A stretch of 61,403 bases of DNA, the filler included, from Actinobacteria bacterium UBA7524 (GTDB lineage Bacteria; Actinomycetota; Coriobacteriia; Anaerosomatales; UBA912): assembly GCA_002478275.1 (NCBI GenBank). It is 3 parts of 3 records of this genome, joined end to end, with 100 filler letters (N's around TTAATTAATTAA, not from the genome) between each part and the next. Parts side by side here need not be neighbours in the genome. Positions count along the whole stretch, not along the records: positions 1 to 18,050 come from DLMY01000052.1; 2 more parts are not named here. One strand, written 5' to 3'. A program made the position numbers and the translations under genes. This document shows positions 1 to 61,403 of the stretch, one piece after another; the stretch's first letter is position 1; every line of letters starts with the position of its first letter. The notes under the pieces are model-generated. The model worked only from the letters and a program-made list of their open reading frames with translations, was not told where the DNA came from and did no database searches.

Positions 1-28
1 GAGCCTCCGTCAAACCCGGGGCGTTTCA
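1..28. mobile_element. IS3-family-like terminal inverted repeat (element end at contig edge)
   Basis: Reverse complement reads TGAAACGCCCCGGGTTTGACGGAGGCTC, matching the TGAAnCGCCCCGG ends of IS3-family (IS6110/IS51-like) elements. Confidence 0.65.
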
Positions 29-42
29 GTCACCAGGTATTT

Positions 43-66
43 GGGCACCAAATCGGGCACCAAATC
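43..66. repeat. Perfect tandem 12-bp repeat GGGCACCAAATC x2
   Basis: Seen directly at 43-54 and 55-66; a related pair lies at 17975-17998. Confidence 0.9.
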
Positions 67-86
67 CGGGACGCGATCCGGCGTGA

Positions 87-114
87 GTGCCTCTATCAAA
101 CCCGGGGCGCTTCA
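87..114. mobile_element. Second, orphan IS3-like terminal repeat
   Basis: 24/28 identical to 1-28, same orientation, no transposase between the copies. Confidence 0.6.
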
Positions 115-174
115 TGAGAAGAAGAGAGCTATATGGTGCAGTTCAGGCTTGAACCTCGCCGCTGGGCAGCACCA

Positions 175-513
175 CTACCCGATCGTCACGATGGCATCGG
201 CACCGCATGCGGCTGCCACAAGCCCTGGCATCGTGCCTTCGGCGCCAACAACCAGCTTGTCGGTCAGTTCGAAGTGCTTGAGGCAGGTACTGCACGCCGT
301 GATGGTCGCCCCAGCGTCGGCAAGCGAGCGCAGCTCAGGAAGTGCGTCGGAGCCCTCGCAGGCGAGAAGCACGCCCTCGTTGACGAGCATGATCGCTGCC
401 GGCGTCTGCTCCTCACGCGCGAGTGAGACCAGGAAGCTGCGCATGAGGACGGCGCCGAGCTCGGCCTCCGCCTTCCCGAATGTGTTGCTGGTTATGAGGA
501 TGCGCTTTGCCAT
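175..513 (-). CDS. DsrE-fold protein resembling the C-terminal domain of selenium metabolism protein YedF
   Basis: G-x4-ELGAVLMRSF, NEGVLLACEGS and ACSTCL motifs; lacks the N-terminal TusA/SirA domain. Confidence 0.7.
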   Translation of the reverse strand: MAKRILITSNTFGKAEAELGAVLMRSFLVSLAREEQTPAAIMLVNEGVLLACEGSDALPELRSLADAGATITACSTCLKHFELTDKLVVGAEGTMPGLVAAACGADAIVTIG

Positions 514-561
514 CGGATGCTCCTCTCAGACACAGGTCACTGCCCGCACATGATTGCGCCT

Positions 562-576
562 ATCGGCTATGCTTAT
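562..576. promoter_or_regulatory. Candidate operator (minus strand ATAAG-CATAG-CCGAT) in a divergent promoter region
   Basis: Shares the ATAAGCAT core with intergenic sites at 2876-2890 and 15884-15898. Confidence 0.4.
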
Positions 577-641
577 TATCCATATCATCCATGTCTATTC
601 TCGTCCATCTACCGAGGGTGCGAACCCATGGGAGGGCACGC

Positions 642-1793
642 GTGAGCGAGGAATCGGTTCGTGAACTGGTCGAGTGGTTCGGCGAGGCAACGGCGTGGGC
701 ACGCGTGGCCGTCAAAGAGGCGTCAGAGGCAGGAACGCCGATCATCGGCCTGTACTGCGGCTATATCCCCTCCGAGATCATCAGGGCCTCCGGCGCGCTC
801 GCCGTTGGGCTGTGCGGCTCAACGCCAGCTGCTGTTGCCGATGGCGAAGTCACACTGCCCCGCAACTTCTGCCCACTTATCAAGTCGAGCTACGGGCTCG
901 CCATCACCGATACGTGCCCGTACTTCCACTTCGCCGACGCGCTCATCGGTGAGACCACCTGCGACGGCAAGAAGAAGGCGTTCGAGCTGTTCGGCGAGAT
1001 GAAGCCGACCCATGTGATGCAGCTGCCGTACGACGCCGACACCGAGCGTGCGTACGAGCAGTGGCGCGCCGAGATCGATCGAGTCGTCGGGTTCATCGAG
1101 GGCGTCACCGGAACGACCATCACCGCAGAATCGCTCTCTCGCGAGATCCACGACGCCAACGAAGTCCGCGCGCTGCTGGCGGATGTCGCCTCCACATTCG
1201 AGGCGGAGCATCCCCTCCTGTCATGGGAGGAGATGCTGGTCGTCCAGAACGCCGGTGGCTTCCTCACCGACCGGTCGACGTACAAAGAGAAGCTGAGGGA
1301 ACTGGCCGAGGCGCTCAGGGCAACGCCCCTTGTCACGGAGGCCGGGAACGGGCGGCCACGGGTGTTGCTCACGGGGACGCCGATAGCTCCGACGACCAAC
1401 AAGGTCATGCGACTCATCGACGAGGCGGGGGGCCGAGTCGTGTGTCACGACGCCTGCAGCGGCGTGAAGATGTACGACAGACTGGTTGACGAGACCGGCG
1501 ACCCGCTCGAGTCGCTGACGCGCTACACCCTGGGTCTGCCGTGCGCCTGCATGAGCCCAAATCCTGGACGGATCGACCTGCTCGCCAAGTCGGTCGAGCG
1601 CTACCGCATCCAGGGAGTCGTGGAGAACGTGTGGCAGGCATGCCACACGTTCAACGTGGAGTCCGTGGTGGTCGGCCGAGCATGCGAGAACGACCTCAAG
1701 ATCCCGCACCTCAAGCTCGAGACCGACTACGCGGAGTCCGATCTCGACCAGCTCAGGGTTCGAATCGAGGCGTTCGTCGAGATGCTTCGGTAA
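642..1793 (+). CDS. Double-cubane cluster protein (2-hydroxyacyl-CoA dehydratase family)
   Basis: LPRNFCPLIKS, TCPY, GETTCDGKKK, CACM and RIEAFVEM motifs; GTG start after GGAGGG. Confidence 0.85.
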   Translation: MSEESVRELVEWFGEATAWARVAVKEASEAGTPIIGLYCGYIPSEIIRASGALAVGLCGSTPAAVADGEVTLPRNFCPLIKSSYGLAITDTCPYFHFADALIGETTCDGKKKAFELFGEMKPTHVMQLPYDADTERAYEQWRAEIDRVVGFIEGVTGTTITAESLSREIHDANEVRALLADVASTFEAEHPLLSWEEMLVVQNAGGFLTDRSTYKEKLRELAEALRATPLVTEAGNGRPRVLLTGTPIAPTTNKVMRLIDEAGGRVVCHDACSGVKMYDRLVDETGDPLESLTRYTLGLPCACMSPNPGRIDLLAKSVERYRIQGVVENVWQACHTFNVESVVVGRACENDLKIPHLKLETDYAESDLDQLRVRIEAFVEMLR

Positions 1794-2034
1794 GGGCTCG
1801 CCTCAAGCCATACGCGCCGATCGGAACGACAGGCACACCGTCAACACAGACGGCGGCCCCGTGTATCGAACCGGGGTAGCGAGTGCCGGCCAAGGGGTCT
1901 TCATCGAGGCGGTAGACGACGACCTCGATGATCGCGCGCCACTCGGCGCCGGCGCAGACCTCCCGTACGAGCTGCTCGCTTGCGCGGCAGTCAGGGCAGG
2001 TACTGAAGAACTCGATGAGTACTTTGTCTCTCAC
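1753..2034 (-). CDS. Thioredoxin-like protein, SaoT paralog
   Basis: IEFFSTCPDC resembles VEFINTCPHC of 13539-13802; 3' end overlaps the convergent gene. Confidence 0.6.
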   Translation of the reverse strand: MRDKVLIEFFSTCPDCRASEQLVREVCAGAEWRAIIEVVVYRLDEDPLAGTRYPGSIHGAAVCVDGVPVVPIGAYGLRRALTEASRRTPRFEP

Positions 2035-2047
2035 CGGGATGGGCGGG

Positions 2048-2071
2048 AGGGCCCGCCCGAAGGCGGGCCCT
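2048..2071 (-). terminator. Stable hairpin with C(UUCG)G tetraloop after saoD
   Basis: AGGGCCCGCC-TTCG-GGCGGGCCCT, 10-bp perfect stem, no U tail. Confidence 0.55.
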
Positions 2072-2083
2072 GCTCGGCGAATG

Positions 2084-2416
2084 CTAGAGGGTGATGACCT
2101 GGTCGGGGGCGGCGGGGGCGAGCGCTGCGTAGAGATCCGGGAAGCAGCCGATGCTCGCGCCGGGGATCAGCTGGTCTGCGATGTGGCGCTCGTACGCGCA
2201 CTGATCGCACGCCATCAGCAGCATGCCGGTCTTCTCCTGAAGCGCCTGGAGCTTGCGGCCCATCTCGGTACCGTTGAGCAGGAAGAACGTGTTGTCGACG
2301 AAGAAGAACATGCCGACAACCTCCACTCCATGACGGCCCTCCTCCATCTGAGGGATGATCATGGTATCGAGGATCTTCTGGCTGGTGGTCGTGGCGAACA
2401 CGTACGCGATCTTCAT
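2084..2416 (-). CDS. saoD: DsrE-related protein SaoD
   Basis: MKIAYVF...IIPQMEEGRHGVEVVGMFFFVDN, ACDQCA and GCFPDLY family signatures. Confidence 0.8.
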   Translation of the reverse strand: MKIAYVFATTTSQKILDTMIIPQMEEGRHGVEVVGMFFFVDNTFFLLNGTEMGRKLQALQEKTGMLLMACDQCAYERHIADQLIPGASIGCFPDLYAALAPAAPDQVITL

Positions 2417-2814
2417 CTTGTGGCCTCCTGTGACTCGTGCTGACGGGTTGAACCGCGGCGACTGGCCTGCGCCAGCGCCGCCCTCAGGACGGATACCGCG
2501 AGCTCGCAGCGATCCCTCCGGTGGGCCGGGACTTGTTCGAGATCGGAAGCGAGCATCTCGGGCGTGATGGCGAGGGCATCTCCGACCGCAAGACCTGTCG
2601 CCATTTCGGTCAGCCGGCTGGATGCGGCGACCATAGTCACGCAGGTGCTCGAGCGAAAGGCGACGGCGTCGATCGTGTCGCCCGAGACGCGCACGCTCAC
2701 ACGAACGACGACGTTGTCCTTCGTCTCCTCGGCCATCCCGTCACACGGCTCGAGATCGCCGACGTTGCGAGGCGAACGGAAATGGTCGATGAGCGTCGCG
2801 GAATACGGATGCAT
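2413..2814 (-). CDS. IscU/NifU N-terminal-like scaffold protein, atypical
   Basis: YSATLIDHFRSPRNVG, FRSSTC and RDRC motifs; the first conserved CGD motif is absent. Confidence 0.7.
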   Translation of the reverse strand: MHPYSATLIDHFRSPRNVGDLEPCDGMAEETKDNVVVRVSVRVSGDTIDAVAFRSSTCVTMVAASSRLTEMATGLAVGDALAITPEMLASDLEQVPAHRRDRCELAVSVLRAALAQASRRGSTRQHESQEATR

Positions 2815-2853
2815 GGTGCACGGGCCCCTCAGCTCGCGGTCCAGCACCATACT

Positions 2854-2890
2854 ATCGTATTGTCTGATGCTGGTCATCCAGGATGCTTAT
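2854..2890. promoter_or_regulatory. Two candidate 15-bp pseudo-palindromic operator sites
   Basis: Minus strand ATAAG-CATCC-TGGAT (2876-2890) and ATCAG-ACAAT-ACGAT (2854-2868), upstream of the iscU-like gene. Confidence 0.35.
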
Positions 2891-2910
2891 GGCTGAAAGT
2901 GATCTGGGCC

Positions 2911-3186
2911 TCAGCAGTCGCAGCGGGGCTCCTCACCACTGAGCCACTGCCTGATGATCGCGTGAGCACAGCCCACGCCGGGACTGAGCGATATCGCGCC
3001 CTGGGCGCAGTTCTTGGCGCACGCGCCGCATTCCATGCACGCATCGCGGTCAGCAATGCGGGCGCGCCGCTCCTCCATGGCGAAGACGGCGTGCGGGCAG
3101 ACCTGCGTGCAGAGAGCGCAACCGTTGCATTTCTCGACATCAAGCCTCAGCGTGACGACATCCTTGATGTAGCGCGGCGTGGACAT
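2911..3186 (-). CDS. hgcB: Mercury methylation ferredoxin HgcB
   Basis: Two CxxCxxCxxxC motifs including CMECGAC, GVGCA, C-terminal CDC; starts 11 bp after hgcA. Confidence 0.95.
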   Translation of the reverse strand: MSTPRYIKDVVTLRLDVEKCNGCALCTQVCPHAVFAMEERRARIADRDACMECGACAKNCAQGAISLSPGVGCAHAIIRQWLSGEEPRCDC

Positions 3187-3197
3187 CTCGTCCTCCC

Positions 3198-4292
3198 CTA
3201 GCCGGCGATCAGTGATACGACGATCAGGGCAATGCCCGCAGTCAGAGCAGCAAGCTGCAGGGGAATCGCACGACGCATCTCCCAGTCAACGCCCGAGGGA
3301 GACGTAAACGTGGATGAGCCGGTGAAGTTCATCGCGGTGTACGAGGCGATCGCAGTGCCGATGGCGACGAGCCCCCAGTCCCACAGCGGCACGTCACCTG
3401 CCGTCACGACCGCCACCGTGCCGCCCACGACCGCAACGCCAACGAGGGCGCCTTTGAGGGAGAACGCACGACCGGGCACCCACGGCAGCAGCAGCGGCGC
3501 GACTGCCGCGCCGGCAAGCACGCCGAGGATACAGGCGAGTACCGTTAGCCCGAACCTGCCGAGCATTTCAGGCGCAACCTGCGAGAGCACGATCGCAATC
3601 ACGGCTGCGAGACCGAGCAGGACGAGGGACGTCCGGCGCCAGAGAACCGACATCTCCACGCCTACGAGCTTCGCCCGATCGGCGAGCGGGAAACGGACGG
3701 CCCGCATCTCAGGCGTGGCCGTCATCCCTGCATCAAGGAAGATCGGCAGGTCACTCGCCCGCACCGGACCCCAGTTGACCGAGAACCCGCACCGCGAGCG
3801 CACCTCGTGGCCCGCCACGCCAGTTGCTCCGAGCTGCGGCAGCACCAGTCGCGTGTGGCCGACGATCTGGTCGAGGCGCACCTTGCGTACCATGCGGACC
3901 ACCTCGGCGGTGCCGAAGGTGCCCTTGCCCGCCGCACACCAGACGTTGACACCACGGGTATCGAGGACGAGTAACCACGCATCCCGACCGGCGAGTTCGC
4001 GACGTACCACGTCGAACGTGAGCTTGTAGTTGCAGGTGACGAGGACCGGTGAGGTGTCGTCTGGTGAGCCGACCGCATAGAGCGCGGGCCGCACACGATA
4101 GTCGCCACGCCTGATGCCAAGACGCACGCGAACGGCCCCGCGCTTGTCCGATGCGCCAAGTTGGGTGGAGATGCGCTCCACTGGCCCGGCGAGAGTGTCG
4201 ACAGTGCCCGTTACGAACAGTTGCGGGGAGTATGCGTACTCGGGAGGCGCGTCACAGCAGCACGATTGGGGAGGACCGCAACACTCACTCAC
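3198..4292 (-). CDS. hgcA: Mercury methylation corrinoid protein HgcA
   Basis: Cap-helix motif NVWCAAGKG, VTCNYKLTFD, PQLGATGV, GPVRASDLP, C-terminal TM helices, MNFTGSSTFTSPSGV; RBS GAGGAGG before GTG. Confidence 0.97.
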   Translation of the reverse strand: MSECCGPPQSCCCDAPPEYAYSPQLFVTGTVDTLAGPVERISTQLGASDKRGAVRVRLGIRRGDYRVRPALYAVGSPDDTSPVLVTCNYKLTFDVVRRELAGRDAWLLVLDTRGVNVWCAAGKGTFGTAEVVRMVRKVRLDQIVGHTRLVLPQLGATGVAGHEVRSRCGFSVNWGPVRASDLPIFLDAGMTATPEMRAVRFPLADRAKLVGVEMSVLWRRTSLVLLGLAAVIAIVLSQVAPEMLGRFGLTVLACILGVLAGAAVAPLLLPWVPGRAFSLKGALVGVAVVGGTVAVVTAGDVPLWDWGLVAIGTAIASYTAMNFTGSSTFTSPSGVDWEMRRAIPLQLAALTAGIALIVVSLIAG

Positions 4293-4345
4293 CGGACGAG
4301 TCCCTCCTCGTTGTGTGCCGCACCGCGCCAGGCGTGAGCGGCATT

Positions 4346-5554
4346 CTACGACAGCATCTCTACGAACGTGCGAACCCGCATGATCTGCTCTTCGGTGGGG
4401 CGCTCCTTGTGGATGGTGTTCTCAAGAGAGATGATCGGGATGCCAAGCCCCTTGAAGTAGTCGCGCTCGGTCTGCTGTACCACGCTTCCGTACGGGCAGC
4501 CAGTGATCGCCGAGGCGATGACCCCTTTGGCGCCCGTCGCCCTGCAGATCCTCTCAACATGGAACCGGCGATACGTGGCCGATGTCCCGGCGCCCTCGCC
4601 GAGCTCACCACGAGCCTGCGCATCCAGCACGTAGTGCGCAACGGCCTCCAGTGGCGGCATGTCCTCGGAGTACAGCTCGGTCCCGGCGATGACCCAACCC
4701 ACGATGGCTGCGTTGGACTCATCGATCACCCGCAGCGTGTCGGCGCTTCCCGCGCCTCCGCCCGCCAGCACCAGCGGGATGTACGTGCGCGTTGTCGGTA
4801 CGCGAGTCGCCTCCTCGAGTTCTGCGATGAGGAGGTCGAGCACCCGGCCGAACTCCGCCGGATCGCCGTACAGGTGGCTCGTACCCAGCAGCACGTGCAG
4901 CGTGGGCACGCTGCCGAGGACGAACGGGTCGCGCAACCTGAGGTCGAGGACTTGCCGCACCTTACGCGAGATCTCGTTCTTCCGTCGGATCTCCTCGCGC
5001 AGCCGGTCTTCATCGACCGGACTGCCGGTCAGCCAGATCGCGGCTCGCTGCAGCTCGCTCGCAAGGAAGCGCACGACCTCTGGGCGCTTCTCCTCCGCTG
5101 TGAACGCGGTGACGTTCTCAATGCAGAAGGTGTCGTAACCCTCCATCTTGACAAGTTCCATGACGTTGTTGATCGGCTCGCACGTCGCCCCGAAGTACAA
5201 CACGCGCCTGATCTGCGACTCCTTGTTGAGGTGCATGCGACCGATGATCGTCTTCACCATCGAGCAGTACTCGGGCGGAATCTGGAACATGTTCTCGCCG
5301 AGCGACTCGGCCGTGCGGCTATCCTCCCGCCACAAGCCCTCGATACCGACCGGGATCGTGTCGCAGGCGTAGAGCAACGGTGTGTCCCAAGAGTTGCCAC
5401 CCCATACCGCAGACGCACCCTCGGCCACCTGTCGCTCGATGCGCTCGAGCGAGTAGGACACCACGAGGGCCTCGAGCGCGACGCGGGCCTCCGAGACATC
5501 TCGCTGTTCCCCCACGGCGCGGCGATCAGCGGGCGATGACGAGTTCGCGGTCAT
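4346..5554 (-). CDS. 2-hydroxyacyl-CoA dehydratase family Fe-S subunit (reduced Cys set)
   Basis: PEYCSMVK, ATCEP, TGCPY and RVRTFVEML motifs. Confidence 0.75.
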   Translation of the reverse strand: MTANSSSPADRRAVGEQRDVSEARVALEALVVSYSLERIERQVAEGASAVWGGNSWDTPLLYACDTIPVGIEGLWREDSRTAESLGENMFQIPPEYCSMVKTIIGRMHLNKESQIRRVLYFGATCEPINNVMELVKMEGYDTFCIENVTAFTAEEKRPEVVRFLASELQRAAIWLTGSPVDEDRLREEIRRKNEISRKVRQVLDLRLRDPFVLGSVPTLHVLLGTSHLYGDPAEFGRVLDLLIAELEEATRVPTTRTYIPLVLAGGGAGSADTLRVIDESNAAIVGWVIAGTELYSEDMPPLEAVAHYVLDAQARGELGEGAGTSATYRRFHVERICRATGAKGVIASAITGCPYGSVVQQTERDYFKGLGIPIISLENTIHKERPTEEQIMRVRTFVEMLS

Positions 5555-7592
5555 GAGCATCACCTCTCCGGACCTCGAGTACTTCGACGAACGCTTCGAT
5601 CCTCGTCTTCAGCTGACCGTGATCGCTCTCGGAGTAGTCACTGGAGACGTCGAGCACCGGGATCTCAAGATTCTGGAAGTGATCGATGAATCCCTTCTTG
5701 GTGACTCCGTAGCACGAACAGAACTTCAGGTAGACGTACAGGACCCCGTCCACGTCGTACTCGCGCGCGAGTCGGCCGGAGAAGTCAACGCAGTCGTCGA
5801 GTGTCTTCATCCGGCCACAGGGCGCCTGGTCAAGATAGCCGTCGGCGAGCGCCTGGAAGACGTCACCCTCCTCCGAGATCGTGTGCGAGAACGGCCTTAG
5901 CCCCGCGCAGTGGTCCTCGACCACGACCTGCAACCCGATCTCCTCCTCGAGGAGCGTGAGGAGCCGCCGGTCCCCATCCGCCGCGATGCTGCCGGCGACC
6001 ATCACGCGCAGCCGAGTGTTCTCGCTGGAATCGGGAACGTCGCTCAGCTGCCGAAGCACATCCTCATAGACGGAGACCAGTTCCTCGGCGGGGACGTAGT
6101 AGTAGGCGCGCGCCAGGTCGACGAACTCCGTGCCGGACAGCGGCGGGTGCTCCCGCTTGCGCAGCTCGGAAATGGCCTTCAGTAATCGGCGAAGCCGGTT
6201 GTAGAGGCGGATCTGCTCCCTGATCGCTTCGTCAGACACGTCGTGACCGGTGAGCGTGACGAGGTCGTCTCGCAGGGCGAGCATCTCGCCCCGGAAGAAC
6301 GCGCGCGATGCCTCCGAGTTCCTGAGCTTCGGCAGGTTGAAGAGCTTCACCGGCACGAACTGCTCGGCTACCTCACTGGCCCGCTTCATGCTCGCGCATG
6401 TGTGAAAGCTGTAGAGCCTGTCGATCGACGCATGGACCGGATCGCCGGCGGCGAACCCGCCGACGAAGCACTTGCTGAAGTCGCAGAACACGCTCTGCGT
6501 GTGCCGCTCACCCGCTGCCACCATCTCAGCCCCCCCGGCCTTAAAGAGCCTAAGGTGCTTTACGCCGGCCGCGTTGAGCAGCTCCACCGGGGTGTATGCG
6601 CACACGTAGCCGACCTGGGAATCGTCGCTCTTGTTCTCGATGAACGCCTCCCGCTGCAGTTCGATGAGCTCGGCCACCGACGACAGGTCGACGCCCCGGA
6701 ACTGGTGGATCGTGTCCTCGGCCCCTCGGGAACGCGCCGCATGCTGCGTGGCATAGACGGCCGCCCCGAGCGCGCCCGCGTAGATCATGTCGAACGGAGT
6801 CTCGATGAAGCGCTCTCCGATGAGTTCCTCCAGAACCTGGCGCATCCCCGGGTTGTTCGAGACACCGCCGGTGAACAGCAAGTCGGGCTCTGACTCGACG
6901 CGTCCCAGCAGGTTCCGCACGCGGCGGGCAGCCGAGTGATGAATCCCCGCGGCGATGTTCGCCACAGCCGCAGCATCCTTCTGGCGGGCGCCCTTGGCCC
7001 GGAGCGAGATCATCTCCGACTCGGCAAAGACCACGCACTGGCTGCTGATCTGAGCGGGGTCGGTGGCTCGGAGCGATGCCGCGCCCAGCTCGTCAAGGTC
7101 GAGGCCGAGCTGCACTGCGGCCTTCTCGAGGAACTGCCCCGTTCCGGCGGCGCATTTGTCGTTCATCACGAAATCGACGACCTTGCCGGTGGCCGTGTCC
7201 ACCCGTATCGCCTTCGAGTCCTGCCCGCCTATGTCGATGATCGTCCTGGTCGACGGGTGAAGCGCGTGCGCACCCATGGCATGGCAGGAGATCTCGGTCA
7301 CGACTTCGAAGGGGATGTCCGCGAACGAGAGTGAGATCCGCCCATAGCCGGTGCTCACGATGTAGCCGATGTCCTCGCGGCCCAGGCCCGCGAGCCTGAC
7401 GAGCCTGCCGAGAAGCTCGTCAGCGGTCTCCTGCATGTACAGGCCGGTCGGAATGAGGGTCGTGTGAATCGTGTCGCCCGTCAGCAGAACGCCCTTGGAC
7501 GCACGCGATCCGATGTCCAGCCCCACGACCGGCTGGCGCCAGGCAAACCGCCAGGGCGCACCCCCCGTGAGCTCCTGTAGTGAGTAGTCCAC
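5526..7592 (-). CDS. Fusion of an ATP-dependent activator (BcrAD/BadFG ASKHA domain) and a dehydratase/double-cubane-like domain
   Basis: GLDIGS, TGYGR, DIGGQDSK, MNDKCAAGTG and SQCVVFAESE, then CAYTPVEL, EDHCAG and KTRIEAFVE. Confidence 0.88.
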   Translation of the reverse strand: MDYSLQELTGGAPWRFAWRQPVVGLDIGSRASKGVLLTGDTIHTTLIPTGLYMQETADELLGRLVRLAGLGREDIGYIVSTGYGRISLSFADIPFEVVTEISCHAMGAHALHPSTRTIIDIGGQDSKAIRVDTATGKVVDFVMNDKCAAGTGQFLEKAAVQLGLDLDELGAASLRATDPAQISSQCVVFAESEMISLRAKGARQKDAAAVANIAAGIHHSAARRVRNLLGRVESEPDLLFTGGVSNNPGMRQVLEELIGERFIETPFDMIYAGALGAAVYATQHAARSRGAEDTIHQFRGVDLSSVAELIELQREAFIENKSDDSQVGYVCAYTPVELLNAAGVKHLRLFKAGGAEMVAAGERHTQSVFCDFSKCFVGGFAAGDPVHASIDRLYSFHTCASMKRASEVAEQFVPVKLFNLPKLRNSEASRAFFRGEMLALRDDLVTLTGHDVSDEAIREQIRLYNRLRRLLKAISELRKREHPPLSGTEFVDLARAYYYVPAEELVSVYEDVLRQLSDVPDSSENTRLRVMVAGSIAADGDRRLLTLLEEEIGLQVVVEDHCAGLRPFSHTISEEGDVFQALADGYLDQAPCGRMKTLDDCVDFSGRLAREYDVDGVLYVYLKFCSCYGVTKKGFIDHFQNLEIPVLDVSSDYSESDHGQLKTRIEAFVEVLEVRRGDAHDRELVIAR

Positions 7593-7642
7593 ACGCCTCC
7601 CTTGCGGTAGTCCCTGCTGATGCGGAGTGCACCTTCACCCGT

Positions 7643-8287
7643 CTACTCGAGGCCGAAGAGCCACCGAGCCACCACGAGCGCCTCGGTGACCTCGAGAATG
7701 AACAGGTCGGATGTGTCCGTGCCCGACTCGGCAACCCAATCCTCGTAGTGCTTCTTCGTACAGAAGAAGTTCATGACGTTTCAACAACTCCCCGCCCAGT
7801 TGTCATCCTTGTTGAGATCCGCGTGCACGGCGTGCGCCGTTGCCGGCACGGCGGAGGTGACTGCCCCGTCTGTGACCTCGACTCTGATCGGCTCCCCGCA
7901 TCTCGAGCACTTCGAGGTCAGGACGATATCCTGCCCGAGTGTGAACGCGCTCCCGAGCCCGTCGATCGCGCACATCGGATGGAACGAGCGACCATCAGCC
8001 AGGGTCACGGTGTGTGTCGTGGGCAGTCCGGAGACCGGATACGCGAAGTTCACTTCGCCGCCGGCTCCACGAACGAGGAAGTGCTCTTCGTCCAGCCCAC
8101 GTTCGGCAGCAGCAAAGCGCTCGTCATCGAGAGCCACCACGCCGCGCATGTCGGAGGGCGTCACCGGACCTCCGGCGTTGATGATGCCCTCCATCACGGC
8201 GTGCCGCAGGACCCGCTCATCCTCCGTGAGCCGGGAACAGATGCTCGCGATGCGCAAGCGCTCCTCGGGATACTCCTTGAACCTCAT
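7643..8287 (-). CDS. saoL: MerB-like organometallic lyase SaoL, selenoprotein (Sec at UGA 7781-7783)
   Basis: AYPVSG, MCAIDGLG, SKCSRCGEPI; the frame continues past UGA as WAGSC-U-NVMNFFCTKKHYEDW...LFGLE to TAG; ATG overlaps the saoA stop. Confidence 0.88.
7751..7769 (-). promoter_or_regulatory. Bacterial SECIS-like hairpin of saoL
   Basis: CTTCTTC-TGTAC-GAAGAAG at +12 to +30 after the UGA, with G in the second loop position. Confidence 0.7.
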
Positions 8288-9165
8288 GCGCGCTCTCCCA
8301 TCGCAGCCAGTTCCTGAGGCGCGCAACCGGTGTACTCTGCGGCACACTGTGCAGCACTCGCGAGGGCGACCGTTGCGCGGGAATCCCCTCGAGCCTCTTC
8401 GGCGGGCCCTGTGCCGAGGGCGGTCTTGAGCAGATCGATCAGGCGGTCCTCGTAGTGGTGATACGCATCGCCTTTGCGTTGACGCGGACGCGGGAGGTCG
8501 ATGCGTATGTCTTCGAGGATCCGACCGCGGTCGGAGGACATCACGATCACGCGATCCGACAGGTAGATGGCCTCTTCAACGTCGTGGGTCACCATCAGGA
8601 CCGTAGTGCGGTCCTTGAGCCAGAGCGCCTCCATCTCCTCCTGCATGATCATGCGCATCTGGAAATCGACCGCACCGAACGGCTCGTCCATGAGCAGGAC
8701 CTGGGGACGAGCGGCAAGGGCCCGGATGACAGCCGTGCGCTGCTTCATCCCTCCGGACAGCTGGTGCGGATAGAGGTTCTCTTTGCCCTGAAGCTGCGCC
8801 AATGCCATGAGCTGCCCCAGGCGCTCCTCGCGCTCGGCCTTCGGCACACCCAGGCGCTTCATTGGGTACAGGATGTTGTCCTTGACCTTCATCCAGGGGA
8901 ACAGCGCATAGTCCTGGAAGATGAAGCCTCTATCGGGGCCCGGCTTGGTGACCAGAGCGTCGTTCAGGGTGATCGTGCCTCCGGTCGCGGGGAGGAACCC
9001 CGCTATGATATTGAGCAGTGTGGTCTTCCCGCAGCCTGAGGGACCCAGCAGCGTGACGAACTCGCCGGTGCCGATGGTGAAGCCGACGTTCTCCAACACG
9101 ACGTGCTTGGTCTTCCCGTTGTCGAACACCCTGCTGATGTTCTTCATCGCAAGTCGCATGGTCAT
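8284..9165 (-). CDS. saoA: ABC transporter ATP-binding subunit SaoA (TauB/SsuB-like)
   Basis: GPSGCGKT, LSGGMKQR, LLMDEPF; position in the locus. Confidence 0.85.
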   Translation of the reverse strand: MTMRLAMKNISRVFDNGKTKHVVLENVGFTIGTGEFVTLLGPSGCGKTTLLNIIAGFLPATGGTITLNDALVTKPGPDRGFIFQDYALFPWMKVKDNILYPMKRLGVPKAEREERLGQLMALAQLQGKENLYPHQLSGGMKQRTAVIRALAARPQVLLMDEPFGAVDFQMRMIMQEEMEALWLKDRTTVLMVTHDVEEAIYLSDRVIVMSSDRGRILEDIRIDLPRPRQRKGDAYHHYEDRLIDLLKTALGTGPAEEARGDSRATVALASAAQCAAEYTGCAPQELAAMGERA

Positions 9166-9935
9166 GCCACCTTCCACCGCGCCAGAACGCGGCTCGTCAG
9201 AAGCAGCATTCTGTCGATCGTGAAACCCACCAGCGCGCCCATGATCATGAGACCCATCAGACGGTCGGTCTCCATGCGCGTCTGCGCGTCTACCATGAGG
9301 AAGCCGAATCCGGCACTTGTCGCGACGAACTCGGCGCAGATGACTGACATCCAGCCAGCACCGAGGGCGACGCGCATCCCCGTCAGGATGCCGGGGAACG
9401 AGCCAGGGACGATCACATGCGCGAAGATGCTCCAGGGCTTGGCGCCGAGACTGCGTGCGGCATTGTAGTAGTCCTTCGAGATCCCCTCGACCCCGGCGGT
9501 CGTGTTCAGGATCACCGCGAACACCCCAACGAATGCGATAAGGAAGACCGTTGGCCCGTCACCGAGGCCGAACCACACTATCGTCAGCGGCACCCATGCC
9601 ATCATCGGGATCTGCCGTAAGGAGTCTATGAGCGGGTCGATGTAGCGACGCGCCGTCATCGAGTAGCCCATGAGGTAGCCGATGGGAACGCCGATGACGA
9701 GCGCGTAGCCGAACCCGGTCATGACGCGGCGAATCGTGAGCAGCAGGTTCTCGTGTATCCAGGGGTCGATGGCGTCTTTGCCGAACGCACTGATCGCCAT
9801 CCACGGCGTCGGCATGATGAATGTGTTGCCGTAGAGCATCGCCGCCGCCTGCCACACCCCTATGAGCGCGAGCACGCTGACGATCCATGTGTACCGCCGC
9901 CGGTCGGTGATGCTAGCCAGCATGTCGCGGCTCAC
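9162..9935 (-). CDS. saoP: ABC transporter permease SaoP (Cys form)
   Basis: TauC-like TM protein, NAARSLGA loop, WMSVICAEF with Cys at the family Sec position. Confidence 0.85.
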   Translation of the reverse strand: MSRDMLASITDRRRYTWIVSVLALIGVWQAAAMLYGNTFIMPTPWMAISAFGKDAIDPWIHENLLLTIRRVMTGFGYALVIGVPIGYLMGYSMTARRYIDPLIDSLRQIPMMAWVPLTIVWFGLGDGPTVFLIAFVGVFAVILNTTAGVEGISKDYYNAARSLGAKPWSIFAHVIVPGSFPGILTGMRVALGAGWMSVICAEFVATSAGFGFLMVDAQTRMETDRLMGLMIMGALVGFTIDRMLLLTSRVLARWKVA

Positions 9936-10744
9936 CCATCCACCGCGAGTGTTGTAGAGAGAAACCTTATCTGCTGCCTCTTCCACTTCTCCGCCTCCTC
10001 TCCCGTGAGTCGATCTCCTTTGTACGCGCCCACCGCGTCCGCCAGAGTCGCAGGATCGTTCAGTTCCGTCACTGACTGCTCAAACGCGCCGATGAAGCCC
10101 GGGTATGCGTCGCTGTCCCGGAACTCCGTGCTCACCACCAGCACGTACGTCACTCTGTCCCCCCCGTCGCCAAGCGTCGACGGAAGCCACTCGCCCTCCA
10201 GATGGCGGGCCTTGAGTGCATCGATGACGGCCCCGCCCACCGTCCCCCGTTCGTACGCGTACGGAATCGCGCTCGTCACCATCGGCGTCGCTGCCGCTGC
10301 GGCGCCGAATCGATCGGCGATCACATCGACCTGGTAGTCACGGTTCTGCGTGAATGCAACCCTCTGTGGTGTTGAGTCCCCTCTAACCAGCACTACGTCC
10401 GAGTTCGCCAGGCACGGTCCCACGATCACGAACCTGGCGTCCTTCTCCACCAAGCGCCGAGCAGCATCCGGACACATGATTGCAGCGTCCAGCGCCTCCG
10501 AACTCAGCGCCCACTCCGCGCGAGAGGTGCAGCAGTCCTTGATCGCGAGCGCACTGAGATCCTCGACCACGTGCTCGCCGTCAACGGTCGCAGTGCGCAG
10601 CATGTGATCGACGATCAGGCCCGACGTGTCATCCGGCGAACCGATCCTCAGCCCGCCGGGGACGCTCTCGCCAGGAGAGGCGATGATCAGGGCGATCACC
10701 ACAAGGACAGCCGCTATGGCACCTGCGGTAATCACCCGTCTCAT
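9932..10744 (-). CDS. saoB: ABC transporter substrate-binding protein SaoB (CC form)
   Basis: IGSPDDTSGL, IKDCCTSRAEWAL and IMCPDAA motifs; N-terminal membrane anchor. Confidence 0.82.
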   Translation of the reverse strand: MRRVITAGAIAAVLVVIALIIASPGESVPGGLRIGSPDDTSGLIVDHMLRTATVDGEHVVEDLSALAIKDCCTSRAEWALSSEALDAAIMCPDAARRLVEKDARFVIVGPCLANSDVVLVRGDSTPQRVAFTQNRDYQVDVIADRFGAAAAATPMVTSAIPYAYERGTVGGAVIDALKARHLEGEWLPSTLGDGGDRVTYVLVVSTEFRDSDAYPGFIGAFEQSVTELNDPATLADAVGAYKGDRLTGEEAEKWKRQQIRFLSTTLAVDG

Positions 10745-10753
10745 CGTCTTGCG

Positions 10754-11902
10754 CTACCCCTTGTCGACTTCTGCCGCTTTGAGCTTCCAGTCCTCGTATG
10801 GCATGCCGATTGGGAACACCGGGTCCACTTCCTCCTTGATGAAGGTCGCGAAGTCATCCACGGGTGCGGCTTCGAGCAACCCGGTCTGCAGCAGTGCGTC
10901 GAGATCGGGCGCAACGTCGATCGACTTCGCCTCAAGATCCCAGGCGACCTCGTCCTCGAAGCGCTGCCGATCGATCTCCCAGACCATCGTGCGGCCCTCG
11001 GCCACGGTCTTGCGCCAGATCGTCATCAGCGCGACTTCTTCGGGCACGCTGTAGGCCGTCGCGAACAGGCGCGCGGCCTCCATGGGCTGGGTGTAGATCA
11101 TCTCGATCGCGTCAACGTGAGCGGCGATCACACGCGTTGCCAGCTCGGGATGGTTGTCGTAGAAGTCCTGGCTCATGGAGAGCTGGCAGCACGCCGCCCA
11201 GTCGCCGGTCGTCGGGATCTTGTCGGCCATCGCAAGGACATGGCCGGTTCCCTCATAGACAGCCATCGAGCCCCACGGATCACACGTCGTGTAGGCCTTG
11301 AGTTGCCCGGTCTTCATCGCGAGATACTCGTCCTTGTCGGACATGTCGAACGACTCGTAGTTGGAGCCAGCAACCGGAAGCCCCAGCTCCTTTGCCATGA
11401 CGAGCCACGACGAGCTCGACTCCGGATTGGTGCCGAAGCCGACCTTCTGGCCGACCAGCTGCTCGGCATCGGTGATGTCGTTCGAAGCGATCAGGTAGTA
11501 CGAACCGCCGAGGTGGTTGTCGGCCGCAACAACGATGGGAGCGCCCTTCGAGAACGCCTTCATCAGACCCTCAACGCCGATGTAACCCGCATCCATCTGA
11601 CCGGCGGTCATGGCCTGCGGCACGTTGCCGTTGCCCACAACCTCGGTCGTCAGTCCGTACTTCTCGTAGAGCCCCGCCGCCAGGGCGATCGGCGCCGCGG
11701 TCATGTGATCGCAGTTGTAGTAGCCGATCCTGACCACGTAGTCCTTGTCGGCCTCTGGAATGGCCGGTAGCTCAACGGTCTCTTCCTCAACCGTCGGCTC
11801 TTCGACAGCCGACTCCTCTTCCTCCTTCGGAGTGCATCCGCCGACGGCGGCGGCGGCGAGCATGCCCGCGAGCATGAGCGCCACCATCTTCTTGTACTTC
11901 AT
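10754..11902 (-). CDS. saoX: ABC transporter substrate-binding lipoprotein SaoX
   Basis: Lipobox VGGC, IGYYNCDHM, NHLGGSYYL, TCDPWGS and ACC motifs. Confidence 0.85.
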   Translation of the reverse strand: MKYKKMVALMLAGMLAAAAVGGCTPKEEEESAVEEPTVEEETVELPAIPEADKDYVVRIGYYNCDHMTAAPIALAAGLYEKYGLTTEVVGNGNVPQAMTAGQMDAGYIGVEGLMKAFSKGAPIVVAADNHLGGSYYLIASNDITDAEQLVGQKVGFGTNPESSSSWLVMAKELGLPVAGSNYESFDMSDKDEYLAMKTGQLKAYTTCDPWGSMAVYEGTGHVLAMADKIPTTGDWAACCQLSMSQDFYDNHPELATRVIAAHVDAIEMIYTQPMEAARLFATAYSVPEEVALMTIWRKTVAEGRTMVWEIDRQRFEDEVAWDLEAKSIDVAPDLDALLQTGLLEAAPVDDFATFIKEEVDPVFPIGMPYEDWKLKAAEVDKG

Positions 11903-11991
11903 CGTTCCTCCTAGTTGATTCGAGCCCTTACACGGTCCGCCTATCCACCGGGTCGCCCCCCTGGGGCACCCCCCAACGCAGAACCACTCAC

Positions 11992-12447
11992 TCAGCAGCA
12001 GTCCTCCATCCCCTCACCGAACAAATCGCTCAACCGGCCGTCCTCGATCCGGTAGATGGCATAACCGATGTTCGCTCCCTTGGAGCCTTGAACGGTGAAC
12101 TCCGTTGGAGCCGCCTCGTCGATGTCGCGGAGTGTGATCGACTGGTTCTCAGCCGGCGCGGGAAGATCGTTGGTGAGGCTTGGAACGTCGCCGCCAAGCA
12201 CCACGAGCAACCCATTGCGTCCGTCGCCTTTCGCGAAGATCACCACGAGGTCGCCCACTCCATCGCCGCTCACGTCTCCCGCGGCACTCGCGATGACCTC
12301 GGCGCCGGGGCGCAGCGTCCCGAACGCCGCGAGGAGTTGCTCGTCGGACACCTCGGTAGTTGGCGATGGGCCGACTCCCGGACCTGGCGTGCATCCGGCG
12401 AGGGCGAATACGCAGATTGCCAGGCCAACAAGCGGCCACCGCTTCAT
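11992..12447 (-). CDS. saoC: Cys-Cys-COOH lipoprotein SaoC
   Basis: Lipobox LAGC, PAPAENQ, ends DLFGEGMEDCC-stop; ATG overlaps the saoE stop. Confidence 0.85.
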   Translation of the reverse strand: MKRWPLVGLAICVFALAGCTPGPGVGPSPTTEVSDEQLLAAFGTLRPGAEVIASAAGDVSGDGVGDLVVIFAKGDGRNGLLVVLGGDVPSLTNDLPAPAENQSITLRDIDEAAPTEFTVQGSKGANIGYAIYRIEDGRLSDLFGEGMEDCC

Positions 12448-13538
12448 CACGCCACCACCGTTGCGCGCCCGCGAACGAGTGTCGTCGCCCAGGTCCACCA
12501 CGCGTACGCCCCCATCGCGATGACGGCAGCCGAGCACGCCCACTCCAGCGCCACGGGCGACCATCCCGAGAGCGCGGTCGCGAAGCCGACTGCGGCTTCG
12601 GAGCCAGAGGTGTCGAACGTGGGTACGAAGCCGGGCCCAAGCAGCGCATTCGCGATTGCGCCAACCGCGAAGGAGGCGAGTACGAGGAGGCCTGAGTAGA
12701 TGATCGCCGGACGACGGCCCATGAGCTTCCAGATACTCAGAAGCTCGGGTGCGTTTGTGGCGGCACCCGTCATGAGAAAGGTCAGGGCCAGTCCCGGTGC
12801 CGCGCCGCTCGCCACGAGGGCAGCGGTGAACGGTATGTGGCCGACTGCGCAGACGTACATGATGGCGCCGAGGATGGCGCCTGCCCCCAGGGACAGCGCC
12901 CCAGGGTCGCCCAGGTATGCCTGTATGAGGCTCTGGGGCACCAGCGCGATGATTGCTCCCGCCAGCAGCATCCCCACCACCACGTACCTGCTCACCATGA
13001 GTCCGAGTTCGGCGAACCCCCAGCGCTGACCTGCAGCAAGACGGTCCTTCAGAGGTGCCATGTGCGAAATCGCCGGTACCGCCGCCGGTGCGCCCTCCTC
13101 AAGTCCGGGCGCGCGCAGGCTTGAGCCGCCGAGGCGGTTTCCTACGAACCCGATGATCATGGGCACCACGAAGCCCGCTATCAGGTAGATGGTCGCGATC
13201 CTCCACCCGAGCAGCGAGTACGCGAGGATGACCGCCGCGGGATTTATGATGGGCGTCGCGGCCATGAATGCCAGCGTCGGCCCCAGGTACGCACCTGAGT
13301 AGTAGAGCGAAAGCCCGATCGGGATGACGCCGCAGCTGCAGATCGGCAGGAGCATGCCTGAGACAGTCGCCTTCGCCAGTGTCGACAAGCGGCTGTTCCC
13401 AAGCGTGCGTTGCAGCCTGTCCGGACTGACGAGGGCGTGGATCAGCCCGGCCAGAGCGAAACTCAGTATCAGCCACACGGACGCCCCGTTGAGGATGTCG
13501 AGAGCTGCGGTGAGTGTCTTGGTGACGGCGCCGGTCAT
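12447..13538 (-). CDS. saoE: Efflux permease SaoE (DUF318/ArsP-like)
   Basis: LLPICSCGVIP, ATPIINP and MYVCAVGHIP motifs; multiple TM helices. Confidence 0.85.
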   Translation of the reverse strand: MTGAVTKTLTAALDILNGASVWLILSFALAGLIHALVSPDRLQRTLGNSRLSTLAKATVSGMLLPICSCGVIPIGLSLYYSGAYLGPTLAFMAATPIINPAAVILAYSLLGWRIATIYLIAGFVVPMIIGFVGNRLGGSSLRAPGLEEGAPAAVPAISHMAPLKDRLAAGQRWGFAELGLMVSRYVVVGMLLAGAIIALVPQSLIQAYLGDPGALSLGAGAILGAIMYVCAVGHIPFTAALVASGAAPGLALTFLMTGAATNAPELLSIWKLMGRRPAIIYSGLLVLASFAVGAIANALLGPGFVPTFDTSGSEAAVGFATALSGWSPVALEWACSAAVIAMGAYAWWTWATTLVRGRATVVA

Positions 13539-13802
13539 CTACGCGCCCGCCTCTGCCACAGCCTCGGCGACGACTCGCTCGATGAGCGAGCGGCTGGGCT
13601 CCTCGTATCGATCGGTCCCGTTGATGATTAGCGTTCCGCGTGAGACCACGCCGTAGCGCCTGATGTAGTCGACGTCTCTCCCTGCGACGTGAATGTGCAC
13701 GTCTACCCTGTCGGGATAGGTGGCCGCCACTTCGCGAACGTCGCGCTCAAAGCCCGCGCAGTGCGGGCACGTGTTTATGAACTCAACGAGTGCTCTGGGC
13801 AT
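13539..13802 (-). CDS. saoT: Thioredoxin-like protein SaoT (Cys form)
   Basis: EFINTCPHC, AGRDVDYIRRYG and GTLIING; abuts saoE. Confidence 0.8.
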   Translation of the reverse strand: MPRALVEFINTCPHCAGFERDVREVAATYPDRVDVHIHVAGRDVDYIRRYGVVSRGTLIINGTDRYEEPSRSLIERVVAEAVAEAGA

Positions 13803-13814
13803 TGTGCGAACCCC

Positions 13815-14561
13815 CTATTCAACCGCGGCGCTCAGTGCCGCACCGTAAGCGCCCACGATCTCGGCCTCATCCGGCACGCGCACCTCACCGGCAAACCCCT
13901 CGGTGATGAGCGCCACCATGGCCGGGTTCTTGGCCACGCCGCCCGCGAACACAAGCGGGCCCTGCGCGTTCACCCGCTTGAGCGAGCCGAGAGTGCGCTT
14001 GGCTATCGAGTCGTGCAGGCCGCGGGCAATGCGCGCCCGATCCTCGCCGCGATGCACCAGCCCGGTGACCTCGCTCTCTGCGAACACGGTGCACATGCTG
14101 GAGATCGCGATGCCCGCCTCTGCCTCCAGTGCGCACTCAGCCATCTCCTCGAGCGAGTAGCCGAGGGCACGGGCCATCACTTCAAGGAACTTCCCTGTGC
14201 CTGCGGCGCACTTATCGTTCATCTCGAAATCGGTCACGCGTCCGCCGTGGCCGAGCGTGATCACCTTGGTGTCCTGGCCGCCGATGTCGAGCACGGAGGC
14301 GGCCTCCGGAAAGAGCACCGCGGCGCCCGTGCCATACGCGGTGATCTCGGTGACCGCGGTGCCGCCGAAGCGCTCCTTGGCGGCATGTCTCCCGTACCCG
14401 GTCGACACGATCACGTCGTGCGCGCAGCGGTCGACGAAGGCGGCCGCGGCTGACCCGGGGTCGAACCCCGAGTCAGCGACCGCCCAATCGACGATCCGGC
14501 TATCGTCGAGCCACACGGCGTCCACGCTTCTGGAACCGATATCAAGCCCGAGTACCCGCAT
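13815..14561 (-). CDS. ATP-dependent activator/reductase of the double-cubane protein (acyl-CoA dehydratase activase family)
   Basis: GLDIGSR, TGYGR, DIGGQDTK, MNDKCAAGTG and SMCTVFAESE motifs. Confidence 0.9.
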   Translation of the reverse strand: MRVLGLDIGSRSVDAVWLDDSRIVDWAVADSGFDPGSAAAAFVDRCAHDVIVSTGYGRHAAKERFGGTAVTEITAYGTGAAVLFPEAASVLDIGGQDTKVITLGHGGRVTDFEMNDKCAAGTGKFLEVMARALGYSLEEMAECALEAEAGIAISSMCTVFAESEVTGLVHRGEDRARIARGLHDSIAKRTLGSLKRVNAQGPLVFAGGVAKNPAMVALITEGFAGEVRVPDEAEIVGAYGAALSAAVE

Positions 14562-14565
14562 CCGC

Positions 14566-15846
14566 CTAGAGCATCTCGAGGAACGCTTCGACACGCGTGG
14601 CGAGCTGACCCACGTCTTCCATCGAGTAGTCGGTCGTGACCTTCAGGACCGGCAGCCCTGCTTCGCGGACTGCGCTCTCCACACCATTGCTCTCCATCTC
14701 GTACAGACCGCAGAACTGCAGCGAATAGTCGATCACGCCGTCTGCGCCGTACTCCTTGGCCATGCGAACGACATCGTCGATGCGGCCTTTGTTGGGCGTG
14801 AAGCATGCGCAATTGATGTCGAGGTACTTCTCGGCGATGTCATCGATCATCTCATCGAGCGTGGCCGCGTTCTCGTCCACAAGGTCCTGGTAGTAGCGGC
14901 TACCGGTGCACATCTCCTCGGCCACCACCACGGCGCCGGCCTTCTCGATGATGTCGTGGAGCTTCCAGTTCGGGAGCGCCATCGGTGTTCCGGTCACGAG
15001 CACGCGCTTGGCGCCCTTGTGTGCCACACCCTCGCCCGCAGCGACGCGCTGGTCGAGCTCGTCAGCGAGCGCGTTCATCATCTGGGTGAAACGCGGTACG
15101 TCATCGTAGAAGGCCACCTGCGTTGCGAGCAGGCGGTCCTTGCCGGAGATCGGCGCCGGGTCGGCTTTGCACGCCGCGGCGATGCGCTGTAGCGCGCGGC
15201 GCTTGTCGTTCACTTCCTTGATCGACGCGCGTAGGCTCTCGGCGGTGATGGTGTTGCCGGTGATCTCCTCGGCCTTCTTCACCAGCTCTCGGATCTCGCC
15301 CTTCCACATCTCCAGGTCCTGCGGACGCTTCATCTGCGGAAGCTCCATGACCCACGTGTTGTGGATCTCGCCGAGGAGCTCGTAGGCCTTCTTCTTGCCG
15401 TCGCACGTGGTCTCGCCGATGACGAGGTCCGCCGACTCGATGTATGGACACACCTTCGCAAGTTTGAAGCCCATGAAGCTCTTGATGAGCGCGCAGGTGT
15501 TGCGCGGCATGATCTGCTCGACCTGGTCGTAGGCGAACTCCGCGCCGGCGCACAGGCCCACGCACCAGCCACCCGCCGCGCGGATGATCTCCTCGGGCAC
15601 GTAGAGACAGAACGTGCCGAAGACCTTGCCGCCGGCCTTGCGGAAGTCGTCGAGCTCCTTGATGCGAAGACCGTGGACCTCGGAGAGCACGAAGTTGAGG
15701 TAGTCCATGCCCTTCGGGCGGTTCTCCTGCGTGAGGTAGGCATCGCCGAACAGCTGGCCCACCGCGCCGAGCAGCGCGTCGTGCGAAGGCAGGTCGAGGC
15801 CGAGCTCGGCCCACATCGGATGATAGTCGACAGACTGATCGCTCAT
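14566..15846 (-). CDS. Double-cubane-cluster-containing anaerobic reductase
   Basis: GTFCLYVPEE, PRNTCALIKS, CPY, GETTCDGKKK, CACFTPN and QFC motifs. Confidence 0.9.
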   Translation of the reverse strand: MSDQSVDYHPMWAELGLDLPSHDALLGAVGQLFGDAYLTQENRPKGMDYLNFVLSEVHGLRIKELDDFRKAGGKVFGTFCLYVPEEIIRAAGGWCVGLCAGAEFAYDQVEQIMPRNTCALIKSFMGFKLAKVCPYIESADLVIGETTCDGKKKAYELLGEIHNTWVMELPQMKRPQDLEMWKGEIRELVKKAEEITGNTITAESLRASIKEVNDKRRALQRIAAACKADPAPISGKDRLLATQVAFYDDVPRFTQMMNALADELDQRVAAGEGVAHKGAKRVLVTGTPMALPNWKLHDIIEKAGAVVVAEEMCTGSRYYQDLVDENAATLDEMIDDIAEKYLDINCACFTPNKGRIDDVVRMAKEYGADGVIDYSLQFCGLYEMESNGVESAVREAGLPVLKVTTDYSMEDVGQLATRVEAFLEML

Positions 15847-15873
15847 TGGGAACCTCCTGCTACTCAGTTTCCT

Positions 15874-15899
15874 TATCGGGCTGTTCCGATATGCTTATA
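15874..15899 (-). promoter_or_regulatory. Putative promoter/operator of the SAO-hgc gene run
   Basis: -10-like TATAAG (15899-15894) next to the palindrome TATCGG-N6-CCGATA (15874-15891); RBS AGGAGG before the ATG at 15846. Confidence 0.5.
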
Positions 15900-15944
15900 C
15901 CTTGTATCACAGTGGGGCCCCAGTTGGGAACGGGGAGATCCGGC

Positions 15945-16082
15945 CTACCGCTCTACGGGATAGCTGCCGAGCACCTTCACTTCGCGCAGATTCAGGCGCA
16001 GGCAGTCGAGTGCGAGGCGCATGCGGGGATCCTCAACGTGACCTTCGAGGTCCACGAAGAGCATTCAGTCACCGAGCGCTCT
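15945..16082 (-). pseudogene. pheA: 3' remnant of prephenate dehydratase (ACT domain end)
   Basis: Translates as RALGD*MLFVDLEGHVEDPRMRLALDCLRLNLREVKVLGSYPVER*; no upstream PheA sequence. Confidence 0.7.
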
Positions 16083-16181
16083 GAGGTCAGCGCTCACGCC
16101 TGGCTGGCAGGATGCCGACGAAACCTGATGCATGCAGCGCGGGCCGCTTGGACCCGATGCTGCAGGGGGCGACCAGATGGC

Positions 16182-16778
16182 CTACTTCTGCGCCGTCCAG
16201 GAATAGGAGGCGAAGGTAACGCCCACCATGGAGAAGTCCATGTTCCCGGTGATCACGATCTGGCTGCCGCTCCTGCTCGCCGTACCCTTGAACTGACACA
16301 GAACCGCTGTGCCATCCTCCTCCATACTCACGAAGAAACTGACAGCGCTGCCTGCGCATTGTGCTTCGCCGCCATAGCCGTTCACGTTCACTGTGCCTGT
16401 CCCGGCTTCGTTGAGTTGCAGTGTCACCGGCAGGCTCTTTGGAGACTCCACGTCTTCTTCCAGATGTTGCAGTGCTGCGCTCGCGCTATAGGTGCCAGCC
16501 ATTTCTTCGGCTGAAATGGGTCCCGTGGCAGGATCTTCTTGCGCTCCGGTCAGTGCGCCTTCCTCTTGGTCAGAAGGAGCAGTCTCCTGAGGCTGCGTGC
16601 TTTGGCTGTCACTCTCTTTCGCCGCGCGCTCCTTCGCCTCCCGCGCCTCCATCGCCGCGTTCATGTCTTCATCCGCAGCAGAGTTGATGCTCCACACAGG
16701 GTCGCAACCCATGAGGAGCATCGCCACCAGTATGGTGCAGAGAGCGACCTTAGTGCGGTCCGCGCGTGCTGCCTCCAC
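16182..16778 (-). CDS. Hypothetical lipoprotein
   Basis: GGAGGT RBS then GTG; lipobox LLMGC; low-complexity linker and beta-rich C-terminal domain. Confidence 0.65.
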   Translation of the reverse strand: MEAARADRTKVALCTILVAMLLMGCDPVWSINSAADEDMNAAMEAREAKERAAKESDSQSTQPQETAPSDQEEGALTGAQEDPATGPISAEEMAGTYSASAALQHLEEDVESPKSLPVTLQLNEAGTGTVNVNGYGGEAQCAGSAVSFFVSMEEDGTAVLCQFKGTASRSGSQIVITGNMDFSMVGVTFASYSWTAQK

Positions 16779-17076
16779 GACATCCACCTCCATCGAGTAG
16801 CCACGGGTCGAGCGCCTCGCGCAGCTCCGCAAGCACCGGACCGATCGGGCCGGCCTCGACCTGCACGAGATCAAGGTCCTCCGAGTAGCGCCCCGGAAGA
16901 TCGAAGTGGAGCTTGTGCAGAGCGGTCCCGCCGCGGAAGGCGAGCGCCTCTCGCAAGGAAGGGCGGCCGAAGATCGCGGTGAGGGCTCTCGACAAGACCA
17001 GGTCCTGCTCGACCTGCTCGTCTTGGGGCCACGGCGCAGAAGCTCTCCAAGCCGTGATCTGGGCCCGGGGGATCAC
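16750..17076 (-). pseudogene. abiEii: Truncated AbiEii nucleotidyltransferase toxin
   Basis: QVEQDLVLSRAL, FRGGTALHKL and RYSEDLD motifs; recognisable similarity ends near LDPWL, only 108 codons in total. Confidence 0.75.
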
Positions 17077-17882
17077 AGATCGATCTCCACATCCAGGTTC
17101 GGGATCACGCGCCAGGGACTGACGGCATCGGCGGCGCCCCGAGGCGCGTCGGAAGCGAGCGCAACGGTCCGATACCGTTTGGAGCCGAGGACTCGGAGTA
17201 ACGAGTCGGCGAGCCGGGGCTGACCCGCTCGGTCCAACAGGTAGCCGAGGCGCTGGATCGCGGGGGTCTTGCGCAGTTGCGCGACCGCGCCGAGAGCTTC
17301 GGGTTCGAGGCGCTCAGCGAGCTCGAGCAGCACCGTGGCGACATTGCTCCAGCCACCGCAGGCCTCCGAGTAGCGCACGAGATCGAACGCCGTCGATTCA
17401 GGCGTGGACACGAGCATGGTGCCGGTCTCCGTCTGAACCCGGGTGGCGGGAGTCTCCCCGACCTGACGACTCATGTGGAAGGTGATGCGCGCGCGTCCTG
17501 CCACGCCCCCGCGGGTGGGACGGTCGGTGACGACCTGAAACGTCATCGGCTGCTGATGAGAAGCGCCGTGGATGGCTGCTGCGGATAGCAATCCCACGTA
17601 GTAGGGCTGGCCGAGGAAGCCCATCAGGTCGTCGATGAACCACGAGGGCGGCGGAGAGCCAGCCGTGCGGTACTCGGTGGGCACGATCACGTAGAAGCCG
17701 CGACGCGGCGCCACGATGCGACCACGCTTCTTGAGCCGGCGAAGGGCGTTGTCGACCGCTATCTCAGACGTCGGAAGTGCGGCTCGCGCATCCGCGTGAG
17801 AGAACGTGTAGATCCCCGTTGCCTGAAGCTGTTCGACGAACGCCGAGACGTCTTCAGGGGCTGTCACGTCTTGAATCGCCAT
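17073..17882 (-). CDS. abiEi: Type IV toxin-antitoxin antitoxin AbiEi
   Basis: RRGFYVIVP, YYVGLLSAAAIHGASHQQP and STPESTAFDL motifs; coupled to abiEii. Confidence 0.85.
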   Translation of the reverse strand: MAIQDVTAPEDVSAFVEQLQATGIYTFSHADARAALPTSEIAVDNALRRLKKRGRIVAPRRGFYVIVPTEYRTAGSPPPSWFIDDLMGFLGQPYYVGLLSAAAIHGASHQQPMTFQVVTDRPTRGGVAGRARITFHMSRQVGETPATRVQTETGTMLVSTPESTAFDLVRYSEACGGWSNVATVLLELAERLEPEALGAVAQLRKTPAIQRLGYLLDRAGQPRLADSLLRVLGSKRYRTVALASDAPRGAADAVSPWRVIPNLDVEIDL

Positions 17883-17974
17883 TTCACTTTCATAAGATAG
17901 CGCTCAACGCTGCTTTACGCAAGTAGATTGGCGTCTCGGAAGGAAGTTGGGAGCGACGCGACGCCAATGGAATC

Positions 17975-17998
17975 GGGCGACGAATCGGGCGACAAATC
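17975..17998. repeat. Tandem 12-bp repeat GGGCGAC(G/A)AATC x2
   Basis: Seen directly; second unit is 10/12 identical to the unit at 43-66 and lies 32 bp from a tRNA 3' end. Confidence 0.8.
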
Positions 17999-18030
17999 AG
18001 AGACCGCACCTTCTCTGACCTGCGGTTTTG

Positions 18031-18050
18031 TGGTGCCCCCAAGGGAATTC
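18031..18050 (-). tRNA. 3' end of a tRNA (probably Glu) or its att-site duplicate, cut by the contig end
   Basis: Minus strand GAATTCCCTTGGGGGCACCA = T-loop end, T stem, acceptor strand and CCA; followed by an ACCGCA..TGCGGT hairpin. Confidence 0.6.
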
Positions 18051-18150
18051 NNNNNNNNNNNNNNNNNNNNNNNNNNNNNNNNNNNNNNNNNNNNTTAATT
18101 AATTAANNNNNNNNNNNNNNNNNNNNNNNNNNNNNNNNNNNNNNNNNNNN
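18051..18150. other. Artificial contig linker
   Basis: 100-bp N run containing TTAATTAATTAA (stops in all frames). Confidence 0.97.
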
Positions 18151-18723
18151 TTCTGGGCCTGAGAGGAACTCCTCGACCACGACGGTCGCCCCAGCCTCGC
18201 CGAAGCGCCCCGCGAAGCACTCCCCGATCGCCTCTCGCGCAGTGGAGACGTCCATCGCCACCGTCACGCCCTTACCTGCGGCCAGCCCGTCGGCCTTGAC
18301 CACGATCGGCGCGCCGACCTCGTCGAGGTAAGCGAGAGCGCTCTCCGCATCGGTGAACGCCGAGGAGAACCCTGTCGGGATGCTGTAGCGCTTCATCAGG
18401 TCCTTCGCGAACGCCTTGCTGCCCTCGAGGCGCGCGCCGTCCGCACCCGGGCCGAACGCAGGGATGCCCACGGCGCGCACGTCGTCCGCAACGCCGGCGA
18501 CGAGCGGCGCCTCCGGGCCGATCACCACGAGGTCGACGCCGTGTTCTTGCGCGTACGAGGTCACCGCCGGGCCGCTCTCGATGTCGAGCGCGGCGTGGGT
18601 GGCCAGCGCCGCAGTACCGCCGTTACCGGGCGCGACGTGGATGCCGGTGACGAGCGGCGATTCGGCGAGCTTGGCGACGATGGCGTGCTCGCGACCGCCA
18701 CCGCCCAGGACGAGGATACGCAT
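18151..18723 (-). CDS. purD: Phosphoribosylamine-glycine ligase, 5' part
   Basis: MRILVLGGGGREHA, GPEAPLVAG, LEGSKAFAK, VVKADGLAAGKGV. Confidence 0.95.
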
Positions 18724-18889
18724 CGGGTGACCTCCCCGGAGATGGGTTGCGGATGGATCCCACCGATTGTAGCGCAGCGGTGACGGCGACGGGGGAGCCG
18801 CCGGTCTCGCGGGCGCGGGCGGCGCTCGGCCCAGGTCGACCGCGTGGCCGCGCGCCCGCCCCTGAGTGTTCACGCATGCTAGACTATCC

Positions 18890-18941
18890 GCGGGCGATGG
18901 AGCTCGCCTGTCTCAAACCGCTTCGGCTGATGGCTCCTACA
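18890..18941 (+). ncRNA. Fluoride riboswitch (crcB motif)
   Basis: GGCGATGGAGCTCGCC...AAACCGC TTCG GCTGATGGCTCCTAC fits the consensus; TAGACT -10 box upstream and crcB downstream. Confidence 0.9.
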
Positions 18942-18984
18942 CGTAGACGGTGTGGGAGCTGTTGTCGTCTTGGGAGGTCGGACC

Positions 18985-19365
18985 GTGCGGCTTGGCGATG
19001 TGATGGTAGTGATGCTGGGAGCCGGGCTCGGCGGAGGAGCGCGCTACGCCATATGCGGCTGGATAACCCACCGGTGGGGATCGAGCCTTCCCTGGCACAC
19101 CCTCGCCGTCAACATCACGGGTGCGTTCCTGATCGGTGTCCTGGCGTCCATCTCCATCGACCGCGAACTGCTGCCCGAGACGTGGCGCATCTTCCTTACC
19201 GCAGGCGTGCTCGGCGGCTACACGACTTTCTCGACGCTGTCCTACGAGAGCATCGTCCTGTTCGAGCGCGGCCTCGGGGTCCATGCCGCCGCCAACATGT
19301 TCGGCTCCGGAGCGGCCGGGCTCGTCGCTGTGGTGCTGGGACTGGCGGCGGGGCGGCTACTGTAG
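18985..19365 (+). CDS. crcB: Fluoride channel FluC/CrcB
   Basis: GGGARY, PWHTLAVN and GVLGGYTTFST motifs. Confidence 0.93.
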   Translation: MRLGDVMVVMLGAGLGGGARYAICGWITHRWGSSLPWHTLAVNITGAFLIGVLASISIDRELLPETWRIFLTAGVLGGYTTFSTLSYESIVLFERGLGVHAAANMFGSGAAGLVAVVLGLAAGRLL

Positions 19366-19387
19366 CGCGTGCCAGGCCTGCGAGTGT

Positions 19388-19765
19388 CTAGTGCCCCCCG
19401 CACACGTGACGCGCGTCCATCTCGTTGACGGCTCCATCAAGCACGAGCTTGACCGTATCACGGATGCCCTGTGTCTGATTCTCGAAGTAGACTTTGATAC
19501 CAGCGTCGTTGAACCCGGTGAGCGGACGCGAACCCATCCCCGCGACCACCAGCTCGTTCACCCCATGTGAAGCGAGTATGCCCACCGGCGCCATGCATCC
19601 GCCCTGTTCGTGTGGAGGGTTCTGAAGCACCCGCACGTCCGCGACCTCACCGTCGATCACTTCAACCAGCGTGAAGCAGTCACAGTGCCCGAAGTGCGCC
19701 GATCTCTCGCCTTCCAGGCCGCCCGCCCCATTGGAAGGAACCGCTAGTACTCTTCGCTCACTCAT
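19388..19765 (-). CDS. NifB/NifX-family (FeMo-cofactor-binding domain) protein
   Basis: SAHFGHCDCF and VAGMGSRP motifs. Confidence 0.8.
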   Translation of the reverse strand: MSERRVLAVPSNGAGGLEGERSAHFGHCDCFTLVEVIDGEVADVRVLQNPPHEQGGCMAPVGILASHGVNELVVAGMGSRPLTGFNDAGIKVYFENQTQGIRDTVKLVLDGAVNEMDARHVCGGH

Positions 19766-19820
19766 CACGATCTCCTTGGTCCTGGGACCTACCCGGCCCC
19801 ACGGTCGGCAAGTCGCCCGT

Positions 19821-20243
19821 TCACTCCGTGTCCTTCTTCATCGCCGCGGAAAGCGAGTCGGCCAGCAGGCCGGATAGACGCTCGCGTTCACGCAGGTGGG
19901 CCACCCAGTCCTCGGCCAGTTCGCGTCCCTCCGCAGTGAGTTCGTAGTCTCTGCGCTGTGGTCCGGAGTCGCCCTCGGCCCACACTGAGGTGACGAAACC
20001 CTCGTCTTCCAGGCGTCGAAGCACCCGGTACAGACCCCCGGCATCCACCTCGAGCTCACCGCCGGTCATCCGCTGGATCTCACGACGCAGGTCGTAACCG
20101 TGCGCGGACTTGGCAAGGAGTGCGGCGAGTGCGGCAGGTTCTACCAGAGCCCCCCGACCACCACCTCCCGCACGCCTGCAGCACGGACGCATGCCGCCGG
20201 CTGCACCGGGCCCCCTCGGCTCGTGTCCGTGGATCCGTCCCAT
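19821..20243 (-). CDS. PadR-family transcriptional regulator
   Basis: AHGYDL, GGLYRVLRRLE, SGPQRRDYELTAEG. Confidence 0.88.
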   Translation of the reverse strand: MGRIHGHEPRGPGAAGGMRPCCRRAGGGGRGALVEPAALAALLAKSAHGYDLRREIQRMTGGELEVDAGGLYRVLRRLEDEGFVTSVWAEGDSGPQRRDYELTAEGRELAEDWVAHLRERERLSGLLADSLSAAMKKDTE

Positions 20244-20392
20244 GGCTGCTTCGCCTCCATCTGCGATATCCATCTAGGTGTAGGTGACAGTATATGCAGC
20301 ATACATCTAGACAGTCAACACAGCATTTCGGATAGGAGGCTGAGTCGACTTCAGTCGGGGATTGCGCCATCAAGCGAACCGAGATGGACGCC

Positions 20393-20758
20393 TCAGGGCT
20401 TCTCTTCCTCGGACACGACCTCGGTCTTGAGCATGCCGACGAGCCGCTGCAGGCCCGCGAAGACGTTCTCCCGGATGTCACCCGCGACCAGCACGACCAT
20501 GATGTCGTCGCCGACCTGCAACAGGCCTTCGTTGATCCAGGCCCGCACAGCGAGCAACCCCTCCCAGGTGCGGGCCTCCTCGAGGATCTCGGCCAGGCGC
20601 TCCCGATCGACACCCAGCATCATCGAGCTGACCGGGTCTCCCGCACGCGTCGTCCCCCGCACCACACCTCGATGCATCAACATCATCCCGATCCCGGCGG
20701 CATCGGGCTGCGCCTTGACCTCATCCATCCACGCGTTCATGTCTGGAGCTTCGATCAC
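20393..20758 (-). CDS. moaE: MoaE-family molybdopterin synthase subunit
   Basis: GMMLMHRGVVR, GLLQVGDDIMVVLVAGDIR. Confidence 0.75.
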   Translation of the reverse strand: MIEAPDMNAWMDEVKAQPDAAGIGMMLMHRGVVRGTTRAGDPVSSMMLGVDRERLAEILEEARTWEGLLAVRAWINEGLLQVGDDIMVVLVAGDIRENVFAGLQRLVGMLKTEVVSEEEKP

Positions 20759-20776
20759 ACCAACATCTCCTCTCGG

Positions 20777-21505
20777 TTATCGGCGTGCAAGCGCGCCATG
20801 CAGTTCGCGAGCGTCTTGCTCGCTGTACATGTGTATCGCATAACGGACCTCTCGCCCGAATTCATCAGGGGCGAAGAAGGAGACGGCCCGGCCCGCCGCC
20901 ATCTTGTCCACCGCGGCCTTGAACGAGAGCAGAACGACCTCGAGACCGCCCTTCGCCCATCCTGCGCCCAGGTCGACCTCGCTCACGCACTCCAGGGGGA
21001 ATTCAACCGCAAGGAAGCGTCCGTTCTCGACCGCCGACAGCTCTCCGAACCCGGGCCACAAGCCTGCTCCCAGACTCGAAACGACCCAGTGGACGAAGAA
21101 CATGAGCGCAGCCAGGACGAGCCAGCGCCAGTCCAGCGAGACGGCGGCACCGGCCAGGATGGGAAAGACGACGGCGAACGCGAGGCCCTGGAGCCAGATC
21201 CAGACTTCGTACAGCCCACGCGGTACCCTGGGCCCGCTCACTGACATCCTCTCTCCGTCAAGCACCACGCGCACGCGGCCCGCGAAGCGCGCACCCACAC
21301 GGTAAGACCACCCGTCGAACACACGGGAGCCATCCGGGGCGGCTGCACCGTAGAGTGCAGACTCCACGGCACTCGCTTCTCTGAGCTCCGCTGCGCATCC
21401 GGACCTTCTGGTGAACAGCTGCGCGATCGCCCGCCCGACCCACACAAGCGACACCGATCCGGCACCCAAGACCACATACCACTTCCACGCATCCAGCTCG
21501 AACAT
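20777..21505 (-). CDS. Hypothetical membrane protein
   Basis: Three hydrophobic segments; start coupled to the upstream stop. Confidence 0.6.
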   Translation of the reverse strand: MFELDAWKWYVVLGAGSVSLVWVGRAIAQLFTRRSGCAAELREASAVESALYGAAAPDGSRVFDGWSYRVGARFAGRVRVVLDGERMSVSGPRVPRGLYEVWIWLQGLAFAVVFPILAGAAVSLDWRWLVLAALMFFVHWVVSSLGAGLWPGFGELSAVENGRFLAVEFPLECVSEVDLGAGWAKGGLEVVLLSFKAAVDKMAAGRAVSFFAPDEFGREVRYAIHMYSEQDARELHGALARR

Positions 21506-22299
21506 CAGCCCTCGCCTTCCGAAACGGCCTCTGCCAACGCTTCCCCGAACACGCCGGCGACCATCCTGGCGCCCCGGCTGTTGAGGTGCACTCCATCGAG
21601 CGTCATCACCAACCCTCGCGCCGAGGAGACCGCATCGAGCCCGGCAGGCGTCCTCAACATGATCGCGTCACGGACCACCGCCGAAGCGCTGGTCGGGAGG
21701 TAGTGCTCTTGACCTGTTCCTCGCTCCGGGTCGGCGGCACGGCCGGAGCGGGCTCGGTGCTCCGGGCCTCCCTCGCTTCCACCCTCTACCGTGCGCAGAC
21801 CGTCCGCGACATCGTGGAAGAACCGCTCCCGCATATCGACGTGCTGTACGTCAGGGTACTCCTCGGCAAGGTCGCGAATCACCGAACACAGCTCGTCGAG
21901 CTTGCGATTCCAGGGGTTGTGCGGGTCCTCGCCGATGGCAAGCGGGCAGACAGCCAGCACGTGCGACGAGCGTTCGAGAAGCACGTCGAGCAGGCGGCGG
22001 TAGCAACGGGAGAACTCCTCGGGACTGCGCGTCCTGGGCTTCGCGAGCACTCCGCGCACACGCGTGAGCGACGGCGATATCTCTGCGAACACGTCGTTGA
22101 CGCCGATGAACACGAACGTCACATCGGCTCGAGGCTTTCCGCGCATGCGTTGCGCGCGACGCAGCGCCCCGATGACCGAGTCGCCGCCCTGCGCGCAGGG
22201 GATGATCGTGTGACCGGGAAACCGGTCGCGGAGCATATCAACGTACGAGACGCCGGGTACGCCTGTTGTCAGACTGTCGCCGAAGATCTCGATGCGCAT
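21505..22299 (-). CDS. SGNH/GDSL hydrolase
   Basis: FGDSLT, IGVND and DGVHLN blocks. Confidence 0.88.
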   Translation of the reverse strand: MRIEIFGDSLTTGVPGVSYVDMLRDRFPGHTIIPCAQGGDSVIGALRRAQRMRGKPRADVTFVFIGVNDVFAEISPSLTRVRGVLAKPRTRSPEEFSRCYRRLLDVLLERSSHVLAVCPLAIGEDPHNPWNRKLDELCSVIRDLAEEYPDVQHVDMRERFFHDVADGLRTVEGGSEGGPEHRARSGRAADPERGTGQEHYLPTSASAVVRDAIMLRTPAGLDAVSSARGLVMTLDGVHLNSRGARMVAGVFGEALAEAVSEGEG

Positions 22300-22505
22300 C
22301 GCCCGTCTCCGCTCCCGCTCACCGCTCGCACGGCCGCCGCACGCCTACTTCCGCTCGCACGGCCGCCGCACTACCATTCTAGCCGGAAAACGGCAGCACA
22401 ACCGTGCCGGATCGGCGGTGCGCGACCCCTGACAGGAGTATGATGTCATCATGTCGGGAGCCGTGTACCGGCCAGACCGGACGACGACACGAGAGGGAGG
22501 CATAC

Positions 22506-22721
22506 ATGGAACCTTTGTTGTTGCTCGCGATCTTCTTGTTCGCGTACGGCGCGCTGGTCCTGGTGACCGCCATCTTCAAGCCCGCACCGATCTGGAAGAT
22601 GGCCAAGATCCAGGGGTTCATCAAGCTGCTCGGCGAGACGGGCACCGTCGTGCTGTTCGTCATCGTCGGGATCGCCGCGCTCGTGGGCGGCTACTTCTCG
22701 CTCATCAACGCCGACCTGTAA
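22506..22721 (+). CDS. Small two-TM membrane protein
   Basis: GGAGG RBS, two hydrophobic helices, typical codon bias. Confidence 0.7.
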   Translation: MEPLLLLAIFLFAYGALVLVTAIFKPAPIWKMAKIQGFIKLLGETGTVVLFVIVGIAALVGGYFSLINADL

Positions 22722-22770
22722 AGCAGTCAGAACCAGGCGGCCGAACGCAGGTCAGGTGCCCGGAAAGGAC

Positions 22771-22804
22771 AGGACCGGGCGTCCCATGTGGGGCACCCGG
22801 TCCT
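22771..22804. terminator. Hairpin between convergent genes
   Basis: AGGACCGGG...CCCGGTCCT stem. Confidence 0.6.
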
Positions 22805-22825
22805 TGTACGCTCATGCAAGTACGC

Positions 22826-23129
22826 TTAGATGGCACGCACCTGAGTCGCCTGCTGCTTGCCGTTCTGGCCGGTGGCCTCGGTGAACGAGACGGCCTGACC
22901 CTCGTCGAGGGTCTTGAAGCCCTCCGACTGGATCTCGGAGAAGTGGACGAANNNNNNNNNNNNNNNNNNNNNNNNNNNNNNNNNNNNNNNNNNNNNNNNN
23001 NNNNNNNNNNNNNNNNNNNNNNNNNNNNNNNNNNNNNNNNNAGTGGACGAACAGGTCGTCGCCATCCTCGCGCTCGATGAAGCCGTAGCCCTTGTCAGCG
23101 TTGAACCACTTTACCTTGCCTTCTGCCAT
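22826..23129 (-). CDS. cspA: Cold-shock protein (67 aa once the false gap is closed)
   Basis: [15 protein letters not shown] and LFVHFSEI; AGTGGACGAA is duplicated on both sides of the N gap. Confidence 0.93.
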
Positions 23130-23422
23130 GCAAACCCATCCTCTCGCCCCACCTTCGGGGCAAAACAAAACGACGTGACCATTTCCACCAGAATGCGGTG
23201 TGTCACGTCGCAATCCTACGGACCCTTTGGCCCGCCTGCGTGACAGGATAGCACGTTCAGGGCCACAGTGTGCGCAAACCCGTGAAATTCTACGCGAACC
23301 AAGCAACCGGCAGGCGCGCGAGCTAGAGCGCGAGCAGTACCTCAGGAAACGCAGCGACCGCGCCGAAGATTGCGGCAACGCCGATAGGGACCGCACGCGT
23401 CCTACAACCCCGCCCCCTCCGG

Positions 23423-24478
23423 CTAACCGGTCCGAACCGCTTCGACAGCTCTCTCGACCTTGACGGCCGGTCCGGCGACCAACACATGCTCCACGTTCCG
23501 GAGACGCCCGACCTTGCCGACCTTCTTGCCGGAAGGATCGAAGATACCGATCTGCGCCCCCACGTATCGTTTCGAGTCGAAGTCGAGAAGCTCGACATGC
23601 TCGTGCCCGGCCTCAAGGAGCCAGCCTCGGATGTCCTCGGCCGTGACCCACGATTCGTCGTTGTACGATACCACGACCGTTTCCGCGTCAACGTCGCATA
23701 TCACCCGTCGCAAGGCATCGGGCATCTCGGCCTTCGAGTTGAAAGGGCTCTTCGTTGCGTCGTCGCGCGAATCGACACGCTTGCAGGCGACCCCGTAGTG
23801 CTCGGGCGCGTCCCACCTGACCAACGTCTCCCACACGTGATAGTTGGTGAAGTACCGGTGCTGGTTGTACGGCGGGTCGAGATAGGCGAGGTCGAAACGG
23901 CCGAGGCTCCCCGCGAGGCTCCCCGCATCACCCAGCACCGCCCGTCCCGACCCGGGCAGCAGTGCCGGGACCCGCAACTCCAGATCGTTGTGTGCGCGCG
24001 GCGCCCAACTCTTCAGATAGGCCATCTGCACGCCCGTAGTGGAGTCGACGCGGTCCGCCGCCAGCATGAGCGAGGTCAGCAGCACGGGGAACAGCGGATC
24101 TTCGCGGTAGTGGAGCTCGAGGTGGTCGCGGATCGAGTCGATCCTCATCCCATTCCTGGGCTGGAAGTAGCGCGCCTGCTCGCAGAAGACCTCGGTGACG
24201 TACCCCCTCTTTCCCGGCAGCGCCTCCAGTTCGCCGAGGATACCTTCTAGCCTCTCCATATCCACCATCGCTGCGTCGGTTTCGATGTAGCACTGTGCGA
24301 GCACGTGCGCGTACGTGGCGGAATCGACCGCGGTGACGGCGCATCCACCCTTCTTGAACTCCTGCGCCACGCGCGTCGTTCCGCTGAACAGGTCCAGCGC
24401 CGTCCGCGTTTCGACGGCGCCGGCGATCGCTCCCAGCACCCCGACGAGCACCCGCTTCGAACCCAGGTACTTGATCAA
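23423..24478 (-). CDS. DNA adenine methyltransferase (D12 class), orphan
   Basis: IKYLGSK, DLFSGT and YLDPPYN motifs. Confidence 0.88.
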
Positions 24479-24630
24479 CCGCGTCCCATTCCTCGCGCGT
24501 CTTCAGTGCTGCAAGTGTAGGGCACCAGGAGTTGAGGTGGCACAGTGGAGTATGATTTCATATCGCCCAGCCAATGACAGCGCACGCGCCATGCGCACGT
24601 GCAGGCCGAAAGATGCGAGAAGGAGCGGAT

Positions 24631-25941
24631 GTGGACAGCTTCGACTACAAAGACGGCGTCCTGTACTGCGAGGACGTATCGGTCGACGAGATCGCGCAGC
24701 GCTTCGGCACGCCGCTCTACGTCTACTCCCGGGACACGTTGATCGACCACTTCGCAAGGTTCGCGAAGGCGTTCGAAGCGATCGACCCGCTCGTGTGCTT
24801 CTCGGTCAAGGCTCTGAGCAACATGCGCTTGCTGGCAGAGCTCGGCCGCGCCGGCGCCGGCATCGACACCGTGAGCGGCGGCGAGCTGCACCGGGCGATC
24901 ACCGCGGGCGTGGACGTCGACCGCATCGTCTTCGCCGGTGTGGGCAAGTCAGAACAAGAGCTTCGCACCGCGGTCGCCGCCGGCATCCGCTCCATCAACG
25001 TGGAGTCCGAGGCTGAGTTGGAGCTGCTCTCCGCCATCGCCGCCGAGGAAGGTCGCAGGCCCCGGGTCGCCATCCGGGTCAACCCCGACGTCGCGCCGGG
25101 CGATCGCACGCCGGCCAAGACCACGACCGGCACGCGCGGCAACAAGTTCGGTGTGGACATCGAAGACGCCGCCGACCTGTTCGAGCGCGCAACACGCGAC
25201 GAGAACCTGGAGATGGACGGTGTGCATATCCACTTGGGCAGCCCCATCTTCCTCCCTGAGGTCTATGGGCTGGGGATAGATCGCGTGCTTGCTCTAGTGG
25301 CGGACCTCGCGGCACGCGGAGTCAAGGTGAACACCATCAACATCGGTGGGGGTTACGCCGCCGAGTACGAGTCGGACAGTGCTCCAAGCTGGGACGACTA
25401 TGCCGCGGTCATATGTCCGAAACTGCAGGACTTCGTAGATGCGGGCGGTAAGGTGGTCATGGAGCCGGGCCGCACGATCGCGGCTAACTCCGCTTCACTC
25501 CTGACCACCGTCCTGTATGTCAAGAAGGCCGGAGACAACAACGTCGCTGTAGTCGACGCGGGCATGTCGCACTTCGTACGCACCGCGATCTACGGTAGCT
25601 CGCACTTCATCTGGCCGGTGAAGCCGGCAGACGGCCTGGCCCCCGAATCCAGGGACATGCCCGAGGAAGGCCCAGGGCTGACACGCTACGACGTCGCAGG
25701 TCCCATCTGCGAATCGAGTGACTACCTCGGCAAGGCGCGCATGCTGCCGGGCCTGAAGCGGGGTGACGTGCTCTGCGTCTTCTCTACCGGCGCATACGGC
25801 ATGACGATGGCGAGTAACTACAACAGCCAGCCCCGGCCCGCAGAGGTGCTCGTCGACGGTGATGATGCGTTCCTCATCCGCCGTCGAGAGACCTACGAGG
25901 ACCTCATCGCACTCGAGATGCCCGACGACGGCAGACTGTAG
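24631..25941 (+). CDS. lysA: Diaminopimelate decarboxylase
   Basis: FGTPLYVY, FSVKA, VSGGEL, NKFG, HIHLGS, EPGR, GPICESSD, MASNYN. Confidence 0.92.
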   Translation: MDSFDYKDGVLYCEDVSVDEIAQRFGTPLYVYSRDTLIDHFARFAKAFEAIDPLVCFSVKALSNMRLLAELGRAGAGIDTVSGGELHRAITAGVDVDRIVFAGVGKSEQELRTAVAAGIRSINVESEAELELLSAIAAEEGRRPRVAIRVNPDVAPGDRTPAKTTTGTRGNKFGVDIEDAADLFERATRDENLEMDGVHIHLGSPIFLPEVYGLGIDRVLALVADLAARGVKVNTINIGGGYAAEYESDSAPSWDDYAAVICPKLQDFVDAGGKVVMEPGRTIAANSASLLTTVLYVKKAGDNNVAVVDAGMSHFVRTAIYGSSHFIWPVKPADGLAPESRDMPEEGPGLTRYDVAGPICESSDYLGKARMLPGLKRGDVLCVFSTGAYGMTMASNYNSQPRPAEVLVDGDDAFLIRRRETYEDLIALEMPDDGRL

Positions 25942-25965
25942 CGAGAAGACACCGAGGGGGAGCCG

Positions 25966-26676
25966 ATGAAGAAGATACTCGGGCAAGTCGCGCTGGGCTG
26001 CGCGATCTCAATCCTTGTCCTGAGCTCCGGATGCGGGCAAGTCGAATCCTCGGCGGCGCCCGAAACGGACGATGTGTTCACACGCCTCGTCCATGAGGCC
26101 GACCAGGCGATGGCCTCAGGAGACGCGAAGGCCGCGTTCGACCTGTACACGGACGCCCTCGCAAGCGACGGCGCTTCCGACCCTGACGGATCCGTAGCAG
26201 CCAAACAAGAACAGGCAAAGCACCTGTTCATTGCCCGAAACCTCCTCGCAAAGAAGACGAATCTCGGAATCAACAACTACGTCGCTATCGTGGTGGAGCA
26301 TTCCTCGGCGGAAACGGAGACGGCCGAAGCAAAGCGCAGGATACACGCGTTCTTCGGTGAACAACACGACCAGATGTTGAAGGAACTGGCACAGCTGAAG
26401 ACTGGGATAAAGTCCGAGGAGCCCTACAAGATCCCCCTCTCGGTCATCATGGCCACGGGTGCCTCAGGAGAGGAGTGGGCTCACGCCCTGACGCGACTCG
26501 ATGGAGAATTCGGAGTGCAGATGCGTCGGGCATCGGACCTGCTGTGTCTCGCTGGGACTCAGGCCAGCAAGTGTGGTGACCGCACATGGGTGAACGAAGC
26601 CCTCGCAGACGTCGCCGAAGCGGAGGGCACTCTCGCATCTCTGAAGGCACATCTCGATTCATGCCCGCCTGAGTGA
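25966..26676 (+). CDS. Hypothetical lipoprotein, helical
   Basis: MKK signal peptide with SSGC lipobox. Confidence 0.65.
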   Translation: MKKILGQVALGCAISILVLSSGCGQVESSAAPETDDVFTRLVHEADQAMASGDAKAAFDLYTDALASDGASDPDGSVAAKQEQAKHLFIARNLLAKKTNLGINNYVAIVVEHSSAETETAEAKRRIHAFFGEQHDQMLKELAQLKTGIKSEEPYKIPLSVIMATGASGEEWAHALTRLDGEFGVQMRRASDLLCLAGTQASKCGDRTWVNEALADVAEAEGTLASLKAHLDSCPPE

Positions 26677-26831
26677 GCGGTACCCCGTTTCGCGGTACGG
26701 GCACCAGTCAGGCGACGGTCCGCGGTAGTACTCGCCGGTCCGAGCCAAGCGCACGTCACCCGACCCTGTAGCCCACCTTCATGTATGCCGATTACCAGTG
26801 ATGGAGTCCATGACGAAAGGACACCGTCTCC

Positions 26832-26984
26832 GTGCGCGAAGACCGTCTGACAGAAGTGCAGCGAGACTCGCTATGGAAGTGGCGCTGGCTCGGGTTTCGC
26901 AACAGCACGCCGGCGTTCAAGGGGAGCCTGGTTCTCCTCGGAATCGCAACGTTGTATATCGCTGTGCGGGCGCTGGCCGGCTGA
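26832..26984 (+). CDS. Possible 50-aa single-TM small protein (not in ORF track)
   Basis: AAAGGA RBS, GTG start, MREDRL...SLVLLGIATLYIAVRALAG. Confidence 0.35.
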   Translation: MREDRLTEVQRDSLWKWRWLGFRNSTPAFKGSLVLLGIATLYIAVRALAG

Positions 26985-26986
26985 AC

Positions 26987-27663
26987 CTAAGGGCGTACCG
27001 CGGTCAGCGAGAACGACAGCGGGATGTCACCGGAGCCGGGTGGCATCCGCCACAGCCCGTCACCATCCTGCTCCAGGAATTCGAGCGCCTTCCAGGCGAC
27101 GACGGGATACTCCGAGAACTGTCGAATCTTGAGTCCGCTGTTCAACAACGCGCCGATGATCTCGGAGAGCGGATGCTGCCACACGTAGGAGTCCGCCACG
27201 AAGTCGGCTGTTCGATCCGCGTAGCTGCCGTGCTCCTCGAAGTACAGCGGCTCGCGCGAGAAGTAGGGGTAGCGCACCCTGAGCTCGGGTTCTTCGACCG
27301 TATCGTCGAAGACCGTCAGGAATGGATGGACGTCGATGATGTGGAACACGCCACCCCGAACGAGCCTGGACGCGATCATCCGGGCCCATTCCTCGAGCTC
27401 GGGCAGCCACATGATCGTGCCGTGTGAGGTGAACACGATATCGAACCCCTCGGTCGGCACGGCGTCGGGAAGATCGGTGACGTCGGCCTGAACGAACTGC
27501 ACGGAGAGGTCGAGCTGTGTAGCAATCGACCGCGCCGCCTCCACCGCACGCGAAGAAGAGTCGACCCCCATCACCTCCGCGGCGCCTACGAGCGCGAAGG
27601 TCACCGTGTCGATACCGATGGACTGCACCAGAGCTTCAGGTTAGCGGCGACTTCTTCGCGCAT
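26987..27663 (-). pseudogene. Class I SAM-dependent methyltransferase with internal deletion/frameshift
   Basis: N-terminus MREEVAANLKLW is out of frame with QSIGIDT...GVDSS...FDIVFTSHGTIMWLP; motif I region is missing. Confidence 0.7.
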
Positions 27664-27683
27664 CGAGTTCTCCAGAGCTCGAC

Positions 27684-28091
27684 TCAGGCCACACCATGGT
27701 CATTGAGGAACGGACCGAATGCCTTGTCTCGAACGCTGATGTGATCCACTAACCACTCGCCGAGGAAATCCATCACCTCAAGCGAGAGCATGAGGCGGTC
27801 CTCCTCGAATCCCTGCTTGAAATCGGCCACTTTGGCGATGAACGCCTCGTGCTCGGATTTGTGGGAACCGGCTTCCGGATAACCGTACCTGTCGAAGTAT
27901 GTCTCTTCGGTCGAGAAGTGGATCTTCGTGTAGTCGACGAGTTCGTCGATCGTCTCGCCGAGCATGACCTTGCCACGCCCTTCCGACATTGCGGTGTGCA
28001 GCCTGTTCACGAGATCGACCAGTCCCCGATGCTGCGCGTCAACAGTGCTGACTCCGACCGCCAGGCTCTCGTTCCAAGTAAGGAATTCCAT
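27684..28091 (-). CDS. Bacteriohemerythrin
   Basis: WNESLAVG, DAQH, HFSTEE, HKSEH, WLVDHISVRD. Confidence 0.93.
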   Translation of the reverse strand: MEFLTWNESLAVGVSTVDAQHRGLVDLVNRLHTAMSEGRGKVMLGETIDELVDYTKIHFSTEETYFDRYGYPEAGSHKSEHEAFIAKVADFKQGFEEDRLMLSLEVMDFLGEWLVDHISVRDKAFGPFLNDHGVA

Positions 28092-28272
28092 TCCGCCTCC
28101 TCACACACGGGACCGTGCACAGAACACCGAGACTACACGATAGCATCGCCACGTTTCCGGCGTGTTTCCCGGCACCAGATGTCATTGGCCTCAGGCAAGG
28201 CCGGCTGTTCCGCGCGGCGTTGTCGTGCTGACCGCGATGCCTATACTGGACCAAGAACCGGGGAGGTCCCCT

Positions 28273-28719
28273 TTGGACGACGACAGCGCGCACGTGCCAG
28301 TCACCCTCGAGCACTATGCCCACGTGGAAGGCCCCTTCTACCACGGGACGAAGGCCAGCCTGCAACCTGGCGAACCGCTCGTCCCGGGCTACGGCTCCAA
28401 CTTCGAGGACGGTCGAGTATCGAGGCACATCTACTTCAGCGCCACGATGGATGCCGCGATCTGGGGAGCTGAGCTAGCCAAAGGCGAAGGGACGGGCCGA
28501 ATCTACATCGTCGAGCCCACAGGCCCTTTTGAAGATGATCCCAACCTGACCGACAAGCGCTTCCCCGGCAACCCCACCAGATCCTACAGGACCCAGGAAC
28601 CGCTCAAGATCATGGACGAAGTCAGGGACTGGGAAGGACATCCTCCTGACGTGCTCAAGGCGATGCTGGATCATCTCGCGGAGTTGGAGCGAAAGGGACT
28701 TGCGACCATCGACGACTGA
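28273..28719 (+). CDS. arr: Rifampin ADP-ribosyltransferase Arr
   Basis: FYHGTKA, HIYFSAT, WGAELA, EPTGPFEDDPNLTDKRFPGNPTRSYR; GGGAGG RBS before TTG. Confidence 0.92.
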   Translation: MDDDSAHVPVTLEHYAHVEGPFYHGTKASLQPGEPLVPGYGSNFEDGRVSRHIYFSATMDAAIWGAELAKGEGTGRIYIVEPTGPFEDDPNLTDKRFPGNPTRSYRTQEPLKIMDEVRDWEGHPPDVLKAMLDHLAELERKGLATIDD

Positions 28720-28749
28720 ACGACTGTCGGCTCGACGCATGAGTCGAGC

Positions 28750-29484
28750 TCAAGTCACCCGCCCAGACTGCTCTCGAAGGATCCTTCGATACATGCCGGA
28801 GAGCATGATCGCCAGCGCAAGCAGCAGAGGTCCCCAGGCTACGAAGCCCACCATCGACAGAAGGGTGGAGGTGACGTAGCCGATTCCGCTCGCCAGCGAG
28901 AGCACGCCGAACGCGACAAACGTCCAGCGCAGCGAACGCATGAGGCCGTCGCCTACGAAGAGCGGCGCGACCGCCAGGGCCGCGATTGCGAGGAAGAAGC
29001 CCCATCCCAGCATCTCAAGGGCGAACATCACCGAGGTTGTGGAGTACGGAAGGAATCTGGCCAGGTCGGAGGTAGCCGGTCCGTCCGGCGCTTGACGGAT
29101 CACGGTCAGTTGCACGAAACGGTTGATGCTGACAACGGCAGCGAACAACAGCGCGAAGCACAATCCGACCGTACCGAGGAAGCCGTCTCTGCCGGGGACT
29201 TCCCGGATAGCCGCGAACAGGACCACCAGCACGCTGGCGGTGAGGAACGTGACAACGCCCGCAACAAGCTGAACGCCGGCAGAGGGTGGAAAGGCGAGGC
29301 CTTCGAACGCGAAGTACAACGCAAGCGTCAGCAGATAGACGGCCCCCAATAGCGAAAGGGCCACCGAGCAGAAGAACCCGACCTGCACCGAGCGACGATC
29401 ATCCAATCGAGCCTGCCCTTCGCGGGGTACTTCAACCAAGCAGGACAGATGGGCTGCGGTACGCCGTTCCCCGCACTGCTTCAC
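28750..29484 (-). CDS. Hypothetical multi-pass membrane protein (start uncertain)
   Basis: About six hydrophobic helices. Confidence 0.6.
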   Translation of the reverse strand: MKQCGERRTAAHLSCLVEVPREGQARLDDRRSVQVGFFCSVALSLLGAVYLLTLALYFAFEGLAFPPSAGVQLVAGVVTFLTASVLVVLFAAIREVPGRDGFLGTVGLCFALLFAAVVSINRFVQLTVIRQAPDGPATSDLARFLPYSTTSVMFALEMLGWGFFLAIAALAVAPLFVGDGLMRSLRWTFVAFGVLSLASGIGYVTSTLLSMVGFVAWGPLLLALAIMLSGMYRRILREQSGRVT

Positions 29485-29529
29485 CCGTTCCCGACTCGCC
29501 GCACCCCTCGATGACTGCTCGATCAGAGT

Positions 29530-29901
29530 TCAGGTAACGGCATGCCGATGACGGACACCTCGTGTCAGCCTGGACAGGAGATTCACCACGCCCATGATCC
29601 AGCCAACAGGATACGGCAAGATCAGGACACCCAGCCACATGGATTGTCCGCTCGTGCCTCCGATGCCACCTAAGGCGCTCAGGGCGAACATGGCCGCAAC
29701 CCCCAGGACGATCAGGCCGAAGGCCGCCGACCAGTAGAGCAGCACCTGACGCGGCTCCTGGCCGAGGAACATGCCGAGCAGCACCAAGGCACTGCCGACA
29801 AGCACGAGCACGGATCCTTCGAGCGGATCGATCGCGCCGATGAACATCCCTATACCGCCAACGACGACGAGCGAGCGAGACCACCGACTTCGTGTGCTCA
29901 T
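29530..29901 (-). CDS. Hypothetical membrane protein
   Basis: Four hydrophobic segments, GAIDPLEGS and PYPVGW motifs. Confidence 0.7.
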   Translation of the reverse strand: MSTRSRWSRSLVVVGGIGMFIGAIDPLEGSVLVLVGSALVLLGMFLGQEPRQVLLYWSAAFGLIVLGVAAMFALSALGGIGGTSGQSMWLGVLILPYPVGWIMGVVNLLSRLTRGVRHRHAVT

Positions 29902-29996
29902 GTCGCCACCCCCTTTACGGTTGGCGTCTACAAGATGTATCTACCCGCACGATGTGTGGGACTGACGTGTGCTGGTCGGCCGGGCGATTGAGCGTC

Positions 29997-30530
29997 TCAG
30001 TCAAGCGAGAAGGAGAGAAGGCTGGGGTTGAACCGCTCACCGTCCCATCTCACGGTCGCCGTGGCATTGTAGCCGGTGTCCGCAGTGACAGTTATCCGGT
30101 ACTCCCCCTCAGCGTCCTCGGGGTCGTAGTATTCCGGCTGAGTGAGCTGCTTATTGAAGTTCGTCGCACCGAACGGGTAATCGTCGTACATCCCATCGGC
30201 ACTTCCGAGAGAACCCGCATGCGCGATGAACTCGACCTCGTCGTACCAACCGGTGCGCTCGTTGTCGATGCGCACCTGGCACTGCGCGGCCCCACTCTTC
30301 CCGTAGTTGACGCGTACTGAGAGTATCTCGCCGGACGCGAGTGCCTGATCCGGCTCGGCCTGGTACTCCTTCGGCGGATCCTTCTTGATAGCGTCCTCAC
30401 CCTCATACTCGTAGAAGTTCGAATCCGATGACTCGACGAACAAGTCGAGGAGCGCACAGCCCATGAGCAACATCGATGCGGCTAGGATGCTGACGACGAT
30501 GACCACGCGGTGCCTGCGTGCTCCTGGCAT
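29997..30530 (-). CDS. Hypothetical lipoprotein
   Basis: GGGAG RBS, lipobox LLMGC. Confidence 0.65.
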   Translation of the reverse strand: MPGARRHRVVIVVSILAASMLLMGCALLDLFVESSDSNFYEYEGEDAIKKDPPKEYQAEPDQALASGEILSVRVNYGKSGAAQCQVRIDNERTGWYDEVEFIAHAGSLGSADGMYDDYPFGATNFNKQLTQPEYYDPEDAEGEYRITVTADTGYNATATVRWDGERFNPSLLSFSLD

Positions 30531-30720
30531 GATGTACTCCCTGTCAGCCTCGACTTCGACGCTACCACGATGAGGTGCCCATAGCGTGCCGGAATGCCTC
30601 GTCGAGCATACTTCACCTGGGCGAGTCGTCGTAGACTAGTGGCGGACGACTTCAGTCAGGATCAACTCCAATCCGATAATCAGATCACATGATGATGAGC
30701 CCCGGGCAAGCTGCGCATAT

Positions 30721-30859
30721 GTCGAACCGCTTGTTCGGCGTCACGGTCCGGGAATCTCGAGGTCCCGACATATCTTCGCTGCAAGACATTCACTGATCTC
30801 GCGGTGACGAGGGACGGTAGACGCCTTTCCGGCCTCGCGGCTCGATGCGCTTGTTGGGC
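30721..30859 (-). other. Degenerate attC half-sites
   Basis: GCCCAAC-AAGCGC-ATCGAGCC (30859-30839) and GCCGAAC-AAGCGG-TTCGAC (30739-30721); no intact R' box. Confidence 0.55.
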
Positions 30860-30871
30860 AGATTGCGGCAC

Positions 30872-31621
30872 CTAGAACACGGCCAGGGCAAACGCGCCCA
30901 GCGCCAACCCGGACACAAGCGAGATGACACCCACGGCGACATCGAGCGGCCGTTTGCCTTCACCGTAGCTCTGCGTGACCGGCTTGAAGCGGACCCAGAA
31001 GGCGCCGAAGAGCACGAGGTAGGCCGCCACACACAGATAGATCCACTTCGCGTTCAGACTCCCCGGTGTGGCAGCGACCCTGACCGCACCGGCGGCTGCG
31101 GCGCCGACGAACAGCCCGAGCACCCGGTAGAACCACGGAGCGTCGAAGTCGAGAGGCTCCCTGACCTCCGAGAAGGGGACGTCTGCCATTGAGCGCAGAC
31201 TACCGACGAACCCCTCAGGATCCTGGAGCGCGTTCACATAGAGGATCCCGCCGCTGCGCATGCCCACGGCAACGGCCCGGATGCCGCCAGAGACGGTGCG
31301 TTTGACGCTGACACGCCCGATGTCCCCAACAGGGTGTTCATCCCTTTGCGCATCGCACGTGCGAACGAGGCTCAGCTCAGTGAGGGTCCACACGGTATGT
31401 GCGTAGCGGGCGAACGAGCGCGCGAGTAGGGCCCGGGAGATGAGCAGGAGGCAGAACAGTACGGACAGCAAGAGAACGGCGACGAGTGAGCCGCGTGCGA
31501 GAAGGTCCGCACAAGAAAGTGCGGCTCCGAGCGCAATGAACGTGACAAGACGCGTGTACGCCTCGAGCCGCCTCGACATCTCGGTCGTCGAGAGGCCGAA
31601 CTCCGCGCCGCCCTCTCTCAA
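30872..31621 (-). CDS. Cassette-encoded membrane protein
   Basis: AAGGAG RBS before TTG; five TM segments; lies between attC sites. Confidence 0.6.
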   Translation of the reverse strand: MREGGAEFGLSTTEMSRRLEAYTRLVTFIALGAALSCADLLARGSLVAVLLLSVLFCLLLISRALLARSFARYAHTVWTLTELSLVRTCDAQRDEHPVGDIGRVSVKRTVSGGIRAVAVGMRSGGILYVNALQDPEGFVGSLRSMADVPFSEVREPLDFDAPWFYRVLGLFVGAAAAGAVRVAATPGSLNAKWIYLCVAAYLVLFGAFWVRFKPVTQSYGEGKRPLDVAVGVISLVSGLALGAFALAVF

Positions 31622-31680
31622 GCGATGCTCCTTCAACTGCGGTGAAGTACGTGGCTGCCCGGCACCAGCCGCACGATTCT

Positions 31681-31781
31681 GCCCAACGTCTCGGCGCTTC
31701 AGCTGACGCGCCCCCCTGTCGCCTTGCCATCCGAGCATACATCACATGGCGGCGCTTTTCTGCTGGAAGTGCCTATCAGGC
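31681..31781 (-). other. attC site with degenerate R''
   Basis: GCCTGAT..TTCCAGCA...AGCTGAA..GTTGGGC. Confidence 0.65.
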
Positions 31782-31791
31782 CGCTGTCGCT

Positions 31792-32082
31792 CTATCCCAG
31801 CGTGGTGATTGCATATATGAACAGAGCTAGGCCCGCTGCTGCTACAGCCAATCCGGCGATGCCCAAAGCCCTCCCGCGACCCTTGAGCGCCTGCAGCCCG
31901 AGTATCATTGCCAGCAACAAACCGATTGGAAACATCGCCATCAACGGGATACGCACCCACCCCGGCGGGTCGATCCACACGGAGGACGCATAGATCATGA
32001 GTGAGCCGATTGCCGAGAACACGCCGGCAATCAATGCAGCAGCTCCGGGGATCTTCGAGCGTCGTGCTCCAGAGTCCACCAT
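31792..32082 (-). CDS. Cassette-encoded small membrane protein
   Basis: Three TM segments; lies between attC sites. Confidence 0.6.
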   Translation of the reverse strand: MVDSGARRSKIPGAAALIAGVFSAIGSLMIYASSVWIDPPGWVRIPLMAMFPIGLLLAMILGLQALKGRGRALGIAGLAVAAAGLALFIYAITTLG

Positions 32083-32106
32083 GCTTGCCCCCACTCGCTT
32101 GGTTCT

Positions 32107-32201
32107 GCCCATCGTCTTAGGGCGTAACCTGCGGCGCCTACTCCCGATTCCGACCCGAGGATACCTCACACGGCGTTGTCAGGTTGACGCCCTGGTTGGG
32201 C
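32107..32201 (-). other. attC site with mutated R' (GAT instead of GTT)
   Basis: GCCCAAC-CAGGGC-GTCAACCT...AGGTTAC-GCCCTAAGAC-GATGGGC. Confidence 0.8.
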
Positions 32202-32228
32202 AGTGGGCCGCCCGCAGCAGCGAAGAGC

Positions 32229-32768
32229 CTACGGCAGAGCCGTTTCATAGATGCCCAGCTCCTCAAAGTCCCACGAGAACTCGAATCCTGTCTGTCCGCT
32301 TTCGACATCGAAGTACTGAACCGTTTCCAGCACTCCGCCGGGACCGAGACCGCCTCCAGATACGCCGAACTTTCCGCTTGGAGCGTTACTCGCAGCAAGC
32401 TCGCCGCCCACCGGCACTAGATACTCGCCTGCCGCCGTCGTGACCGTCGGAAAGTTGTGTTCGACTCTTATCGGCAATGTGGTCTCGCTGGAGTTCGTGG
32501 CTTTGGCAATCACGGTCAAGCGTATCTTGCCTGAGACAGGTTGCACGTACTCGACTCTGGAGCCTTGCCCATCGGATATGTCCGGGCCCGGCCCCGAGCT
32601 GGTTTCTACGGTCACCTCAAGGTCGCCGAGATCAGCCACAGAATCGAAAACCGGGGCACTTTCTTGTGTGGAAGGCGCATTCGACACCGGGGTCTCAGAG
32701 CAACCGACCGCCACAATACCGAGCACGAGCACAGAGATACATACGATGCATCGGTTACGTACGTCCAC
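32229..32768 (-). CDS. Cassette-encoded lipoprotein (DUF4352-like fold suspected)
   Basis: Lipobox AVGC; ATNSS and LGPGG...YFDV pattern. Confidence 0.6.
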   Translation of the reverse strand: MDVRNRCIVCISVLVLGIVAVGCSETPVSNAPSTQESAPVFDSVADLGDLEVTVETSSGPGPDISDGQGSRVEYVQPVSGKIRLTVIAKATNSSETTLPIRVEHNFPTVTTAAGEYLVPVGGELAASNAPSGKFGVSGGGLGPGGVLETVQYFDVESGQTGFEFSWDFEELGIYETALP

Positions 32769-32785
32769 AAGCCCCCCATTCATCT

Positions 32786-32872
32786 GCCCAACGTGGTTGC
32801 GCATAAGCTGCGCGCCGTGCGCTTTCAGGATACGACAACCTCGTGCGCGTCAGCTTGATGCGCTGGTTAGAC
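32786..32872 (-). other. attC site, intact
   Basis: GTCTAAC-CAGCGC-ATCAAGCT...AGCTTAT-GCGCAACCAC-GTTGGGC. Confidence 0.9.
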
Positions 32873-33436
32873 CGCGGCGGCGCCCAATCCACTCCTGTTC
32901 AGGAGACTCTTCAATCGCGAGCGGTACCGCTTCAGGGTCTCGTAGTCGAGCACCACCCGATCGCCTTGCGAGGGCGCCGGCGACATCCCAGCGGCCTTCA
33001 ACTTTGTAACCGCGCGCTTTGAGTATTCTCGCTCACCGTGCGCGATCAGATTGCGGACTACTCCGAGCTCCACGATGCCCACGCGTTCGTCGTCGTTTCG
33101 CCATCCGGCGCCGGCAGCTGAAAGAAGTTGCTCCGCCCAGTCCTCGATTCCGTTGCAACCGACCAGATCCTCCCGACCAAGGAAATCGGCGGCCGCCGCT
33201 TCCGCCAGCGCAAAGTAGTGAAGAAATGCGGACGAGTAGAGGGGCCGCGTGTTCCTGAGGGCGGAGATGTGCTGTTCGAGCGAGACTCGGTAGAGGGTGC
33301 CTTGCGTCTCGAACTCAAGGTTAGCGGCGGTGGGGTTCAGCTGAAGCAACTCTTCCCATCGCATGGCTGCTGGCAGCAACGTCATCCTGCTGCTCTCGAG
33401 AAAGCGAGTGATGCTCGCCCATTCATCCCAGATCAA
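32867..33436 (-). CDS. Cassette protein with RxxxxH (HEPN-like) motif
   Basis: Helical 189-aa ORF with RNLIAH; its TAA stop lies inside the attC R'' box. Confidence 0.6.
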   Translation of the reverse strand: MIWDEWASITRFLESSRMTLLPAAMRWEELLQLNPTAANLEFETQGTLYRVSLEQHISALRNTRPLYSSAFLHYFALAEAAAADFLGREDLVGCNGIEDWAEQLLSAAGAGWRNDDERVGIVELGVVRNLIAHGEREYSKRAVTKLKAAGMSPAPSQGDRVVLDYETLKRYRSRLKSLLNRSGLGAAAV

Positions 33437-33451
33437 GCCGACCCCCAGTCG

Positions 33452-33539
33452 GTCTAACGTTTTGGCGCTTCAGCTGCGCGCCGATACCTGACAGTGTAGC
33501 CGAGCGCTCCGGCGCGTCAGCTGGAAGCGCTTGTTAGCC
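33452..33539 (-). other. attC site, intact
   Basis: GGCTAAC-AAGCGC-TTCCAGCT...AGCTGAA-GCGCCAAAAC-GTTAGAC. Confidence 0.9.
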
Positions 33540-33833
33540 ACGCGACCGACGCCGATGATGCTCCGGATCACGAACCGCATGTAGGCAGGCGACCACGATG
33601 ATCCCGGCGTCATCGACGCGGTAGTACAGACAGTATGGAAAGCGCGGCAGCAAGAAGCGGCGAGATCTACGGTAGACAACGGGATGTGCGGCAGGGAAAC
33701 CGAGAATGGAGTCCACCGCCGAATCCATGGCATCAATGAACTCGTCGCCGAGACCCGGTCGCTGGAGTTCATACCAGTCGCGCGCCTCCGCCACGTCTGC
33801 GACTGCCGATGTAAGGAACCAGGCGCTGCGCAC
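33534..33833 (-). CDS. RelE/ParE-family toxin
   Basis: EARDWYELQRPGLGDEF, RFPYCLYY, VVACLHAVRDP; stop lies in the R'' box. Confidence 0.88.
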   Translation of the reverse strand: MRSAWFLTSAVADVAEARDWYELQRPGLGDEFIDAMDSAVDSILGFPAAHPVVYRRSRRFLLPRFPYCLYYRVDDAGIIVVACLHAVRDPEHHRRRSRG

Positions 33834-33838
33834 GCCGA

Positions 33839-34051
33839 TCAGCCGCGAAGCCGCCGCTTGGCGTCGTCCCAGGAGATGACTGCGGCGTCGCCGCTGTCGA
33901 GCTCGTCGAGCCTCCGGTCAAGCACCTTCTGCTGCGCCGGAGTGATATGCAACGCCTCGGGCTTGGTGCGGAGGCTGTCCCACAGGTCTCCAATCAAGGC
34001 GAGACGCTCCTCAGGCGCGAGCTTGTTGATGTCGATCGCTGGTGTACTCAT
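33839..34051 (-). CDS. Addiction module antitoxin (TIGR02574-like)
   Basis: LAPEERLALIGDLWDSL, LDRRL, ISWDDAKRRL. Confidence 0.88.
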   Translation of the reverse strand: MSTPAIDINKLAPEERLALIGDLWDSLRTKPEALHITPAQQKVLDRRLDELDSGDAAVISWDDAKRRLRG

Positions 34052-34103
34052 GATTCGATGATACGCCCCCAGCCTTACCAGAACCAAACCGGATTCTTGC
34101 TGT

Positions 34104-34164
34104 GGCTAACGTCTCTTGAGATGAGCCGCGAACGAAGTGAGTCGGCTCGATCTCGGGGTTAGGC
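34104..34164 (-). other. attC site, intact short type (61 bp)
   Basis: GCCTAAC-CCCGAG-ATCGAGCC...GGCTCAT-CTCAAGAGAC-GTTAGCC. Confidence 0.9.
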
Positions 34165-34186
34165 ACCGCGAATTCAGATACTAACT

Positions 34187-34286
34187 NNNNNNNNNNNNNN
34201 NNNNNNNNNNNNNNNNNNNNNNNNNNNNNNTTAATTAATTAANNNNNNNNNNNNNNNNNNNNNNNNNNNNNNNNNNNNNNNNNNNN
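34187..34286. other. Artificial contig linker
   Basis: 100-bp N run containing TTAATTAATTAA. Confidence 0.97.
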
Positions 34287-35008
34287 CGGCGTACCCGCCG
34301 AAGGCCTCACCCGCGTGCTGGTCGTAGCGGCCAGCCCCAACGACGAGGGCGCCGTGGTAGGACAGATCGTGATGGTGGTGGATGTCACCGAGGAGCCCGC
34401 CGCTCTCGAGCCGATCAGCCCCGCACTTGCCGTGTCCATCCCCGGCACCACGTACGCCACGCTCGGTGACGCCTATCCGTTCGGCGGGGGAGCCGGCGTG
34501 GCAGAGGCGCTCGCTCGCGCTCGCGATGAGGTGCCGTACCCGTACGTAGCGCTCTCCGCAGACGAGCTCGCCGGGGCCNNNNNNNNNNNNNNNNNNNNNN
34601 NNNNNNNNNNNNNNNNNNNNNNNNNNNNNNNNNNNNNNNNNNNNNNNNNNNNNNNNNNNNNNNNNNNNNNNNNNNNNNNNNNNNNNNNNNNNNNNNNNNN
34701 NNNNNNNNNNNNNNNNNGCCGTGACGGCCGCGGGAGGCATGAACGTCACGCTGCCCGCCGACATGAGCGTGTTCGACGGCAGCGATCTCTTCACGTTCGA
34801 GCGCGGCGAGCAGATGCTGAGCGCCGCCGAGCTGCATGCGGTGCTCAAGGGAGCGCCCTACCTTGCCGATGGAGAACGGGAGAGGCTCGACGCGTCGCTC
34901 GCCGAGGGGCTGGCGGCCGTCCTGGCAGCCGAGCCGGAGTCGCTGACGGGGGCCACACGCACGAACCTCGCAGCGGATGCACTGGCCCGTATAGCGGGGT
35001 CGCTCTAG
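34287..35008 (+). CDS. LCP (LytR-CpsA-Psr)-like protein, partial and gapped
   Basis: VSIPG..TLGDAYPFGG and AAGGMNVTLP..FERGEQML patterns; upstream of a polysaccharide locus. Confidence 0.5.
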
Positions 35009-35156
35009 CGGGAGAATCGAATAGCGGGTTTGCAGGATAGTGTGACGGGATGTAACGTAACTCATAGCGGCCTCAGCCCGTTATCCAGATTATGGAGTGT
35101 TTGATCGTCGTGGCGCGCCCGCAAGGGCGCACCGTGTTGTCCGAGGGAGTGATCTG

Positions 35157-35918
35157 ATGGGGGACGAGTTGCTGGCCACAGATGAGGTCAAGAAGCGTCG
35201 GACGGGCCTTGTTGTAGCGCTGATCGCCCTCCTCCTCGTTGCCGGAGGCACGGGCTTCATGTACGTGACGGGCTTCGGGCCGTTCGCGACGGACGAGCCC
35301 GAAGTGGTGGCGCCCAAGCCCACCGACACGGACGATGCCGAGAAGGCCGACGAGGCCGACGAGGAGACCACCACGCCGGTGGCCAATCCCACCACGGTGC
35401 CGCTTCCTCCCGCTGCCGCCCAGGAGGCGATGTACTGGGAGCAGGTGGCGAGCGCGAGCACCATCGGTGAGCTCGTGAACAACGAGTTCGCCGCGTTCTC
35501 GCTCAGCCAGGTCACCGAGTCGGCCGACCTCGCGAACATCCGCGTGAAGGGCACCTACCGCAGCGGCGAAGAGCTGAACGGGTGGCTGGTGCTCAAGTCG
35601 TACGAGGGCGCGTGGTACTTCTACTCGATCACCGCCGACGGTCACACGGGCACCACGCCCGACCTGGGCGACCCCGATCCGGACGTGCTCAAGGCGATCG
35701 TGGATCAGCAGGCAACCAACCAGGACGTGTACGCATCGATCCTCGACGGCACCTACAACGCGTTCACGGTAGATAAGATCGTGGTAGGCTCCGGCGCCAA
35801 GACGCTCGAGATCACACTCTCGGGTCCTGGCAAGACCGGCGACAAGGGCAAGATCACCACGATCACGAGCGACAGCGGTTCGGGCTCGCAGTGGTTCATC
35901 ACCTCGTTCTCGCAGTAG
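35157..35918 (+). CDS. Membrane-anchored hypothetical protein
   Basis: KKRR plus TM helix, Pro/Thr/acidic linker, strong codon bias. Confidence 0.75.
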   Translation: MGDELLATDEVKKRRTGLVVALIALLLVAGGTGFMYVTGFGPFATDEPEVVAPKPTDTDDAEKADEADEETTTPVANPTTVPLPPAAAQEAMYWEQVASASTIGELVNNEFAAFSLSQVTESADLANIRVKGTYRSGEELNGWLVLKSYEGAWYFYSITADGHTGTTPDLGDPDPDVLKAIVDQQATNQDVYASILDGTYNAFTVDKIVVGSGAKTLEITLSGPGKTGDKGKITTITSDSGSGSQWFITSFSQ

Positions 35919-36027
35919 CCCTCCACTCTGTGGGGCCACTCGCACGATCGGCCGCGCACCTCTCCTCGGTGTGCGGCCGAACACTGTAAGATGATGCAAG
36001 CCAGGGCAGCGAGGTAAAGGGGACCGC

Positions 36028-37845
36028 GTGGACGAGCTCGACCTTCGCGACTACCTGAACGTGATCATGGCCCGCAAGGGCGTGATCATCCGCACCGTGC
36101 TCGTGGCGGCGCTCGTGGCCCTCATCTGGAGCCTTGTGCAAGCTCCCGTGTACGAGGGGCAGGCGAAGGTGCTCATCGCCGAGACGGGATCGGGCGCGGA
36201 CATCTTCGGTGACCTGGGGCTCGACATCTCGAGCCAGGCCGAGCGAGGCCTGCAGACGCAGGTGCAGCTCATGCAGGTGCGCCCGCTGCTGGAGAACACC
36301 ATCCGTACGCTCGACCTGGGCATGTCACCCGAGGATCTCGGGCGGTACGTGCAGATCACCGGCGTGGGTCAGACCAACGTGGTGACGATCACTGCGCGGG
36401 ACGGCGATGCCGAGACTGCTGCCGCGATCGCGAACACGCTCGCCGAGGAGTTCGTCACCTGGAGCCGCGACTACCGTCGCGAGGCCATCACGCTCGCTGC
36501 CAAGGAGGTGGAAAGCCGCCTGGAGGTGGCCAAGAGCGAGATTCTCGACCTGGGCCGCAAGATCGCGAGCGAAGGCAAGAGCGACGAGCTCTCCGCTGAG
36601 CTCTCGATCGCCACCGGCAACTACACCACGCTAGCTGCGAAGCTCGAGGAGCTCCGCATCAGCGCGCAGCTGGAGACCGGCTCCGGGCGCGTGGTGAGCC
36701 CGGCCGTGGTCTCCGACGACCCGGTGGAGCCCACACCCGTGCGCAACACCGTGCTGGGCGTGATGATCGGTCTCGTGATCGGCCTCGGGCTCGCGTTCCT
36801 CTACGAGTACCTCGACAACACGCTCAAGAGCTCCGATGAGGCCGAGAAGCTGCTAGGCGTGCCGGTTCTAGGCATCATCCCGGCCGAGAAGTACGAGAAG
36901 GACGAGCGCCGCCGCGCCAGCATCCTCACTAATCCGAGCAGCGCGGCCGCCGAAGCGTACCGCGTACTCCGCAACAACCTGGACTTCATCAACTTCGAGC
37001 ACGACATCAAGACGCTGCTCATCTCGAGCGCCGCTCCAGCCGAGGGCAAGAGCACCGTAGCCGCGAACCTCGCTGCGGGCCTCTCGCAGGCGGGCAAGAA
37101 GGTCGTGCTCGTGGCCTGCGACTTCCGCAAGCCCACCACCGCCCAGTTCTTCGGGGTGAAGAACCTGATCGGGCTTTCCGACGTGCTCACTGGTGCACAC
37201 TCGCTCAAGAGCGCGCTCCAGCGCCCGATGGACAACCTCGACTTGCTGGTGCTCACGAGCGGCAAGCTGCCCCCGAACCCGAGCGAGCTCCTGGGCTCCG
37301 AGAAGATGCGCGGCGTGCTCGAGGAGCTCAAGGAGTGGGCCGACTGGGTGATCATCGATACGCCGCCGCTGCTGGCGGTGGCCGACGGTGCCGCCGTTGC
37401 ACGCTACACCGACGGCGTGCTGCTGGTCACCAAGGCCGGTAGCTCAACACGTGAGGCCGTGAAGAAGGCCGGCGAGATGCTCGAGGCCGCCGGCGGACGG
37501 GCGATCGGCTCAGTGGTCTGGGGTCTGGACGCCACCGGCACGCGCGCGGGCTATGGCTACGGCTACGGCAAGAGCGCCTACGGCGGCTACTACTCGTACG
37601 CCGACTACTACAACGCACCGGAGGCGGGGGACACGGGCCGTGGCGGCGGCGCGATGCTCCAGTCGGCGCCTGCGAGCGTGTACATCCCGCAGAAGAGCCC
37701 CGGGCGGAAGTTCGCCGAGAGCCTGGGCCGGGTCGTGGGCGTGGTGCTCGCGGTGATCGCGGTCCTCGCCATTGCCGTGCTGGTGCTGTACTTCCTGGAC
37801 CAGGCGATGGGGTGGGGGCTGCTACAGGTAGTCCTGGGACGATGA
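36028..37845 (+). CDS. wzc: Polysaccharide co-polymerase/tyrosine autokinase (Wzc; CpsC-CpsD fusion)
   Basis: LDLRDYL, AEAYRVLR, PAEGKST, DFRKP, IIDTPP, Tyr cluster. Confidence 0.9.
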   Translation: MDELDLRDYLNVIMARKGVIIRTVLVAALVALIWSLVQAPVYEGQAKVLIAETGSGADIFGDLGLDISSQAERGLQTQVQLMQVRPLLENTIRTLDLGMSPEDLGRYVQITGVGQTNVVTITARDGDAETAAAIANTLAEEFVTWSRDYRREAITLAAKEVESRLEVAKSEILDLGRKIASEGKSDELSAELSIATGNYTTLAAKLEELRISAQLETGSGRVVSPAVVSDDPVEPTPVRNTVLGVMIGLVIGLGLAFLYEYLDNTLKSSDEAEKLLGVPVLGIIPAEKYEKDERRRASILTNPSSAAAEAYRVLRNNLDFINFEHDIKTLLISSAAPAEGKSTVAANLAAGLSQAGKKVVLVACDFRKPTTAQFFGVKNLIGLSDVLTGAHSLKSALQRPMDNLDLLVLTSGKLPPNPSELLGSEKMRGVLEELKEWADWVIIDTPPLLAVADGAAVARYTDGVLLVTKAGSSTREAVKKAGEMLEAAGGRAIGSVVWGLDATGTRAGYGYGYGKSAYGGYYSYADYYNAPEAGDTGRGGGAMLQSAPASVYIPQKSPGRKFAESLGRVVGVVLAVIAVLAIAVLVLYFLDQAMGWGLLQVVLGR

Positions 37846-37871
37846 TATCGGACGAAGGGTGAGACCCCTAG

Positions 37872-38924
37872 ATGGCATCTGAGGAATTCGCCGGTAAGAC
37901 GTTGCTCGTGACCGGCGGCACGGGGAGTTTTGGCCACGCGATCGTGGACCGCTTCCTCAACACGGAGATCGGCGAGATCCGCGTGTTCTCGCGGGATGAG
38001 GCGAAGCAGGATGCCATGCGGCACCTGTATCAGCACGCGCATCCCGAGATGAGCGGCCGGATCAAGTTCTACATCGGCGATGTGCGGGATGTGAATTCCG
38101 TCCGCGATGCGATGACAGACGTCGACTACGTCTTCCACGCTGCGGCGCTCAAGCAGGTGCCGTCGTGTGAGTTCTTCCCGATGGAGGCCGTGAAGACCAA
38201 CGTGCTCGGGACCGAGAACGTGCTTGCCGTGGCCATTCGCGCCGGTGTACAGAAGGTGGTCTGTCTCTCCACCGACAAGGCAGCCTATCCCATCAACGCC
38301 ATGGGCACGAGCAAGGCGATGATGGAGAAGGTCTTCATAGCAAAGTCGCGCTCGGCGGAGTCCACCATGATCTGCGGCACTCGCTACGGGAATGTGCTGT
38401 GCTCGCGCGGTTCGGTAGTGCCGTTGTTTGTCGAGCAGGTGAAGGCGGGACAACCGCTCACGGTCACTGATCCCGCCATGACCCGCTTCATCATGACGCT
38501 GGAGGAGGCCGTGGAGCTCGTGCTCTACGCGTTCGCGCATGCTGAGTCTGGCGACATCTTCGTGCAGAAGGCGCCGGCATCCACCGTGGGCGACCTCGCG
38601 CAGGCGGTGCTCGAGATCTTCGAGGCGCCGAACGAGATCAAGACGATCGGTATCCGTCACGGCGAGAAGTCCTACGAGACGCTGCTCACGCTCGAAGAGT
38701 GCCTGGGTGCCATCGATCTGGGTGGCTACTATCGCGTGCCAGCAGACAAGCGTGACCTCAACTACGACAAGTACTTCACCGAGGGCATGGGCGCGCGGTC
38801 GATGCAGCTGCAGGAGTACACGTCCCAGAGCACCGAGCAGCTCTCGCTCCCACAGGTGAAGGAGAAGCTGCTCGCTGTGCCGTACATGCAAGATGAACTG
38901 GCACGCTGGAGGAGCCGGTCGTGA
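37872..38924 (+). CDS. fnlA: UDP-GlcNAc 4,6-dehydratase/epimerase FnlA/CapE/WbjB
   Basis: GGTGSFG, AALKQVPSCEFFPMEAVKTN, STDKAAYPINAMG. Confidence 0.9.
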   Translation: MASEEFAGKTLLVTGGTGSFGHAIVDRFLNTEIGEIRVFSRDEAKQDAMRHLYQHAHPEMSGRIKFYIGDVRDVNSVRDAMTDVDYVFHAAALKQVPSCEFFPMEAVKTNVLGTENVLAVAIRAGVQKVVCLSTDKAAYPINAMGTSKAMMEKVFIAKSRSAESTMICGTRYGNVLCSRGSVVPLFVEQVKAGQPLTVTDPAMTRFIMTLEEAVELVLYAFAHAESGDIFVQKAPASTVGDLAQAVLEIFEAPNEIKTIGIRHGEKSYETLLTLEECLGAIDLGGYYRVPADKRDLNYDKYFTEGMGARSMQLQEYTSQSTEQLSLPQVKEKLLAVPYMQDELARWRSRS

Positions 38925-40058
38925 GGGTTCTCGTCACAGGAGCCGCAGGCTTCATCGGGCGCAACCTCGTCGAGCGCCTGAGGTCTGGCGCGTTTCCCGA
39001 TGTGACCGACATTCTCGAGTTCGATCGCGATACCGATCCCGGTCTGCTTGAGGACTATGCGTCGCAATGCGACTTCGTGTTCCACCTTGCCGGGGTGAAC
39101 CGGCCGCAGGACCCTGCGGAGTTCACCGAGGGCAATGTGGACCTCACCACGCGACTGCTCGATGCACTGCGCGCATCCACGCCCCGCCCGGTGCTACTGA
39201 CCTCATCGGTGCAGGCCGAGCGCGACAACCCGTACGGCGTGAGCAAGCGCGGCGCCGAGGAAGCGGTTAAGGCCTACGCCGAGGAGACGGGGGCCGGCAC
39301 CTACGTGTACCGACTGCCGAATGTGTTCGGCAAGTGGTCGCGCCCGAACTACAACACCGTTGTCGCCACGTTCTGCCACAACATCGCGCGGGACCTACCT
39401 ATCGAGGTCAGCGACCCACAGGCACCCCTGCCGCTCGTGTACATCGACGACGTCGTGGACGAGTTCCTGCGGGCGCTCACCGGTGAAGCGACCAACGTTG
39501 AGGGCGTGTACGTGGTGCGTCCGACGTACCAGACCACAGTGGGGGAGCTCGCGGCTGGACTGCATGGCTTCAGGCAGAGCCGCGAATCACTCGCAGTGCC
39601 CGATTTCAGTGACGAGCTTGAGAAGAAGCTCTACGCAACCTACTTGAGCTTCCTTGAGCCCGACTCGTTCAGTTACCCGCTCACCATGCACGTCGATGCG
39701 CGTGGGAGCTTCACTGAGATCATCCGCACACCCGAACGCGGGCAGTTCTCGGTGAACGTGATCAAACCAGGGGTGACCAAGGGCAACCACTGGCACGACA
39801 CCAAGAACGAGAAGTTCGTGGTGGTGAGCGGGAAGGGTGTCATTCGATTCCGCAAGGTAGGGGACTCTGAGGTGCGCGAGTATCACGTGTCCGACGAGAA
39901 GATCGAAGTCGTAGACATCCCGCCGGGCTACACGCACAACATCGAGAACCTGGGCGAGGCCGACATGGTTGTGTTCATGTGGGCGAGCGAGGCGTTCAGC
40001 GTAGAGCGCCCGGACACCCACCCTCTTGGCGTCAGCATGAGCGACCAGGAGACACCGA

Positions 40059-40069
<11 letters not shown>
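38921..40069 (+). CDS. fnlB: FnlB/CapF/WbjC reductase-epimerase
   Basis: HLAGVNRP, PNVFGKWSRPNYN, cupin KGNHWH. Confidence 0.9.
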
Positions 40070-41029
<960 letters not shown>

Positions 41030-41033
<4 letters not shown>

Positions 41034-42259
41034 GGGGCGCTTCGGCTTCCGGCGGGCGAGGTTCTCCTGCGGGCGATTCGAGCGGCACGCAACCCGGCGG
41101 GTGTCGCGTCCTGTACATAGGCGGGTTCGAACTGCCCGATCAGAATGCCGCTGCTCATCGGGTCATCGCCAACGCGAAGCTGCTGAGCGCGTTGGGCTAC
41201 GAGACGGTGTTCCTACACCACAAGCGGGGGGCGGCTGCCTCTCTGCGCGAGTACGCCGGCTTCCTCTGTCACGAATTCCCTGAGGTTCCTGGTCGCGCGG
41301 CACTTGTGCGTGCTCTATGGGACATCACTACCGTTGTGTCGGTGATCGAACAGCGCGGCGACATCGGGATGCTGATTGCCTACAACTATCCGGGAATCGC
41401 GCTCGCAAGGCTCAAGTCGTATTGCCGGAAGCATGGCATTCAGTGCGTCGCTGATGTCACGGACTGGTATGGCTCGCGTGATCGTTCGCTGGCGTACAAG
41501 ATCGTGAAGGGCGCAGACACTCTCCTGCGGATGCGAGTCGTGCACAAGCGTCTTGACGGACTCATCGTCATCAGCCGCTTTCTCGAGGAGTACTACAGGA
41601 GAAGCACAACCACGGTCAGTATTCCACCGCTCTACGATGCGGAAGACGAGCGGTGGCTGCCGCTGCAGGAATCATCAGACCGCAAGGGGACGAGACTCGT
41701 CTACGCAGGATCCCCGAGTAATGAGAAAGAGCGTCTTGATGTGCTGGTCAGCGCAGTCATTCAGGTTGGGCGGAGGCATCCAGTCTCACTGGATGTGGTT
41801 GGCATCACCGAGGAGCAGTTCCGGCGGATGTACAGGACATCAGGCGCCATCGCTGAGCCGGGTAAGCAGTTCGGTGAGGCGGCCATAGCGTTTCACGGTC
41901 GGCTGAGTCATGAGGCCGCCCTGGCTTTCGTCAAGCGAGCAGACTACACCGTTGTGGTTCGGGAGCCAAACCGGGTGACGATGGCAGGTTTCCCGACGAA
42001 GTTCGTCGAGAGCATCGCCTGCGGTACGCCCGTCATCGCGAGTCCATCGAGCAACTTAGCAGAGTACCTGACGGAGGGAAGGAATGGCCACCTAGTCGGT
42101 CTGGATGAGCTAGCGACTCACCTTGAACGCATCGTATCGCAAGACCCTCCGCCGCCTGTCGACCGAAGCTCGTTCGACTATCACACATACCTGCGCCCGA
42201 TGGGCGAGTTCATGTCCGCGCTGTTCGAACGTCAACGCGACGGCGTGTTGCGAGCATGA
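41030..42259 (+). CDS. GT4 glycosyltransferase
   Basis: ELPDQNAAAHRV, GFPTKFVESIACGTPVI. Confidence 0.85.
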
Positions 42260-43344
42260 GCAAGCCGCGTGTTGCCCTGCATATAATCATGCCGAATCAG
42301 GTGAGCGGTCCGAATACCTCCAACTGGCTGATTGCGGATTCGCGGCTGAGCAACAGGTTCGACTTCGTCTTCGTCGTACAGCGATCGCTGGCGGGCGGTC
42401 GGGTCAACCTTGGACTAATACGTGACCTTCGCGACCAGTTCCTCGCGGCCAAGCCGGACCTGGTGCACCTGTCGGGACTTCAGGCATCAGGATTCCATGC
42501 GGTAATCGCCGCAAGGCTTGCGGGCTACTCGAACATCCTGGTGACGATACACGGATTCTCGGGTGATGCGTGTGCACTCGGCCCCTTGAAGCGTCTGGCC
42601 TTCACGCACATAGTTGAGCCGCTCACGATACGTCTCGCGAAGCGAGTTCTCACGGTGTGTGAAGAGGCAGGGCGAAAGCCCATGGTGGCGCGTCAGAAGA
42701 AGAAGTACCTGGGAGTCATACACAACCCGGCGCCAGCAATCGAGTTCGACGTTGGGCAAGCACGCGAGGAGTTCAGACGCAGCATTGACGCTGATGTTCA
42801 GGATTTCCTAGTCGTTGTGGTCGGTCGAATGGTGTATGACAAAGGACTGTCGTTCATCTCGGACGCCATCGACATGCTGGATCATCCCTCGATCAAGTTC
42901 GTCTTCGTTGGCGACGGCGAATATGGGGCCAAGATCGCACAGAAACATGCGCAGCTGATTGACGACGGTCGCCTGTTCTTGTTGGGCAAGAGAGATGATG
43001 TTAAGCGCGTACTTGCAGGCTGTGATCTGTTCTTGTTCGCGACGCTGCATGAGAACCTATCGAACGCTCTACTCGAGGCGATGGCCGTTGGGCTCCCTGT
43101 CGTTGCCACGTCGGTCGGTGGCAACGTGGAGGTTGTCGAGGACTCGGCAAACGGGTTTCTCGTGCCACCGTGCGATGCCGGCGCACTCGCAGAGGGCGTG
43201 CTGAGGATCTGGGAAGATGTGACGCTGCGGGGTCACATGTCTGCTCGCTCCCGGCAGATCGTGGAGGACAGGTTCTCCCAGTCCGAGGTCTATGGGCAGC
43301 TCGAGGCGGTGTACTCGATGATGTTGGAGTCGGGTGCGCGATGA
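42256..43344 (+). CDS. GT4 glycosyltransferase
   Basis: ENLSNALLEAMAVGLPVVATSVGG. Confidence 0.88.
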   Translation: MSKPRVALHIIMPNQVSGPNTSNWLIADSRLSNRFDFVFVVQRSLAGGRVNLGLIRDLRDQFLAAKPDLVHLSGLQASGFHAVIAARLAGYSNILVTIHGFSGDACALGPLKRLAFTHIVEPLTIRLAKRVLTVCEEAGRKPMVARQKKKYLGVIHNPAPAIEFDVGQAREEFRRSIDADVQDFLVVVVGRMVYDKGLSFISDAIDMLDHPSIKFVFVGDGEYGAKIAQKHAQLIDDGRLFLLGKRDDVKRVLAGCDLFLFATLHENLSNALLEAMAVGLPVVATSVGGNVEVVEDSANGFLVPPCDAGALAEGVLRIWEDVTLRGHMSARSRQIVEDRFSQSEVYGQLEAVYSMMLESGAR

Positions 43345-44585
43345 GGCTGCCCGAACGGTATCACCGGATGGCACAACAGTACGGCGTGCTGACCATGGCG
43401 AACTACGCAACGATTGGTGTGTCACTGCTGACGACTATCCTGCTGACGACCCAGGTCAGCCAGGCTGACTACGGGACCTACCGCTACGTCATCAACATAG
43501 CCATGATGCTCGTCTCATTCTCGAACCTCGGGATCTACTACTCGACAGCTCGACTGCTAACTACGGCGGACGAAGCGAGAACCCGTCGGTTGTATGGCGC
43601 CACCATGGTCATCTTGCTCGGCATCGTGGCGATCGTCGGTTCAATCGTGGGTGCCGCGTATCCCCTCGCGGCAGCAGTCATCAAGGACGTGGACCGCAGC
43701 TTCTTGTATGCAGTGCCCGTCTTCCTCGTGCTCATGCTTCAGCGGATGTTCGTGAGCATGTTGAAGGGCTCCAACAGGATTTCTGAAGTAGCGGTCCAAA
43801 CTGCGCTGCCATCGGTCATAGCGCTAGTTGTCTACGGGATCCTCTGGCTCTCAGGTGTGTCACTGACGCTGTTGTCTGCACTGCTGATCTACTTGCTCTC
43901 GTACCTCCTCACGCACATGCTCACGATACGTACGCTTGGCGTCGCATTCCCACGAGGGATGAAGGACGAGTACTCTGCGATCCTCCGAGAGCAGAAGACG
44001 ACCGGATTCGAGCTCTACAAGGGGTCTCTGTTGTCTGTCTTCTCCGCTGATGCAATCGCGGTGTTGGCGGGGAGTCTCACCACGAGGGCGAGCTATGGGG
44101 CCTACGCTCTGGCTCTGAATGTGGCGTCACCAATCATGCAGATTCCAGCCACCCTTGGCATCGTCCGCTTCCAGGACAGCGCAGCTCGGGTGCGCATCTC
44201 GCGACGGGAGCTTGCTGCCATCGGGTTGTTTGGGGCCTTGTCGCTTCTAGTTCTCAACGTCTTAATCCAGGTCGTCTTTGCGGTCCTCTATCACGGGGAC
44301 TATGCTGAGGCTCCCGGATTCGCCGCAGTGCTCTCGGTGGGGTTTCTGCTGCACGGGTTCGGAGACTACCTGAACAACTTCCTGAGCTCACACGGAGAGG
44401 GTGCACGCATCAAGCGCAGTGCCTACGTGTCTGGTGGTACGCAGATTGCGCTTGCTGCGGTCTTGGTTCCGTTATGGGGTATCTGGGGGCTGGTCGTGTC
44501 TCGGGCCATGGCGAGTGCTGCCTACTGCGCGTCGATGTGGCTCGGCTACCAAGCGTTTCGGAAGTTGGCAGTGATCGAGCGATGA
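43341..44585 (+). CDS. wzx: Polysaccharide flippase Wzx
   Basis: About 12 TM helices, DYGTY, locus context. Confidence 0.75.
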   Translation: MRLPERYHRMAQQYGVLTMANYATIGVSLLTTILLTTQVSQADYGTYRYVINIAMMLVSFSNLGIYYSTARLLTTADEARTRRLYGATMVILLGIVAIVGSIVGAAYPLAAAVIKDVDRSFLYAVPVFLVLMLQRMFVSMLKGSNRISEVAVQTALPSVIALVVYGILWLSGVSLTLLSALLIYLLSYLLTHMLTIRTLGVAFPRGMKDEYSAILREQKTTGFELYKGSLLSVFSADAIAVLAGSLTTRASYGAYALALNVASPIMQIPATLGIVRFQDSAARVRISRRELAAIGLFGALSLLVLNVLIQVVFAVLYHGDYAEAPGFAAVLSVGFLLHGFGDYLNNFLSSHGEGARIKRSAYVSGGTQIALAAVLVPLWGIWGLVVSRAMASAAYCASMWLGYQAFRKLAVIER

Positions 44586-45967
44586 CCAACGCGGGTGACA
44601 CGACGGGTGCGAGCGTCGACGCGAGTGCGCCGGTTCTGCGGCGTGGTCTGGTCGATGCCCCGATGAAGTACGTGATGATCTACTTGTTGCTCACACTCGT
44701 TTTGTTCCTGGTCGAGTACTACGAGACTCGTCCAAACGCCGTTCTGGTGGCCGCGTACTGTCTGATCAGCTTCGCCGCGCTGTTCGCCGGCTGGACGTTC
44801 AAACGCGGCCAGGAGCAGCCCAGCCTCACGTTCGACTATGGCCACGGTTTGGCCTGGCTGCTTAGGGTTGCCTGCCTTGCAACAATCGTTGTGTCGCTGA
44901 ACAACGTCTTCGCGTTCTACTCGAGTCTGGCGGAGGCGGCCGAGTACGCGATTCAGCCCGGCGTCGCGTACGAGTATGTGAAGTACATCTCGCGCAACGG
45001 CCTGGATGCAGCAGGTGCCACTACGCCATCTGTCCTTGGGGTGCTCCTGACTGCGCTGACCTTCACGAAGTACTACGTGGTCGGCATTTCTGTCCTCTAC
45101 TGGCGTCGAATCAGGTTCATGGAGCGCGTTCTCGTTGGACTCACGGCTGTCGTGTACGTGTTCCAGAGCTTCGCAATCGGGGCGATGATTAATGTTGGGA
45201 GCCTCCTGGTAGCGTCTGCTCCGTTCGCGTGGTTCCTCCTGAGCAGACGCCCAGAGTCGCTGCGTCTTCGCCGGCGTCCCAAGGGGAGGCTGGCAAAGGT
45301 TCGGGCTGCGCTGCTCTCAGGGGCGGCCATCGCCAGCATGTTGTACTTCCTGGGTAATCGGGGCGTGTTCTTGTCCAGCGGCGGTGGCCAGCTGGCTCCG
45401 CTGCTAGGAGGACTTGTCGGGATGGTGTTCTACCTGTCCCACGGTTATGTAGGTCTCTCGTACTGCCTGGAGTTGCCGTTTGTCTTCACCTGGGGACACA
45501 CAACATTCAGGGGGCTTGCGACAGTCATCTTGCCGTACCTTGGCGTGGTGAATCGCTGGACGGATAGCTATTTGGTGAGAAGCGAGATGACGTTTGGATG
45601 GGATGCGCTTCGGGTCTGGTCCACGGTGTTCGCGTGGCTGGCGTCTGACCTGAGCTTCTGGCTAGTACCGTTGGTCTTCCTGCTTGTAGGCCTGAGCATG
45701 AAGCGTGCATGGATTCGCGGGATCACGACCGGAAATCCCTTCGCCCTTGCCTTCGCAGGGCAGCTGCTGATCTTCTGCGTAATGATCCCGGCGAACAACC
45801 AGCTCTTCAACACGTTCGGAAACAGCGTCGCGACTCTCACCATCTGGGTCGCCTATCGCCTGTCACTGCGACGGCCGAAGCTCGCGCACTCGCGGTCAGT
45901 AGCACCGGGGCATTCCGCTCTCGTGCGCGACGCGTCAGGCAGCGCTGATGGGCTATCCTCTGTATGA
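44582..45967 (+). CDS. wzy: Polysaccharide polymerase Wzy (probable)
   Basis: Multi-TM protein with an extracytoplasmic loop, follows wzx. Confidence 0.6.
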   Translation: MTNAGDTTGASVDASAPVLRRGLVDAPMKYVMIYLLLTLVLFLVEYYETRPNAVLVAAYCLISFAALFAGWTFKRGQEQPSLTFDYGHGLAWLLRVACLATIVVSLNNVFAFYSSLAEAAEYAIQPGVAYEYVKYISRNGLDAAGATTPSVLGVLLTALTFTKYYVVGISVLYWRRIRFMERVLVGLTAVVYVFQSFAIGAMINVGSLLVASAPFAWFLLSRRPESLRLRRRPKGRLAKVRAALLSGAAIASMLYFLGNRGVFLSSGGGQLAPLLGGLVGMVFYLSHGYVGLSYCLELPFVFTWGHTTFRGLATVILPYLGVVNRWTDSYLVRSEMTFGWDALRVWSTVFAWLASDLSFWLVPLVFLLVGLSMKRAWIRGITTGNPFALAFAGQLLIFCVMIPANNQLFNTFGNSVATLTIWVAYRLSLRRPKLAHSRSVAPGHSALVRDASGSADGLSSV

Positions 45968-46047
45968 GCCTGCGTGTGTGTGCGGAGTAGCACGTCAGTT
46001 GATACCGTCTGTGTGCTTGTGAGCTCTGACATTGATGGGGTGCGAAC

Positions 46048-47178
46048 ATGAACAAGCTCAAGCTCATGACAATCGTGGGCACGCGACCCGAGATCATCCG
46101 CCTGTCGTCGGTCATCAAGGCGTGCGACGCGTACTTCGATCATGTGCTTGTGCATACCGGGCAGAATTGGGCGGACTCACTCAACAAGATCTTCTTCGAG
46201 GACTTCGACCTTCGCGATCCCGACCACTTTCTTGGCGTTGTCGGCGGAAATATCGGCGAGACTATGGGCGCCATCCTCGCGAAGTCGTATGAGGTTCTGG
46301 AGAGGGAGCGCCCGGACGCACTTCTCGTCCTCGGTGACACCAACTCCGCGCTCTCGGCTATCTGCGCCAAGCGGCTGAAGGTCCCGATCTTCCACATGGA
46401 GGCCGGCAATCGGTGTTGGGACTGGAACGTGCCGGAGATGACCAACCGCACGATTGTCGACCACATCGCCGACATCAACCTGCCGTACACCGAGCACTCG
46501 CGCCGCTACCTGCTCTCGGAGGGCATCGACGGCAAGACAATCTTCGTTACCGGCTCGCCGATGCGCGAGGTGCTTCGCGACATGCGCGACAAGATCGAGG
46601 TGAGCGGTGTGCTCGAGCGTCTCGGCCTGGAGCAGGGACGGTACTTCGTTCTGTCGGCGCACCGTGAAGAGAACATCGATAGCGAGCAGGCGTTCCTCTC
46701 GCTGATGAGCGGGGTGAACCACATCGCGGAGCGCTTCGGGATGCCCGTGCTCTACTCGGCGCACCCGCGGTCGCGCAAGTTCATCGAGGCACGCGGCTTT
46801 GAGTTCCACCCGCTGGTGCAGGTACACGAACCGTTCAACTTCAGCGACTATAACAAGCTCCAGATCAACAGCTACTGTGTGCTCTCGGACAGTGGGACGC
46901 TATCGGAGGAAAGCGCAATTCTGGGCTTCCCGGGCGTACTTGTCCGCACTTCAACGGAACGCCCTGAGGCGCTCGACGCTGGGACCGTGATGATAGGGGG
47001 CATCACCGGGCCAGAAATGGAGCAAGCAGTCTCTCTCGCCGTGGCGATGGCTGAAGCCGGCGCGGCAGTCGGCACCGTGGCCGACTATGAGACCACCGCA
47101 GTGTCAACCAAGGTCGCGAGAATCATCCAGAGCTACGCGAAGATCGTCAACGTGACGACCTGGCGGAAGAATGGATGA
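46048..47178 (+). CDS. fnlC: UDP-sugar 2-epimerase FnlC/CapG/WbjD
   Basis: VGTRPEIIRL, HTGQN, HMEAGNRC, SDSGT, TERPE. Confidence 0.88.
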   Translation: MNKLKLMTIVGTRPEIIRLSSVIKACDAYFDHVLVHTGQNWADSLNKIFFEDFDLRDPDHFLGVVGGNIGETMGAILAKSYEVLERERPDALLVLGDTNSALSAICAKRLKVPIFHMEAGNRCWDWNVPEMTNRTIVDHIADINLPYTEHSRRYLLSEGIDGKTIFVTGSPMREVLRDMRDKIEVSGVLERLGLEQGRYFVLSAHREENIDSEQAFLSLMSGVNHIAERFGMPVLYSAHPRSRKFIEARGFEFHPLVQVHEPFNFSDYNKLQINSYCVLSDSGTLSEESAILGFPGVLVRTSTERPEALDAGTVMIGGITGPEMEQAVSLAVAMAEAGAAVGTVADYETTAVSTKVARIIQSYAKIVNVTTWRKNG

Positions 47179-48310
47179 GCAAGAGCATCCTAGCCGCGTT
47201 CTGGTAATCGCGAGCTTTCCAGACTCGCTCGTGCGCTTCCGCGGAGCGCTGCTTGAGTCGTTCGTTTCCGCAGGATGCGCTGTGCACGTCGCGGCGCCCG
47301 ATTTGCCTCGCGGGGATGAGGTGCGCGCGGTTCTTGAGGGCCTTGGCGTCGAGGTTCACGAGGTTCCGATGAGTCGCGCCGGGATGAATCCCCTCCAGGA
47401 CGTCAAGACGCTGCTGGAGCTTCACGCGCTGTGCAGGAGCCTCTCTCCCACGCACGTGCTGGCCTATACGATCAAGCCCGTTGTGTACGGACTCTGGGCT
47501 GCTCGAATGGCGGGTGTCCCCAACCGCTTCGCGCTGATCACCGGCCTGGGGTATGCGTTCTCCGACCGGGCCAGGGGGGCGCGGAAGTTGCTGTCCGGGC
47601 TAGTGCAACGCCTGTACGCGAACGCGCTCCGCGGCTCCGCGCACGTGTTCTTCCAGAACCCGGACGACAGGCTGGCGTTCAATCAGCTCAGGCTGCTTCC
47701 GTCAGGCACTGGATCGAGCGTCGTCAACGGCTCTGGTGTGGATGTGGCGGCGTTCGGAGTAGCACCCCTGCCATCGAATGTCAGGTTCCTGTTGATCGCC
47801 CGGCTGCTCGGTGAGAAGGGTGTGAGGGAGTACGCCACTGCAGCCCGCCGGATTCGGCAGGCGAACCCGGCAGTGTCGTTCGGTCTTGTGGGGTGGATTG
47901 ATCAGGGGCCCGACGCCATCCACGAGTCCGAGTTGGAGGAGTGGATTCAGGAAGGCGCGCTCGACTACCTGGGCCGCTTGGATGATGTTCGTCCAGCAAT
48001 CGCCGAGTGCTCGGTGTACGTGCTTCCCTCGTATCGTGAGGGGACACCACGCACGGTCCTCGAAGCGATGGCAATGGGTCGACCGATCGTGACAACGGAT
48101 GCGCCCGGTTGTCGTGAGACTGTGGTGGACGGCGACAACGGCTTCCTTGTGCCGGTCAAGTCCGTCGATGCACTGGTCGAGGCTATGGAACGGTTCATCC
48201 GGGAGCCCGATCTCATTCCGGCGATGGGCGCACGCTCGCGGGAGATCGCAGAGGACAGGTACGACGTTCACAAGGTGAATGCGGACATGTTGCGAGTGAT
48301 GGCTCTGTGA
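47171..48310 (+). CDS. GT4 glycosyltransferase (PglA/CapM-like)
   Basis: YTIKPVVYG, FQNPDD, SYREGTPRTVLEAMA. Confidence 0.88.
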   Translation: MDEQEHPSRVLVIASFPDSLVRFRGALLESFVSAGCAVHVAAPDLPRGDEVRAVLEGLGVEVHEVPMSRAGMNPLQDVKTLLELHALCRSLSPTHVLAYTIKPVVYGLWAARMAGVPNRFALITGLGYAFSDRARGARKLLSGLVQRLYANALRGSAHVFFQNPDDRLAFNQLRLLPSGTGSSVVNGSGVDVAAFGVAPLPSNVRFLLIARLLGEKGVREYATAARRIRQANPAVSFGLVGWIDQGPDAIHESELEEWIQEGALDYLGRLDDVRPAIAECSVYVLPSYREGTPRTVLEAMAMGRPIVTTDAPGCRETVVDGDNGFLVPVKSVDALVEAMERFIREPDLIPAMGARSREIAEDRYDVHKVNADMLRVMAL

Positions 48311-48927
48311 AGCGAACGCTCGACATCGGCGCATCGCTGCTGGTGCTTGTCATCGGCTGTCCGGTGTTCGTGCTGATCGCCGCGCTGGTCAGGCTCCTCC
48401 TTGGCGCCCCCGTTGTCTTCGCTCAGGACCGTCCCGGCCTCGGCGGACGCACCTTCCGCCTCTACAAGTTCCGCACGATGACCGACGCGCGTGATGCGGA
48501 CGGACAGCCACTGCCGGACGCAGAGAGGCTCACCGGTTTCGGCCGGTTCCTGCGGTCCACCTCCCTCGACGAACTCCCGGAGTTCTGGAACGTGCTCAGA
48601 GGACACATGAGCCTCGTGGGGCCGCGGCCACTGCTGGTGGAGTACCTCGATCGTTACACGCCTGAACAGGCGCGTCGGCATGAGGTACGGCCGGGCATTA
48701 CGGGCCTTGCGCAGGTAAGCGGTCGCAATGAGCTGCCCTGGGAGGAGCGCTTCAAGCTCGACGTGTGGTACGTGGACAATCACTCGCTGTGGCTTGATAT
48801 GAAGATTCTCGGCATGACATTGTGGAAGGCGATCCGGCGGGAGGGTGTGTCGAGTCCCGGGCACGTCACGATGCCGGAGTTCACCGGTCAGCAGAACGAA
48901 GGAGGGCCCCCGTGCGGTTCGTTGTGA
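48307..48927 (+). CDS. Initiating phosphoglycosyltransferase (PglC-like)
   Basis: KFRTM, SLDELP, MSLVGPRP, RPGITGLAQ. Confidence 0.9.
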   Translation: MKRTLDIGASLLVLVIGCPVFVLIAALVRLLLGAPVVFAQDRPGLGGRTFRLYKFRTMTDARDADGQPLPDAERLTGFGRFLRSTSLDELPEFWNVLRGHMSLVGPRPLLVEYLDRYTPEQARRHEVRPGITGLAQVSGRNELPWEERFKLDVWYVDNHSLWLDMKILGMTLWKAIRREGVSSPGHVTMPEFTGQQNEGGPPCGSL

Positions 48928-49517
48928 TGGGCGCCGGCGGCCATTCCCGTGAGGCGGCCGACCTGGTGGCGGCCTGTGGACATGAGGTTGCCGGCTTCAC
49001 CGACGACGCGCTGACTGGCATGCATCGCCCCACCGGGCTGGCGATCTCCGCCGATCTTGCCTCCATCGAGGCCGATGCGGTCACGGTCGCGGTGGGCGGC
49101 CCGGAGTCGCGGGCACGCCTCTTCGAGCGCGCACAGGGGCGGCCGATGCCCGCACTGGTGCACCCTTCGGCGTGTGTGAGCCCACATGCGGTGATCGGCG
49201 ATGGCGTGCAGATCATGCAGAACGTGGTCGTGAGCGCCGCGGCTACGATCGGGCCCAACGCGATCCTCAACGTGGGGTGCTTCGTGGCGCACGACTGTCG
49301 CGTGGGCGCACACACGCACGTGGCGCCGGGTGTGCTCATGAGCGGCGAATCGTCGGTGGGGGAACGGTGCACCATCGGCGCCGGGGCGATCCTGCTTCCG
49401 GGCGTGCATGTGGACAACGCCTGCACTGTGGGCGCCGGGGCCGTGGTAACCGCCGACGTTGCCAGCGGGGAGACCGTGGTAGGCGTGCCTGCCCGGCCTC
49501 TCGGAGACACCCGATGA
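48912..49517 (+). CDS. Sugar N-acetyltransferase (PglD/NeuD-like)
   Basis: GAGGH, hexapeptide repeats, VAHDC, GVPARP. Confidence 0.85.
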   Translation: MRFVVMGAGGHSREAADLVAACGHEVAGFTDDALTGMHRPTGLAISADLASIEADAVTVAVGGPESRARLFERAQGRPMPALVHPSACVSPHAVIGDGVQIMQNVVVSAAATIGPNAILNVGCFVAHDCRVGAHTHVAPGVLMSGESSVGERCTIGAGAILLPGVHVDNACTVGAGAVVTADVASGETVVGVPARPLGDTR

Positions 49518-50686
49518 TCAGGTGGCCTGTCTTCGCCGATGACGAGCGCGCCGCAGTCGAGCAGGTGCTCGCCTCCGGTCGTGTGAACTACTGGACCGGG
49601 AACGAGGGCCGGGCCTTCGAGCAGGAGTTCGCGGCGTTCACAGGAGCTCGCCACGCCGTTGCTCTCGCGAACGGCACCGTGGCGCTCGAACTTGCGCTGC
49701 ATGCCCTCGGCGTTGGCCGCGGTGACGACGTGATCGTCCCGGCGCGGACGTTCGTGGGGACCGCAACCGCGGTGGTCGCACGTGGGGCCCGGCCGGTGGT
49801 TGCTGATGTTGACCGCGTCTCCGGCAATCTCACCGCGGACACGATCGAGGCTGCGCTCACTGAGCACACGCGCTGCGTGATCCCGGTCCATGTCGGCGGC
49901 TGGCCGTGCGACATGGACGCGATCATGGCGCTCGCGGATGCGCGGGGTCTGTACGTGATCGAGGACTGCGCTCAGGCACACGGTGCCCGCTGGAACGGGC
50001 GGCACGTGGGCACCTTGGGTCACGTCGGTGCCTTCTCGTTCTGCCAGGACAAGATCATGACCACGGCCGGCGAGGGCGGGCTGCTCGTCACCGACGATGA
50101 CGAACTGTACCGCCGGGCCTGGGAGTACAAGGATCACGGCCGGAGCGCGGATGCGATGGAGCGGGCCGCTGCCCAGGGCGGCTACGAGTTCAAGTACGTG
50201 GTCGAGTCCTTCGGCACGAACTGGCGCATGACCGAAGTCCAGGCCGCGATCGGGCGCGTGCAGCTCGGCAAGCTGGATTCGTGGGTGGAGACGCGACGAC
50301 GCAACGCCGCCGTGCTCGACACGGAGCTCACCACCGTTCCCGGCCTGCGCCTCGTGGTTCCTGAACGGCAGGCGCATCACGCCTACTACAAGTACTATGC
50401 ATACCTTGAGTTGGGTGCGCTCGATGCGGGCTGGTCGCGTGCGCGCGTGCTCGATGAGGTGAACGCCCGGGGTGTGGCCTGCCTGCAGGGCGTTTGCGGT
50501 GAGATCTACCGCGAGCGTGCGTTCGTTTCTGCCGGCTGGGCACCCACCGACCGGCTGCCGGTGGCTGCGGAGCTGGCCGATTCGGCGATAATGCTCTTGG
50601 TCGACCCCACACTCGATGAGGCTGACATGACAAAGGCGGCAGACGTGCTTCGGGCAGTGATGACGGAGGCAACCGGTGGAGCCTGA
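49514..50686 (+). CDS. DegT/DnrJ-family sugar aminotransferase
   Basis: NGTVALEL, IEDCAQAHG, SFCQDKIMTT. Confidence 0.9.
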   Translation: MIRWPVFADDERAAVEQVLASGRVNYWTGNEGRAFEQEFAAFTGARHAVALANGTVALELALHALGVGRGDDVIVPARTFVGTATAVVARGARPVVADVDRVSGNLTADTIEAALTEHTRCVIPVHVGGWPCDMDAIMALADARGLYVIEDCAQAHGARWNGRHVGTLGHVGAFSFCQDKIMTTAGEGGLLVTDDDELYRRAWEYKDHGRSADAMERAAAQGGYEFKYVVESFGTNWRMTEVQAAIGRVQLGKLDSWVETRRRNAAVLDTELTTVPGLRLVVPERQAHHAYYKYYAYLELGALDAGWSRARVLDEVNARGVACLQGVCGEIYRERAFVSAGWAPTDRLPVAAELADSAIMLLVDPTLDEADMTKAADVLRAVMTEATGGA

Positions 50687-52615
50687 TCTCCTGGTAGACC
50701 CTGCCGAGGAGGCCAACGGGCCCTGGATTCGTCTGAAGCGCCTGTTCTATGAATCCCATCCCGTGCAGGTCGCCGGGATGATGCTCGCGGATGCCGTGAT
50801 CGTGATCATGGCGCTGTTCCTCGCGTACTTCGCCCGGTTCGAGGGCGAGGTGCCGCACGAGTTCCTGCAGTACACGGTGCCCGCGATGCTGGTGACGATC
50901 GCGGTGTTCGTGGTGGCGCTGTGGTTCTCGGGTCTCTATCACATCGTGCTCCGCTACGTAGGCATCCAGGTGATGGGCCGCCTCACCGTTGCCGTCGCCT
51001 CGGCGCTGCTAGTGCTGGGAGTCGCGGACTACGTCCTCGGCAACGTTCTTGAAGGTCGTCCCGTTCCCTTCGGCGTACTCATCGCCACCAGCGCCTTCGC
51101 GTTCGTGGGCCTCGCGGCGCTGCGCAGCGTCGGCCGCCTGTGGGTCGTGATGACCGGCGCGGGTCGCAGGGGCGACCATCGCGTGCTCATCGTGGGTGCG
51201 GGCGACGCGGGCTCGCTCCTGCTGCGCGACATCGAGACGCAGCCGCAGCTCGGCTACAACGTGATCGGCTTCCTCGACGACCACCGCGCGAAGATCGGCC
51301 TCAAGGTCCGCAGCGCCGAAGTCCTTGGCGCCATCGGCGACCTCCCCGAGATCGTCGAGCGCGAGCGCGTGGACGAGATCCTCGTGGCCATTCCGTCGAT
51401 GGGCTCCGACCGCCGCCGCGAGATCCTCGAGCTCTGCACTTCGGCAGGGGTGCCCACACGCATGATCACCGGCATCGCAGCCGACGCCGTCTCGGCAGGT
51501 CTCGGCCAGCTGCGCCCTGTGGAGATCGACGACCTGCTCGGCCGGGAGCCCAATGAGATCGACGTGCAGCTCATCAGCGAGACGCTCACCGGGCGTGTGG
51601 TTGCTGTCACCGGTGCGGCAGGGTCGATCGGCTCGGAGCTGTGCCGCCAGATCATGAAGATGCGCCCGTCGAAGCTGGTGCTGATCGAGATGGACGAGTC
51701 GCGCCTCTACGAGCTCTATCTCGAGCTGCAGGAGGTGCATCCGGGCGTGGCGGTGATGCGCATCTGCGACGTGCGCGACGACCGCAAGCTGCGCACGGTC
51801 TTCACCGACGAGCGGCCGCAGGTGGTGTTCCACGCCGCTGCGTACAAGCACGTGCCGCTGATGGAGGACGAGCCGGACGAGGCCATCCGCGCTAACGTGG
51901 GCGGCACGATGAACGTGCTGCACGTGTGTGAGCTGACCGGCGTGGAGCGCTTCGTCCTCATCTCAACGGACAAGGCGGTCCAGCCGCGCAACGTCATGGG
52001 CGCCACCAAGGCCGTGGCCGAGTTGCTGATGGTCGCCGCGGCGCGCAGCGGCATGAAGGCCGTGGCCGTGCGCTTTGGCAACGTGCTCGGGAGTCGCGGC
52101 AGCGTGATCCCCATCTTTGAGGAACAGCTCAAGCGCGGCGGTCCGATGCGGGTGACGCATCCGGAGGTCACGCGCTACTTCATGACGATCCCCGAGGCCG
52201 CGCGGCTCGTGTTGCAGGCGCAGGCGATGTGCGAGGGCGGAGACATCTTCGTGCTCGATATGGGCGAGCCGGTCCGCATCGTGGACCTCGCGCAGCGCAT
52301 GATGGTGTTGAGCGGCGTGCACACGCACATCGAGTACGCAGGCCTGCGGCCCGGCGAGAAGCTCCACGAGATCCTCGTGCACGGCGACGGCGAGTTGCTC
52401 GAGACCGACTGTGCCGCGGTCACGCGCCTGAACGCGCTCCCGCGCCTTGCGCCGGACTTCCAGGACCGGTTGCTCGATCTCGTGAAACTCGCGCGGATCG
52501 GCGGCAGCCCCGACATCAAAGACCTGCTCTGTGACCTGGCGGGCGCCCGGCTCGACGGCGGAGACGGCATGTGTGGCACAGCCGACGCACAGCCGGACGG
52601 AAGGGACGGAACGAC

Positions 52616-52619
<4 letters not shown>
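50676..52619 (+). CDS. Membrane-bound nucleotide-sugar 4,6-dehydratase (PglF/CapD)
   Basis: Four N-terminal TM helices, [30 protein letters not shown]. Confidence 0.9.
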
Positions 52620-54692
<2,073 letters not shown>

Positions 54693-54755
54693 CGCCGCGA
54701 TCGGCACACTGATGACGATGGCCGCGACGCGACGGCCAGAGGAGAGAGGCGCTTC

Positions 54756-56056
54756 ATGCAAGTCACGGTCATCGGCGCGGGCTACGTGGGGCTGGTTGCG
54801 GCGGTGTGTCTGGCGCGCTCGGGCCACTCGGTCACGTGTGTGGACATCGACCCGTCGCGCGTTGCCGGGCTGAACGCGGGCGTGTCGCCGATCCATGAGC
54901 CGGGCATCGAGGCGCTGATCGCCGAAGGGCTCGCCAGCGGCCGCCTGACGTTCACCACGCCCGACCCCGGATGGGCATCGCTCATCTCGGAGATCACCAT
55001 CGTGGCCGTCGGGACGCCGATGGCCGACAACGGCGCGGCGGACCTGTCGCAGGTGCGCGAAGTGGTGCGGGCGCTCAGCCAGGCCGCCACGCGGCCGTTC
55101 ACGCTTGTGATGAAGTCCACGGTCGCTGTGGGGACGGGCGCTGCGCTGATCGAGCGGTACCTCTCGCGTGCGGCTGCGGAGATCCGCTACGTGTCCAACC
55201 CGGAGTTCCTCCGAGAGGGGAGAGCGCTCGACGACTGGTACGCCACTGACCGGATCGTCCTGGGCGCCGCGGACCCCGCCGACCTTGCGCCGCTGCGCGA
55301 GCTGTACGCCGACATCGACGCGCCGGTGCTTGAGACCGATATCGCCAGCGCCGAGACGATCAAGTACGCCTCCAACGCCTTTCTCTCCACGAAGATCTCG
55401 TTCATCAACGAGATCGCCAACCTGTGTGACGCCGTGGGGGCCGACATCGACGACGTGGCGCGGGGCATCGGCCTGGATGTGCGGATCAGTCCGCACTTCC
55501 TGCACGCAGGGATCGGCTACGGCGGCTCGTGCTTCCCCAAAGACACCCGGGCGCTCGAGTTCATCGCCGCGATCAACGGGTATCAGTTCTCGCTCCTGAA
55601 GGCCGTCATCGACGTCAACAACCGCCAGCGTCTCCTGCCGGTCATCCGGCTGGCGCGCGCCCTGCCGGACCTCGACCGCCGGAAGGTCGCCGTGCTCGGC
55701 CTGGCGTTCAAGCCGCAGACCGACGACGTGCGCGAGGCGCCGGCATTCGACATCATGCCGCTGCTGCTTGAGGAGGGCGCCGAGGTGGCGGCATACGATC
55801 CGCTTGCCCGGGCGGTGCCGTTGCCGGCGGGCGCGACTCGTCGCGACACCGTCTGGGAGGCGCTCGAGGGTGCCTCGGCGGCGATCATCACCACCGAGTG
55901 GCCGAGTTCTGCCAGCTGGATTGGGAGCGCGTGCGCGGCGTGATGGCCGATCCCGCAATCGTCTACGACGGACGCAACTGCCTCGTGCCCGCCGACGTGG
56001 AGGCTGCGGGACTGACGTACATGGCCATCGGCCGGCCGGGGGCGCACAGGGCGTAG
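54756..56056 (+). CDS. ugd: UDP-glucose 6-dehydrogenase with a 1-nt frameshift near 55903
   Basis: GAGYVG, NPEFLREG, GYGGSCFPKD; C-terminus EFCQLDW...DGRN continues in another frame to TAG at 56056. Confidence 0.88.
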
Positions 56057-56260
56057 GGGTTGCCTGATTGTATCCCTCCGGCACAAAGGCGCGCTGCGGT
56101 TCTGGCGCATGTCGGTGCCATTCGCTATCCTGACGGAAACGAAATGGCAACACGTACACCGCATCATTGAACCGCTGGAACGTGGTAAGGGGTCGATGCG
56201 CGGAGCCGGCGTTCTCCATCCGCCGCATCACGACTCACGACAACGACGGAGGGTGATGGA

Positions 56261-57478
56261 ATGAAACGGTTGGCAAGTCTGCTGGTTCTCGTACTGATGC
56301 TCGCACTTGTGGTGCCCGGCTGCGGTCCGGCCGACGATGGCGCCACGGACGGCGACACCGATGGTGGCGCTGTCGCCGGTGACGAGATCATCATCGGCGC
56401 GGCCCTGTGCCAGACCGGCATCCAGGCCCCGCTGGACGAGCCCGCGCTTCGTGGCGCGCAGCTCGCGATCGATGACCTGAACGCCGCTGGCGGCATCCTC
56501 GGCAAGCCGGTCAAGCTCGTTGCCATGGACGGCAAGAGCGACCCGGTGACGGTGGGTAACGTGGCCAAGCAGCTCGTCGAGGAGGGCGCGGCCGCGATCA
56601 TTGCCCCCTCGGACTTCGACTTCGGCGGCCCCGCCTCCCGCGAGGCCCAGAAGGCCGGTATCGTCGGCATCTCGCCGTGCGCCTCATCGCCGCTGTACGG
56701 CTCGGCCGCTCTCGGCGACAAGCAGTTCACCATGTCCATGTGGAACACCACGATGGGCGCCGTGACCGCCGAGTACGCGTACAACGAGAAGGGGTGGCGT
56801 ACGACGTACGTCATCACCGACGACTTCATCGACTACACCAAGAGCCTGTCGCGCTACTTCATCGCTCACTTCGAGACCCTCGGCGGCGAGGTCTACCGCG
56901 AGGATATGTACACCCAGGGTCAGCAGGACATCTCGGCGCAGCTCGCCCGCATCAAGGCGCTCCCCGAGCAGCCCGACTTCATCTACATCTCGTCGTACAT
57001 GCCTGACCTTGCGCTCATGATCCGCACCCTGCGCGAGTCCGGCGTCACCGTGCCGATCGTCGGTGGCGACGCGTACGACGATCCGGGCCTGTTCGAGGCG
57101 CTCGGCGAGGAGTACGGCAGCGACATCTACTTCGACACCCACGGCTTCCTCTCCGATGAGGCCAACCCCGAGTTCTCCGCGTGGGCCGAGCGCTACGAGG
57201 CCAAGTTCGGCGCCGCTCCTGACGCTGTCTGGATCATGCCCGGCTATGACGTTGTGATGCTGCTCGCCGAGGCCATGGAGATCGCCGGCACCACCGACGG
57301 CGCCGCCGTTGCCAAGGCCATGGAGGAGAACACGTTCGAGCTGTTCACCGGTACGCTGGATTGGTCTGACGCCGCCTCCGGTCACGAGCCCAACAAGGCT
57401 GCGGCCATGGTCGAGCTCATCAAGGGCGAGCCGAAGTTCCTGGGCTGGGTCATCCCCGACAGCATCCCGGTTCCGTAA
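56261..57478 (+). CDS. Branched-chain amino acid-type ABC substrate-binding lipoprotein
   Basis: Lipobox VPGC, LAIDDLNAAGGILGKPV. Confidence 0.88.
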   Translation: MKRLASLLVLVLMLALVVPGCGPADDGATDGDTDGGAVAGDEIIIGAALCQTGIQAPLDEPALRGAQLAIDDLNAAGGILGKPVKLVAMDGKSDPVTVGNVAKQLVEEGAAAIIAPSDFDFGGPASREAQKAGIVGISPCASSPLYGSAALGDKQFTMSMWNTTMGAVTAEYAYNEKGWRTTYVITDDFIDYTKSLSRYFIAHFETLGGEVYREDMYTQGQQDISAQLARIKALPEQPDFIYISSYMPDLALMIRTLRESGVTVPIVGGDAYDDPGLFEALGEEYGSDIYFDTHGFLSDEANPEFSAWAERYEAKFGAAPDAVWIMPGYDVVMLLAEAMEIAGTTDGAAVAKAMEENTFELFTGTLDWSDAASGHEPNKAAAMVELIKGEPKFLGWVIPDSIPVP

Positions 57479-57509
57479 CAACCCGCACCACCTTGACCTG
57501 CAAGCGCAT

Positions 57510-57539
57510 GGGGGAGGGTCCGGATTCGGACTCTCCCCC
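57510..57539 (+). terminator. Hairpin after the binding-protein gene
   Basis: GGGGGAGGGTCCG-GATT-CGGACTCTCCCCC. Confidence 0.6.
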
Positions 57540-57590
57540 GGTGCTGCCGGCAGTACGGACCGCGTGACGACCGGCACGGGAGATAACCGC

Positions 57591-58493
57591 ATGGAACCGC
57601 GCGACGAGAAGCGCACGAGCGTTCTTGAGATCCGCAATCTCTGCAAGTCGTTCGCCGGCCTCAANNNNNNNNNNNNNNNNNNNNNNNNNNNNNNNNNNNN
57701 NNNNNNNNNNNNNNNNNNNNNNNNNNNNNNNNNNNNNNNNNNNNNNNNNNNNNNNNNNNNNNNNNNNNNNNNNNNNNNNNNNNNNNNNNNNNNNNNNNNN
57801 NNNNNNNNNNNNNNNNNNNNNNNNNNNNTCGACGACGTCAGTTTCAGCCTCGCAACCGGGGAGATCCTCGGCCTGATCGGCCCCAACGGCTCCGGGAAGA
57901 CCACGCTGATCAACGTGGTGACCGGCCTGCTGCCATCAACCGGCGGACAGGTGATCGTTGATGGGGTGGACACCACCAAGAAGCCGCCGCACCGCGTAGC
58001 GCGCGCCGGCCTCGCGCGTACGTTCCAGACGATCAGGCTGTTCAAGGAACTCACCGTGCTTGAGAACGTCGAGGTCGGCGCCGTGAGTCAGGGCATGTCG
58101 CGACGCGCGGCGGTCCACGTGGCGCGCGGGCTGCTCGATGAGTTCGGTTTGAGTGAGTGGGGTTCGCGCCTGGCCGCCGAGGTCCCCTTCGGCCATCAGC
58201 GCAAGCTCGAGATCGCCCGCGCGCTCGCGATGCAGCCCAAGTTCCTGCTCCTCGATGAGCCCGCCGCGGGCCTGAACGAAGAGGAGAGCGACCTGCTCCT
58301 CGACCTGCTGCGAGGAATCCCCGCCGCCAAGCACGTGGGGCTGCTCATCGTCGAGCACGACATGCGGCTGATGATGAACCTCTGCGCACGGCTGCACGTG
58401 CTCAACTACGGGCGCACCATCGCCGAGGGCACGCCCGCCGAGGTCCGGTCCAATCCCGAGGTCGTCACGGCGTACCTCGGCTCGACGGCGTAA
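57591..58493 (+). CDS. livG: LivG-type ABC ATPase (gapped)
   Basis: GPNGSGKT, RTFQ, LLDEPAAG, VEHDM. Confidence 0.85.
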   Translation: MEPRDEKRTSVLEIRNLCKSFAGLXXXXXXXXXXXXXXXXXXXXXXXXXXXXXXXXXXXXXXXXXXXXXXXXXXXXXXXXDDVSFSLATGEILGLIGPNGSGKTTLINVVTGLLPSTGGQVIVDGVDTTKKPPHRVARAGLARTFQTIRLFKELTVLENVEVGAVSQGMSRRAAVHVARGLLDEFGLSEWGSRLAAEVPFGHQRKLEIARALAMQPKFLLLDEPAAGLNEEESDLLLDLLRGIPAAKHVGLLIVEHDMRLMMNLCARLHVLNYGRTIAEGTPAEVRSNPEVVTAYLGSTA

Positions 58494-58503
58494 GGAGGCG
58501 CGC

Positions 58504-59238
58504 ATGCTCACAGTCGCCGACCTGTACGCCTCCTACGGAGCGATCCGAGCGGTCCGCGACATCTCGCTCGAGGTCAACGAGGGCGAGCTGGTGGCGCTTC
58601 TTGGCGTCAACGGCGCGGGGAAGTCCACCACCCTCAAGGCCATCTCCGGCGTGCTGCGCCCCATCCAGGGCTCGGTGCGGTTCCTCGGCGAGGAGATCGG
58701 CAACCGCAAGCCGGAGGCCATCGTCAAGCGCGGCATCTCGCTCGTGCCCGAGGGGCGCGAGATCTTCGGCGGGCTGACGGTGGAGGAGAACCTGCGCCTC
58801 GGCGCGTTCTCGTCGTTCGACCGCGGACGCTACAAAGCCGACCTTGAGGAGATGTTCGCGCTCTTCCCGATCCTGAAGGAGCGCTTCCACCAGGCCGGCG
58901 GCCTGCTCTCGGGCGGCGAGCAGCAGATGCTCGCCATCGCCCGGGCGCTCATGAGCCACCCGAAGCTGCTCATGCTCGACGAGCCCTCGCTCGGCCTGTC
59001 GCCGGCGATGACCGATCAGATCTTCGAGCTGATCGTGGCGCTCAAGGAGCGCGGCACGACGATCCTCCTTGTTGAGCAGAACGCCGAGCGAGCGCTTGAG
59101 ATCGTGGACCGTGCGTATCTGCTCGCAACCGGGTCGCTCGAGTTCGCCGGCACGCCCGAGGAGATGAAGCGCAAGGTGGACCTCACCTCGGTCTACCTCG
59201 GCGGAGACGAAGACGAGCCCTGCGAGGTGCACCTGTGA
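58504..59238 (+). CDS. livF: LivF-type ABC ATPase
   Basis: GVNGAGKS, VPEGREIF, LSGGEQQM, DEPSLGL. Confidence 0.9.
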   Translation: MLTVADLYASYGAIRAVRDISLEVNEGELVALLGVNGAGKSTTLKAISGVLRPIQGSVRFLGEEIGNRKPEAIVKRGISLVPEGREIFGGLTVEENLRLGAFSSFDRGRYKADLEEMFALFPILKERFHQAGGLLSGGEQQMLAIARALMSHPKLLMLDEPSLGLSPAMTDQIFELIVALKERGTTILLVEQNAERALEIVDRAYLLATGSLEFAGTPEEMKRKVDLTSVYLGGDEDEPCEVHL

Positions 59239-60128
59239 TCGATCTCGAGTTCGCGATCAACACCATCAGCCTGGGCAGCCTGTACGCGCTGCTCGCGCTC
59301 GGCCTCGTGTTTGTGTACGGCATCCTGAAGCTGGTCAACTTCGCCTACGGCGAGTACATCATGATCGCCGGCTACGCCATGTACGTGCTGGGCGGCTTCG
59401 GCTACATCCCGTGGTACGTCACGATGATCGCCGCGGTGCTGTTTGCGGCGCTGGTGAGCTACACCACCGAGCTCGTCGCGTTCCGTCCGGTCCGCACCAA
59501 GTCGATGACCGCCATGCTGGTCACCTCGTTCGCGGTGAGCATCTTCTTGCAGAACCTCGTGCTCATCCCCGTCTCGCCGCGCGCGCGAGCCGTGAAGTTC
59601 CCCGCGATCTTCTCGCACACGCTGACGGTCGCGGGCGCCACGGTGCCGGTGCGCAACGTCCTCATCATCGGCACGACCGTGCTGCTGCTTGCCGGACTGA
59701 CGCTGCTGATGAAGAAGACCGTGCTCGGGATCGCCATGCGTGCGGCGGCCGACAAGTTCACCACCACGCGGCTGATGGGCGTGCCCGCCAACCTGGTCAT
59801 CTCGGCGACCTTCATCATCTCCGGCTTCCTCGCCGGTGTCGTGTCGGTCTTCTGGGTGAGCCGCTCGGCGTCGGTCGATCCGCTCACCGGGTCGATGCCG
59901 CTGCTCATCGCGTTCATCGCCACGGTGCTCGGCGGCATGCACAGCCTGCAAGGCGCGGTCATCGGCGGGTTCGTGTACGGCCTGCTGTTCAACGTGCTGA
60001 GCATCACGCTGCCCGTGTCGATGATCAGCTACCGTGACGCGATCATGTTCGTGATCGTGATCCTCTTCCTGCTGTTCAGGCCCGAGGGCATCTGGCGCAA
60101 GGGCTACACCGAGGAGCGTGTCGGATGA
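59235..60128 (+). CDS. livH: LivH-type ABC permease
   Basis: GSLYALLALGL, VNFAYGE, LFRPEG. Confidence 0.88.
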   Translation: MIDLEFAINTISLGSLYALLALGLVFVYGILKLVNFAYGEYIMIAGYAMYVLGGFGYIPWYVTMIAAVLFAALVSYTTELVAFRPVRTKSMTAMLVTSFAVSIFLQNLVLIPVSPRARAVKFPAIFSHTLTVAGATVPVRNVLIIGTTVLLLAGLTLLMKKTVLGIAMRAAADKFTTTRLMGVPANLVISATFIISGFLAGVVSVFWVSRSASVDPLTGSMPLLIAFIATVLGGMHSLQGAVIGGFVYGLLFNVLSITLPVSMISYRDAIMFVIVILFLLFRPEGIWRKGYTEERVG

Positions 60129-61334
60129 CGGGAGCCGGCTCTGTGTCTGAACTGATGAAGCGGCAATCCACGCTGGCGATCCTGCTCGTGCCGCTGGTGG
60201 GCGTCGGCCTGCTCGTGAACGTCTTCGGGACGTCGCTGCAGGTCAACATCTACACGTACTTCTGCGTGAACCTGATGATCGTGCTCGGGCTGCAGATCTT
60301 CATGGGCAACTCGGGCATCCTGGCCTGGACGCACGTCGGGTGGATGGGCATCGGCGCGTATGTGTCTGGCATCCTGTCGATGGCGCCGATGGTCAAGAGC
60401 CTCGGCGTGCCCAACATGTATCCCGTACTCGTGCAACTGCAGATGCCGCACCCGCTGATCGCCATCGCCATCGGGGGCGTGGTCGCCGCGCTGGTGGCAG
60501 CGGTGGTGGCATGGCCGCTCATGCGGCTGTCCGACGCGGCGGGCGTCATCACGCTGTTCGCCACGCTGATCGTCATGCATGTGGTGATGACCCAGTGGGA
60601 CAACGTGACCAACGGCCCGCGGACCTTCTTCGGCCTGGAGGAGTTCACCACGCTGCCCGTGGCGCTCATCGGCGCGGTGCTCGTGCTGCTCGTTGCGCGC
60701 TGGTACCGCGAGTCCTCGCTCGGCTTGCGGCTCCGCGCGTCGCGCGACGACCGGTACGCGGCCGCCGCCATCGGCGTGAGCGTCGTGCAGGTGCGCTACA
60801 TCTCCTTCGTGCTCTCGGCGCTGGTGGCCGGGCTTGCCGGTGGTGTCTGGGCCCACTTCATCACGTCGTTCCAGCCCAANNNNNNNNNNNNNNNNNNNNN
60901 NNNNNNNNNNNNNNNNNNNNNNNNNNNNNNNNNNNNNNNNNNNNNNNNNNNNNNNNNNNNNNNNNNNNNNNNNNNNNNNNNNNNNNNNNNNNNNNNNNNN
61001 NNNNNNNNNNNNNNNNNNNNNNNNNNNNNNNNNNNNNNNNNNNNNNNNNNNNNNNNNNNNNNNNNNNNNNNNNNNNNNNNNNNNNNNNNNNNNNNNNNNN
61101 NNNNNNNNNNNNNNNNNNNNNNNNNNNNNNNNNNNNNNNNNNNNNNNNNNNNNNNNNNNNNNNNNNNNNNNNGAGGTCTACGGCCTGACCGAGCTGGTGA
61201 TGGCCGTGCTCATGGTCGTGGTGCTCATCTGGCGACCTAACGGTGTCATCGGCGGTCAGGAGATCACCTGGCCGCTGTTCAAGAGGAAGAGGGGCGTGCC
61301 GGCAGCCGAGACCGACTCGGCGCGCGCCGCCTGA
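60125..61334 (+). CDS. livM: LivM-type ABC permease (gapped)
   Basis: GIGAY, GLRLRASRDD, WRPNG after the gap. Confidence 0.85.
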
Positions 61335-61367
61335 ACGTGATCAGCCGCCCAACGAGGAGGTTTCGTC

Positions 61368-61403
61368 ATGGCAAATGAACTCACCCGGGACAAGGCGTTC
61401 TTC
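61368..61403 (+). CDS. Start of the next gene (truncated by the window)
   Basis: GAGGAGG RBS then ATG, MANELTRDKAFF. Confidence 0.5.
   Translation, partial: MANELTRDKAFF

Follow-up and report, generated by a model that had tools for sequence, protein, structure and literature searches.

Our study reveals that an hgcAB pair lies embedded in a complete SAO (selenocysteine-assisted organometallic) locus that carries double-cubane reductases. This embedding had been proposed in a sequence-only reading of the same DNA, and it proved to be real and present in independent assemblies. We found no report of an hgcAB-SAO linkage in the searchable literature. Previously, Haft and Gwadz (bioRxiv 10.1101/2022.07.06.499078) proposed, from motifs alone, that SAO and HgcAB carry out related organometallic chemistry. 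The presence of hgcAB inside a predicted operon for metal-carbon import, cleavage and export provides a testable lead to the true role of hgcAB.

The SAO backbone and its flanks

The window, i.e., the whole stretch of DNA analysed, spans 61,403 nucleotides. Its bases 1-18050 are the entire contig C41, with an N count of zero, and the remainder consists of other contigs with N runs between them. Seventeen genes, all on the minus strand, lie on this gap-free 18,050-base contig, with intergenic gaps ranging from small overlaps to 89 nt (ORF coordinates); the co-oriented run without assembly gaps described earlier is therefore sustained. Families were called from NCBIfam profile scores (given here as bits/cut-off), with Pfam domains as a second basis. 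All nine Sao families, HgcA, HgcB and two double-cubane reductases scored above their NCBIfam cut-offs, and the profile searches upheld the proposed gene list and order, apart from two identities (the end of saoL and a "dehydratase" pair) that are corrected below. Terminator-like sites numbered six on the plus strand and zero on the minus strand. Judged solely from spacing and strand, all 17 genes most likely form a single transcription unit.

The run begins with the double-cubane-cluster reductase DCCP1 (14566..15846; NF040772 493/350; Pfam HGD-D), which has all seven cluster cysteine positions in common with DCCP0 and is 75-93% identical to the same-position gene in the SAO loci of six relatives. 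An ATP-dependent activase of the HgdC/BcrAD type, serving the reductase, comes next (13815..14594; TIGR00241 207/125; Pfam BcrAD_BadFG); the likely start of its ORF is the ATG at 14561. It is followed by saoT, thioredoxin-like with a CPHC motif and without Sec (13539..13802; NF040730 115/65), by saoE, an ArsP_1-family efflux permease with a CSC motif (12447..13538; NF040736 462/325; Pfam ArsP_1), and by saoC, lipoprotein-like with the C-terminus ...EDCC (11992..12447; NF040734 140/80). The saoC ORF is open to 12564; translation probably starts at the ATG at 12447, and the first residue in the profile match is number 52 of the long reading frame. Two substrate-binding proteins follow, namely the NMT1/SsuA-type lipoprotein SaoX with a CC motif (10754..11902; NF040735 477/300; Pfam NMT1_2) and SaoB (9932..10744; NF040727 269/140), whose ...KDCCTS... 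motif has CC here as against CU in other species. The ABC permease gene saoP (9162..9986; NF040733 373/295) and the ABC ATPase gene saoA (8284..9177; NF040729 413/360) precede saoL.

The saoL gene (7646..8347, likely start at the ATG at 8287; NF040728 158/140) encodes a MerB-like lyase and selenoprotein, and it is the only Sec user among the Sao genes here. An in-frame TGA (Sec) at 7781-7783 stands directly after a Cys, and 44 further codons lead to a TAG at 7646-7648, giving the read-through product ...GSC-U-NVMNFFCTKKHYEDW... The previously assigned end at 7781 was rejected: the Cys-TGA and the tail are conserved in 6/6 relatives whose sequence extends that far, and the true stop is the TAG. 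In an alignment of SaoL with solved MerB2/MerB, U coincides with the catalytic member of the C-terminal Cys pair. Like the mer operon with MerB, the locus combines dedicated transport proteins with a lyase of the MerB fold in which the Cys...Asp and C-terminal Cys-pair positions are present. In contrast to that operon, the locus is without MerA, MerR, MerT and MerP and has a methylating enzyme, which is found in no mer operon. Furthermore, SaoL scored 37 and 33 bits against MerB cut-offs of 200 and 193 and was rejected as a true MerB. A 7-bp hairpin 14 nt past the saoL UGA folds no better than shuffled sequence.

Beyond the inserted genes described in the next section, the run continues with a NifU_N/IscU-like three-cysteine protein (2413..2877; Pfam NifU_N 67.5 bits), for which no NCBIfam IscU/NifU model reaches its cut-off (70/188). 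In the relative G092, a gene 52% identical to it lies between saoL and saoD. The DsrE-like saoD (2084..2416; NF040732 180/169), the ninth core SAO gene, is 93% identical to saoD of G092. Its start shares 4 nt with the stop of the iscU-like gene, and thus a core SAO gene sits downstream of hgcAB. The last gene of the run encodes a second SaoT-like thioredoxin-fold protein with CPDC (1753..2034; NF040730 25/65, below cut-off). On the plus strand, DCCP0 (507..1793; NF040772 430/350; 7/7 cysteines), the second double-cubane reductase, is convergent with the run; its start position is uncertain. A convergent double-cubane gene also closes the SAO locus in five relatives. A minus-strand gene for a YedF C-terminal-domain-like (DsrE-like) protein (175..513) matches TIGR03527 at 103/110, over model positions 87-194 only, its C-terminal half, and an N-terminal domain sought upstream was not readable even with TGA as Sec.

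The locus agrees well with the nine-gene system of Haft and Gwadz. All nine families are above cut-off, SaoL has its Cys-Sec pair, CC/CSC/CxxC motifs occur in SaoB, SaoX, SaoC, SaoE and SaoT, the neighbours include double-cubane genes and an activase, and the core order T-E-C-X-B-P-A-L is the C. difficile order that they quote. In contrast to their system, saoL and saoD are separated by the HGD-D pair, hgcAB and the IscU-like gene, and only SaoL uses Sec. They also saw no mobility signs in the contexts viewed, whereas the locus here has mobile/defence-type neighbours and occurs as nearly identical copies in bins from two families.

The inserted reductase pair and hgcAB

Compared with the relatives, a four-gene insertion (the reductase pair and hgcAB) is placed between saoL and iscU-like/saoD. 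Immediately after saoL, six relatives have either the convergent double-cubane gene or, in the case of G092, the iscU-like gene and saoD, which fixes the insertion point. The first inserted gene, missing in the SAO loci of the six relatives, fuses an N-terminal activase to a C-terminal HGD-D iron-sulfur subunit (5526..7592; TIGR00241 233/125; Pfam BcrAD_BadFG and HGD-D). Its partner is a second HGD-D-family subunit (4346..5563; Pfam HGD-D 110 bits). An activator-dehydratase fusion and a dehydratase subunit had been read at this place; the genes and the fusion stand, and the identity does not. With NF040772 scores of 219 and 42 against 350, and with 6/7 and 4/7 cluster cysteines kept, respectively, both were rejected as true double-cubane proteins, and the pair between saoL and hgcA is a predicted heterodimeric HGD-D-type reductase with a fused activase. 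The locus resembles the double-cubane protein and ATP-dependent reductase of Jeoung and Dobbek (2018), as cited in later work, in its two NF040772-level genes, seven-cysteine pattern and adjacent activase; the inserted pair differs in being heterodimer-like and in its incomplete cysteine sets. The second subunit occurs in 2/146 genomes of the order and is widespread outside it at 52-73% identity. On another metagenome contig, L081, homologues of the pair, the one of the fusion being 78% identical, adjoin an NMT1-type ABC importer of the SaoX/P/A family.

The corrinoid membrane protein HgcA (3198..4292; NF040863 405/275) has an N-terminal ECCGPP...CCC, the cap-helix NVWCAAGK at residues 116-123 and a hydrophobic C-terminal domain with hydrophobic segments. 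With these motifs all intact and no sign of decay, it looks canonical. HgcB (2911..3186; NF040864 126/99) is a two-[4Fe-4S] ferredoxin with an extra GVGC cysteine. Both match canonical hgcAB (Pseudodesulfovibrio mercurii ND132 and others) in their equivalog-level scores, in the cap-helix, membrane domain and N-terminal Cys cluster of HgcA, and in the two ferredoxin motifs and extra cysteine of HgcB. Unlike the canonical pair, the usual ArsR-like regulator in front is absent here, the pair sits mid-operon, 53 nt behind an HGD-D gene, and HgcB ends in C-D-C rather than CC, a CxC ending being common to the ordinary HgcB of close relatives.

Contig C47 of this bin carries an ordinary arsR-hgcAB pair, which makes the embedded hgcAB a second copy; the two HgcA proteins are 58% identical. 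The embedded HgcA is nested in the HgcA clade of the order (SH-aLRT 98-99), with G005 as its sister (63% identity) and a branch length of 0.34 against a median of 0.35-0.39. The usual hgcAB of the order is located elsewhere, with an ArsR-type regulator or an ArsP-type permease. Since it lies elsewhere, the embedded copy appears to be a secondary acquisition, and it may say little on hgcAB in general. Of the 29 genomes with hgcA that were sampled from the order, five have an ArsP_1 permease, of SaoE's Pfam family, on the same strand after the ordinary hgcAB, which hints at an independent link of hgcAB to this transporter family. The available part of a preprint on ND132 describes an ArsP and thioredoxin-like ArsE operon induced by arsenic together with hgcAB.

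Rarity and proposed mechanism

A survey of hgcA neighbourhoods for sao genes, suggested in the sequence-only reading, confined the linkage to one locus type, found in two bins and metagenome contigs. Thirty other hgcA loci with flanking sequence (22 of the genome collection and 8 further of the order) had neither Sao nor HGD-D genes nearby, hgcAB was in none of the six other SAO loci that could be judged, and SaoE was in none of five hgcA-positive genomes of other phyla. The arrangement is a lineage-specific insertion. The inserted module is a mosaic, with an HGD-D pair foreign to the order and hgcAB from within it. Given the HGD-D partner in only 2/146 genomes and an HgcA inside the order's clade, at least two gene sets entered one slot of an intact operon and were kept.

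We consider it about evenly balanced whether this is a composite, horizontally exchanged SAO operon variant of an uncultured anaerobic actinobacterium, acting as one unit on one soft metal or metalloid. The backbone would be the order's usual layout, i.e., double-cubane reductase, activase, saoT-E-C-X-B-P-A-L, iscU-like, saoD and a convergent second double-cubane gene, to which an ATP-driven two-subunit HGD-D-type reductase with fused activase and hgcAB would have been added between saoL and iscU-like. The products of the whole run would carry the element on cysteine/selenocysteine pairs. SaoC, SaoX, SaoB, SaoP and SaoA would capture and import it, and SaoT, SaoD and the IscU-like protein would hand on its thiolate/selenolate complexes. 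HgcB and HgcA could then transfer a methyl group from the corrinoid to it, and the methylated product could either be exported by the ArsP-type permease SaoE or be re-cleaved by SaoL, the MerB-like selenoenzyme. Very low-potential electrons, delivered to the imported compound or used to keep corrinoid and ferredoxin reduced, might come from the activase-dependent iron-sulfur reductases. Gene identities, order, spacing, insertion boundaries, the differing origins of the parts and the presence of the locus in many metagenomes are direct observations; from the sequence we infer co-transcription, each biochemical step and the element handled. Functional coupling of hgcAB and SAO is plausible. A single event could be chance, and the finding was drawn from a very large scan. 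Besides, the HGD-D pair is common without hgcAB; therefore, it has its own job and need not serve HgcAB.

Competing explanations, assembly support and host

A chimeric assembly or a binning error could in principle have created a linkage absent from any one DNA molecule. The bin is 83% complete in 60 contigs, and a nearly identical contig in a bin of another family means that one host assignment or both may be incorrect; a binning error, however, would alter the host and not the linkage. The joins are real. The same gene order occurs in three assembled records, with L032/G186:C106 matching the locus at 99.6-99.9% nucleotide identity and the metagenome contig L079 at 99.9% over 15.5 kb. Of the four runs examined, X6 and X7 yielded junction-bridging contigs; these two runs come from different studies, and their contigs together span every insertion junction (saoD-iscU-hgcB-hgcA-HGD-D; hgcA-HGD-D pair-saoL-saoA; HGD-D fusion-saoL-saoA-saoP-saoB). 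On either side of the insertion, the gene order is collinear with the SAO loci of relatives, and the tetranucleotide make-up of the contig is typical for the bin (rank 52 of 95 pieces). An artefact is accordingly very improbable. Nor is the arrangement unique to this genome, a possibility raised earlier, as the same locus occurs in a second bin and in metagenomes of other studies. It is present nearly letter for letter in 13 runs, which contain half or more of the sampled words, and in total 19 rows from 13 studies have at least part of it, five of these rows being possible sources of this DNA and an RNA run being absent from those listed; its carriage is by an uncultured anaerobic actinobacterium in many oxygen-free habitats. 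The host organism is uncertain because two bins from different families carry the locus at 99.9% identity, while the rest of their DNA matches at only 73-78%. The flanks hold AbiEi, ImmA/IrrE-like and transposase genes, which fit a variable island able to accumulate passenger genes.

These flanks, the near-identity across families, the restriction to one lineage or locus type and the ordinary arsR-hgcAB pair in the same bin also suit a passenger insertion, in which the reductase pair and hgcAB landed by chance in the SAO operon of a mobile island and are tolerated, maybe using its promoter, with no shared substrate. The available part of PMC7438021 describes hgcAB as patchy and transfer-prone, with variable neighbourhoods. 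Against chance, two gene sets of different origins occupy the same slot with no gene broken, spacing is tight with saoD and the iscU-like gene remaining downstream, HgcA is without decay, the locus is conserved over many habitats, and other loci of the order repeatedly combine hgcAB with a permease of SaoE's family. We regard this explanation as possible but doubtful. More unlikely still is a selenium-centred role, in which the locus would traffic selenium (e.g., selenide or methyl-selenium) and HgcAB would methylate or demethylate it, Hg being at most a side reaction. Sulfur/selenium-relay-type neighbours (DsrE-like SaoD and the YedF C-terminal-like protein), the selenocysteine required by SaoL itself and the correlation of the double-cubane family with SelD (Haft and Gwadz) speak for it. 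However, the locus has no SelD, Sec lyase or other selenium-specific enzyme, SaoL is MerB-like, known members of SaoE's family export metals or organoarsenicals, and HgcA and HgcB are canonical at the equivalog level, with the cap-helix cysteine that is used for methyl transfer to Hg. A further point for the selenium-centred role is that, according to the available part of PMC10418091, a type I MGC corrinoid methyltransferase system adjoins Sao and double-cubane genes in some genomes, and one such enzyme moves methyl from methylcobalamin to selenide. Those clusters, as described there, share with our locus a corrinoid-dependent methyl-transfer system physically beside Sao and/or double-cubane genes; they differ in their soluble MtaA-like methyltransferases, in having the corrinoid protein as a separate component and in their association with methyl-selenium or methyl-sulfur compounds, where our locus has membrane HgcA with HgcB.

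One co-directional run with hgcAB and all nine Sao genes

The window's own bin (G000; 83% complete, 1.81 Mb, 60 contigs) contributes contig C41 whole and without N as bases 1-18050. The window joins C41, C42, and C43 through N runs (18051-18150 and 34187-34286, among others); thus, the present finding has no physical link to anything past base 18050. On C41, 17 co-directional minus-strand genes run from 15846 down to 1753, with intergenic intervals, by ORF coordinates, from small overlaps up to 89 nt; the IscU-like gene and saoD overlap at their stop and start, respectively. The sequence-only reading had named this run as the mercury-methylation genes hgcA and hgcB embedded in a complete selenocysteine-assisted organometallic (SAO) locus. 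Profile searches confirmed this assignment on the gap-free contig: all nine Sao families exceeded the NCBIfam equivalog cut-offs on one strand, within 2084-13802, and so did the minus-strand HgcA (NF040863, 405 bits against 275) and HgcB (NF040864, 126 bits against 99). Pfam assignments were consistent with the NCBIfam ones across the locus. Terminator-like sites were looked for on the minus strand of C41 and none was found, and a comparison with Rfam at E up to 0.1 gave no riboswitch or other RNA match. A sigma-70-like promoter scan of the 18 kb returned no sites, such a scan being uninformative for this organism.

The same reading had named a double-cubane protein as the first gene of the run and a further double-cubane gene at its flank, and both assignments stand. 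The first gene of the run (14566..15846, minus strand), with its own activase, scored 493 bits against 350 (NF040772), the activase also exceeding its cut-off, and the convergent gene at 507-1793 scored 430 bits against 350, so that two NF040772 members flank the SAO locus. For SAO systems, such a protein is expected in the genome, often no more than 5 kb away. A tblastn search found no further double-cubane gene elsewhere in the bin. Between saoL and hgcA lie two genes of the HGD-D family, the first one being fused to an activase; as double-cubane proteins they were rejected, with 219 and 42 bits against 350 and six and four of the seven cysteines. At the outer edge, the gene at 175-513 resembles the C-terminal part of YedF (TIGR03527, 103 bits, below the cut-off of 110, and covering only model positions 87-194). 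A full-length two-domain YedF was rejected, as no N-terminal domain lies upstream and reading TGA as selenocysteine (Sec) yields no plausible extension. The IscU-like protein has a Pfam NifU_N domain and three cysteines; it is not an IscU/NifU/SufU equivalog, its best score being 70 bits against 188.

HgcA carries the cap-helix sequence NVWCAAGK at residues 116-123, in agreement with N(V/I)WC(A/S)(A/G)GK, which we take to be the pattern of this helix, and at least four hydrophobic segments between residues 216 and 364. HgcB retains both CX2CX2CX3C motifs and the extra cysteine (GVGC). Its C terminus is C-D-C, not CC, and the same holds for the ordinary HgcB of the nearest relatives. In clostridial and Syntrophomonas records (L046, L048, L051, L052, and L040), hgcB has TGA at the conserved GVGC cysteine (GVG-U), in agreement with published HgcB selenoprotein forms. 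The HgcA N terminus reads VSECCGPPQSCCC..., the Cys form of a P-C-(U/C)-G-P-type motif; such a motif in the N-terminal extension of HgcA is described in the covered portions of the Haft and Gwadz preprint (bioRxiv 10.1101/2022.07.06.499078).

An end of saoL at 7781 is not borne out. The TGA at 7781-7783 follows a Cys codon, and 44 more sense codons lead to a TAG. The Cys-TGA and the tail are conserved in all six relatives whose sequence extends that far. Since the downstream coding is conserved, we read this TGA as Sec. Its position aligns with the catalytic Cys of solved MerB proteins, and a Cys-Sec pair is the published SaoL design according to the part of the Haft and Gwadz preprint consulted. 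SaoL has a MerB fold, yet it is not MerB: where the two MerB models require 200 and 193 bits, it reached 37 and 33. The remaining Sao proteins at the locus have Cys at positions where some species use Sec. A 7-bp hairpin follows the saoL UGA, yet over 81 nt the fold gains nothing over shuffled sequence (z 0.70). The Sec machinery is only partly visible in this incomplete bin: a SelD N terminus with an in-frame TGA is a fragment at a contig end (G000:C37:55908-56099), a SelB-like match is split and below cut-off (G000:C9:71215-72256), and no tRNA-Sec is present among the 27 tRNAs of the 83% complete bin.

Assembly, host, and rarity of the linkage

The linkage is real. A chimeric join, which the sequence-only reading had named as a possible flaw, is contradicted: the same junctions are carried by a contig of a bin from another family (G186:C106), by a metagenome contig, and by contigs of two sequencing runs. 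The record L032 from the genome collection, taken as the same as G186:C106, has the same gene order, with nucleotide identity of 99.6% in a 13.7-kb stretch and 99.9% in one of 15.6 kb; the metagenome contig (L079) is 99.9% identical along 15.5 kb. Bases 1700-9200 are represented, at least in part, in 19 run rows from 13 studies, with at least half of the sampled words in 13 rows; five of the 19 are flagged as possible sources of this DNA, and no RNA run is among the rows listed. Furthermore, every depth bin of C41 is covered in each of the runs X6, X7, X10, and X11, which come from four other studies. The insertion consists of the four minus-strand genes (activase/HGD-D fusion, HGD-D partner, hgcA, and hgcB) that separate saoL from the IscU-like gene, and all of its junctions are spanned by contigs of X6 (50-5140 and 7132-10542) and X7 (2049-3717 and 3745-8490). 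The contigs listed for X10 and X11 are short, at 424-1,566 bases. The two ends of C41 (1-602 and 17459-18050) show several-fold higher depth and odd joints in the runs examined. A circular 18-kb element was rejected as the explanation; because L079 and G186:C106 extend past both ends, we read these signals as short dispersed repeats, such as the 26-nt direct repeat near the contig start (3-28 and 89-114).

The two bins with the locus are assigned to different families, and their other DNA is only 73-78% identical, against 99.9% for the locus. Window bases 561-18050 match G186:C106 at 99.6-99.9%; the versions diverge near base 561, and their YedF-like proteins are only 73% identical. The flanks hold an AbiEi antitoxin and a Beta_protein gene with an HTH/Peptidase_M78 (ImmA/IrrE-like) regulator (window 17073-17882; L079:16886-19258), and an rve-type transposase adjoins the G186 version (L077:6425-7369). 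Near-identity across families, together with such mobile or defence-type flanks, points to one of two things: the locus was transferred recently, or one of the bins contains a binning error. Composition decides neither, because the tetranucleotide make-up of C41 ranks an unremarkable 52 of 95 pieces; the inserted genes, with a GC of 0.645-0.663, differ little from the remainder.

Nine of the 401 class members sampled encode a SaoE above its cut-off, and eight loci besides the window's own were compared. Five relatives (G080, G282, G029, G028, and G092) share one layout: double-cubane gene, activase, saoT-E-C-X-B-P-A-L, then the convergent double-cubane gene, with an IscU-like gene and saoD between saoL and the closing gene in G092. 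The window therefore corresponds to that backbone plus four genes between saoL and the IscU-like gene, an insertion common to the window and G186 only. The G164 contig stops within saoL, its own hgcA lying on a separate contig without Sao neighbours, and the G270 contig is too short for judging the insertion. In the SAO locus of G029, an FtrB-like (ferredoxin-thioredoxin-reductase catalytic-subunit-like) gene lies between the activase and saoT (L070:10792-11427); a similar gene adjoins the G186 version (L077:2936-3559).

Recurrence of the hgcA-sao linkage elsewhere, for which the earlier reading had proposed a neighbourhood survey, was not observed. Neither the 22 other hgcA loci of the genome collection, some on contigs of only 4-8 kb, nor eight further hgcA loci of the order had Sao or HGD-D genes in the available flanks. 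SaoE was found in none of five hgcA-positive genomes of other phyla. A Clostridia sample had SaoE in 1 of 399 genomes scored (two more being unscored), a yield too low for a linkage test. The linkage is thus rare and represents a single evolutionary event so far.

Mosaic origin of the insertion

A search of 146 genomes of the order (E up to 1e-40) recovered the HGD-D partner from two, and it is widespread outside the order at 52-73% identity. In one metagenome contig (L081:1257-16325), which lacks hgcA, homologues of the inserted pair, 78% and 68% identical, adjoin genes for an NMT1-type binding protein and for ABC permeases and ATPases, together with one PNPOx-like and two NosL-like genes; such a setting may be the usual context of the pair. 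The embedded HgcA is nested, with an ordinary branch length, in the order's own HgcA clade as sister to that of G005 (63% identity), and its identity to the HgcAs of f19, the family assigned to G186, is only 42-45%. A second, ordinary hgcAB pair of the bin (G000:C47:436-2532; L002) lies between an ArsR-family regulator, immediately upstream, and a downstream PAS sensor gene; the HgcA encoded there shares 58% identity with the embedded one and clusters with that of the same-family genome G001. A pre-existing four-gene module was rejected, as HGD-D and Sao genes are absent within 10 kb of the nearest HgcA relatives (G005, G029, G001, G010, and G012), and no donor carrying all four inserted genes together was found. 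Considering the different origins of the HGD-D pair and HgcA, and the lack of HGD-D and Sao genes beside the nearest HgcA relatives, the inserted module is a mosaic.

Functional reading and significance

In 5 of 29 hgcA-positive genomes sampled in the order, a same-strand ArsP_1 permease (238-266 bits) lies a few hundred bases past hgcA-hgcB (L085-L089, on G028:C11, G024:C6, G008:C281, G018:C12, and G040:C2). ArsP_1 is the Pfam family of SaoE. The parts of the studied locus have paired Cys or Sec sites throughout, and together they span import, relay, methyl transfer, lysis, and efflux. In Pseudodesulfovibrio mercurii ND132, a carrier of canonical hgcAB, arsenic induces an operon of ArsP and the thioredoxin-like ArsE together with hgcAB, according to the consulted part of a preprint. 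Given the paired Cys/Sec parts, the hgcAB-ArsP_1 adjacency, and this co-induction, functional coupling of hgcAB and SAO is plausible, a reasonable hypothesis that is about as likely as not. In the portion of PMC10418091 covered, another corrinoid methyltransferase cluster, one tied to methyl-selenium, is described as a neighbour of Sao and double-cubane genes; therefore, selenium stays a candidate element. A far wider reading, which we consider improbable, would give HgcAB the native role of forming carbon-metal bonds in a thiol/selenol-relay cycle that handles a soft metal or metalloid, with the SAO importer, the MerB-like selenoenzyme SaoL, and an ArsP-type exporter as the other arms. The locus would then be the one place with the whole cycle in a single operon, and methylmercury would be the product or a by-product of a controlled uptake-alkylation-dealkylation-efflux pathway powered by ATP-driven iron-sulfur reductases.

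The linkage is apparently new. The Haft and Gwadz preprint ties SAO and HgcAB by motifs and, in the portions covered, does not mention adjacency; it gives the SAO substrate as unknown. The ND132 preprint, as far as covered, likewise gives the role of hgcAB beyond methylmercury formation as unknown. In two studies of hgcAB neighbourhoods (one of them PMC7438021), the neighbours named in the parts consulted are ArsR, ars genes, and one gene of toxin-antitoxin type; no SAO gene is among them. A literature search on SaoL/HgcA, SAO, and hgcAB neighbourhoods, whose scope excluded the Haft and Gwadz journal article (PMC9879109), the bioRxiv supplements, and Haft and Tolstoy 2025 (PMC12013261), returned no report of the linkage. 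The main limit on its significance is that it stands for one evolutionary event so far.

Previously, SAO and HgcAB were connected by shared Cys/Sec motifs alone; now one natural operon unites both, and it also encodes a MerB-like selenoenzyme, an importer, an ArsP-type exporter, and four activase-dependent iron-sulfur proteins. This set of about 17 genes provides a concrete experimental handle on the element that is imported, methylated, cleaved, and exported. Furthermore, the uncultured actinobacterial population that bears the locus is a possible methylator, and its regulation would be unusual. The metagenomes bearing it come from groundwater, sludge, soil, biofilm, hydrocarbon, and marine habitats.
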